64,000 bases of DNA. Source: Rhizophagus irregularis (Eukaryota). Each line of letters begins with the position of its first letter. Position 1 is the first letter of the stretch. Position numbers and translations under genes: made by a program. Positions 1 to 64,000 of this stretch are shown here, piece by piece. The stretch covers positions 2,418,001 to 2,482,000 of the forward strand of contig NC_089434.1 of assembly GCF_026210795.1 (NCBI RefSeq), given 5' to 3'. A model generated the notes under the pieces. The model worked only from the letters and a program-made list of their open reading frames with translations, did not search any database and was not told the DNA's origin.

Positions 1-260
1 TAATGATAAAAAAACATAAACAGATAAAATAGATGATGAAGAAGTGAAAATGATGATGAAAAAATGTAAAGAGATGAAATAGATGATAAGGGAGTAAAAA
101 TGATAATGAACAAACATAAACAAATAAAATAGATGATGAGGAAGTGAAAATGATGATGAAAAAATGTAAAGAGATGAAATAGATGATGAGGAAGCGAAAA
201 TAATGATGAAATAATGTAAAAGGGATGAAAGGATAATGAAGGAGCAAAAGTAATAATAAA
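1..260. repeat. Degenerate ~50-bp tandem repeat (about 5 copies), purine-rich, running off the window edge
   Basis: AGATGAT(G/A)A recurs at 31, 81, 131 and 181 within the unit ...GATGAAATAGATGATGAGGAAGTGAAAATGATGATGAAAAAATGTAAA. Confidence 0.75.
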
Positions 261-1101
261 AGTATAAAAGAAACAAAGTGAAAGTGATAAGAAAGTGATG
301 ATAAAACAAAGAGAAAGCAAAAGGAATGATATAAAGAATAAAAAGAATAAAAAACTGATTAGTATTGTAACTACTATTTAGTAATAAAAAAACAATAACA
401 ATAAAACAGTAAGAAAGCAAACCTTACCTTAAATTCCTTGAAACTATTTGAAATTATTGTTATCTAAAGAAGACGAAGTTAGCAAAAAGCAAGCAAAAAA
501 AATAAAAAAAATTTATTTTCAAAACAAAAATATTTTAACGTGTAAAAAGTGTGTAGCATGAAAATCACCTGTGAACTTTTACGGGGTAAAATTAAAATTT
601 TAATAATTTGCAGATCAAGGTGAAATTCACCAGAGGTAAATGTAAAATTAATCCTATTTTTTATTATTTTTTTAGGTATTGGTGAGACCCTTTACTTTAA
701 ATTAGTAAATTTCAAAAATTTCATTTTTTTGAAACTTTAATTTTTTTTACTTTTTTTTAAAAAATTTTTTTCTTTTATTTTGTAGGAATTTTTGGGAATA
801 ATAAGTTTTGAAAGTAATATTTACTTTTGAAACTTTATTTTTTTTTATTTTGTAAATATCGGTTGTGATCTTTGAAATCATAAATTTCAAAAAAAAAAAA
901 TTCTTTTCAAAACTTCAATTGATTTTTTTAATTTTTTCTTTATTTTATAAATATCGGTTAGAACCTTTAGGCAGAATAGTAAGTTTTGAAAAGGATCATG
1001 TTTTTTTACAACTTCAAATTTTATTACTTTATTTTTATACAGACACATCAGGAGTCAATTATAACAATTTTAATATGATCACGTGTTAGTGCATTAAAGT
1101 A

Positions 1102-1335
1102 TATAACCCAACAGTACCCAGAAAAATTCTTCGATCACGTGATCTGTTTTATTTATCATATCGTCACATCCTGTCCGAGTTTCACTGTTTATATTTATCT
1201 GAGGGACTTATTTTTTCAAGTAGATGAAATTCTATTTGTCACGTTTTATTCATCACATCCTAAATACTTCGATCACGTGTCAGTGCTTAACGCCGGCCGA
1301 GTTCGAAGAATTTTCTGGGTGCCGTTGGGGTAGTT
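1102..1335. mobile_element. Small MITE with 9-bp flanking direct repeat (MULE-like) upstream of BRCA2
   Basis: Inverted repeat CCAACAGTACCCAGAAAAATTCTTCGA (from 1108) versus TCGAAGAATTTTCTGGGTGCCGTTGG (to 1328); ATTAAAGTA at 1093-1101 and 1336-1344. Confidence 0.65.
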
Positions 1336-1757
1336 ATTAAAGTAGGATCGCACGTGACGTTCCCTGATGGGTTTGTAGGGGTTTTCTTATTTTACAACTA
1401 TTTAAAAATCATGTAAATGATGTAATATAATATAACTTTGGTTAATTTTGACTTTAACTTTGATTTGAATATTTAAAAAAGAGTTTGTATATTAAGAATT
1501 TCTTTTTTACAAATTTTTGTTACAGAATATACAGTACATTCATTATACGGATTATACGGAGAGGCAAGATATACATTTATTTATATTTTTTTTAACAGTT
1601 AAAAAAATTATATTCTAAAAGTTGACAAATAATAAAGTTGATCATGTGGATAATGGTCATATGGGTCATATGATGATGATAGATAAATTTTTTTGTCGCG
1701 TCTATTTAGTCTATTTGTCTACGAGTCGTCAGAAAGTCACTCATTTTCGTAAAAGAA

Positions 1758-4700
1758 ATGAAAAAGCATACGCTTCGAAAAACAAAAGGTGAATTACATT
1801 TTTTATTTTTTCATTTGAGCTATATTAATTTTTTGGATAATTGCAGGACTTATGACCGCGTGTGAACATGCTGATGCCTTACAAAGTGATCTAAAAACGA
1901 CCATTATCGAGAGAAATTCAGCTCAAGTTTCATTGAATTCCCCGGAAAAGGCCAAATATATTATAAACAATGCGAATGATAGCTCGTTTCGTTCATATAG
2001 TGTAGAAAATAATATAAATACTCCAATTACCTTTACTTTTTCTACTAGCAAAAGTGACCTTTCAAATTACCCTGATAGCAATAATAAAGCAGCATTGACA
2101 TCAACAAAATTACTTACGAAGTCCAGAATCCTAGAGGAAAGCAATATTAGCAATTTACCAATAAGTTATAGTCAGAATTCAAAAAGTAAAACTACGAAGT
2201 CTGATCAATTCGGAGACAATAGCATAATCAAAATTCCCGTACCTGTTTCTACGAGCATTAACGAGTCCAATTTTAAATGTATTTCAGTTGGTAATGATAA
2301 ATCTCCCGTATTTATGACGGACAATGGTCATAAAGCACCTTTATATTCTATGAATGCTTTAACGAAGGCAGGAATTATAATGAATAATGATGTACAGAAT
2401 ACTATTTCTGTATTATCACATAATGATAATTCACTTCAGGATCATCCGGGTCTTTACGATTCTTCGATTAAAACAAGACAATTATCGGATCATGTACCGA
2501 AGAGTTCTGGGTTTTCCACTGCTAGTGGTCGGAGTCTTGCTGCAGTTACAGAAGACTCTCTGACTAGAGCAAGACAGACATTGAGCGATAATACATCTCA
2601 AATAATGACATATGAATTAGTTAGTCCTGAATTTTCCATTGCGAATAATCGCAATCTTTCTTATATATCTGATGAATCATTAAATAAAGCACGCAAGTCG
2701 TCGCGTGAAATATCTAATCGCAATGATGATATAATAAATAATTCTTGCTTTACTACTGCAGGTGGGCAAAACATTGCAACCATCTCTGATGAATCTATGA
2801 AAAGAGTTCGAAGAATATTAAACGACGATTTAAGTCAAAATTTCACTATACAAGAAAAATCACAGATCAATATAGCTGGTAACTATAAGTGGTCTACTTA
2901 CGTGTAATTTAAACAAAATGATAATAAACTAATCTTGTTATATCTTTAGGTCCTAGTGATTCACAACTTACCGTTGTTAATTCTAATTCACAATCATGCT
3001 TAAAAAACAAAAACGCAAAAACGTTCTCGAAAAATATTGTTGCTCATTCGCATACTTTACTCCCTATGAAGAGAAAAAAATTACATCCTCAGGTCTCTCA
3101 GAATTCCTCATGTCCGAATAGTCCGTCTTTTTCCAAAATGTCTAAATATAATTCTACCAATAAATTGTTTGATTTAGCATGTAAATCATCAAATACCAAT
3201 GGTTAATTTGTAAAAAACATTACGTTCATATATTAATTTTTTTAATATACATAGCTCCTATAAGAAGAGTTGGACTTAAAGACACTGTTTCAAATTATCC
3301 TCTTAATTTTTCTCCGTCGCATCTGCAAGAACTCGGAATGTAAGTGCTGTATATTTTTGTATTAGAAATCTGAATTTTTCCGGCGAATATATTCATTTAT
3401 TTTTAAATAAAGATCCAAAGATATTATTAATATGACTCCCAAAAATGCTATGTCGTATCGATTTACTTGGTCTGGAGGATCAGAAAATATAGATTGCTCA
3501 TCAATATGGGGCCCAATTGAAGCTTTATCATGTTTAATCGAATCCGGTGCAAATTCTAATCTCATAGATGAACAATGGGTTTGTAATCATTACCGATGGA
3601 TTGTTTGGAAAATTGCGTGTATGATTCGATCTTTTCCACATGAATTTTACGGTTGGTGGAATCCTAGGAAGGTACTTGATCAATTACGATACAGGTAAGT
3701 AAATTTATTTGCACCTTAACTATGAGTATTTAGTAATGGATATGTTCATTTATTTTAGATATGAGAGAGAGATTAATAATTCACATCGTTCTGCACTTAA
3801 ATTAATCATTGAAGGGGATGGAATAGCAAGTATGCCAATGGTTCTTTGTGTATCTGATATAATAGAAGAGGAAGTTACTTATGGTATTGTCTTCAATAGC
3901 ATTGATCTAAAATATTTTGATCGATAATATCGGTTTATTGATTTTTTTTTTTTTAATAGAGGAAATTGGTATTAAAGAAAACGTACGCAAAACAATATAT
4001 AGCCTTGAATTAACTGACATGTGGTATAAAATTCTGGCTGATGTTGATCAACCACTTCAACGAGCAATCTCTAGGTCTAAAATACGAATTGGTTACAAAT
4101 TAGAAATTTGCGGAGCAAAGGTATTTCATAATTATTTTTGAAAGATATAAAAATGGCAAGTAAGTATTTAATGTTAATCTGAATTTTAATAAATAGATCG
4201 CTGGCTATTCTGTGAGAGTACCAGCTCTTGAAGTTCCTAATTCTACTCGCTTAAAACTTTCCGCAAATTCCACAAAACTTGCGCATTGGGATGCGAAATT
4301 GGGTTTTAGACGATTTTGCCCTTATGCCACATTGCGTAGTCTTTGTCCTGATGGAGGACATGTTTTTGCAGTAGATATTATAGTATTGCGAAAATATTCA
4401 ATGATTTTTCGAGAGACCATGAAGGATGGTACAGTAATAAATCGCAATGAGCAAGAGGAAGAATATGCAAAAAATGAGCATGAAGTAAGTAAATTTTCAC
4501 TTAATTAATTAATTAATTATTTTTTATTTATTTATTTTTGTACGAATAATATGTTATTTAAGAATTGGTTAAATAATAAAATCCAATCATTGATCAACGA
4601 GTATAAAACGCAACATAAACAAAAAAATAAATCAAATTCTGTTCTCAGAAAGCAAAGAAAGCAAGCAATACAAGGTAAATGATATTTCTATTGATTTATC

Positions 4701-5953
4701 TTTAGAAAACAAATAAATTAACAGTCTAATTTCTGTTAGAAGTTACTTCCGGAGAACAACTTTATATCATGATGCAAGACTGTCTCGAACCTTCCAAATT
4801 TTGGCAGGATTTATCTTTGGAGCAGACTGAATTACTTCAAAATTACATACAGAAAAAGGAACAAGAAAAAATAGATCGAATGAACAAATGGGTTTATGAC
4901 CGTTTGGAGGTATGAGATTTGTCAAATCATTGAATATAAGTGAGGTTATTATTGTTTACTCTGCTTTATTTATTTTTAATCTTAGGAATTAAATTATACT
5001 CGTAAAATAATTCCATTTTTTAAAGTACGTGTCTGTGACTATCACCTTAATGAGACTCCTATTAGTGGACGCGAAGCCATAATCAACGTTTGGCAACCAA
5101 ACGAATTATTGTTTAATACAATCAAAGAAGGGCGAAGATATAAAGTATAAGCAAATTTGATTAATATTATACTGTAAAGGAGAAATTCTAATATATATAT
5201 TTCATTTTAAGGTTTATAATATAACAGCCAGAAACTATCCCACATCCTCTTTAGCACCTATACGCTTGTCATCAATGGGACATTCAACTATCTGGAAAGA
5301 AGCTAAGATAGATGATACTAGCGATTCATTATCTTTCTATTTATCAAGAACTGTGACATGTTTAGATGAACTCCAAAAAATGGAATTAAATAATGAGGTG
5401 GATCTAGTCACATACATTTTAGGTAAACATATCATATATTTTTGATCATAATTATTATAATTTGACGAATTTTCTTATAATAATTAGTCGTTGGGGAACC
5501 TTTTATATCCGGTCAAAGATTTGGAAAACCAATAAAAGTTCAAACTTTGTTAGTAACTGATAACAGTGGACAGTTGGCTCAAATCGAGATAAAAAATACA
5601 TCATCTAGAGATTTATTTAAGGTATTATTATTATTCACCTAACTTTTAGCATTTAGCATTCAATATTATATTATTGATAAACATCACTAATGCTTTTATT
5701 ATGATAGCCCAACAACATTTTAATATTTTTGAACTTGCAGTATCGAGCATATGATCCAAAGTACGGAATTTACATGCTTTCAACATGTGACGATACTGAA
5801 ATTAAAAGATCAACACGTGAAGAATACATCATACAAGCCAAAGAGAATCTGGAAAATTGGATCAAAAATAATGATGATCTTGTGAAGAAGTGTGAAGCAA
5901 CAGCCAAAAAGCTTTGTGAGCCCAAATTTAACAATTCTAGTAATTTTTCTTAA
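1758..5953 (+). CDS. BRCA2: BRCA2/Brh2 homolog, about 1088 aa, 14 exons: 1758-1788, 1847-2878, 2950-3180, 3255-3339, 3413-3694, 3759-3883, 3960-4120, 4197-4484, 4563-4674, 4740-4909, 4986-5144, 5212-5422, 5488-5621, 5708-5953
   Basis: Three BRC-like repeats (FSTASG, FSIANN, FTTAGG); helical/OB1 motifs WVCNHYRWIVWK, LRYRYEREI, MVLCVS, LELTDMWY, SANST..AHWDAKLGF, DGG..DI; all introns GT-AG; exon lengths sum to 3267 nt (divisible by 3). Confidence 0.93.
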
Positions 5954-6512
5954 TTATGGTATAATCGCTTGATATGTAAAATGGGCCAATAGTATAGAAA
6001 TAAATGAAAGCAAAAGCATTTTTATATATCGGTAAAGATCATTTCACCATGTAAATTATTGGCAAATTTAAGGAATAGAGAAAATATTTTATTTTTACGT
6101 AATTATGCTAATGCTAATGAGTAAATTTAATATGAACAACTCAATTGTACAGATAAATTCTGTCATAATTTAAAATTTCAAAAAGTCGAAAATATTGTAC
6201 AATAGAGAACTCCGGTTACCACTTCCTTGTTTCATAATTTAATAGTGTTGATTCTAAATTCCACAAGTACGATAATTTTTATCCATCTAACCTACATTAA
6301 ATTTACTTTATATGCTCAATAGTTCTAGATTGGATGATTTGAAACAAAATACATAATAACTCGAAGAATAAATGAATTCGGTTTATATATACATTTACAG
6401 TATACGATAGGTAACCCATAAAGTTTCTTTCTCACAACACAAAGCCGCCCGAGAATGAGAATGTGAGATATATATATGCCTATGTATGTTTGTGATCGAC
6501 TTCGTAAATGTC

Positions 6513-6543
<31 letters not shown>

Positions 6544-6642
6544 TAACAAAACTAAACATAGTATTATCAAAATATTGGTTTGTTAAAATAAATATCAACT
6601 TCATAACCAACCTTAATTTACAATTAATGAATTAACTTAAAA

Positions 6643-8145
6643 TTAGCCGTTTCTTCGTTGATCTCTAGAAGTACCTTCATAACTACTCCTCCTAGAATCA
6701 GTTTGATCCCCAGCTAAAAGATGTGTTTCGGAACTATCAGACATAAAAGATGGACGTCCATAATATTGATCCGTTGAAGAATATGAAGGTGGTGGAACTG
6801 TTATATCCACCAAAGAAATGTCCAAAGCTGCCTCAGGGGGAACTCCTGTTATAATTCCACTATTTACATGCGTATATTGACGAGGAACATCCTCTGATAG
6901 ATGTCCCCTGGAACTCGATTCTAATAAAAGAGAACCTCGTTCAGACCCGTACGCTGGTGGAGGAGCTAATGTTCCCATTGATGGTGCAAGCCCCCATTTT
7001 TTTACGTTTGCTTCAATAAAAACGAATCCAAGTTGACCAAAATTAACGTGAACACAACAAGGCCCATTTGCTCCAACTGTTGGGAAAAGGTTCATTTTCA
7101 TTCCCGTAAATGCATCATCCAATTTTTTTCCATTACGCGTAAAGAAAACAGTGCCAGTTCTTGGTCGGTAACCAACACCAACAACATCACCCTGTTGAAA
7201 TTGAGGTCCATATGTTTTACCATTAAAGGGCGAATTATAGTATTTAAACCCATTGTCCGAGAAATAAGCAACTGATTGACGATTCCATCCTATAAAAATG
7301 AAAAAAAAGATTGTTATTAATGAAACTGTATCAAAAGTTTCAGTGTAATATTAAAATGTTCAATTTAATTTCAATCACTCCACCCAGTAACTAAATACTT
7401 TTTTTTTCATACCTGGTAAGCGAAATAAAGGATAAGGCTTAGTTGCCAACCCCACAGCAACAGTCGTATTTGGTGGCTTATCATACATTTTAGCTTCCCA
7501 GTAATATACTTCTTGTTGTTTTGGTAACGGGAGGTTAGTCTGAACACAACATTCAGCATCGTAAAATGCGATTTCGGTACGACATTCTACGAAACAGTTA
7601 GTATGCTGAAGGTCTGGCTCAAATTCCCATGCTGAAACACCTTTTTCCTGAATCGAAAGAAATTGGGAAAGTGTGATTTCTGTAGGAATACTATCAGGTG
7701 GATATGCTTCTTGAAACACTGTACAAAATTTAAATCGAATAATTAAAAAAAAAATAATACATAAGCGAAAAAATTATCACTATAACTCACTCCGAGCACG
7801 TTCATAATTTTGTCGAGCTGCTTCATCTAAAGTCTCAACCAAACTAGCCTCCGCCCGAGCGATTTCGGGATCATATACATCAGGTATCCTATTTTTATCT
7901 ACAGCAATCAATCGTCTTCGAATACCCAAAACAATAAATATAATAAGAGCACATACGGAACCAAGAATCACAAGCGTAACGACTGTTGAGCTTGAAGAAT
8001 TTTCAAGTCGTATCTCAGAACTACTTTCTGAAACAACAACTAAAGGCTGTAAAGAACATAAAACTATTGACAGCACAAATAAACGATGCTTGTGTATAAA
8101 GTTATGTTTTATACCAGTGTTAGTAAGTCTCCATAGAAAAGACAT
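6643..8145 (-). CDS. SSH4: Ssh4/Ear1-like SPRY-domain membrane protein (Rsp5 ubiquitin-ligase adaptor), about 435 aa; exons 8145-7791, 7718-7413, 7289-6643
   Basis: N-terminal hydrophobic segments; motifs IQEKGVSAWEFEP, VQTNLPLPKQQEVYYWEAKM, GLATKPYPLFRLPG, VNFGQLGFVFIEANVKKWGLAP; PY motifs PPAY and PPSY; GT-AG introns keep the frame (1308 nt). Confidence 0.9.
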
Positions 8146-8902
8146 TGTGAACGTATATTTGGTTTGTGCAATGAAATATACGCTTGATACTGTTGAAATC
8201 AAATAATTTATTTGGCATATACTGTTACGATGATGAGTTGTGAAAAAAGTTAAATTGTTTGTTTAAAAAATTGGTTCATTCCGTCAGAAACGACAGGTAT
8301 CCCGCATTTTTACTAAAAATAGTTTACTAAAAATAGATTAAAAATGCAAATCATACAACTATTTGAAATTTTGAATCTTGGGGGTATACTACAGGGGCAA
8401 ATTTAAAATGTTTTTTTTTAATTAATAAAGTGAACCATTTAAGTGTACCCGTTTTTTTGAATTACAATTTTATTATTAATAATTTTTTTAATTATTACTG
8501 TTTAATTTCCTGTATATTATTTCTATATTTTCAATTAAATTAAATTTCAAATCCAGAATTAATAGTTAGTTTAATAATTACTAGAAGTAAATCTTGAAAA
8601 TTTTTTCAATTATTTAAAACTTATAAAAAAAGTACTAAAATATATAATTAAGATTTCTGCAAAAATTTCTTTAAAGATTGCCAATAATTAACTATTATTT
8701 AATTTATAACAATTTCAAAAGTCTTTTTTTATTTTTAAAATTATAAAGCAATTGAAAAAAAAAAATCATCTTTTATATTTATATAACCATATTTTTTATT
8801 TTTAAAAATTAAAAAATTTTAATAATATTTTTAAAACAAAAAATTTATTTTTTAAACTTATAATTTATATATAAATTATATATGAAATTTATTTATTAAT
8901 TA

Positions 8903-9200
8903 AGGACCCCGGATATCTAATATAAAGGTCATAATGGACTTTTGGCCAAAAACACCCCTTTTTGCTGAAACTCAAAAAATCGTTTTTTGTAAATAACTCA
9001 GCATCCAGTAATTCAATTTTAATGAACTTTTTTTTATTTTGTAGCCCTCATTTAGCTCTACAATTTAAAAAAAGGTTCATCAAAATTGGACCACTGGATG
9101 CCGAGATATTTACAAAAAACGATTTTTTGAGCCCCCTGAAAAATGGGCCAATCTGCCGAAAGTGTGACTTATGACCTGTTTTGGAGATATCCGGGGTCCT
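8903..9200 (+). mobile_element. AGGACCCC MITE, copy 1 (298 bp)
   Basis: TIR AGGACCCCGGATATCT...AGATATCCGGGGTCCT; 8-bp TSD ATTAATTA (8895-8902, 9201-9208); near-identical copies at 17465 and 38859. Confidence 0.93.
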
Positions 9201-11720
9201 ATTAATTATATAAAATTTTCAAATAATTGTTTATTTTTTAAAAAAAAAGATAGAAATTAAACTCTTTATGCCAATCGTATTAGACCATTTTTTTATGAAA
9301 TTTTAGAACCAATATTTTATTAAATATTTATGAAAAATGAGTTCCTTTACTAACAATATATATATTCCTATCATTACAGAAGAATTTGAAAGACTCGTTG
9401 ATAATTATAATAAAAATGACTTTACTAATATACTCAAAAAGACTCTGAAAATATACTGCTTTACTAGTAAAACTGGCATATCTCAAGCCTTGTTAAAGTT
9501 TAATCCAAAAACATACAGTCATCTTAAAAAACTAAATACCTTATATTTGAATGAATTTTAACAATTAGAAATAGTAAATAGTGCAAAAATTTTACATTTT
9601 ATATAGTTCTTTATTACCTATAAAGATCTTTGAACTACCAGTTTCAATGAAACTATTTGAAATGTATGTGAAAAAAAAATCACATGTTTAAAACGCAAAA
9701 ATAAATCCAACTAATAACAGTTTAATCATTCAAAAAACTTAACTAACACAAATGGAAATTTTTAAAGAGTCATCACTGGTTATATCATCTGTAACATAAA
9801 GTAAATTCTTAATGTACAAGCCTAGCTATTTACTTTAAAAGGTAAGAATAAATAGATTTTCTATGCTGAGATCATCCCTGAATCAGGTTTTGATAATTTT
9901 TAACTTATGTCATTTATACTAGTAATTACTAAACAAAATGCTTATAATAATACTTTTAAAAAGAGTAGTATGTTAGCCAATAAAGGGTATGCTAGAAATC
10001 AGCTAATTTGAAAAAGGATATAAAGAGTTAAACTTTAAATCAAGTCTATCATATATCACATAATATTTATATATATAAATTTAAATATAAGTAATTTAAT
10101 TATTTTTATTTATAATTATTATGATACAATTATATTGACTTCTAATAATCCAATTTTAATAAATTTTTTGTTTTAATTTATAGCTCTTATTTAATTTTAC
10201 AAATTTAGCTTTATTATAAAATTAAAAAAAGTTTATTTAAATTGAATCACTAAAAGTTAAAATTAATGCTTCTAACAGATTAATTTGATTAGATTAGTAA
10301 TACAATGCAACTTAAATTAATTGTAAAAAAAACCATTTTTTGTAAATATCTTGTGATCTAGCAATCCAATTTTGATAAACTTTTTTTATTTTGATCAACT
10401 TAATATAATCTACAAAACAAAAAAAAAATTATTAAAATTCAATCACTAGATTATAAAATAATATTTTTCAGATTCAGATCAAATCAAATTAGATTAAGAT
10501 CAGATTACTAACATCCTGATTTAATCTGAATTTTAGGAGCATTTGTTAAGATAATTATATAATACTAATTATTATATATATTTAAGAGACAGATCATCAT
10601 TCAACCAAAAAAATGATCAACATTCTATAATTAATTTTATGGGCTTTGTAATTAATAAAAAAAAATTTTTTGGAATTTCTTGTTCTTTACTATAAATTTT
10701 TTTCCAATAAGTGAAAAAAAAACAGTATACAATAACTTTTATGTCCAAAAAAAATATTTCATAAACTTGCACTATAGGTATACATATGTAGTTTTAGTAG
10801 GATCTGTACAAGTTTAACAAAAAATGTGAATAAAAAAAGAGAAGGTATTTCTCGAACAGATAAAATTACTTTAAATCAACTTTCAGAATTCAAAGTAAAG
10901 GACAATTCAAATCAACTTACAAATAAAGTTAAAGATTTACAAATAGAAAAAGTAGATTGATTACAAAAATCAGTCTTTTTGGCAAAGAAATCTATGGATA
11001 CCTTTGTAAGGAAATACATATGTGAGGATTGGATTCTGATAGAAAAGAAAGTTGATAAGATTACGTTATACATGAGCAAAAAATTATTGGATTGATAGAT
11101 ACAAAAATAATATTTTTATTCTTTTCTCATTTATATTTATTTTTATTTATAATTTTAGACATATAATTTATTAATTATTGTTAATTTTAATTTTATTTTT
11201 AATTTTGTTTTTGTTTTTCTTTTAATGTTTTATTTTTGTTTATACTTTTAAATTATGATATATTATTTTGCTATGCTTTTTGGTTACTTTTATTCTTAAT
11301 TTTAATTTTATTGGTAATATAATATCTAATGTTTGATTAGACTGGCCTGGAACTAGAAGTATCATTCATAGAATATTTGTGATTATTATGTAATCCAAAT
11401 ATATTCTAATAAAATGATACATGATTCAACATTTAAAAAAAAAAAAAAAACAAAGAATGTGAATATTAAAAAGATTCAAATAAAGCCAAATAAAAATTTA
11501 AAAACTAAATAAAAACCAAATATAGCTTAGTTACAATGAAAAATGTTCAAAAATTTTTCATCCAATATTTGAGTTAATAGGAAATTTACCGTCAGAATCT
11601 TGCGTTCCTATATAGAAAAGTCAAAGACGCAAAACTCTAGCGATTTCAAACTTTGCAAGTGGCTTAGCTAGGATTGTCACTATTAATTACCGTCTTTAAA
11701 ATTTGTATATCATATCACAT

Positions 11721-12555
11721 TAGGGTGTGCGATATTAGTCTAATCACAAATATAGTGCAATTATTATAGTAAACATCCTTATTAAGGATTTTTCTTGTCG
11801 ATCATCTGTCGATCATTTTATAATTTATTAATATTTTAGAATCTTGGATTTAAATCATTTAAAAAATTTAAAAAAAGAATTTTGGATTTAAAATTTTCTA
11901 TTTAAAATCAGGTTATCGGTTAATTTACAAATATAATGCATTACTATAGTGATCATTACTATAGATTTTTATTAATATATAATAAATTACTAGTAAAACT
12001 AAATTGCCCATAACTTTATATGCATGTTTAACTCTCCATTTTTAGCAACTGTTTATGATATTAAAATCAAGCGTACACATACTAATAGAGCCAGATTTTT
12101 TGAGTACATATAAATTTAGTTGTAAAAATCACGTTATAATATTTCACAGCAATGTAAACTTTATTTTTTTTTATTTTATTATTCAAAAACCGGCTTTATT
12201 TCATTAAAATACGACATTTAAAATTTCCAAAAAAGTTGTTTTTGGAGGCTAGCATTTACTTACTACAGTGCCAACAGAGTATGTTTCATGTCTCAAAGAG
12301 TAAAACACTATCACTTAAAGAATGCATAATGCAGAGTGAATTTTTAGCTGAAACTTTCTTAAAGATACTCAAAATAATGTACTATAGCCTATTGATACTA
12401 TTTAAATGTTGCAAATCATTTAAAATAATTCAAAACTTAGTAAACTTTTTTCAATTTAATGATCGTCAAAATGATTGACAAAAAAATTCCTCAATAAGGG
12501 CCTACAATATAGTGGTTTTACTATGTTTGTGATTAGGCCGATATCGCACACCCCA
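11721..12555. mobile_element. Non-autonomous TIR element with an inner inverted-repeat pair (11777-12499), possibly a nested MITE
   Basis: TAGGGTGTGCGATATTAGTCTAATCACAAATATAGT versus ACTATGTTTGTGATTAGGCCGATATCGCACACCCCA; ATATCACAT on both sides (11712-11720, 12556-12564); inner CCTTATTAAGGATTTTTCTTGTCGATCA versus TGATTGACAAAAAAATTCCTCAATAAGG. Confidence 0.75.
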
Positions 12556-12715
12556 ATATCACATGATGATATGACAATCCAGTAAAAAAGGAGTATTAAC
12601 CATTTTTAACAATAATTTGTGTAAATCAGCATTATTAAAATTCTCCAGTTGAGTGGCAATTTGTCCCTTAATAATAAAAATTTTTTTAATTAATCAGATT
12701 TCAATTAAATGGGGT

Positions 12716-12863
12716 TAAGGTTGCTTGCCGAAACCTTCTTAATAACTGCCGAAACTTATACGGAAAATGCCAAAACTATATTAAATCATATTAAAAATCC
12801 TGCCGAAACAATCTTGCCGAAATTTATCGCAGGATTTTGGAGAGGTTTTGGCAAGCAACCTTA
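12716..12863. mobile_element. hAT-type MITE, TAAGGTTGC family (148 bp)
   Basis: TIR TAAGGTTGCTTGCCGAAACC / GGTTTTGGCAAGCAACCTTA; 8-bp TSD AATGGGGT; internal GCCGAAA motifs. Confidence 0.9.
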
Positions 12864-13629
12864 AATGGGGTAGGAACTTACTAATTAAAAGAAATCAGCT
12901 AATTTCTAATATATCTTTAAATTAAAATTACCTGCTAAAACTCATTTAGCTTAATGCCAAAAGTCAAAACTACTTATTTAATGCTGAAACTGCTGAAACA
13001 TTAAAATACTAAAATCTGCTAAAATACTGATATTTGCTAAAATGCTGATACCTGTTAAAATACTGATATAGTTGACATTTATCATTATTTCTATAATTTA
13101 ATTATAGTTTTGATATATAAAAGTTATTTTATATATATATTAGGCGATATAAAGTTAAAAATTCGGTTCTCATATCAAAATTTGCCTCAATTTGATGCGG
13201 GCGCGCGGATTTTAATTTTATAGAACAAAAAATTTTAAACCAATAATTATTGTAAATTGTATTACGTATTTATTATGTATTGATTTACATATCAAGTTAA
13301 TTCAAGTTTTTAGTTCGATTTTCACGAACAATTTAATAAATACAATACGAATTAAGCGTGGGAATCATTTTTTAAATATATAAGTCATAAAGATCTTTGG
13401 CGAAAAAAAAATACTCAAACGAATTTATAAAGCAAATATGCATCTTGCATGTATTATGATATTAGAAATTAAACAATCGTTCTGGTTTCCTTTTTTGACT
13501 GCGCCCCTTATAGAAAATTGCATAAATGGAAAATTTTAAAAAACGCGTTAAGATATATTTTCTTCAACCTTGTATGAATTCATTTTTTTCTTGAATATGC
13601 CATTTGCAAATATTCGCATCTCTAAAGGG

Positions 13630-14451
13630 TAAACATGGGGCCCGAAACTGAAACCTCCCGAAACCCTTTAGGTTTCGGTATATACCGAAACTTAGTTTCG
13701 GGATGGGTGTTTTTTCCCAAAACTCAAAACCCGAAACTGACCCGAAATTCCCGAAACTTTTATATACCGAAATATAACCGAAACCTATTAATTTACTTAA
13801 TTAATTTTTATTAAAATAACTAAAATTATAACAATATTGAATTACTATCTGACATTTTATTAAAAAGACTTCTCAATTAAGTCCAAACATTTTTATTTTT
13901 ATTTTTTATTTTTATGTTATAGATAGACTGTCATACAAGAGATTTAAGACATTACATAATAAAATATGAATACTAATCAAAATATATAATTGTATGAAAC
14001 TCCCACTTGAGGAAGCCGCCCACCTTTTCAGTTATTCCCAAGACGAGAAGGCATGGCCTGCTAGTCCATAACATAGTAAGGAGTAGAAACTATACTAGGG
14101 AAGTGATATCTATATTAAAAGAAGAATGAAAATTAATAAAATTAAAAGAAAAACTATATCAGGTGAATTAATGTGAAACAGCCAAAGGCTTGAATGTAAA
14201 AAGTAAAGATGGTTATCAAACACGATATATTGAATATCGATCTATTAATTATTTAAATTGCCACGTGATTATCCAATCAACGAGTTTCTGGATATCGGGA
14301 TTAGTTTCGAGATAACTGAAATTAGTTTCGGGTTTCAGGATTTATTTAGGGTTTCAGAACTTGTTTAGGGTTTCGGGTGAGGTTTTGATTCATATATTCC
14401 AAAACCCGAAACTTTCGGAAATCCTCTCAGAGGTTTCGGGCCCCATGTTTA
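13630..14451 (-). mobile_element. Non-autonomous hAT derivative (822 bp), same family as 39578-42580
   Basis: TIR TAAACATGGGGCCCGAAAC; 8-bp TSD CTAAAGGG (13622-13629, 14452-14459); CCGAAAC subterminal repeats; both ends match the coding hAT in reverse orientation. Confidence 0.92.
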
Positions 14452-17400
14452 CTAAAGGGTCACGAGTGCTTCATGGCTGGTATATCCATCCTCTTCCCTA
14501 TGAAATGTCATTAAAAGATTTTTTTATGAAGCTTGTTAATAAAGAAATATCTCCTGAATGCAATATTGCTGTGACAAGTTCTGAAGAAATAGAACGTATT
14601 GAGTTAAGTGAGGCACTAACTGCTTCTGCAACCCAAGCCAGTCTTAACTGTAATATCATAGAACTTACGAAGGGTGTAGGAATATATATACATTACCGAC
14701 TCAAAACTGATATTACAACAGCCACTCCAGCATCACCAAACGGCTTTGCAATCTTGATGCAAAATGCACGCAAATCTAAATTGTATTTATTAACATTCCC
14801 ACAATCAGGAAATCGTAAGCAAACACTGCGTAATGATCTTGTTGATTGGATTCACAATAATGGTGGAGGATGGTCTACTCAATCATATGCTAACACACAA
14901 GGAAAGGAATTTATTGTTAGCTTAACTGAAGCAATTTGGTATATTGATATGCGTAGTCACAAGAAACTTGAAGAACGTAGTTTTCATATACCTAATATTT
15001 TCCTTGAGTTTTTTGACCGTGCAAATCCTGAATCACATAAGCATTCCTGAAAACTCTTTGATGCAAATGAATTAAACTTACATTGCCAATCTCTTGCTCC
15101 ATGCGCTACATCGTCATGGATGCTAATGGCGAATTTTGACTGGCTCCGTGGTGCATTTGACAATTTCATTGTTACCATTTCGAATTATACTGGATATCTT
15201 CAATTTCATCGTAATGTTACTGCTGTGAATCATGCATCAGAATCCCCATACGATCCATCGATCAAGCAACAATGATCAAAGTCTACAAGTGTAACATTTG
15301 GGTTATACCTATCGATAAGACCAAATATTACCGTCTTGAACAGTTGCTTAGCAATTTACCACCATGGAAACCAGTTGATATTGAAGAATACTTGCCAAAT
15401 GATCCTGTGTATGCATGAGAAAAAAATATTAAATCTTGTTTTTAGTTTAAAATTCTAATGTAAAATCCATATTGTAGGCAAAGAATGCGTTACATTCAAG
15501 GTTTACCTCATGCATTTTCTTTCAAAATTGGAGAATATCGATTTAGTTCTGGAAATAATGCTTTTAATGCAATTTCAATCTGGAAAGTTGACGAACATGT
15601 TAATGAAGACTTGATAATTCAAGAAAATACACGGATTGTAATGGAATTGCAGGCTGATGCACCTCGTTATCACACAAGAGCAATGCGGATAAACTATCTA
15701 CGTACATGTGATCTTCTCCTCCCAAAGGCCAAGCCATCAGCACTCCGAACAATTTACCGAATGCTAACAGGTGAAATTTCTGCGGCTGAGAATGCAATTG
15801 AAGCAAAAGTTGATGAATGTGTTAGATTCGCTTTGGAACTTGGAGACCCGAAGATTACCATAGATTTACGTGAACATAACGATGGGCAGCCTGGCAAATA
15901 TAATGATTTTTGGAAAATTACAGCTCAGTTTCTTGCAGGAAAAGCAGCAGACACTGTAACTGCTGTAGATGAACGCAGGCATGACACAGTCGTACATCTT
16001 GCAACTGCAATCTCAGTGAATGACCTTTTGCACCAAATTAAACATGAGTGTTCACCTGAAACATTGATTCCTAGTGCACAATGGTTACGATTACAATTTT
16101 GGCCAAAGAATCCAACATGGCTTAGTAGACTGCAATTTACTGGTCGTTTACCTCTGAAATTTATGGTTCAGACACGACAACTACGAGCTAATCATCAAGA
16201 TGCCCATTATGCATCAGCATTATTTCGATATGAGAAGGAATTTGCAGTGAAATTCCGTGAGATCACAAATATGATTTTTCTAGATGATAAGCATCGTTGC
16301 AAAGTTGGTGAATCTGGATTTCCTGTTGCTGCAATAGAGAGGGGAAAGAAAGTAGTTGTTAGTAAAGACACCACATTTACAGTAGCCGACCATGATTTTA
16401 CAAAAACGGGAATTATACCAAGTGTAGTGATGATATGTGACATTCCAGAATCGATCAATGGTGATTTCTATGCGGGAAAAGTACGCATTGGATTAAAGGA
16501 TCCAATTTTTCAACCTTCCTCACCTCTCCGACATGCAACAGAATTGTTTAATATACTACTTGATGAAAATCTTTATAACAAACCTGTGTTATGTCTCTAT
16601 ACGGATGGTGGTCCAGACCATCATTGTACATATACTCGAGTCAAACTCTCGTATATTTGTCTTTTTCTTGCATTAGATCTTGATTATCTTGTTGCAGTCC
16701 GAACTCCACCACAACATTCATGGAAAAATCCTGTTAAGCGCATCATGTCAATCCTGAATCTAGGACTTCAAAGAGTTGGTTTGATGCGAGCTGAAATGAA
16801 TGATCAGTCTGAAAATCTAATGAGTAAGTGTGGTACAATGAATGAAATTCGCAAAATTGCAGAGGAGAATCCTAACCTGAAGGAAGATCTAATTACAAGC
16901 CTTCAAGTTCCAATTCATTTGATTCGTGATGTGTTTAGTCGTCAAGCTCTTAAAGGTGAGCCTTTTAAAACATTTCCAGCAGCATCAGAAACGGAAATAG
17001 AAAGATTTTGGGAAATAATTCAGATTGTAGATGATAGTGTTACTCATGAAGATTGTACTGCAGAACATATAAAACGAAAGGTAAATAAATTGATTAATTT
17101 TCGTGTAAAAAAACTTTCATTAATGTAACTTTGTTATAGGAATATATGCAAGAATTCTTAGAGCACTGTTGTAAGTCAAGGCATTACTTTTTTTCAATTA
17201 AGAAATGTGGTGAATCAACTTGTACTATTTGCCGTCCTATTCGTTGTTCAACAGAAGATTTTGAACAATTGCATCATCTTCCAGATCCAGTACCTGGTGA
17301 AGACCTGCATTACATATCATTTGAAAAGCTATATGTACACAACAAATGGGGAAGATCATAGACCTTCATTTAAGGATGCTAAAGCAAAAAAAAAAGAAAA

Positions 17401-17464
17401 TATGACAACCACAAAAGTGAAACACAGTATGCCATTCTGCCCTTCTGCTGTACGTGTAAAAAAT

Positions 17465-17761
17465 AGGACCCCGGATATCTAATATAAAGGTCATAATGGA
17501 CTTTTGGCCAAAAACACCCTTTTTGCTGAAACTCAAAAAATCGTTTTTTGTAAATATCTCAGCATCCAGTAATTCAATTTTAATGAACTTTTTTTTATTT
17601 TGTAGCCCTCATTTAGCTCTACAATTTAAAAAAACGTTCATCAAAATTGGACCACTGGATGCCGAGATATTTACAAAAAACGATTTTTTGAAAGACCTGA
17701 AAAATGGGCCAATCTGCCGAAAGTGTGACTTATGACCTGTTTTGGAGATATCCGGGGTCCT
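17465..17761 (+). mobile_element. AGGACCCC MITE, copy 2, inside Zator transposase 1
   Basis: Same TIRs; 8-bp TSD TAAAAAAT (17457-17464, 17762-17769); excision restores the reading frame. Confidence 0.95.
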
Positions 17762-19070
17762 TAAAAAATGTTGGTGTTGTTGTAAATTGTGCTGAGTGTG
17801 AGAAACCACGTCTATTATTCAGCGCCAGGAAATTGTCCAAAAAGGATAGGACAAGGCTACAAAGTTTCTTAGACACAATCTTCTATACCTGCGGCATGTC
17901 ATTTCATAATACATGCGATTTGGCAATAATCACACCCGTACCATCAAAGCAACATGATGAAATAGAAAATTTGGATGAGGGGGATGATTGTAATGAAGAC
18001 GAACCTGAAAACTCAGATGATGAGAATGAATCTGATAACAATATGGAGGATTCTATTCGTGAACTTTTTTCAAGAGTTTTTGTTAATGATTCTTGGTCTT
18101 GTACGTCACAGGTTGAAAAACCATATTATTCAGCTGGAATTTATCCGGACGTTTGCATTGAGTGTGGAAGCTTGGATATTAACGAAACAGCAGAAGACAA
18201 ATTCCCACATTGCAGTAGTTGCAGTGATAATACTGCCATTTCAAAAAAACGTCTAAAGTGGAAACAGGGTGGTAAAGATAAGGGAAAGCGTACAAAGATT
18301 TGATTTAGACAATTTTTTATTTTTTTTTAATTTCGCGTTTAGCAGTGCAGCATGTATATTAATTGCCGATTCGTCTAAAAACGGCACTGCGTTGATAATA
18401 AAATTTGGGGTTAAATTTGCTGATTTTGTACTAGAACACAATCTTCAGAAAAAGATATTTTCATAGACGATATATTAACTATAAATAAAGGTCATATTAT
18501 ATACTGAAAAAATACTTGAAAAAAAAGAATTTGCAAAAAAAAATTATACGTTCATATGCAAAATAATGAGTTTACTATGTACGCGCGTCAGATTTACACC
18601 TTAAAATGTAAGAAATTTTAATATTTTATTTCACTATATTATGTTATTTACATTACAAACATATATTTTTTGGCTTTCTAAGCTTTTTTTAAAGACTTTT
18701 TTTTAAATATTTTCTTTATAGAACTAGTAAAAAATTGAAGGGCACTTTTATTTGTAAAATGGGTGAAATGGGTGAAAGTTTATCCCGCGCGTGAGATGTA
18801 AAAAACGGGTTTTTTTATTATCGTTAATATCCCCAAATTTTATTAGTAACGCAGTGACGATTTTAGACGGATTGGCAATTAAACATTTTGATAAAACATT
18901 TAATATTTTAAGCTTAAATTTAAAAACAGTTTTAAAAAAGTTTTAATTTTCAGTACATTCACGTGAGTTAAATTTGATTGGTTATCATAAAAAAAATTTA
19001 AAGTTCAGAGTGTCACTTTATCGACGCGGGCGGGATATGAAAACTGAATTTTTAACTTTGTCTCGCCTTA

Positions 19071-19333
19071 CGTCTATAAAAATTCAATACGGCTGAATAC
19101 GGCATTGCGTCAAAAAAAATCCATGCTGAAATTAATCATAATTCGTAATATTGCCGAAAACTATATGTATATCATATGATATCTTACGCGAAACGATTCT
19201 GACGCTTAGACAGTTTTGGCAGGTTTCGGCGATTACGGCATTTCAACATTTTAGACCAATTTTGCAAAACTAGTTTCGGCAGTTTCGCATACGCCATCCC
19301 GCCGAAACCTCCTAGTTTTGGCAAGCAACCTTA
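19071..19333. mobile_element. Right part of a TAAGGTTGC-family hAT MITE; Zator 1 probably inserted into it (decayed left part about 12872-13140)
   Basis: Ends GTTTTGGCAAGCAACCTTA with GCCGAAA/TTTCGGC motifs; left TIR not found. Confidence 0.55.
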
Positions 19334-19929
19334 AATATAATGCTTTGTGACGTTAATTAATATATATCTAACGTTATTTAACGTCATTTAACTAATAAAT
19401 AATGTATATTTAACGCTATCTAACTAATAAATAATGCTATTGACGTTAATTGCTAAAAAATTAACATTATTAAACCTTTATACCATATACCGTTTACCCT
19501 AAATTAATTTTTTTTAAGCACTTTCAATAGTATTTTAATAGTATTTCACAAAAAAAATATGTGCGCAATTAACTAACCTGTGGAGTGTTATCATTTTCCA
19601 TGTTTCACAAATTTCTGCTTGAGCTGTGTAACCCAATTTCTTTATGATAATTGAACAATTAAAGTTTTTAAGCTACTTTACTAGTACATAAAAGTATTAT
19701 TAAATGTTAAGAAGCAACTTTAATACATTTTTAAGCAAAAAACAGGTTGTTTTTTTTTATTTAAAAAGAGTGTTAGAAAAAAAACTATCAACGAAGCTAT
19801 AAAATTGTTTATATTTATTGTAACACAATAATCGTGCTATATTTTAATTGTATTTATCACATGATAAATAAAATGGAGGTAGCGATGTCATCGTACGTGT
19901 GATGAATAAATTTTTTCTTTTTTTTTTTT

Positions 19930-21006
19930 TACCTGTTTTGTTTTTTTTTTTTTTACCTATCAAACCTGATTGATTTTGAACCTGGTTTGAAACCTGTTTT
20001 TTGTTAAACCTGTTTTCGAACCTGTTTTTTTCAACTGTTCTGATGATTTTAAGAACCTGTTTTTAAAACCTGTTTTTTGTTAAACTTGTTTTTTTTTCAC
20101 CTGTTCTGATGATTTTAAGAACCTGTTTTTGAAACTTGTTTTCGAACCTGTTTTTTTCACCTGTTCTGATGATTTTAAGAACCTGTTTTTGAAACCTGTT
20201 TTTTTAAACCTGTTTTCGAACCTGTTTTTTTCACCTGTTCTGATGATTTTAAGAACCTGTTTTTAAAACCTGTTTTTTGTTAAACCTGTTTTCGAACCTG
20301 TTTTTTTCACCTGTTTTGATGATTTTAAGAACCTGTTTTTAAAACCTGTTTTTTGTTAAACCTGTTTTTTTTTTCCACCTATTCTGATGATTTTAAGAAC
20401 CTGTTTTTTTTTTTGAAACCTGATTTTTTTTTTTTTTTTTTTGAAACCTGATTTTTTTTTTTTTTTTTTTTAAACCTGATTTTTTTTTTTTTTTTTTTGA
20501 AACCTCGATTTTTTTTTTTTTTTTTTTTGAAACCTGATTTTTTTTTTTTTTTTTTTTGAAACCTGATTTTTTTTTTTTTTTTTTTTGAAACCTGTTTTTT
20601 TTTTTTTTTTTTGAAACCTGTTTTTTTTTTTTTTTTTTTTTGAAACCTGTTTTTTTTTTTTTTTTTTTGAAACCTGTTTTTTTTTTTTTTTTGAAACCTG
20701 TTTTTTTTTTTTTTTTTTTGAAACCTGTTTTTTTTTTTTTTTTTTTTTGAAACCTGTTTTTTTTTTTTTTTTTGAAACCTGTTTTTTTTTTGAACCTGTT
20801 TTTTTTTTCACCTGTTCTGATGATTTTTAAGAACCTGTTTTTAAAACCTGTTTTTTGTTAAACCTGTTTTTTTTCACCTATTCTGATGATTTTTAAAAAC
20901 CTGTTTTTAAAACCTGTTTTTTGTTAAACCTGTTTTTTTTCACCTATTCTGATGATTTTTAAAAACCTGTTTTTAAAACCTGTTTTTTGTTAAACCTGTT
21001 TTAAGA
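19930..21006. repeat. AAACCTG-(T)n minisatellite with a ~60-bp higher-order unit
   Basis: Many AACCTG(T)n units; unit CTGTTCTGATGATTTTAAGAACCTGTTTTTAAAACCTG... repeats at both flanks; the centre (about 20400-20810) is GAAACCTG plus long T runs. Confidence 0.9.
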
Positions 21007-21417
21007 ACGTGCCAGCCACCGGTGCCGAACTCCGATCTGAATTTTTTTTTTTTTTCAATCAAGTTAGGTTAGATTATATCAGATTATCTATTTGATCTGA
21101 TTTTTCAATATAAAAAAGTGAATCCCAATATTGCAATTCATTTTTATTATATAAAATCAATATAAAAAATGAATTATAATACCATAACTCACTTATTATA
21201 TAAAATCATAGTTTTAGGTTTAATAGGTCATTCAGGTTATATTGATGAATTTGATCAACCTGTTCAGAACTTTAGTTTTGGAAGTTTTGGAATAGTTTTA
21301 AAGTTCTGAATAGAATTTGGTTTTAGTTTTAGTTTTAGTTTCAAATGTTGAAAACTGAAAAATAGTTTCAGGCAGTATCTTTTGATTAGTAGCCTTCATT
21401 ATTGGTTATTAGCTTTT

Positions 21418-21966
21418 TACTACAACTATAACGTACTTCTGATTACAAGTACATGTAACTACTTTACCATTACATACTACCTAACTACGTAATCATAATT
21501 TTTTTACATGACTACATGATTACGTGAGCACAAAAATATAATCGACTACATTACCTATCATGTACTTACGTAGTTACGTAATCATAGACTACCCAGCGTA
21601 CCCTATAAAAATGTCATGAAACGGCCAGCATTAAGAGATTAAGAAATTAAAATATGTGACAAATAATGTGTGACAAATTAAATTTCACACCTCAAAAAAA
21701 TTCCAAGTCCCTCAGTTACTTATGAAAAATGGAAACAAGAAAGAGTGTGGCGCATGTGACAAAAAACAGACACGTGATTTTTCGGGACATTTTTGTAGAT
21801 AAAAATAAATTTATGTAATTGTAAAATTTACTGTTTGTACTGTATAATGTAGTCGCTTTGCAGTATTGTGCTTACATGAGTCTATTACTACGTAATATCT
21901 ATGACTACATGAGAGTACGTGATATCATGTACTCGTAGTAGTCACAACTGCATTGTAGTTGTAGTA
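21418..21966. mobile_element. Decayed CACTA-like MITE
   Basis: TACTACAACTATAACG...TACAAGTACATG versus CATGTACTCGTAG...CATTGTAGTTGTAGTA; termini equal CACTACAA after C-to-T; ACTACAT/ACTACGT subrepeats; TSD imperfect (TTT/ATT). Confidence 0.55.
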
Positions 21967-23023
21967 ATTAAATATATAATCCTTCATTATTCTTATTATC
22001 AGAAAAAACAATTTCAGTATTAGATTTGTTAGAAACTTTAATGGAAGATGATTTCTTAGACTTCTCAGGTATCTTGGATTTCTTTTTACTTGGTTGATGA
22101 TTTTTTTTACTACTCTCATTATCAGAAAAAACAAATCCAGTAGGTTTGTTCCTGAAAGTTTTAATAAATAATGATAATAATGTATTTTGAAGTTTAATGC
22201 TCGATTCTGATATCTTTAATATCTGCTCTTTACTGCTCTCATCATCAAATAGTGTTCTGCACGAATCAAATTTCTTTTCTGAAATTTGATTTAATTCAAT
22301 TCAAACTTGATTCAGACTTAATTCGACCTTCTAAAAATTATTATCTCAGGATCTAGTGATCCAAATTTGATGATCTTTTTTTTTATCAATAGGTTTCATT
22401 GCCCTGATCAAAATAAAAGATTGTCAAAATTAGACCATTAGATCAAAGTTATTCGCAAAATACATTTTTATTATTTATGAGTAATTAAGATTACATCATG
22501 TTATAAATCAATTTGTGCAGAACACTATTATCAGAAGAAATAAATCTGGTGGATTTATTGAAAACTTTAATAAATAATGATGATGATGTATCCTGAAATT
22601 TAGCGCTTGATTCTGATACCTTTGATGTTTACTCTTTTTTACCACTGTTACCCACGTCTGCTACTCATAGATAAACACAATTTCATTATAACATTATTTC
22701 ACTTTATTACGCTTAGTTTAGATTTTAATGCACTGGTTAAAAACTAATATATTGGGTAGCAGATATGTATCAAATATATACCTAATATGTGTAGTATTAA
22801 TGCTGAAAATTGGGTACCCGATATGTGTAAGATATATGTAAATATATATATCATATATATATCGGGTACCAATATGTATATGATATGTAAATGATATGTA
22901 GACGATATATATATTTACACATATCTTACACATATCAGGTACCTGATTTTCAGCATTAATACTACACATATCAGGTACATATCTGATACATATCTGCTAT
23001 CCGATATATTAGTTTTTGACCAG

Positions 23024-24286
23024 TAGTGATGATCATCGTACTTTCTCCCCCGTTGGGTTCTGCCCATTTTTTCCCATGAAGTTATGGATGAAAAATATGA
23101 GGATTTTTTGCCTTGAGTGATAGTAAAAGGACTTTTCGACGTTATATGAAGTTATTACCGAGGTCTTTAGTTTCGCCCGAACTCCTTACGGCTTATATTG
23201 AGTTATGACCGTTATCATGAGTCTTGGAGTTACCAATAATACTGTAAGATGGCAGTTCCATACGAACGTTCCCCTGGGCTTTCTGAAAGGTTGAAAAGTA
23301 GTGCGTCTTGGTTCCTACGCCTTTAAAGTCTAACTGGCCAAGTGGTTCGCAGGCCGGACCGGTATTTTTGGAAGGAGAAACCTCGACCAACGTATTTCTT
23401 GCTAGTTGATGTTGTTAACTGAGGAGTTAGTCTTCTAAAATAAGGAGATGGAGTTGAGGTGTATGTTTGGTGTTTTTCTTTCAGGTTTTTCTCATTGCAC
23501 TTCGAGTTTTCCTGAGGTTTATGTCTTTATTTTTTGCTTTTTGTTTTTCTTGGTCGCTTTTTTCAGTGTAACCTTATTTTCTTTGGGGGATGGAGGGATA
23601 CTGGAAAATTTGATCGTCATGGTGGCTTGGTGTTACTAATTTTCAAAATCGATGATCATCCGGGTGATAAGGGGGGTGACAGGTTGGGTACCGCAGTTTT
23701 TGTAGTATGCCGATCAAGGTGGTCACATGATGGACTATCATTGGATTGACTTATCTAGGTAGATCTTAGGTCGATGGATCGTTCGCAATGAGGTGGGTGT
23801 CCTCCGTTTGAAATTGTTCGAAATGAGGTGGGTGTCCCTTCGGGGATTGCACGACACTAAAAAGTTCCCCATCGGCTGGACTGCATGACACTAAAGAGTT
23901 CCCGGAGGTCTATGTGAAATAGGTTTGTTATCCATAGTATGTAATCAAATAGGGGAAATTGAATTTTATGCGTTTCTGATAGTGCTAATGGTAGCTCGGA
24001 GGTTCTTTACCGATTCTAGGAGTGGGTACGACGCTGGATGGGTTACGTATAGCATAGTTGACTTTACCCATTTTGAGATATATTTGGGGGGAGTAGCCGT
24101 AGTTATTTATATAGAGAGGGTGAGGTTTTTAATCTTAGCTTTTCTTATATGTAATTTTGGAAGATTATTTGTTCTTTGTTTTTCTATTAGTTCTGCACTT
24201 GTTGCGGTGCTTTTTAGATCACTCTGTGTTTCTCTAAAGTCACTTCGGCATTAATTAATAAAATTCAAGCTCAAGCTATGTTTACC
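23024..24286 (+). mobile_element. Element A: 1.26-kb non-coding retroposed sequence with a LINE-like 3' end, first unit of the array
   Basis: Flanked by target 14-mers (23010-23023, 24287-24300); TAGCATAGTTG...ATATAT.GGGGG near 24050 resembles the LINE 3' UTR at 32245; ends TTTACC versus LINE TTTGCC. Confidence 0.6.
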
Positions 24287-24435
24287 TAGTTTTTGATTAG
24301 TAGTAGTAACTCTCTCCTGAATTTTTCAAAAATGAAAATTTCCGATGAAAATAATTTTTTATTATTTTTAAAAAATAATACAAGCTACTAATAAAATTTT
24401 ATATTTTATATATTTTCAACTCAAAGCCCTCTACT

Positions 24436-26562
24436 ATGTCTGGTAACTATGCCAAGAGAGGCCGTGAAAGTCATAACCCTAATAGTAGGAAAGCTTCCCA
24501 TCAAGAACGAAAAAATAATAATAACTCCGATAATTCAAGCTCCGATGGTGAAAACACTGTCCAGCAGAAACGTAATCGTACGATTACCGAAAATTCTATG
24601 GATGAAGACTACATTGCCGATAACCAGATGGCTGACGTTGGAGTAGATGGACCTTCCTTTTCTCCTCAACAAAATATCTCTGACGAAAATACTTTGACCT
24701 CCTCCCCAAAAAAATCTGCTGCGCCAACTGCGCCCAGTCACGTCGCGTCTTCTGGAAATGTGGACGCGTCCAGCGCGCATGCCGCAAAGGAGACTTGCAA
24801 CAACTCCCTAACGTGTCGCCTGATATGGATTCCAATGGTGCTCCAGATGGCGATCATACTTCCGATCCAGTGGTGACCCTCGCCATAACCAAAGATGATT
24901 TTCAGGCTGCGGCTGCGCTGAATGCTGCCCCTGAATCTCTTAAAAACTTCCCTACCAATAAAGCTCTTATTGAGGCTGTTAACAACCTTTTTTTAGAAAC
25001 ATACGAGTCATACACTGAAAAAGCGCGTATGACTGGTTCTGGCGAAGCCAAACGCCTCGTTATTCACTTCCATACCGCTGAAGCACGCGATTTGTGCGTT
25101 GGTTCCACTCATTCGAGCTTCCCCTGACTTGACCTTTCACGCATACGATCCTCGCCAACTCCGATCTAATGAAGATCTCAGGGCCATCCAAGTTACCGAT
25201 ATCCTTTTCTTCATTAAAAAGGATAACCTAATGGCTTATTTCAAAAAATTTGGAAACATCACCTCTTGCCGCCTCTTTTCCAGGCCTAATGCCAAAGTCC
25301 AGCAAGCTTGTATCGTTTATGATCACGCCAATTCGATTGCTCACTTTACCGACCAATGGGCTGTATACTGCTTCTCCACCTGTTTCAGAATCACTCCATG
25401 TTTCTATACTGTAGATCAAAAGGCTGCGCGTCATCAATACGTTGCCACTCTCACTCAACTTCCCCCCAATGTTAAGGATATCAACTTGGCTCCTCTTACG
25501 CGTAACCTTGGCGCCAAAGCTGTCAATGTGCCACTCTCCTTAAATTCTTACAAACCCAAAAGATGGGCCTACGTCACTTTCAATTCCCAAGAGACCTTGG
25601 ATGCTGCTATGGAACAAACTGTCAGCTTCCAAGGCAAGGTGCTTTCCTAGTCCTCCCCAGATAATACTAACAAACTTTGTCACAGATGTGGCAAATTAGG
25701 TTGCGACCCAAATTTTTGTCCACTCAAACAAACTAGAGGACGTAGCCGTACTCGTGACCCTGTGGCAAAACTCAAAGAGTGGTTTAATGTCAATCAACCT
25801 CCTCGCCGCTCCAATTCTAATGCTGCTAATACACGTTCTCGCTCCTGATCACGCTCAAAATCCAAAGACCGATCTGCTTCTACTTCCAGACGTGATAATA
25901 ACAATTCTTATAACCATAATAATAATGCTAATAATCATAACAAACCCAATCCCAATACTTCCCAACGTGCCCGGCATAATAGCAAAGAACGCTCGGTCTC
26001 CTTCTCTTCCTCCTCTCGTTCTACAGCACGTCCCTTGCCCCGACAAATTCCTAATTCTGCATTATCTCCTGATGATGCTAATAATATTTTAAACCTTTTA
26101 CGCGAACTGCAATGTGAAGTTGCTAACTTCCATAAACGCATTTCCGCTCTTGAACTTGCTGACCAACGGATGACTCGCATCGAATCACACCTTGGCCTTG
26201 ATCCGCTTCCTACACCTAATGAGCCCGATTTGGATCTCATGCAAGAAGATACCCCTGTATCCCATGTTCCGCTTAACATTCAGTCTTCCGCCAAATCTAC
26301 TTCGCCCTCCAGAAGTATTTTAACGTGACCTTCGCCTCCTACCACTATTGTTCCTAACACATCGCTTCCTTCTTCTCATCTTTCCCCAAATGCTCCTCCT
26401 TTTACCCCTGTTTCCTCCACGCAAGAAGAAATTAACGATCTCAAAAATAATAGAGTCGTTATTGAAAGTAAATTGGACCAACTTACTGGTCATATCAAAC
26501 AATTCATTAGCTCCATTGGTGGTGCTCCCTTAGATCAAGCTGATTCAGCTTCTTCTGTTTAA
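24436..26562 (+). pseudogene. LINE ORF1: RRM-type domains, zinc knuckle, RS-rich tract, coiled coil; frameshifts and stops
   Basis: FKKFGNITSCRL and RWAYVTFNSQE RRM-like motifs; CHRCGKLGCDPNFC near 25678; homologous segments in copies 2 and 3. Confidence 0.85.
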
Positions 26563-26610
26563 TTTTCTTCTTCAATTTAACTCCCTGACTGTTTATATCA
26601 TTGTGTTTTA

Positions 26611-29600
26611 ATGTCGGACAATAATTTTAATTTGGATACCTTTGTACGGAACCCTCCCAACCCTGATGATGTTACTGGATTTTCTTCACACGAATCGTTA
26701 TTTTCTTCCTCCAGTAGCACTTCTTTTATTCCCAATTCATTCAACATTTCTTCTTTTAATGTTAATGGTCTTAAAATGTACAGTCAAACTAAATTAGAAC
26801 AAATTTCTACTTTCTTCTCCTTAAAAAATATTTCTTTTGGTGGTATTGTTGATACTCATCTCCACCCTAAACAAATGAAGTTTTTATCCAAACGAATCTC
26901 TAATTATACTGTGTTCTCCTCTAATTTGGATATTTCCAAACAAATTTTATCTTCTGGTGGTGTTTCTCTTTTTATAGAAAACTCCTTTGCTTCACATGTA
27001 CAAGATTTTAAATCCCATTCTTCACGTTTGCTTTCTGTTGATTTATATTTTAAAGGCAACGTTAAATTGCGCATATTTGTTATCTATATTCCCCCTGCTG
27101 AAAGTGTTTTGCGCTCTGACACTATTGATTTGCTTATTCAACAAATTACCCTTACTAAACAAGCTGGTTTTAACCATGCTATCTGCGGCGATTTTAATAT
27201 GCATTTAGACAAATATTATCCTATATATTTTAATCAACCCCAAGTTGCTTCAAAACATATTCACCGATTATTTTCTCATCTCCTTTCTCACAGATATAAA
27301 AACTATACTCCTATTAATCTTTCCAACTCTTTAGGTACCTTTCATCGCAATGACCAAATTACTCGCGTTGATTATGTATAGTCCTGCCCTTTTCTCAAAG
27401 GATTTGCCCTTACTGCTTACATTTTTGATGCTCAAGACATTTGCACATCTGATCATAACCCTGTCATCACATATTATGACATGTCTTTACTTTTTGCCTC
27501 TACCAAATTGGCTCGCACTCGACAACTTAAGCGCCAGACCCGCCACGTCTTCAAATTTGATTCTGTAACTGATATTTAATGGACGGAATTCACTGCCAAA
27601 GCTGATGTTTTATGTGACGTCTCACCTTCAACTTTTTTCTCCTGGCATATCAATCAAATGTGCGAATATCTTCAATCACGAATCCTTAAAGCTGCCAACG
27701 CTACTTTACCTCTTCTACTGTTAGCAACAATTATACTCCTAAGGTCCCTAAAGATCTGGAAATTTTAACTCAACATTATCAGTTTTTAAATCGCCTAATG
27801 CATTCGATACGTCTATTGCGCAAATATCCTTTAACTTATTCTGTTGTTCTTGAACATAAGTGGTCTATACATTTGTATAGACTTCAAAACATTCTTCAAT
27901 TATACAAGAAAGTTTTTACTTTCATTCCTACTCTGCCCTTTTCTTTTTCATCATGTCGACAAGACAATTTCAAGTCACTTCTTGATGATTTATCTAATAT
28001 TTCAAAATCCTTACGGGATTTTCACTTACTTCAAGAAAAAGAATTCCAAGACTCCTCCATCTGTGCTCACTTGGACGATAGGAATAACAACTTTGAGACT
28101 GACCTTTCTTCCTTTATCGATTCAGCGCTCTCTCGCACCCGTCGCCATATCACTTTGGACCGTGTCTTTATCGACCACCCTACTCAACCCCGGTTATTAA
28201 CTGATCCTAAGGATGTAGATGATGCTATTGTTAACCATTTCCAAAACTTTGTACCTATAAAGTCCACTCCTCCTGTATCCATCGATACATTACCTGATAG
28301 ATGGTCTTCTGCCTACCAACCTATGGATGATGTGTCCTTCTCCATCTATAATTTTTTAATGAATCCCCCTACCCTCGACGAATGGTTATCCACCGTCTCT
28401 TCCACTCCTAACGGTAAAGCCTCTGGTCCTTCCATGATTACCTATGAAATGCTTAAACATCTTGGAACCTGTACCTCGGCTCTGCTCCTCATATTAATTC
28501 AAGCATGCCTCTCCAAAGCTGATATTCCCGACTTATGGCGACAAGCAATGGTTTTTCCCATTCCCAAATCTCACGAATGGAAATGTCAATTAAAAAATAC
28601 TCATCCTATTACCTTGCTTGAAGTGATTAGGAAATCTCTTGTCAAACTTTTTTATAATCGCCTATCTACTATTATGGCTTCACATGATGTTCTAAGAGGT
28701 GGTAACTTCGCTGGTCTTCCAGGTGGTTCTTGCCGTGACCCTATTATTACTCTGGAATCTATTATCCATGATGCTGATATCAACAAAAACCCACTTTGGA
28801 TTCTTTCCCAAGATATCTCTAAAGCTTTCGACTCAGTCGATCTGACTATGTTACGTTTTGCTCTAGAACGTATACGTCTTCCAGCCTCCGCTGTTAAATT
28901 TATCCTTTCTCTTTTCACAAAACGCACTAATCACGTTTTCACTGCTCATGGATCTACGCCTGCTTATAGGGTTCGCATTGGTATTGACCAAGGCGAAGTT
29001 ATCTCTCCTCTTTTATGGGTCATTTATATTGATCCCTTACTTACTGTGTTGAAGAATGAAATGAAGGACCCTTACGTTCTTTCCTCACCGTCTTTAATTG
29101 ATTCTCCAAATCCTTCTTCTGATTTGAAGATTAATAATTTAGTATTCATGGATGACTCTACTCTTATTTCCTCGTTGAAAGCTGGCATGGAACTTATGTT
29201 ATCCATCACTGAAGAATTTTACCAAATCAATAACACTTCTGCCAATCATAACAAATATGTGTTAATTACTAATTCGTTGCTTTTGACTTCGAATTCCGCT
29301 TTATTCCTATTACTTTTAATTTGGATTTATCCTCTTTAAATAGTGTGCCTTTCATTACCATTACCCCAATTTCCATGACAACTTCTTTTCATTTTTTAGG
29401 TGTCTGGTTTAACATTAAGAGCTCCCATGATTTTGTCAAAAAGCAACTCAAACGCGAATGCTGCTCCTTTGCTGCGACTATTTGATCCGCGAAGCTCTCT
29501 CCCAAACAAGTCGTGTATTTACATAATGCTGTTCTTATACCAAAACTTGAATACCAGATGCAAGTTACCCACTTGTCCGAATCTGACTGCCACCTAATAA

Positions 29601-32221
29601 CGAGAAGTATACGATCTGTTGTAAAGCACAAAGCAAATTTTTCTCGTTCTTTACCCAATCCTATTCTATTTTTATCTCAAGCTTTGGGCTTGATTAATTT
29701 GTTTGCTCATCAACATCAATGTCATATTACTAATTTATTTTTAATGGCTAATTCTTCTTTTTCTTTTATTCAATCTCTTTTTATTTATAGATTGTGTTTA
29801 ATTCAATATAATTTTTTGATCCCTATTTCTCCTCTTTTAATTAAGGACTAGTCTATATGGTCTCTTTATTTTCCTTTAAGAAAGATTATATCGCATGCAC
29901 TATTGCTCTCTTATCTTCTACTCTTTTTCGTTTGCTTCATACTCAACTTTCGAAGCTTCCGAACTTATCTCTGTTAGATGGATGCGTTCTATTATTTGAA
30001 TGCATGACGCCTAAAGCCTTTAAAGCTTATTTCTCCATTCTGCGAAAACGAAAACTGTTTTATTTATTTCAGCTTGTTACCCCTAAGGAACTCATTTAAT
30101 TTCCTGGAAGGCTTACTATGACAGTTTGGTTGGACGACGTGGCCCTGGCCGTATCCCTTATTGGTACATGGATATCCAACAATCTACCACTGTTCCTAAT
30201 TCCAATAATCGTTTGCTGGATAAATTTATTACTATGCATACGAATGACTCTTTATTTTATGAATTAAAACCTTGTTAACCTCTCCTCCTACTACTAAAAA
30301 TTGGATTGTCACGTTGGACGAATTTGGTTCTCCCTTCTTTGGCAAACAACTTTTGGTCCAAGCAAGTCGTGGTACTTGTTCTATTGTCCACTGGATTTCT
30401 CCTGATTGTAACTCTTCGCCTGGTGATCTCATTAGACTTTCTCCTTGCCCTGGCTGTGCTGCTCATTCTCCTTTACCTCCTTCCAAAAAACGGAATGCTG
30501 ACTTAACCCTTTGTACACCTACGGTCTCTCTACAGCACTCACTTATTTTGCCTACTAATAATGAGCGGATTAGACGTAACACTTCTGAAGTGACTTCTCC
30601 TCTTACTTGGGCTGATATTGAAGACGTTGTCCGTCTTTATTATAGTAGATTGGATTTTGATTCTGATCCCCTTTCTGCAGATACCGTTGTAGCTTCTGTT
30701 CCTCCTGTTACTATTGAATCCTCGGCCGCCGCTGTTTTTGCAAACTCTCTGTTGGTCATTTCATGTTATATCTTTTTCACTGATAGATCTCTAGTTAGTT
30801 TAGGTATTCCTGATGTTTCTATGGGCTGGTCTTGGATGCAAATTGTTTCAGATGCAGGCTTTCCTAACTCCATTGCCACTTATGCTTACGGCCTTATTCG
30901 AAATAACCCTTCTTCCTCTCGAGCTGAAGCTGCTGCTATTTACGCAGTTTTAACTATCTCTCCTCACGACTCAGAAGTTACTATCTACACTGACTCGCAA
31001 ACTGCCATTGATGGCCTTCGAAGTTGCTCTTCCTTTGTCTACTCAAATAGTTGTCTGTACTATAAAACTACAAATTTTGAGCTTTGGGCTATTATTGAGC
31101 GAACCATCCTCTCCAAAAATTTGACTGTCCTTCCCATCAAAGTTAAAGCTCATTCTGGCAATTATTTAAACGACTTTGCTGACTCCTTGGCCAATACTGC
31201 TCATACTGCGTCATCTAGTATTTGGATTTCTGGAATGGACCTGGCCTTTGCTCATGATTTTGTCTTAATTTATGACAATGATGTTGTCTGCGAATCTAAT
31301 CCATGACACCTTCTCAAACAATATTATCAAACGCAGTTTATGCGGGATTTGTTAAACTTAACGCGGTTTCACTTTACTTCTTTATTATCATCTAATGTAG
31401 ATTATGTTATTGATTGGGACCTTACTTGGTTTGCTTTGAAATTCAAACCTTCTCATAACGCATCTTTCACGTATGAACATGCTTCACGACATCATACCTT
31501 CAAATTTAAACTCTTCTTGGATGATTTACCTACATTGGAAAAGCTTAAACGGACTCGACCAGACTTATACATGGACGAATTAACTTGTCATTCTTGTATC
31601 GACCGCATGGAGGACCTGATGCACCTTTTTATGTGCAAAAGACGTCGTTTACCTATGCAACAAATTCTTCAATCTTATCAAAATCATTTGATTTCCAAAA
31701 TTCTGGAAGCCGGTAAATTGGCTAACATTGATCCCACTCCATTTATTACTAAACTCACTTTTCTTTCATGCTGGTCCTTTTCTTCTACAAATTGGTCCTC
31801 CTATGCCCTGGTTCATGGTTGTTTACCCAAATTCTTTATTGACTTATTTGTCGATTTATCCATTCCAAGGCCATCTGCGATAAAGGTTATCGCTGCTATT
31901 CATAATAATTTTGTCCAAAAATTCAGAAGACGAATTTGGAATCCGCGTTTTTACGAACAAAGTAGATGGGAAAACGCGATGAATATTACCTATAAGTTGA
32001 AAACTACTCCGAAGCCATCTAACTTGCCATTGTCAATGTACATACCTTACTCATCTTTACCTCCTCCGACTCTACACGATTCACGTGACTCCGGAACTGA
32101 TTGGTTAAAGAACTCGATGAAATATGGTTTGCCTTGGTTTAATCACTTTTCGGGTTTTATGGGTCGTCTAACAGTGCTACTTAATAACAGCTTTTGCAGA
32201 ATGGAGTGTTGATTTTTATAG
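26611..32221 (+). pseudogene. LINE ORF2: APE endonuclease, reverse transcriptase, RNase H, C-terminal zinc finger; frameshifts and stops
   Basis: APE: SFNVNGL, GDFN, SDHNPV; RT: PITLLE, QDISKAFDSV, GIDQGEVISPLLW, FMDD; RNase H: SSRAE, YTDSQ, KVKAHSGN..ND.AD; C..C...HLFMC. Confidence 0.9.
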
Positions 32222-32504
32222 TGGGTGCGCTATTCGTTATTTTGTTAGCATAGTTGCTTCTACTTTAGTTGGAATATATCAAGGGGGAAGATCTGGGGAA
32301 ATTTAGTGTAATGTGATTTTTTTTTCTTAGATTAATTTTTTACTTTATTTTTTCTTAGGAGACTATATAGCTTTGTTTTTAGTTAGTTTTATTTTTATAT
32401 TTTTCTTTTTATAAATTGTAAATTGTAAAGTTCGAATAAATTTAATAAAGATAAAGGCTACTATGCCACGTTTGCCTAGTTTTTGACCAGTAGTTTTTGA
32501 CCAG

Positions 32505-33633
32505 TAACTCTCTCCTGAATTTTTCAAAAAAAGAAAATTCCGACGAAAAATATTTTTTATTATTTTTAAAAAATAATACAAACTACTAATAAATTTTATA
32601 TTCCCAACTCAAAGTCCTCTAATATGTCTGATAACTATGCCAAGAGAGGCTGTGGAAGTCATAACCCTAACAGTAGGAAAGCTTCCTGTCAAGAACGAAA
32701 AAATAATAATAACTCCGATAACTCAAGCTCTAATAGTGAAAACACTATCCAGCAAAAACGTACTCATACGCTTACCGATAACTCTATAGAAGAAGATTAC
32801 GTTGCTGATGACCAGACGGCTGACGTTGGAGTAGATGGTCTTTCCTCTTCTCCTCAACAAAATATCTCTGGCGAAAATACCTTTCCCTTCTTCCCGAAAA
32901 ATTCTGCTGCGCCAACTGCGCCCAGTCACGTCGCGTCTTCTGAAAATGTAGACGTGTCCATGCATACACCTTCAAACATAGACAAGCAACAAATCCCTAA
33001 CGCGTCACCTTATTTGGATACTATCAATGGTGCTCCATCTGGCGATCATACCCCAGATCCAGTGGTGACCCTCACCATGACTAGAGATAATTTTCAGGCT
33101 GCGGCTGTGCCAATTGCTGCCCCTGAATCCCTTAAAAATTCCCTACTAATAAGGCTCTCATTGAGGCTATCAATAATCTCTTTTTAGAAACTTATGAGTC
33201 ATACACTGGCAAAGTGCGTATGACTAGTTCTGGTGATGTCGAACGTCTCGTTATCCATTTCCATACTGCTGAAACACGCGATTTATGCATTAGTTCCACC
33301 CATTCTGAATTCCCTGACCTAATTTTCCATGCACATGACCCTCGTCAACTCCAATCTAATAAAGATCTCTGAGCTATCCAAGTTACCGATATTCCATTCT
33401 TCATTAAAAAGGACAACCTTATAGCCTATTTCAAGAAATTTGGAAACATTACCTCTTGCTGGCTTTTTTCCAGGCCTAATGCTAAAGTGCAGCAGGCTCG
33501 CATTGTATATGACAATACTGATTCAATTGCTCAATTTTCCGATCAATGGGCTGTATATTGTTTCTTCACCTGCCTCCGAATCACTCTATGCTTCTACACC
33601 GTGAATCAAAAAGCTGCGCACCATCAATACGTT
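32505..33633 (+). mobile_element. LINE copy 2, 5' portion (5' UTR and first half of ORF1)
   Basis: Collinear with 24307-25443; homology stops after CATCAATACGTT. Confidence 0.9.
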
Positions 33634-35510
33634 AATTCTCACGCCTTCATCTACAAAAGCAGAATGCTTTGCAATACTAACAGCTTTACTTGTCTATCTA
33701 ACAGTACAATCCATATCCACACAGATTCTCAAAATTGTATCAACACATTTCAACGAGTTAACAACGCTTTAACGTCAGACCAGAAAATTCTGAAACTTCC
33801 TAACCATCTCGCGTGGCATTGTATTAAACAACTAATCAATAAAAACCATTTAGAAGTCCATTTCAACAAAGTAAAGCTCACTCCAATAATTTTTATAATG
33901 ATCTAGCAGACGCCGAAGCAAAAAAAGACTTCGACGTCAGTTCTACCATTACTCATCAACCCTAAATTTATTGAAAATGTGATTCTGTTGCCCTTATGGG
34001 ATTCTATTGGCATCATTGATCGAGATACCCAAAAGTTCACTAAATCGATCACGGAAGCAAGAACTTTCGACTCCTTTACACACAACTCACCATTACAAGA
34101 TATGTTTGCTCATCATAATATCTCAGAAATTAATTGGCCACTCACTCAGTCCTGGATCAATTATAACAACGTTTGCAGCACTAATAAATCAAAAAAAGAC
34201 GCTTTCAAACTAAAATGCCTCAATCACATTTTACCGTGTGGAGAAATACTTACTTCACACTATCCATCGTTATATTTCAACATACAGACTCCCATCAAAT
34301 GTCCGTTCTGTCAGAATGAAACGATACTAACTCTCACTTAGGTTTCTGTTAACCCATTTTACCATCCCTTAACAACATCGTGAAAGAATTCAAAGACACT
34401 TTAAACGTCAGATTACTTTACACACTGACTCGAGGAGGATGACATATTTTGTATCCCAAAACCTCAACGCATCATATCTTTTCACGCCAATTACGAACGA
34501 CAAACACCCGATTTACTTACTCATGCACAATTTCGTTCCCCAAGAATTAGTAGATCTGATACAGAAATACACGAATAGTTACAAGATCATACGCAATTAG
34601 TGATGGAGACGATGCTAAAACTTCAATCAACATTATACACCATGATATGGCTCAAACATACGGAAGCTATGAAACAGTGGGAACTAGCGAAGTATCACTA
34701 CTGCTAAAAAAAATTCACTTCGGAAAAAGCACCTAACACTGGTAAAAAAATAGTCTATCCTACACATATTCTACACATATCTTACATATATCAAGTACTC
34801 AAAATGTAGAAAATCATACACAAATAATACACATATCATACACATATTGGGTACTTATATATATAGTATACCTATCAGGTACCTGATATATGTATGATAT
34901 ATATATTAGTACCTGATATGTGTATGATATGTGTATTATTTGTGTATGATTTTCTACATTTTGAGTACCCAATATGTGTAAGATATGTGTAGGATAAATC
35001 ATTTTTTTACCAGTGTAAGAAAAAAGAAAAAATCACGCACAAGGACACCTAAAAATGCCACTCCAAGTAGTGCGACCAACATACCCGTAAACCCTATAAA
35101 GATTTACAATAATTCACACAAATATGACGATAGACTCCGCATCAAACTGTACAATTATATACCACGATGGATCATCTTAATCACATCAAATTATCTCCAA
35201 TGCAGGTGGTTGGAACATTATGAATAGTTTAGATAGACAAACTTTTTATAGAGTTATATTTTTCTTTATTTTCTCATTTATATTATCGTATAGATTTTTT
35301 ACAACTTCTTTTAATCCTATTTTCTATCATGTTAGTGGGTAGCTCAGTTACGCCAAGGGTTCAAGGGTGAATAATAGGCGGAACGATTCCTCTTTGGTGA
35401 GGTTGGACTAACTCACAACGCTTAGTTTAGTTTCATTTTTGTAATTTGTTCTTCTAACATTTGCTTGTAATTCCGGTTTCTGTCTTCATGATAAAAATAG
35501 AAATAAAAAT
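33634..35510 (+). mobile_element. 5'-truncated LINE of a different family (RNase H, zinc finger, 3' UTR, A-rich tail)
   Basis: PSSTKAE, IHTDSQ and KVKAHS..NDLAD across frameshifts; LKCLNHILP...CPFC; ends ATAAAAATAGAAATAAAAAT; not alignable at DNA level with the array LINE. Confidence 0.75.
34737..35015. mobile_element. CACTG MITE (279 bp), intact sister of the 22731 element
   Basis: TAA|CACTGGTAAAAAAA...TTTTTTTACCAGTG|TAA; shared TACACATATC and GGTACC internal repeats; 3-bp TSD. Confidence 0.9.
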
Positions 35511-38500
35511 TAAAATATCTTACTTGTATAAAATTAAATTATTGAAATAATTAATAAAATCTTATCTTTACTTAATTGTTACCTCTAAAATAAACCTTAT
35601 ATTGAACAATTCAACAATTATTACCAAAATTTTATTCAGTTACCAATTTTACGTTTCTTTGCAGCTCTTGTATGAGTTTTAATTTCACCACGTGCAAAAA
35701 TATCCTTCCCTGCACTTCGGCACAATGTACAGCATGGAAACAAGGATTTGTATTTCAACTTAAGACTTTCTGGAGGTTCTACCAATTCATTATCATGTCC
35801 ACACTAATAGCAAATATCGCCATTATTAGTACTTTTTCGGCATGAATAATATGCCAATTCCATTGGCATTTCACAACTAATTTTTTCTCGTACAAAAATT
35901 TTGTTGTATAGAATATTATCCTCTGGTACAAATGGTGATCCACAACTGTAATCCCAATCATCTATGGAAATTTGGCATGCTATCTTATCTTCTGCTGATA
36001 ATGCACGCTCACTGTAAAGACATCGTATCTTTCCATATTGAAAACATTGAATAAACTCACGAACTTGTGTATTTGTAAAAATGGATGATGGTACACGTTC
36101 ACTATTTGCCATTGTTGTCATAAGTGTTGAACGATATTGTTCTGTTGTTCCTGACCGATATGCTGTTTGAAAATTAGCATAATGATCTTTATCCACTACA
36201 ATTAATGAAATTTTGTTTGTCAAAGATTCTATATATAATAAAATAAAAAAATCTTATGACGCACTTGTAGAAGGAATAGGATTTGGAAGCCAATCAAGTG
36301 AGTCAAAAATGTCATCTGAAAGCCAAACAGATTGACAAATAGTACATGACAATTGACCACATTTTTTTATCTGTTTATAAAATAATGAGAATTTATTCTA
36401 TTATAAATGTATTAAATTGATGCTTAAAAAATGAAACTAACTCGCCTGAAAAACATATTGACGCTGCCTGCTATGTGTTTTCATGAATTGTTGTAATTGT
36501 GTTTTTTTTGATAAAATATCACTTATTGTTTCTGAAATCTTTAAAGTTCGATCAATCAATAAAATTATTTAAAAACATTGTGTTATATTAGAATAAATAT
36601 TAATGAATTTTCAGTATTAACGTTAAGATATGTAATTTTCTAAAATTACTTACATTAAAAAATTCATCAATCATAGTTTTATCTGCTGGATCATAGCACT
36701 GAAATGATTCATCATGTAAAACTAATCTTTCTGTACGACCTTCCAATATCTGTTGTACATGTGTTATACATTTACATAAATCACTCTGCAAAGTTTCATT
36801 TGTTTTAGCAGCAGCACGAATTTCATCTAATGTATCCAATTTAGCAAATGCAGTTTCTGATTCTGGACTCATAGTATCTCTAACTAACGCCACACCCTGT
36901 AATCCTAAATTCAATATAGACATGATCCTTTCTGCGGGATTGGTCCAGCTATGATGTGGCGCTGTACACATAACAATAAGCATATCAAAATTTCCATGTA
37001 AAAAAAGACAAATAAAAGAAATTTGAACTGAACCAAATATTGTTCGATGGTCTGGACTACCATCAGTGTAAAGGCATAGAATAGGAGGAATATTGTTAAG
37101 ATGATGAGTAAAAATTGCGTTATAAAACTCAGTAGTATGCCTGATAGCACTACTAGGTTGGAATACTGTATCTTTAAATGAAACAAATACTTTTCCACTA
37201 TAAAATGAATCTTCAATAGATTGGGAAATATTGCAAAAGAATATTACAGAAGGGGTAAGTGATAACTTTGTGAAATCATGATCACATGCAATTAAAGGAG
37301 TTTCTTGAAAAACTATAGTTTTTCTATTGCGAACACCAGTAGAAGTATTGATACCTTGTCCAACAGAAACTTTATGTTTATCATCTGCACATATAAATGA
37401 GACATACTGTTGATACAAAATTGCAAATTCTCATAAATATCGAAAAAGAGCTGCACAGTAATGTGTATCTGGATGGTCTTTACGAAGCTGTCTTGCTTGA
37501 ACCATAAATTTGATATTAAAACATCCAGTATATTGTTTGGCACTTTCTGTTATTGGATTTGTTGGTTAAAACTGCAAATGTATCCATTCTTCACTTGGAA
37601 TTAAAACAGTTTCAGGTATAAGTTTTTCATTTAACCGTTTAGTGATTATTTCACGAAGATCACGTATTGAAATAGCAAGTGGCATATATAAAACATTTCC
37701 ATGTCGCCGATCATTAACTGCTGGTGAATTCTTAAAATATGAAAATTAATTAATTAAATATCAATACTTTACACATAAAATAAAGTAATTAAGAAAATAA
37801 TTTACTTCATTAAAATAAGCTCCTATCTCATCCCAGAAGGTATCAAATTTTGTTCCTTTAAATCCATTATTTTGACATAAATCACATATAATTGATGGAT
37901 CTTCCATTGTTAACATGAGTTGAAGCCGTTCTTCCAGCTCTTTACAAATATCATTTGATGTTACAGCAGCATTGCCACTTAAATCATAATATGAAATGCG
38001 TAAAATAGCAGGTGTAATATTCTTAACTAATGAATACTATTAGAATTATATATGACTATTAGTACATTTAATTCAAAATATTTTTTCAAGTAAAATTCAA
38101 ATAAAATTAACCTTTCCTAACACATTTTTTCGCATTTGTCGAGTGAAATATTGTGGCAATTTTTCTTGAATAGTTGCTAGCACACGTGCTTGTGCAGTTT
38201 CTGATTGGTTTTCAGGATTAATTGGAACTTTCCAAATATAATTAAGGGTACCAAGATAATTGCCATGATAATACCAATATAAAGTAACAGGAAACTGTAT
38301 CTGAAGATCTTTAATATAACGGTACCGTTGCATTGCATCTTCAGGTAAAAAACTATCCAAATTAATTTCGGTATAATTAGCCATATTGGATAGGTGATCT
38401 TGAAGTTATTGGTATTGTGCATAAATTTTTTGACAGGAATCTACTGTGTATACCTTTAGATCATTAGCTGGCTGACGTGCTGCTATATCACTCAAGTGTA

Positions 38501-38858
38501 TTTGTTTCATAGATTTGTTAATTTGTTCTAAGTTGTTTGCATATTTTCGCATTGAAGATGTAAAAATAAAGACTTCTTCAATAATATTCTCCTAACTTTC
38601 GTTAGCTGCCCATGGTTGAGCTACTGATAATTCTAATGAAGAAGCTAATTTTTCAAGCTTGTCATGCTCAAGATTATATTTAGCATGCTTTCCAGTAAAA
38701 TAATAAAGATTATAATTTTGTTCTTTTTGATATTGATCTAATTTATTGAATAATTCTCCAAGTAAAAGTGATCGTTCTGTAAATTTTATACGATGTGGAT
38801 CTATGTACCACAATGCTGCTGTTAGACGTTCAACAAAACTCTTTCCAAAAGTATTTTG

Positions 38859-39154
38859 AGGACCCCGGATATCTAATATAAAGGTCATAATGGACTTTTG
38901 GCCAAAAACACCCCTTTTTCATGCTCAAAAAATCGTTTTTTGTAAATATCTCAGCATCCAGTAATTCAATTTTAATGAACATTTTTTTATTTTGTAGCCC
39001 TCATTTAGCTCTACAATTTAAAAAAAAGTTCATCAAAATTGGACCACTGGATGCCGAGATATTTACAAAAAACGATTTTTGATTTCAAAAATAAAAATGG
39101 GCCAATCTGCCGAAAGTGTGACTTATGACCTGTTTTGGAGATATCCGGGGTCCT
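38859..39154 (+). mobile_element. AGGACCCC MITE, copy 3, inside Zator transposase 2
   Basis: Same TIRs; 8-bp TSD GTATTTTG (38851-38858, 39155-39162). Confidence 0.95.
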
Positions 39155-39577
39155 GTATTTTGTGTTCCATTTCTCCATCCAACCATTTTACTTCGAAATA
39201 ATTTAATGATGTTATTATAAAGTAAATCCTTGCGAGTATCTTCTTTTTTCTGTTCTGGAAGACAAATACGTTGTGAAATATTCATAATTAAATCAATTGC
39301 ATTTGGTCTTTCTTGAACTGTAGTTTCAGTTGCTTCCAAAATGAATTTAATATGTGTAAAATTAAGTTCAAATAACATAGATACATCACCCTGCAGTCCT
39401 TCTTCTACATAAACCCACTTTTCTGGAGGCTTTCTTAAAAATACTTGAATACCTCCTAAATTTTCAAACTGGTTATTTGTTGCTATGTTAAATACGTTGT
39501 AAAACTGGCAACAGTCTGTAAGCAACACCTTTACAATCTTATCTGAAATGATTGTTTTTGCTTCTTTAAGTACACAC

Positions 39578-42500
39578 TAAACATGGGGCCCGAAACCTCT
39601 ATGAGGATTTCCGAAAGTTTCGGGTTTCGGAATATACGAATCGAAACCTCATCCGAAACCCTAAACTATTTCCAAAACTCGAAATGAAACCCGAAACCCA
39701 AAACTAGTTTCGGTTATCCCGAAACTAATCCCGATACTCTGAAACTAATTCCGATTCCCGAAACTAATCCCAATTCCCGAAACTCTTTTTTATAAATTGA
39801 TTGGATCAATTGGATCATCAATTCGTCATTGTAGCTAAAAAAAGAGATTGATCATATTTGATAATCTTTTTTTTATAAGAATCAAGTCTTAAAAAAATGA
39901 CGGATTGTACACCTTCAAATTCAAAAAAAAATAAGACTGCAATATATGGCGGACGCCCAAAAAAGCCTATATGGAGATTTTTTGAACAAGGAGAGGAGAT
40001 AGATAAAGGGCATTATATTGCAATATGTTTGGCTTGTAGGCAGACTTTCCGACCTGGAAAGACAACAGCTATGGAAAAACATATAATTAGTAATTGTTTA
40101 AAAGTAGACCATTCAATTCGTGAGGCTGTCATATATATGGTAGAAGCACATGAACGTGAAATCTCTTCTGGTGCTAATGTTAAACGCCAAAATAATGATC
40201 AAACTATTTTGGAAGATTTTTATGAAAGTTCAGATTTAAGTAAGGAACGAAAAGAAGATATTGATACAGCACTTATTAAGGCATTTGTATGTTGTGGTTT
40301 ACCGTGGCATCTAGTTGAGCATCCATTTATCATTGAATTATTTAAGCAACTTAGATCAAATTATAGTCTACCAGCTAGGAAGACACTTGCTGATACTACG
40401 TTAACACAGGAAATCCTACGCGTTAATGTAAAGCTATATAGGTTGCTTGAAGAAGAGAGTAATTTAACACTAGGCAAGTATATTTATGCAAAAGTTATAC
40501 AAAACTTAAAAATTTTAATATTAGAATTTTTTTTTTGAACTTTAATTAAGCCTTGGATGGCTGGACGAGCCCATCAGGGAAATCTCTCTGGAATTTTATT
40601 ATTCATCTTGGCAATGGACGGGATATTCTTTGGAAAATTAGAGATTTTTCGGGTGAAAGTCATACTGCTGAGTTTCTTGCTCAACAAATACAGTTAATTA
40701 TTGAAGAAATTGGCATCCAAAAATTTGCGGGTATTGTAACAGATGCTGGATCAAATGTTCATTCTGCACGAAATTTAATTTCTGGAAAATTTCCACATAT
40801 TCTTAACATTCGATGCATAGCGCATTCATTGAATCTTATTACAAAAGATTTGATTAAACACACATTTGCAAAAAAAATTATTCAATGGTGTTCAGTTATT
40901 GTGACATATTTTAAAAAGTCACATAGGCCTAAAGAACTATTAGAATTAAAAATTTTAGAAAAACAAATTGATGGGGGAGGATTAAAAACATATTTGGATA
41001 CAAGATGGACAACTGTTTATGAAATGTTAAATTCAATTTCATGACTGGAATTGTGTCTCAAAGAAGTTGCACAACTTTTACTATTTGATTTTTTATTTTA
41101 TAATAAACAAATTACATTGTTATTAATTTTAATTTTTTTTTTATTAAATATTCTTATAGGTTATTAATGAAAACTCTACTATTATTACAAGTGAGGCAGT
41201 CAAAACTATTATTAATCGGAAACGTAGGTTTTTTAATGATGTCTATGATTTATCAAATGTTATGAAGCCTATTAGAGATGCTATTCTTAGTCTTGAAAGC
41301 AGTAATTCAACGCTAGCAGATTGCTATTTTTCTTTGGCGTGTCTTGGTCAATCAATTAACAAAATTTCTGAAAATGAAAATGTTAACTTTCGTCAGCATG
41401 CAATAAAATCTTTTAATGAACGTTTTAAAATGTATGATTTTGATGAATATCTCTTATCATATTATATTCACCCAGGTTATAGAGGTAAAAAAATTAATAT
41501 TTATTATTTTAATAATGATAATATAGATAGAAAATTAACAATTTTCATAATTAATAAATAGGTTCTGGTGTGAAAGCATGCCAATATCAAAGAATTCAAA
41601 GTGCAGCTGCACGTATTTGGCAACAAATGTTAAAGATTTCTAACATTGCTGCTTACCTCAAAAAATTTAATCACACCAAAAAACAATCAGCAGAAATTCT
41701 TTTGGCGCAAATTGGTGAATTCTACTTACAATCAGTACCATATAATACACCCTATAATTCACAGGTAAATACACCACTTAGCTGGTAGAAGATGTATACA
41801 CCTGTTCCGCCTTATTTACAACTGCTCGCAATCAAATTATTCTCAATTATTCCACATGCAGCTAGTTGTGAGAGGGTTTGGTCGATTTGTGGATGGGTGG
41901 TTGGAAAAAGGAGAACGCGATTATTAACTGATAATTTAGAAGCTATAGCAAAAATACATTCTTATTATATTGCCAATAGTAGATCTGAATTACCTAATTA
42001 TAGTAAAGATCGAACTGCTGATGAACTTTGCGCAATTTTAAATGATGCTAATCTTTGTGATGATGATGAATATGTTGATGATTATAACGAAGAGGAAAGT
42101 ATAAAGTTGGTGTCAAGTCCACCTGTTGATGATGATCGTGAACAAGTTCCATCTCAGAATTTGGAAATTTTACAAGTGCTAGATCTGGATTTAATGTTTA
42201 GAGATAATTTAACCGATAAGCAATTAGAATTAGATGGGATTGATGATTTTATTCAAGAGTTAGATAAGGAAGACGATTTTGATCCAGATTTATTGGTTCA
42301 AAATTTTAATTCATAATTAATATAATTTCATGTAAATATGTAATAACGTTTAAATTAGTATAGTATTCATATATAATATAATTTTAGTTATAAATATTAA
42401 TAAAATTTAGTAAAATAACATAAAGTTTCGGTTATATTTCGGTATATAAGTTTCGGGATAGTTTCGGGATAGTTTCGGGTTTCGGGTTTTGGAAAATAAA

Positions 42501-42580
42501 TGCATGTTCCGAAACTAAGTTTCGGTATATACCTAAACCTAAAGGGTTTCGGGGAGTTTTGGTTTCGTGCCCCATGTTTA
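39578..42580 (+). mobile_element. hAT DNA transposon (3.0 kb)
   Basis: TIR TAAACATGGGGC(C/A)CGAAACC; 8-bp TSD GTACACAC (39570-39577, 42581-42588); CCGAAAC subterminal arrays. Confidence 0.95.
39897..42316 (+). pseudogene. hAT transposase with BED zinc finger; three introns (the first, 40474-40550, is GC-AG); premature stops
   Basis: W..F...C..C...H....C BED finger; DGWT, VTDAGSN, CIAHSLNL, TRW, SCERVWS; stops at about 41042, 41225 and 41786. Confidence 0.9.
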
Positions 42581-42843
42581 GTACACACACAACAAAGAAA
42601 CCCATTGTGCAACAAAGATATTGGGTACAAAATTGAAAAAGTATATTTATATGTTAATAAAAAGTCACGGCCGATCTATTGGTAAAATACGGCTGATCTA
42701 ATGGTCAATTTTAATGATCTGATTGTAAATCACGTGATTAATTTTAACCAATCAAATTGATAAAATATGTGTTGTTCAACTGTCCTTTATTTGTCCAATG
42801 GGAGAAGGGGTTATGTTAAACAAAGGTTTGGATTTGAGCGGCC

Positions 42844-45800
42844 TAACTCTAGAATCAATTATTCATGATGCTGATGTCAACAAAAATCCACTTTGGATTC
42901 TTTTTCAAGACATATCCAAAGCTTTCGACTCGGTTGACCTAACTATGTTACTTTTTGCTCTCGAACGTATATGCCTTTCAGCTCCTGCTGTCAAGTTTAT
43001 TCTTTCACTTTTTATGAAATGCACTAGTAGCATTTTCACTGCTCATGGATCTACTCCTGCCTATAGGGTTCACATTGGTATTGACCAAGGCGAAGATATC
43101 TCTCCTCTTTTATGAGTTATTTATATCGATCCCTTACTTACTGTCTTAAAGAATGAAATAATGGACCCTTATGTTCTTTCTATACCTTTTTTGATTGCTT
43201 CTCAAAATTCTTCCCCTAATCTATGTGTCAACAATTTAGTATTTATGGATGACTCTACTCTTGTCTCCTCATCATAAGCTGGCATGAAATCTATGCTTTC
43301 TATTACAAAAGAATTTTATCAGATTAATAATACCTCTGCCAATCACAACAAATATGTGTTAATTACTAATTCTTTACCTTTAACTTCGAGTTCTACTCTT
43401 TCCCCTATTACTTTTAATTTAGAATTATCCTCTTTAAATAGTGTTCCTTTTATCACTATTACTTCAATTTCTATGACAACTTCTTTTCATTTTTTAGGTA
43501 TTTGGTTCAACATTAAAAGCTCCCGTGATTTTGTCAAGAAACAACTTAAACGTGAATGCAATTCTTTTGCTGTAACCATCTGACCTGTGAAACTTTCTGC
43601 CAAACAAGTTGTGTATTTACACAATGCTGTCCTCATTCCAAAACTTGAATATCAGATGCAAGTGACTCATTTGTCTGAACTGGACTGTTACCTAATAACG
43701 AGAAGTATTCGTTCTGTGGTGAAACACAAAGCTAATTTTTCCCGATCTTTGCCCAATCCTATTTTATTTTTATCTCAAGCGTTGGGCTTGATTAATTTGT
43801 TTGCTCATCAACGACAATGTCATATTACCAATTTATTTTTAATGGCTAATTCTTCTTCTTTTTTCATTCAATCTCTTTTTATTTATAGATTGCGTTTACT
43901 TCAATATAATTTTTTGATTCCTATTTCTCCCCTTTTAATTAAGGACTGGTCTATATGGTTTTCTTTTTTTTCTTTTAAGAAGGATTATATCGCATGCACT
44001 ATTGCTCTCCTGAACTCTACCCCTTTTCATTTGCTTCATACTTAACTTTCGAAGCTTCTGAATTTACCCCTGCTGGATGGACGCGTTCCTTTATTTGAAT
44101 GCATAACGCCGAAAGCCTTTAAAGCTTATTTGCCTATCCTGCGTAAATGACAATTGTTTTATTTGTTACAACTTGTTACTCCACAAGGCACGCATCTAAT
44201 TTCTTGGAAGGCCTATTATGATAATTTGGTTGGACGACACGGCCCTGGTTATATTCCCTATTCGTATAAAGATATACAACTATCTTCTACCATTCCTGAT
44301 TCTAATAATCGGTTGATCGATGAATATATTATTCCTTCATCTACGACCAATTTTTCAAGTTACGAATTGGAATCTTGCTTTTCCTCTCTTCCTACCACCA
44401 TGAACTGGATTGTTACATTGGATGGCTTGGGATCTCTCCTATTTGGTAAACAACTTTTGGTCCAGGCTAAAAGTGATACTTGCTCCATTGTACATTGGAT
44501 TTCTTCTGATTGTGATTCTTCGCCTGGCGATATCATCAAGCTCACTCCCTGTCCTGGCTGTGCTGCTCATACTCCTTTACTTCCTTCCAAAAAACAGAAT
44601 GATGACTTAACTCTTTGTACTATACAGAATGTCTCTCTACAACATTCGTTGATTTTGCCTACTACTAATGAGCAGATTAGATGCAATACCTCTGAAGTGG
44701 TCTCACTTTATACTTGGGCCAATATAGAAGATGGTGTTTGTTTACATTATAATAGATGGGATATTGCTCCTGATTTTTCTTCTATAGATGCCATAGAAGC
44801 TCCTGTTACTTCCACCACTATTGAATTCTCAGCTGCCGCTGTTTTTGCCAACTCTCCTTTAATTCCTTCTATAGATTCACGCTATATCTTTTTCACTGAC
44901 GGGTCTCTTATTAACTTAGGAACTCCTGACGTCTCTATGGGCTGGTCTTGGATACAAATTGTACCGGATGCTGGCTTTCCTAACTCCATTGCTACTCATG
45001 CGCATGGTATTATTCAGGATAATCCTTCCTCTTCCCGTGCTGAAGCTGCCACTATTTACGCAGTTTTAACCATTTCTCCTTGCAACTCAGAAGTTACTAT
45101 TTATACTGACTCGCAAACTGCTATTGATGGCCTTCGAGGTTGTTCTACCTCTATTTATTCGAATAGCTGACTTTATTACAAAACTACAAACTTTGAACTC
45201 TGGGCTATTATCGAACATACCATCCTTTTCAAGAATTTGACTGTGCTTCCCGCTAAAGTTAAAGCTCACTCTGGCAATTATTTAAACGATTTTGCTGACT
45301 CCTTGGCCAATACTGCTCATACTGCATCGTCCAGTATTTTGATTTCTGGACTGGATCTTGCATCTGCTCATGATTTTGTTTTAACTTATGATAATGATGT
45401 TGTCTGCAAGTCCAATCCTAGACACCTTCTCAAACAATATTATCAAACGCAATTAATGCGTGACTTTTTACAGTTGACACGTTTTACTTTACTTCTTTAT
45501 TATTATCTAATATAGATTATGTTGTTGACTGGGATCTTACTTGGTTTACTTTGAAATTCGACCCTCTCATGATGCATTTTTTACCTTTGATCATGCTTCA
45601 CGGCACCATACCTTTAAATTTAAACTTTTCTTGGATGATTTACCTACGCTGGAAAAGCTTAAGAGAACTTGTCCAGACTTATACATGAATGAATTAACTT
45701 GCTGTTCCTGTATTGACCGCATGGAAGACTTGATGCATTTTTTTATGTGCAAAAAATGACGTTTACATATGCAACAAATTTTTCAATCTTATCAAAACCA

Positions 45801-46591
45801 TTTGATTTCTAAAATCCAAGAAGCCGGTAAATTGGCTGATATCGATCCAACTCCGTTTATTACTAAACTTATTTCTCTTTCATGCTGGTCCTTTTCTTCT
45901 ACAAATTGGTCCTCCTACGCCCTTGTCTGTGGCTGTTTGCCTAAACTCTTCATTGACTTATTTGTCAATTTGTCTATTCCAAGGAATTCTGCGATAAAGG
46001 TTGTCGCTGCTATCTATAACAATTTTGTTCAGAAATTCAGAAGACGAATTTGGAATCCGCGTTCTTATGAGAAAAGTAGATAGGAAAACGTGATGAATAT
46101 TACTTATAAGTTGAAAACTACTTCAAAGCCATCTAATTTGCCATTGCTAACGTACACATTTTACTCCTCTTTACCATCTATGACCCTACATGATTCACGT
46201 AACTCTGAAACCAATTGGTTGAAAAACTCGATGAAATTTGGTTTGCCTTGGTTCAATCACTTTTCAGGTTTTATGGGTCATCTAACGATGCTACTTAATA
46301 ACAGCTTTTGCAGGATAGAGTGTCAATTTTTATAGTGGGCGTGCTATTCGTTATTTTGTTAGCATAGTTGCTTCTACTTTGGTTGGAATATATCAAGGAG
46401 GAAGATCTGGAGAAATTTAGTGTAATGCGATTTTTCTTTTTTAGATTAATTTTTCACTTTATTTTTTCTTAGGAGACTATATAGTTTTGTTTTTAGTTAG
46501 TTTTATTTTTATATTTTTATTTTTATTTTTTTGTAAATTGTAAAGTTTGAATAAATTTAATAAAGATAAAGGCTACTATGCCACGTTTGCC
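42844..46591 (+). mobile_element. LINE copy 2, 3' portion (RT to 3' end)
   Basis: Collinear with about 28748-32476; ends CCACGTTTGCC plus the target 14-mer. Confidence 0.9.
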
Positions 46592-48834
46592 TAGTTTTTG
46601 ACCAGTAGTAACTCTCTCCTGAATTTTTCAAAAACGAAAATTCTGATGAAAAATATTTTTTATTATTTTTAAAAAATAATACAAAATACTAATAAAATTT
46701 TATATTCCCAACTCAAAGTCCTCTAAAATGTCTGGTAACTATGCCAAGAGAGGCTGTAGTAGTCATAACTCTAACAGTAGGAAAACTACCCATCACGAAA
46801 GAAAAATAATAATAACTCTGATAACTCAAGCTCCGATGGTGAAATAACTATCCAGCAAAAGCGTACTCGTACGTTTACTGAAAACTCTATGGAAGAAGAT
46901 TATGTTGCTGATGACCAGATGGCTGACGTTGGAGTAGATGGTCCTTCCTTTCCTCCTCAACAAAATATCTCTGGCGAAAATACTTTGACCTTTTCCCTGA
47001 AAAATTCTGCTGTGCCAACTGCGTCCAGTCACGTCACGTCTTCTGGAAATGTAGATGCGTTTATGCATGCACCTTCAAACAAAGACAAGCAACAACCCCC
47101 TAACTCGTCGCCCGATTTGGATATCAATGGTGCTCCTTCTGGTGATCATAACCCAGATCCAGTGGTGATTCCCGCCATGATCAGAGAATATTTTCAGGCT
47201 GCAGCTGCGCCAAATGCTGCCCCTGAATCCCTTAAAAAATTCCCTACTAATAAGGCTTTCATTGAAGCTGTAAACAATCTTTTTTTAGAAACTTATGATT
47301 CATACACTGGCAAAGCACGTATAATTGGTTCTGGCGAAGCCAACGCCTCGTTATTCATTTTCATACTGCCGAAGCATGTGACTTATGTGCTGGTTCTACC
47401 CATCTTGAGTTCCCTGATTTGGTATTCCATGCATATGACCCTCGCCAACTCCGATCTAATGAAGATCTCCAAGCTATCTAAGTTACCACCCTATAAAAAA
47501 TATATATACAGTTAGTATACTGTATTTTCGTATTTTGCGAACAGTATATTTATAGTATTATTACCGTATAATTACAGTATTTTCACATACTGTATATATT
47601 CGGTATTCTGCACATCGTATCATATATACATACGGTTTTCATACAGTATATTTTTCCAGTTTTACCCGTATGTTTTATACTTGTAAACAGTAGAAAAACT
47701 GTATGTTTTATACCAATAAACAGTATATTGTTTTATATTTATATTGCGAACAGTATACTTTTCCAGGATAAACTGTATATTTTATACTGATAAACAGTAC
47801 TTTTTTCCAGTTTAAACTGCATATTTTGTACTGATAAATAGTATATATTATTTAATTAAATCGTATATTTTATATTTGCAAACAGAATTTAAAATGCATT
47901 TATAATCAATAAAATTTTTATTAAATAATATTAAATATACAAATATTTTTTATAAATAATATAAATAAAAAACTAGTATAAAATAATATACTATTTGTAA
48001 AAAAAATAATATTAGCAAAATATAAACAAAAAAAAAGAAATTTAATTAGTAATATTATCATTATTTTAAATATAAAAAAGGAATAATAAAAGGTTAGTAA
48101 AAAAAAGAAATTTAATTAGTAATATTATCATTATTTTAAATATAAAAAAGAAATAATAAAAAGTTGGTAATATTATTAATATATTAGTTAGATATAAAAA
48201 AGTAATAAAACGATAGTAGTAATGTTAGTAATATATTAAAAAATTTAAATAAAATACATAAAAGTAATAAAACGATAGTAGTAATGTTAGTAATATATTA
48301 AAAAATTTAAATAAAATACATAAAAGTAAAAAAAAAAATATAATTAATATATGTTAACATATAATATTAATATAAAAATAAAAACATAAAACGGTGTACA
48401 TATAGTTGTTTAATTAATATTGTTAAAATTCACCATTACAATTCCAGAGAGATATTAGTGAAAGTCAGTAATTGTTAATTGATATATGTGCATATCACTT
48501 TTTGTATAATTAGTAGTTTGGTACAAATATATATATTATATATTATCAAAATAAGTTTTTTATTTAATTTTTATTATTATATGTTAAAATAATTTTGGTA
48601 TTCATTTTTATTGTCTTTTTTTTCTAAAAAAAAAGAAGAGAAAAGAATATTTTTGAAAAAATAAACAAAAAATAAACAATAACGTGTTATTAATGCATGT
48701 AATCAGCAATCAGCTGAATTTTAATTGGTTAAATATAGAAATGTGAAAATTAAAAAGCAGAAGTATTTTTTTTAAAATTTAAATCATACAGATTGTTTTT
48801 AAAGTTTAATTAGTAATTTAAAAGTTCTTTTTTT

Positions 48835-49097
48835 TAATAAGAAAATTTGTAAAAATTTTTCTTAATACTGCTTAATTTTTAAATTAAAGCCTTAATACTA
48901 AATTAGCTAAATTAGAATTAAGAAAAATTTGTGAGAATTTTCTTTGATACTGCTTAATTTTTAAATTAAAGCCTTAATATTAAATTAGTTAAATTAGAAT
49001 TAAGCAGTATTAAGAAAAATTCACAAGAATTTTTCTTAATACTGCTTAATTTTTAAATTAAAGCCTTAATACTACTAAATTAGTTAAATTAGAATTA
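48835..49097. repeat. Hairpin-containing tandem repeat (80-92 bp unit, about 3 copies), block 1
   Basis: AAGCAGTATTAAGAAAAATTC..GAATTTTTCTTAATACTGCTT palindrome plus AAATTAAAGCCTTAATACTAAATTAG. Confidence 0.8.
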
Positions 49098-50184
49098 ATA
49101 TATGGGCTGATTTATGGAATTAAGTTTTTATATTCAAAAAACTAACTTGATTAAGAAAATGCAAATACAAGTTACATGAAAATGATAAATTCACACCGCT
49201 GATATAAATAAAATTGATTATTTTTTGATTTTTTTTAATAATATCATTAAAATTAAAAAATTTAAATATAATTGTCATGACAAAATGTTGAATAACTTAA
49301 CGTGTATGTGTGCTAGATGAATGAATTTATATTCATTAGAAAGAGGTAATCAAGAGCTATCAATAAACCAAATATCACATGAATTGGATCACAAGTTGCT
49401 GAATAATTACGTTCAATATATTTATTTTTAACCTTTGACTTTGATCGTTAATATCTTCACATCTAGTAATTCGATTTGAATAATCTTTTTTCGTTCAGGT
49501 AGAGTAGATTCTGGGCTTTCATATGAATATAAATATATGTGTTTAGCATATATGTACGCCGAGATATTAACGATTTTGTTAATTGAATAAAACTCTGACA
49601 CAAAAATTTTTAAAATTATAATTCTTACCAAAAGATGATCTTTACAGGTATTATTAGGCTCTTTTTACTTTACTTAACAAGTTTTTATTTGCCATTTCTG
49701 TTTTAAATTGAATAAATTAATAAAATCAATTTTAAAAAGTAATTAACAAGTAGAATAAAATTAGTATAGTAAAAAACAAAAAAAAACATCTCAAAAACTC
49801 TAAATCATAACTCACATTTTTATTTTGTATATATTTTTACTAAAAAAAAGAAGGAAATAAGGTTAAAAATAAATGAAAAAAGATTTTTATTAATTATTAA
49901 TATTTGTTTTCTTACTTACTGATTAAAAAAAACCTGCTATATATGTCTATAAACTTTTCTAAGTCACCTAACAAAAATCTGATTGAAAAGTAATTGAAAA
50001 GTGATTGAAAAAAAAAGTAGTTGCCATTGTTATTTTTGAATAAATGTTAAAAAATTTTTTTTTTATTTTTTGATAGATTTAGATCATCTGATTATGTAAC
50101 ACATACAATTTAAGCTTGTGAAACATAATTCTTGTTAAAATGTGCAAATCTTTATGTTTGGCTAATTTCACGAATTGGTAGATA

Positions 50185-50428
50185 TAAGCAGTATTAAGAA
50201 AAATTCGCAAGAATTTTCCTTGATACTGCTTAATTTTTAAATTAAAGCCTTAATACTAAATTAGTTAAATTAGAATTAAGCAGTATTAAGGAAAATTCGC
50301 AAGAATTTTTCTTGATACTGCTTAATTTTTAAATTAAAACCTTAATACTAAATTAGTTAAATTAGAATTAAGTAGTATTAAGAAAAATTCATGAGAATTT
50401 TCCTTAATACTGCTTAATTTTTAAATTA
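50185..50428. repeat. 92-bp hairpin tandem repeat, block 2 (same orientation as block 1)
   Basis: Unit starts at 50185, 50277 and 50369. Confidence 0.85.
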
Positions 50429-50924
50429 TAATTTATAAAAATGATTTATAATTGAGTTTTAAATTTAGTATTATCAATCGGACTTTGAACTTAAAAATTA
50501 AACAGTATTAACAAAAATTCTTGTGAATTTTTTAATAATTGTGATTTTATATCAGTGAGTTTTTGGGTAGTACATATTAGCAGATACTAGTATTGTTTGA
50601 TGCTTTAAAGTGTAGAAAAACTTACCCTATCACACGTCAAATAAATAAAAATTGGCTGATTTTAGCTATATTTGTCCGATTTGTGACTTTTTACAGCCGT
50701 ATTACCAATTCTTAACCACATTTTTCAGTTTTTTCACTATACAAAAAAATTGTATATACATTATGAAATATATATTTTTATAAAAAATTATATTGTAATA
50801 TTGAATTAAAATTTAAAAAATATTTTATTAAGCAATATTAAATAAAAAACTAATCTTAAATAATTAGAATATAAATTTACTTGTAATTCAATGTAATACG
50901 CACAATTATAAAAAATTAATAACT

Positions 50925-51772
50925 CCACAAATATTAACTGTGCCTTCATTAAAATAAATATTCAAGTAGATTCTAAGCTGCTGAACAATTTTTAATTAAT
51001 AAAAGAAGTCGATTTACTTTGGCTAAAGTGCTCAAAATACGCTCTGAAGTAACAAAATAGAAAAAATAAAATTCGTAAATAAGTACCGTTGTGAAAATCG
51101 TGAATAACTAATCAAGTATTAACTGTACCTTCGTAAAAATTAATATCCAAGTAGCTTTTGACCTGCTGAACAACTTTCAATTAATAAAAGAAGTCGATTT
51201 ACTTTGACTAAAGTGCTCAAAATACGCTCTGAATTGACAAAACGGAAAAAAATAAAATTCGTAAATGAGTACTATTGTGAAAATCGTGAATAACTCATCA
51301 AGTATTAACTGTACCTTCGTGAAAATTAATATTCAAGTAGATTTTGATATGCTAAACAACTTTCAATTAATATAAGAAGTTGGTTTACTTTGGATAAAGT
51401 GCTCAAAATACGCTCTGAAGTGACAAAATGAAAAAAATAAAATTTGTAAATGAGTACTGTTGTGAAAATTGTAAATAACTCATTAAGTATTAACTGTACC
51501 TTCGTGAAAATTAATATCCAAGTAGATTTTAACCTGCCGAACAACTTACAATTAATATAAGAAGTTGATTTACTTTGGCTAAAGATCTCAAAATACGCTC
51601 TGAAGGTAAAAAAATTTGTAACTTAATACTACTGTATAATATAAAAAATGTAAATAATTCCAAAAATATTAACTGTACTTTTATGATCTTAACAGTTTTA
51701 AACTTACTAAACTACTTTTAATTAAAAGAATAAGATTTACTTCAGCCAAAATGCTCAAACCATACTTTGAAA
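50925..51772. repeat. ~185-bp tandem repeat, about 4.5 copies
   Basis: G(TG/AT)CTCAAAATACGCTCTGAA at 51028, 51213, 51399 and 51584. Confidence 0.88.
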
Positions 51773-54371
51773 TATATGTAAAAAAAAATATAATATTTGT
51801 TTATATTTTAAATTATGAGTTATTTAATTTAAATGTATTTATATTTAAGAAAAAAAATATTTTAATTCTATTTTATAAAGTATTTAAAAAGTAATTTAGT
51901 AAAGTTTTTGAGGCAAAAAAATAATTATAACTGAAATAAAAAAAAAAATCTAAGTTAATAAATAAATATTAAATCGTAATATATAATCGCATGTTATATA
52001 TTAAAATTGAAAAATCCTATTACAAATAACCAAAAATTGGCAATTTCATGTTAAAAATCAGAAATATTATATTAAAATCAGAAATATTTATTAAAATCGA
52101 AAATATTATATTAAAATTGCCAAAAAATCAGACAGCCATATTAAAAAGGACAAAAATCTGATTTTTATTTATTTGACCTGTGTATATTTGTAGAAAATAC
52201 GTTATAAACGTATGAATTTTAATATACTGTAGAATAATATGTATACCGTATCCTTTATTTACAATATTTTTGTAAACCGTATACAAAATACTGATATACA
52301 GTAGAAATGATATACGTTATAGATGTATGAATTTAATATACCGTATCACACAGTATGTTTACCGTATACTTTATTGTATTTTTTACTAAGCACATTTTGC
52401 GAACAGTATACATTATACTAATATACCGTATGTAAAAATGCAAACTGTATCAAAAATACGTATATACAGTGTAAAAACCATATACATATTTTTTATAAGG
52501 CCGATATTCCGTTCTTTATCAAAAAAAACAACTTGATGGCCTACTTCAAGAAATTTGAAAACATTACCTCCTGCCGCCTCTTTTCTAAACCCAATGCTAA
52601 AGTTCAACAAACCCGCATTGTATATAACAATGCTGATTCAATTGCTCGGTTTACTGATCAATGGGCTGTATACTGTTTTTTCATCTGCCTCCGCATTACC
52701 CCATGTCATTATATCATAGAGCAAAAAGCTGCGCGTTATCAATACGTTGCCACTCTCACTTAACTTCCCCTAATGTTAAGGATATTAACCTTGCTCCTCT
52801 TACCCGAAATCTTGGCGCTAAAGCTGTCAATGTGCCGCTCTCCCTTAACTCTTATAAACCCAAAAGATGGGTTTATATCACCTTCAATTCCCAAGAAACC
52901 ATGGATGCTGCTATAGAACAAACTGTCAGCTTTCAAGGCAAGGTGCTTTCATGGTCCTCCCCCGACAATACTAATAAACTTTGCCACAGATGTGGTAAGT
53001 TAGACTGCGCTCCCAATTTTTGCCCACTCAAACAATCCAGAGGTCGCACTTGTACTCGTGATCTGGTGATCAAACTCAAGGAACGCTTCAATATTAACCA
53101 ACCTTGTCACTCTAGCTCTAATGCCAATACGCGCTCTCACTTCAGATCTCGCTCAAAATCCAGAGATCAATCAACCTCTATTTCGAGACGTGGCAATAAC
53201 ATTTCACAGAACAATAATAAAAATAATGTTAATAGTCAGGCTAATTCCAATCCCAATAACTCCCAACGTGCTCGACATAATAGTAAAGAACGCTCAGTCT
53301 CATTCTCCTCTTCTTCCCATTCTACAGCACGTCCATTACCTCGATAAACTCCTAATTCTGCATTATCTCCTGATGATGCTAATAACATTTTGAACCTTTT
53401 ACGTGAATTACAATGTGAAGTTGCTAACTTCCATAAGCGCATCTCCGCCCTGGAACTTGCTGACCAAAGGATGACTCGAATTGAATCTCACCTTGGTTTT
53501 GACCCGTTCCCTACAAATGACAACCCAGATTTGGATCTAATGCAAGAGGATGTTCCTATATCCCATGTCCCACTTAATATCCAGCCTTCAGCTAAATCCT
53601 CCTCACCTCCTAAAAGTATTTTAACGCGGTCTCAACTACCTTCAATTACCATTGCTTCTACTGCGCCGCACTCCTCTTCTCTTTCCCCTAATGCTCCTCT
53701 TTTCACTCCCACCTCCTCCACGCAAGATGAAATCAACGATCTCAAAAATAGTAGAGTCGTTATAGAAAGTAAATTGGACCAGCTTACTGGCCATATCAAA
53801 CAATTCATTAGCTCCATTGGTGGTGCTTTCTTAGAACAAGCTGATTCAGCTTCTTCTATTTAATTTTCTTCTTTTCGATTTATTTTTCTGACTGTTTTAT
53901 CATTGTGCTTTAATGTCGGACTTTAATTATGATACCTTTGTATGAAACCCTTCCAACCCGAATCTTGTTACTGAATTTTTTTTACATGAATCTTTATTTT
54001 CTTCTTCCAGTAACAATTCTCCTATCCCTAACTCTTTTAATATTTCCTCCTTTAATGTTAATGGCCTTAAAATGCATGGTCAAACTAAAATAGAACAACT
54101 TTCCACTTTCTTTTCCCTTAGACATATTTCTTTTGGTAGTATTGTTGATATTCATCTTCATCCCAAACAAATGAAGTTTTTATCCAAGCGTATTTCTAAT
54201 TATACTGTTTTTTCTTCAGACTTGGATACTTCTAAACAAATTCTTTCTTCTGGTGGTGTCTCTCTTTTTATTGATAATTCACTTGCTTGTCATGTACAAG
54301 ATTTTAAATCCCATTCTTCGCGTTTGCTCTCTGTTGATTTATATTTTAAAGGCAACGTGAAATTACGTATA

Positions 54372-56551
54372 CAGTCGCCACTGGTTATAACAAACCTGTT
54401 TGTACCGAAAACTTGTTATAGTGAACTAAGTTTTACAGAACCAATTTTTTTATAGTAAATTACATTGGATATAACGAAATCACATAATAAATTGCTATAT
54501 ACCACATCCGAACTCATTATAGCTAGCCCAAATATATTAGCTGCATATTTAGTATACTGAACTGTCACGTGACTTATATGGCTAATATAAAAGATAATCA
54601 TGTCACCATTACGTGTAAATACTTTTTCCAATTTCCGTTAGTCTGAATCGGATAAATTTCTTCAAAAGTTCCAATAATGCTGACCAAAAAAAAAGAGTTA
54701 GTCTTTCTGCTAAACAAAAGCGCGAAATCTGTGAAATGAAAGAGAAAGACCCAACACTCCAAAATGTAGAACTTGCGCAAAAATATAATGTTGGGAAGTC
54801 TACAATTACCAACATTTTAAGAGAAAGTGACCGTTGGCTTACAATTACAGAAAGCAAAGAGAATACTAAAAAATTTCGCAGACCAAAATGGCCACAACTG
54901 GAAGGTGCACTTGGTTTATGGGTTGACAACGCACTTAATACTAAACAAGATATTGATGGTAATATCTTAAAGGTAAAGGCAAGCTATTTTGCTGAACAGT
55001 TTTCAATAGAAGATTTTTATCATTCAGAGGGTTAGTTAGGTGGCTTTAAAAAATGGCATGGTTTGCGTCAATTTAAAAAGCAAGGTGAAGCTGAAAGTGC
55101 TCCTTCAGCTGAATCAATAGAAAGAAATCGTTTTGCTTTACAACAGCTCCTTGCACCTTACAACCCTGAAGATATTTGGAATGGTGATGAAACTGGCCTA
55201 TTCTGGAAGATGGAACCTTCTAGAGTTTTGGCACGTAATTCTCTATCAGGGCATAAAAAAGAGAAATCCCGTGTTACAATATTTTGTGCAACAAATGCAA
55301 CCAGCAGTGAGAAAATGACGCTAACATTTATTCACAAATACAAAACTTCTCGTGTTATGAAAAACATTAATTATAAAAACCTTCCAGTTTATTACTTTTG
55401 GAATAAAAAAGCATGGATGCAAGTTAGCATTTTTAATGAAGTTCTTCTTAAACTCAATGAAATAATGAGACAAAAAAGACGAAAAATAATTTTTTAATTG
55501 ATAATGCACCAGTACATCTTATTTTAGATGAAACTCGAGAAAAGTTGGATAGTATAGATGTGAAATTTCTTCCACCAAATACTACCACTAAACTTCAGCC
55601 TTGTGATGCGGAGATCATTCATTCATTTAAGTGTCATTACAAATGACTTTTCATTCAGAATAGGATTGATACATATGATGATGTGCAGGACGGTATTGTG
55701 GAAGAACTTGCAGATTATACCATTTATGATGCTTTACAGAATGCGGCTGAAGCATGGTCAACAGTATTTTCTCAAACAATTTCAAACTGTTAGAAGAAAA
55801 CAGGTATTCTTCCACCAAGTATTAACAAAACTGGAGAATTTCCTGATAATGATTCAGCATTTTCTGATGATAGGTATGCAAAATTATATAATATAATTTT
55901 TTTAAAATTAACATTAACTTCTATTTTTCTTAGTTTTGATATGGATATTGATGAACTTGAAGCGTTAATTTCCCAGCTTCCAAATAATGATCTTAATACG
56001 TATGAATACCTTCATGTTGAGGATGAGATGCCGAAAGGTGGGCTTACAGATTTTGAAATAGTTGATACTATACGAAATGCAGATAAGGAAGAGGAAGATA
56101 TGATGGATGAGACCGAATTTACACCTATATCGGAAAAAGTGAGTCCAACAGATGCAGAAAAGGCTATGAATAAAACTATAAAATTTTTGTATGAACAGAG
56201 ACCAGAATTTGGTGATGTAAATGAAGAGTTAAAGGTTTTAAGAAAATTACATAAAAAAGTAAAACTTTTAGTTGTAAATAATCTTAAACAGCTTGATCTT
56301 CATTACTTCCAATATAATAATAATGTTTAAATAGCTGGTTAATACTTATAGTCGTTAATAAAATAATATTGTAGTACATCGCGCATTTTATTAACTTTAA
56401 TTTAAATATAATGGTCATGTGCAGCTAAAACTATTGGATAAATTTATATACCGAACAGTTCGGTATATAACATAAATATTATATATCGAATTCGTTATAT
56501 ACTGAACCAAATCTCTTGGAACAGCTGGTTCGTTATATCCAGTGGCGACTG
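54372..56551 (+). mobile_element. pogo/Tigger-type (Tc1/mariner superfamily) transposon inserted in the LINE endonuclease region
   Basis: TA|CAGTCGCCACTGG...CCAGTGGCGACTG|TA; LINE sequence resumes across it. Confidence 0.95.
54677..56330 (+). pseudogene. pogo transposase (CENP-B-type HTH plus DDE_1), with frameshifts and stops; intron about 55873-55933
   Basis: LAQKYNVGKSTI, WNGDETGLFW, KAWM, DNAP.H, FLPPNTT.KLQPCD. Confidence 0.9.
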
Positions 56552-58321
56552 TATTTGTTATTTATATCCCCCTCCTGCTGAAAGTGTTTTGCGCTCTGAC
56601 ACTATTGATTTGCTCATTCAACAACTTCTTCTTACTAAACAAGCTGGTTTTTACCATGCTGTTTGTGGTGATTTTAATATGCATTTAGATAAATATTATC
56701 CTATCTATTTTAATCAACCCCAAATTGCTTCTCAACAAATTCACCGATTATTTTATCATCTCCTTTCTCATGGATATGAAGACTATACTCCTATTAATTC
56801 TTCCAGTTCCCTAGGCACCTTTCATCGTAATGATCAAATTACGCGTGTTAATTATGTATGGTCCTGCCCTCTTCTCAAAGGATTCGCTTTGACTGCATAC
56901 ATCTTTGATGCTCAAGACATTTGCACATCTGATCATAACCCTGTCATCACATATTATGATATGTCTTTACTTTTCACCTCCACCAAATTGGCTCACGCTC
57001 GACAACTTAAGCGCCAGACTTGCCGCATCTTCAAATTTGATTCTGTTACCGATTCTCAATGGACAGAATTCACTGACAATGCTGATGTTCTATGTGACGT
57101 CTTACCTTCAACCTTCTCGTCCTGGCATATCAATCAAATGTGCAAATATCTTCAATCACGAATCCTCAAAGCTGCCAATACAACTCTACCTTCTTCTACA
57201 GTTGGCAACAATTATACTCCTAAAATTCCTAAGGAACTGGAAACATTAACTCAACATTATCGGTTTTTAAATCGCCTAATGCATTCAATACGTCTATTAT
57301 GTAAATATCCTTTGACTTATTCTGCTGCTCATGAACATAAGTGGTCTATTCATTTAATTAGACTTCAAAATATTCTTCAATTATACAAGAAAGTGTTTGC
57401 TTTCATTCCCACTTTACCTTTGTCTCTTTTATCATGTCGACAAGATGATTTCAAATCACTCCTTGATGTATTATCCAATATTTTAAAATCCTTACGGGGA
57501 TATCATTTATTTCAAGAAAAAGAATTTCAAGACTCCTCTATCTGTGCTCGTTTGGATGATAGAAATAATAATTTCGAAACTGACCTTTCTTCTTTTATTG
57601 ATTCAGCACTCTCTCGCACTCGTCATCGAATTACTTTGAATCGTGTCTTTCTTGACCATCCTACTCGTCCTCAGCTACTTACTAATCCTAAAGACATAGA
57701 TGATGCTGTTGTTAACCATTTCCAAAACTTTGTGCCAATTAAATCCACTCCTCTTACCTCTCTCGATGTATTACCCGATAAATGGTCTTCGGCCTATCAA
57801 CCCATGGCTGATGTATTCTCCTCCATCTATGATTCTTTAATGAATCCCTTACCCTTGATGAATGGTTATCTACCGTATCTTCTACTCCTAATGGCAAAGC
57901 CCCTGGTCCTTCCATGATTACTTATGAAATACTCAAACATTTTGGACCTCGTACTTCGGATTTACTTTTAATTTTAATCAAATCCTGCCTTTTCAAAGCT
58001 GATATTCCCGACTTATGGTGACAAGCAATGGTCTTTCCCATCCCCAAACCTCACGAATGGAAATTTCAATTAAAAAATACTCGTCCTATCACCTTACTTG
58101 AAGTGATTAGAAAATCTCTCGTCAAACTTTTTTATAATCGTCTTTCTACTATTTTGGCATCGTACAATGTCTTAAAAGGTGGTAACTTCGCTGGTCTCCC
58201 TGGTGGTTCATGCCGCGACCCTATTATTACTCTGGAATTCATTATCCATAATGCCGATGTCAACAAAAATCTACTTTGGATACTTTCTTAAGACATATCC
58301 AAAACTTTCGACTCTGTCAAC

Positions 58322-58565
58322 TAAGATTGCTTGTCTAAACCTCTTCAAAATCCTATGATTAGTTTCATCAAAATTTTACTATAGATTTATTATAGTTTTG
58401 GCAGAGTTTTGGCAGTTTCGGCATTTATAATAAGTTTTGGCAGTTTCGCCTTTTTCCAAAGTTTCGCCAGTTTTTTAATATAACTTTAATATAGTTTCGG
58501 CAGAATTTCACTTTTCGGCAAAACGCCATTTTGCCTAAACCTCTAGGTTTCAGCAAGCAACCTTA
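58322..58565. mobile_element. hAT-type MITE, TAAGGTTGC family (244 bp), inserted in the LINE RT region
   Basis: TAAGATTGCTTG...GCAAGCAACCTTA; 8-bp TSD CTGTCAAC (58314-58321, 58566-58573). Confidence 0.9.
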
Positions 58566-61500
58566 CTGTCAACCTAACAATGTTACATTTCGCTCTCGAA
58601 CATATACGCCTTCCAGCTTCTGCTGTCAAGTTTATTCTTTCACTTTTTATGAAACGCACTAATAGCGTTTTCACTGCTTATGGATCTACTCCTGCCTATA
58701 GGGTTCGCATTGGTATTGACCAAGGCGAAGTTATTTCTCCTCTTTTATGGGTTATTTATATTGATCCTTTACTTACTGTATTGAAGAATGAAATGATGGA
58801 CCCTTATGTTCTTTCAGCACCCTCTTTAATTGCTTCACAAGGTTTTTCCCCTGATCTTCGTGTCAACAATTTAGTTTTTATGGATGACTCTACTCTCGTC
58901 TTCTCGTCAAAAGCTGGCATGGAATCTATGTTGTCTATTACAGAAGAATTTTATCAGATTAACAACACTTCTACTAATCACAACAAATATGTGTTAATTA
59001 CCAATTCATTGCCTTTATCCTCAAATTCTACTCTTTCCCTGTTACGTTTAATTTGGATTTATCCTCTTTAAATAGCATTCCTTTTATTACTATTACTTCA
59101 ATTTCTATGACAACTTCTTTTCGTTTTTTAGGTGTTTGGTTTAACATTAAAAGCTCACGTGATTTCGTCAAGAAATAACTCAAACACGAATATAATTCTT
59201 TTGCCGCAACCATCTGACCTGCAAAGCTTTCTGCCAAACAAGTTGTGTATTTACACAATGCTGTCCTTATTCCAAAACTTGAATATCGGATGTAAGTGAC
59301 TCACTTGTCTGAATCGGACTGTCACCTTATAACGAGAAGTATATGATCTGTTGTGAAACATAAAGCAAATTTTTCTCGTTCTCTTCCCAACCCTATTTTA
59401 TTTTTATTTCAAGTATTGGGCTTGATTAATTTGTTTGCTCATCAACGACAATGTCATATTACTAATTTATTTTTAATAGCTAATTCTTCCTTTTCTTTTA
59501 TTCAATCTCTTTTTATTTATAGATTGCGTTTAATTCAATATCATTTTTTGATTCCTATTTTTCTTTTTTTAATTAAAGACTGGTCTATATGGTCTTCTCT
59601 TTTTTCTTTTAAGAAAGATTATATCGCTTGCACTATCGCTCTCCTGAACTCTACCCTTTTCGTTTGCTTCATACTCAACTTTCGAAGCTTCTGAACTTAT
59701 CCCTGTTAGAAGAACGCGTTCCTCTATTTGAATGCATGACGCCAAAAGTCTTTAAAGCTTATTTGCCTATCCTGCGTAAATGACAATTGTTTTACTTATC
59801 CCAACTTGTTACTCCACAAGGCACCCATTTAATTTCTTGGAAAGCTTATTATGACAACTTGGTTGGAAGACGTAACCCTGGCCATACTCCTTATTGGTAC
59901 AGATATCCAACAATCTACCACTGTTCCTAACTCTAATAATCGTTTACTTGACGATTATATCACTATGCCCACAAATGACTCTTCATTTTATGAATTGGAA
60001 CCTTGTCTTTCCTCTCCTTTTACCACTAAAAATTGGATTGTCACGTTGGATGAATTCGGTTTTCCCGTCTTCGGTAAACAACTTTTGGTCCAAGCAGGCC
60101 GTGGCACTTACTCCATTGTCCATTGGATTTCCCCCAACTGTGAATCCTTGCCTGGCGATCTCATTAAACTTTCACCTTGCTCTGGTTGTGCTGCTCATAT
60201 CCCTTTACCTCCTTCTAAAAAACGGAATGCTGATTTAACTCTTTGTACACCAACGGTCTCTCTATAACATTCGCTCATTTTATCTACTACTAATGAATGA
60301 ATTAGAAGTAATACCTCTATAGTGACTTCCCCTTTTACTTGGACTGATATTGAAGATGGAGTCCGCCTCTATTATAGCAGATTGGACTTTGCTTCTGAAT
60401 TTTCTCCTGCAGATATTATTGCTGCTCTTGCTGCTGTTGAATCTTCAGCTGCTGCTATTTTTGCAAACTCCCCATTAGTTATTTCTGCAGAATCACGTTA
60501 TATCTTTTTTACTGATGGGTCCCTTATTAATTTAGGTACTCCTAATGTTTTTATGGGCTGGTCTTGGATGCAAATTGTTCCTGATGCTGGCTTCCCTAAC
60601 TCTATCGCTACTTACGTACATGGCATTATTCAGGATAATCCCTCTTCTTCTCGAGCCGAAGCTGCCGCTATTTACACAGTTTTAACCATTTTTCCCCGTG
60701 ACTCAGAAGTTACTATTTACACTGACTCGCAAACTGCCATCGATGGCCTTCGAGGTTGCTCTTCTTTTGTTTATTTGAATAGCCAACTTTATTACAAGAC
60801 TACAAACTTTAAGCTTTGGGCTATTATTGAACGAACCATTCTCTCCAAGAACTTGACTGTACTTATCGTTAAAGTTAAAGCTCACTCTGGCAATTATTTA
60901 AACGATTTACCGATTTCTTGGCCAATACTGCTCATACTGCCTCATCCAGCATTTTGATTTCTGATTTGGACCTTGCTTCTGCTCGCGACTTTGTCTTGAC
61001 TTATGATAATGACGTCATCTGCGAATCTAATCTGAGACACCTTCTCAAACAATACTATCAAACGCAGTTGATGCGTAATTTATTACAATTAACGCGATTT
61101 CACTTTACTTCTTTATTCTTAAGTAATATAGATTATCTTGTTGATTGGGACCTTACTTGGTTTGCTTTGAAATTCAAACCTTCTCATAACGCATCTTTCA
61201 CGTATGAACATGCTTCACGACATCATACCTTCAAATTTAAACTCTTCTTAGATGAATTACCCACTCTAGAAAAGCTTAAAAGAACTTGACCGGACTTATA
61301 CATGGACGAATTAACTTGTTATTCCTATATCGACCGCATGGAAGATTTGATGCACCTTTTTATGTGCAAAAAACGTCATTTACATATGCAACAAATCCTT
61401 CAATCTTATCAAAATCATTTGATTTCTAAACTTCAAGAAGCTGAAAAATTGGCAGATATTGATCCAACTCTGTTTATTACCAAACTTACTTCTCTTTCAT

Positions 61501-62443
61501 GCTGGTCCTTTTCTTCTACAAATTGGTCCTCCTATGCCCTTGTCCGTGGCTGTTTACCCAAACTTTTTATCAACTTATTCGTCGATTTATCTATTCCAAA
61601 AAATTCTGCGATGAAGGTTGTCGCTGCTAATCATAACAATTTTGTTCAGAAATTCAGAAGACGAATTTGGAATCTGCGTTCTTATGAGAAAAGTAGATGG
61701 GAAAATGTGATGAATATTACTTATAAGTTGAAAACTACTCTGAGGCCTTTTAATTTGCCAATGTCAACGTACATACCTTACTCATCTTTACCACCTTTGA
61801 CCCTACATGATTCACGTGACTCTGGAACCGATTGGTTGAAGAACTCGATGAAATATGATTTGCCTTGGTTTAATCACTTTTTGGGTTTTATGGGTCGTCT
61901 AATGGTGCTACTTAATAACAGCTTTTGCAGGATGGAGTGTCGATTTTTATAGTGAGCACGCTATTCGTTATTTTGTTAGCATAGTTGCTTCTACTTTGGT
62001 TGAAATATATCAAGGGGAAAGATCTGGAGAAATTTAGTGTAATGCGATTTTTCTTTTTTAGATTAATTTTTACTTTATTTTTTCTTAGGAGACTATATAG
62101 CTTTGTTTTTAGTTAGTTTTATTTTTATATTTTTCTTTTTATTTTTTGTAAATTGTAAAGCTCGAATAAATTTAATAAAGATAAAGGCTACTATGCCACG
62201 TTTGCCTAGTTTTTGACCAGTGATGATTCTTTAACTCTTTTACATTCTTAAATTTTAACTTTTAAACTTTGATAGTTTTTCTTGAGTTAATTAAACTTCA
62301 CATAATAATTTCTGTTTATTTTATTCTGGACTTGATATTTTTATAATTGAATTATTAATTATTAATCGTTTTTTACAGTAAAACCACAATGATAACTTTT
62401 TATTAATATTAATTCTTTATTTTTATTATAATTGAGCTCAGGC

Positions 62444-62646
62444 AGGATCCTGCTTACTTATAATAAAGGTTACCATAGAAAATTGGATTTTTACTAATAA
62501 TTTTTACCTTATTTTTTTTTTAAATTCTATTGGTTAATTAGCTAAAAAAGAAAAAAATCATAACAATGTAACATAAAATTTCCTTTTATAGTAGGATCTG
62601 CAAAGAATTTTATATATGATTTTTACTTTAGACTTGGGGGTAACCT
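62444..62646 (+). mobile_element. AGGATCC MITE, copy a (right TIR mostly deleted)
   Basis: Homologous to 63041-63263; flanked by GCTCAGGC and GCTCAGAC. Confidence 0.75.
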
Positions 62647-63040
62647 GCTCAGACCAAAAGCATTTGACAAAAGCAAAAGTCAAAAGCCAACCTTTTTATA
62701 CATTTTAATGTTTTACAAAACTATAACATCTTTCCATTTAGTGTTCCAATCCATTAAGCTGGCGGATAAATGAATAAGGCATTTTATACATATATTTAAA
62801 TATATAAGATAAATTCAAATTAGCGTATCAGATACTATCGTGCAGTATAATCTAATAAATTATATAAATTTAGCTCAAGTTAATATATATTCTTACTGCA
62901 AACTATAATTATCTGATTATTTACATGGATAAATGAATGAGCCAGATAATTGAGTTAATTCCTGATCTGTAGCGTCCAATATCTATTAGCTTAGGTCAAT
63001 TTATAATTTATCAAAATATACTATAAGATAGACATCTGAT

Positions 63041-63263
63041 AGGATCCGCTTACTTATAATAAAGGTCACTGTAGAAAATTGGCCCTTTACTAATAGTTTT
63101 TACCTTATTTTTTTCTTAAATTTTATTGGTTAATTAGCTAAAAAGGAAAAAAATCATAACAATGTAACATAAAATTTTCTTTTATAGTAGGATCTGCAAA
63201 GAATTTTATATATAATTTTTACTTTAGGCCTGGGTGACTTATTTTATAAGTAAGCAGGGTCCT
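63041..63263 (+). mobile_element. AGGATCC MITE, copy b (223 bp)
   Basis: AGGATCCGCTTACTTATAA...TTATAAGTAAGCAGGGTCCT; 8-bp TSD CATCTGAT. Confidence 0.88.
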
Positions 63264-63307
63264 CATCTGATATATTTATTTGAATTTAGTTTGATATTGC
63301 AAGTATA

Positions 63308-63780
63308 CACAGGTCAAAAAGTGAAAAATCAGGCATCAATTAGTCACCAATCAGGAAGCTTGCTAACTTTTGATCCAGTGATCAGAAAAGAATGAAATAT
63401 AGCTCATTGGAATTGTCTCAACAAGACGAATCTAATGGTAGTAAAATCGCATCTCTAGGATTAATAGTTAATAAAAAATTAAATAAAATATAAATGATAC
63501 ATTTTTATTTTTATATTTTACTTAATTTCTCATCAAGTATTAATCCTAGAAATGCGATTTTACTACCATTAGATTCATCATGTTGAGCCGATTCCAATGA
63601 GCTATATTTCATCCTTTTCTGACCACTGGATCAAAGTTAGCAAACTACCTGATTGGTGATGATATTTGGCGAAAATGCCAATCAGGCACCAATCGGTCAC
63701 CAATCAGTCACCAATCAGTCACCAATCAACTACCTGATTGGTGACTGATTGGTGCCTGATTTTTTACTTTTTGACCTGTG
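63308..63780. mobile_element. CACAG (CMC-type) MITE, largely palindromic (473 bp)
   Basis: ATA|CACAGGTCAAAAAGT...ACTTTTTGACCTGTG|ATA; long inverted arms; CACCAATCAGT subrepeats. Confidence 0.9.
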
Positions 63781-64000
63781 ATATGTAAACCCATCCTATC
63801 CGTTTATCTATCAGTTTAACGCATTGGAACTTTGGTTCCATATAATTACGCCCATCTTTGAGTAACAACTAATTTCTATTCATACAATGAATTCTCATAT
63901 AATCATTTCATTAATACAATGGTAATTATAAATAAGTATTGTATAATAATATTACATCTTTATACATTATTGTATTCTTCTAATTATTCTTTCTACAGTT

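Follow-up and report, generated by a model that had tools for sequence, protein, structure and literature searches.

A LINE array in the terminal repeat of a Rhizophagus irregularis MITE points to a preferred 15-nt insertion site

In Rhizophagus irregularis (NC_089434.1), four inserts are arranged head to tail within the right terminal inverted repeat (TIR) of an EnSpm-type MITE. Three of the inserts (B, C and D) derive from one RNase H-bearing LINE and have decayed, and the remaining one (A) is non-coding. Taken together with junctions at other loci, the array indicates that the LINE very probably (about 0.9) prefers a 15-nt site at the MITE end. Literature searches returned no earlier description of this LINE targeting a MITE end, while insertion that regenerates its own target is an already known mechanism. 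The window analysed comprises 64,000 nucleotides, and all positions below refer to it.

Organization of the array and its host MITE

The left end of the MITE begins with the 3-bp target duplication ATG (22728–22730) followed from position 22731 by CACTGGTTAAAAACTA, and the same ATG recurs as the right duplication at 62223–62225. The MITE body (22731–23023; no strand assigned, all other features lying on the + strand) was delimited by its inverted-repeat arms, folding and termini. It starts with CAC, its left TIR occupies 22731–22746 and its right arm reaches the 14-mer described below. The arms form a 132-nt inverted repeat that is 90% complementary, and the fold has a z of −20.9; Rfam returned only sub-threshold, miRNA-like matches for the hairpin. 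CAC..GTG ends and a 3-bp target duplication are described as typical of EnSpm elements (PMC12730594), and both EnSpm/CACTA features are found in the host MITE. Two related MITEs in the window have the same CAC..GTG pattern, with 3-bp duplications TAA and ATA. Plavaka was considered as the MITE family and ruled out, the Plavaka termini being given as TGT..ACA or CATCA..TGATG (PMC12730594).

Exact copies of the 14-mer lie at 23010, 32477, 32491, 46592 and 62207, with a two-mismatch copy at 24287. A re-check of the sequence upheld the coordinates given in the earlier note for the MITE, the 14-mers and the junctions, as well as its observation that the 14-mer marks every junction (five in all, numbered 0–4). 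A T follows every copy, so that the repeated unit is 14–15 nt with a register that is ambiguous by one base. Searching with the 15-mer and allowing two mismatches gave nine matches in the window; 100 shuffles averaged 0.36 and never reached nine. The three matches away from junctions are ends of the host MITE or of the two related MITEs.

Junction 0 (23010–23024) is the 15-nt site within the right TIR of the MITE, followed by AG-TG-ATG-AT (23025–23033). The exact CCAGTG-ATG end is present in the window only at 62207–62225, and the MITE was originally seen as interrupted at the 14-mer. The 14-mer is indeed there, although junction 0, reading CCAG-TAG-TG-ATG-AT, is a MITE end plus ATG with three additional bases, which suggests that the left MITE may be nearly complete. 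Junction 1 (24287–24306) has the 14-mer with CC changed to TT and then TAG TAG, junction 2 (32477–32504) a tandem pair of 14-mers, and junction 3 (46592–46608) the 14-mer and then TAG. These additions before the 5' ends vary from junction to junction and are pieces of the target. Junction 4 (62207–62222) is the MITE's right TIR end, complete at 16 nt; it is spanned together with its flank (62189–62367) by a 179-nt X2 contig with one difference. The six nucleotides GATGAT follow both junction 0 and junction 4 (chance ~0.0003–0.0009), a match that does not fit a fixed 15-nt duplication. Immobilisation of the host MITE by the array is at best putative: its outer end is still perfect over 16 nt and carries the ATG duplication (62207–62225).

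The four inserts had been described as retroelements in the same orientation. This holds for B, C and D, which are LINEs, but insert A (23024–24286; 1.26 kb) lacks an ORF and matches none of 420 proteins at E<0.001. The last 45 nt of insert A resemble those of copy B, with 1 of 1000 shuffles equally good, so that A has a LINE-like 3' end; it would represent either a non-autonomous passenger or a distant relative's tail. A SINE was ruled out, as neither a tRNA nor an Rfam match was found inside the insert. An ORF2 remnant, suggested by a weak tail match (E ~0.005–0.05), was dropped when neither the 420 proteins nor a profile of the ORF2 C-terminus confirmed it.

Copy B (24307–32476) is full length but broken by lesions. 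Pfam and comparison with homologues place an RRM and a CCHC knuckle in its ORF1 (~24436–26562), and APE, RT, RNase H and a C-terminal Cys/His motif in its ORF2 (~26611–32212). Self-comparison and Pfam delineated the other two copies. Copy C (32505–46591) has both ends intact and has lost ~3.3 kb, replaced by a segment (33634–42845) that comprises a distant LINE, a sister MITE, an unknown gene and a hAT element. Copy D (46609–62206) is full length with insertions at 47488–52500, 54372–56551 and ~58319–58567. The insertions in C and D came later than those of the LINE itself. With an ORF2 bearing APE and RT, an RNA-binding ORF1, no LTRs in self-comparison and 5'-truncated copies, the element is an APE-type non-LTR retrotransposon, and its closest proteins are from Rhizophagus irregularis. 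Intact relatives retain the APE motifs NVNG, GDFN and SDH; motif II has Asp in this family, where APEs usually carry Glu, which counts against the explanation favoured below. Comparison of the APE domain to solved LINE endonucleases gave no match, the best being to an exonuclease III (E 0.83).

Junctions at other loci and the choice of site

The flanks of LINE copies, proposed for tabulation in the earlier note, were collected from public contigs. In 15 contigs from two studies (8 X2, 7 X3), the LINE end leads into the 15-mer and then into diverging flanks with a consensus that begins at G (agreement 0.49 in X2 and 0.47 in X3). Divergence after the G is expected for MITE ends at different loci. 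Three X2 contigs run from a MITE arm, which differs from the right arm of the array locus, through the 14-mer into the LINE start. Five X2 contigs are without the extra 3 nt, and in one X3 contig a head-to-tail junction carries a TGG variant. These loose-end contigs correspond to the best 12 of 26 rows, and X2 and X3 probably share loci. Gene models offer a further view: among 190 relatives, five read through the LINE tail, representing two distinct junctions, both in DAOM 181602. All five continue through WFLTS, corresponding to the TGG variant of the 15-mer, into a 5'-truncated copy that starts from the RT or near the C-terminus. Only a change of TAG to TGG makes such junctions visible in gene models, and introns may be hidden; six other models that step back along the element have no such junction and were left out of the count. 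Tail-to-truncated junctions with a target copy between them are described as the signature of double insertion (PMC5932611).

One target is thus found at independent loci and on both sides of the element, as for a sequence-specific LINE. At least 12 listed contigs (X2 1+4+4, X3 3) exit the LINE end within 0–2 nt into other sequence, and the targeting is therefore a preference, strong but not exclusive. The proposal that the LINE prefers the TIR site, duplicates it and reinserts is borne out to this extent by the junctions at other loci. The list of matched pieces favours long matches and was left out of the on-target count. A second contig comparison gave three off-target contigs in each of three runs among the matches listed, and no on-target loose end in the 24 rows listed (453 further rows lie beyond these). 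Contig depth was not taken as copy number, and the shallow coverage immediately right of junction 4 in X1 and X15 does not indicate absence. None of the viral and metagenome contigs searched had the LINE 3'-end pattern, and alignment of the C-terminal protein sequence confirmed none of 551 candidate stretches as a locus.

Following standard target-primed reverse transcription, the APE would nick the bottom strand at the left edge of the site, and the RT would copy the RNA from a defined 3' end, the copies having no poly(A). The top strand would be cut ~15 nt further on, one base inside the MITE end. The site would thereby be duplicated, and with each duplicate serving as a new target the array could grow by repeated insertion. 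The TAG units and the second 14-mer that precede the 5' ends may derive from transcripts starting inside the donor's upstream target, or alternatively from slippage or aborted insertions. That the endonuclease is the main determinant of the site, and repeated insertion the origin of the array, appears reasonably likely.

It is conceivable, though rather unlikely, that the site is instead chosen by RNA-DNA pairing, in which transcription continues past the LINE end into the 15-mer and the resulting RNA tail pairs with any nicked MITE end, the endonuclease being weakly specific. The lack of a poly(A) tail in every LINE copy would agree with such pairing, as would the target-derived 5' additions, the TGG variant found after LINE tails at both DAOM junctions and in X3, and one off-target contig group whose flank recurs (agreement 0.84), as inherited flanks would. 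However, the LINE end occurs without the 15-mer in the 12 listed off-target contigs, showing that the 15-mer need not belong to the element, and a nick at or near the site would still be required.

Growth of the array

Repeated insertion has its own competitor, which concerns only the growth of the array and not the site preference. A single insertion into the MITE could have expanded through unequal crossing-over or tandem duplication, such that the copies are not separate insertions. Copies B, C and D have in common a stop at residue 960 (CGA>TGA), where 40 of 42 relatives have Arg and none a gap; per-copy CpG decay counts put the chance of this at ~0.04–0.1. Moreover, C and D share 20 changes, compared to 5–6 for other pairs, and they group in the tree with a support of 0.87. 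The common stop and the C/D changes would fit common descent and speak against independent insertion. Nevertheless, each copy is nearer to database copies (87–90% over ORF2 residues 1380–1840) than to its neighbours (84%). Amino-acid changes in the three copies are 231 private versus 19 common to all. In addition, the 5' additions are different from junction to junction, insert A differs in sequence from the LINE copies, and 5'-truncated followers occur at other loci. Local expansion is considered improbable.

A chance nest, formed by a LINE that cuts any TA amid abundant MITEs, is hardly credible: off-target contigs begin with T in 11 of 12 and with TA in 7 of 12 of those listed (partly by construction of the loose-end position), but 15 of the 27 listed 3' flanks and both gene-model junctions go through one 15-mer at the same position. 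Collapsed or mis-joined repeats are just as implausible, for although no contig among those listed spans the array, the copies differ from one another by 14–16% and carry different insertions, the X2 contig crosses junction 4 into unique flank, and head-to-tail junctions are seen in X2 and X3 as well.

Affiliation of the LINE and comparison with known systems

In the RT tree, the 27 family-side sequences group on their own (local support 0.997), next to 15 L1-type sequences (no named Tx1L among them) rather than nested within these. In this tree the family also lies apart from six I-type sequences, one of them named, R1 and Tad1 not being among the six. The comparison to L1/Tx1 and Tad suggested in the earlier note accordingly covers L1-type and I-type sequences. 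The apparently intact relative P0008 scores 59–62 bits to human L1 ORF2p and 54–62 to the best three R2 entries, where an L1-type control gives 176–177 versus 120 bits. The family ORF2 measures 1873–1888 aa and includes RNase H, in contrast to the Tx1 clade, in which ORF2 is ~1300 aa and has no RNase H; judged from sequence, the LINE is probably not a Tx1 member.

Proto1 is placed as sister to L1-type elements. RNase H is reported for Proto1 (PMC4640811), and Proto1 is listed for R. irregularis (PMC11075540). The R. irregularis LINE agrees with Proto1 in both RNase H and tree position, and its ORF2 has the APE-RT-RNase H order, with all three domains detected in 13 of 20 distant relatives at E<0.001. 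The LINE is probably Proto1-like by these domains and its position, no named Proto1 sequence being part of the comparison. No target-specific Proto1 family was apparent among the literature entries listed for that clade.

Somewhat short of even odds, a Proto1-like LINE outside Tx1/R1 may have independently evolved an APE that recognises a 15-base EnSpm MITE site. The MITE family would then provide landing sites that renew themselves throughout the Rhizophagus genome, with a non-coding passenger carried to the same site, and a cut one base inside the end would allow the duplication to restore a perfect outer TIR. Most reported target-specific transposons belong to the early-branched, Tx1 or R1 non-LTR groups, according to PMC4640811. 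With a site-preferring family in a different APE lineage, specificity would have arisen once more. Such a family would account for clusters of LINEs in the repeat-rich genome of R. irregularis and would be a fungal example of a transposon that parasitises another, as well as a new candidate for a 15-nt-specific integrase. The proposal is directly testable, since apparently intact relatives (P0008) and related subfamilies at 45–78% identity are available for comparing target choice.

FoTeR/MoTeR, Cnl1 and Zepp target telomeres or themselves, using a restriction-like endonuclease. Similar to the R. irregularis LINE, these fungal (FoTeR/MoTeR, Cnl1) and Chlorella (Zepp) non-LTR elements are site-restricted or self-nesting; FoTeRs are described at chromosome ends (PMC12857005). 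Xenopus Tx1L (and Tx2L), an APE-type LINE, has a fixed insertion site within the non-autonomous DNA transposon Tx1D (PMC1950540, PMC6719617), and fixed-site insertion inside a DNA transposon is what the two systems have in common. Unlike Tx1L, the R. irregularis LINE has an ORF2 of ~1870 aa with RNase H and an RT apart from L1-type sequences, its site lies in the terminal repeat itself, and its preference is incomplete; the endonuclease specificity is proven for Tx1L and putative here. Arrays of Drosophila R1 and double-insertion dimers are reported as head-to-tail copies with a target copy between them and 5'-truncated followers (PMC5932611), an arrangement shared by the R. irregularis LINE, whose truncated followers lie at other loci. 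R1, of the I group, targets 28S rDNA with a 33-nt duplication in its array, whereas the R. irregularis LINE is found at a MITE end with a unit of 14–15 nt.

Junctions and the host MITE

The LINE array within the terminal inverted repeat (TIR) of a MITE is a real feature, and all coordinates that the earlier note gave for it and for its 14-mers proved correct on re-checking of the sequence. The exact 14-mer TAGTTTTTGACCAG is found at 23010 (junction 0), at 32477 and 32491 (junction 2), at 46592 (junction 3) and at 62207 (junction 4), and the copy at 24287 (junction 1) carries two changes. Because a T directly follows every copy, the repeat unit is 14 or 15 nt. With up to two mismatches allowed, the 15-mer has nine matches in the window, compared with an average of 0.36 over 100 shuffles; the three that lie outside the junctions are the left end of the MITE itself and the ends of two related MITEs, at 34737–35015 (TAA duplication) and 63308–63780 (ATA duplication). 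The host MITE is a fold-back element with arms of 132 nt, and its ends (CAC..GTG, 3-bp duplication) are consistent with EnSpm as described in the available part of PMC12730594. The left arm (22732–22746) has the site on the opposite strand, altered at a single base (A for G), and no insertion is present there.

The inserts and growth of the array

The reading of all four inserts as retroelements held for copies B, C and D, which are LINEs, and was not borne out for insert A (23024–24286), for which a DNA-level comparison with copies B–D and a comparison with 420 stored proteins returned no match, and no tRNA head was found. The final 45 nt of insert A are similar to those of copy B, with an equally good score in 1 of 1000 shuffles. 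Junction 0 reads CCAG-TAG-TGATGAT versus CCAG-TGATGAT at junction 4, a 6-nt match with a chance probability below 0.001, and insert A may have produced a longer duplication that took in the MITE end.

Copy B (24307–32476) is full-length and broken. Its ORF1 encodes an RRM and a CCHC knuckle and its ORF2 an APE, RT and RNase H, the Cys/His motifs being identified by reading the translation; the 3′ end (...GTTTGCC) has an upstream AATAAA and lacks poly(A). Copies C and D belong to the same family, with pairwise divergence of 14–16%. About 3.3 kb has been lost from copy C, which contains a distant LINE, a sister MITE, an unknown gene and a hAT element, and copy D is interrupted by three insertions, including a Tc1/pogo-like one. 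The top protein matches are Rhizophagus irregularis gene models, reaching 93% identity, followed by R. clarus, which points to R. irregularis or one of its near relatives as the host.

Within copy C, the LINE at 33634–35490 is 5′-truncated, falls within the broad clade of the array LINE (profile E 2.5e-15), ends without the 14-mer and encloses the sister MITE (34737–35015). The hAT element at 39578–42580 (zf-BED, DUF659, dimerisation domain) is bordered by 11-bp TIRs and by the 8-bp duplication GTACACAC, and ends related to its own occur around 13630–14451. Two related broken genes, at 35500–39560 (minus strand) and 15323–17337 (plus strand), are ~35% identical, gave no match in a Pfam search and possibly represent an unclassified transposase; copies of a 300-bp MITE lie at 8900–9200, 17465–17761 and 38856–39154, one with each gene. 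In copy D, a Tc1/pogo-like element (54372–56551; CENP-B_N, DDE_1) with a TA duplication sits within the APE region, and a 5-kb AT-rich insertion (47488–52500) starts with CAC, contains 92-bp and 185-bp tandem arrays and has matching inverted ends, the right end short by a few bases. Left of the array, ORFs with a BRCA2 repeat and a SPRY domain (1819–2907, 6643–7350) are host genes.

Over ORF2 residues 1380–1840, copies B, C and D are mutually 84% identical and 87–90% identical to their nearest database copies. Relative to P0008, an apparently intact relative, 231 changes in 1098 shared codons are private, 19 are three-way, and 20, 6 and 5 are shared by C–D, B–C and B–D, respectively. Separate insertion of B, C and D is favoured. 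Common descent of all three, or of C and D alone, is a less probable alternative; it would fit a stop at residue 960 (CGA>TGA) that is common to B, C and D where relatives have Arg (40 of 42) or Cys (2 of 42), and whose threefold occurrence by chance is estimated at 4–10% from per-copy decay over 44 Arg CpG sites.

Target choice and junctions at other loci

The proposal that the LINE targets the MITE TIR is largely right: every junction, here and elsewhere, carries a 14–15-nt piece of the MITE end. Following established target-primed reverse transcription, the bottom strand would be nicked at the site's left edge and reverse transcription would be primed on a defined 3′ end of the RNA. A top-strand cut after CCAGT would then duplicate the site, leaving G and ATG outside, and each duplicate would be a fresh target for the next insertion; the accessible text of PMC5932611 describes new targets of this kind in R1 and further tandem elements. 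The additional bases that precede the 5′ ends, one or two TAG units or an entire 14-mer, are target pieces, which could stem from transcripts starting in the donor's upstream target or from slippage. The site may be chosen either by the APE or by pairing of RNA read-through. Immobilisation of the MITE is plausible, since its outer end is separated from its arm.

Three scans of sequence collections found no further loci. At junction 3, contigs of public runs X2 and X3, from two studies, were compared; among the matches listed, the LINE end is followed by the 15-mer and then divergence in 8 X2 and 7 X3 contigs, the two runs probably overlapping in loci (two listed pieces are equal in length and span) and either being possibly related to the source of the window. 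Beyond the 15-mer the consensus starts with G, with agreement of only 0.49 (X2) and 0.47 (X3), as would be seen if the contigs complete MITE ends (CCAGTG) at separate loci. In three X2 contigs a MITE arm that differs from the right arm at this locus directly precedes the 14-mer and LINE start; the three additional bases are missing from five X2 contigs among the matches listed, and TGG replaces TAG at a tail-to-head junction in one X3 contig. Off-target departures from the LINE end after 0–2 matching bases (9 X2 and 3 X3 contigs among the matches listed) speak against strict site specificity. At junction 4, three of four runs have at least 3 contigs each diverging at 62207–62208, no on-target loose end was seen among the matches listed, and one X2 contig spans 62189–62367 with one difference. 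A recurrent off-target flank containing ATAAGGACTGATGA follows the LINE 3′ end in X1 and X2; it was not found in the window and may be a second target or a single duplicated locus.

Gene models provide a second, separate kind of support: among 190 stored relatives, 5 models, each from DAOM 181602, read through the final 45 nt of the LINE; such models are visible only where the TAG stop is lost, and may hide introns. They represent two junctions, both absent from the window and both continuing with WFLTS, which is the 15-mer's TGG variant in translation. Beyond it, one junction leads into mid-RT of another copy, and the other has five unexplained residues before the C-terminal region of another copy. 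A 78% subfamily may form clusters in another strain, where several of its members come from shared contigs with accession numbers close together; these may also be isoforms.

Lineage and known systems

P0008 (1873 aa) scores 59–62 bits against human L1 ORF2p and 54–62 against the best three R2 entries, compared with 176–177 versus 120 bits for an L1-type control and 87 versus 55 for an I-type control. Among distant relatives the nearest are long ORF2s from metagenomes; of 20 scanned, 13 have APE, RT and RNase H. In an RT tree (FastTree, local supports; 48 sequences, 373 columns), 27 sequences on the family's side group together (0.997), next to 15 L1-type and apart from 6 I-type sequences, none of these references being a named Tx1L, Proto1, R1 or Tad1 element; the grouping is the same with fewer references. 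APE motif II, usually ETH, is DTH or DTR throughout the family (P0008, P0026, P0034, P0100 and P0095). According to the available part of PMC4640811, RNase H occurs in the I group, plant L1, Proto1 and Dualen, and that of PMC11075540, in which neither 'target' nor 'tandem' occurs, has Proto1 among its entries for R. irregularis. The family is tentatively Proto1-like.

No TIR-targeting LINE in Glomeromycota was found in the literature searched, which took in few subscription journals and not Repbase. The mode of working is already known: the array works like Xenopus Tx1L in Tx1D (available parts of PMC1950540 and PMC6719617) and like R1 arrays (accessible text of PMC5932611). In contrast to both, the carrier here probably belongs to another LINE lineage, and insertion is into a terminal inverted repeat.
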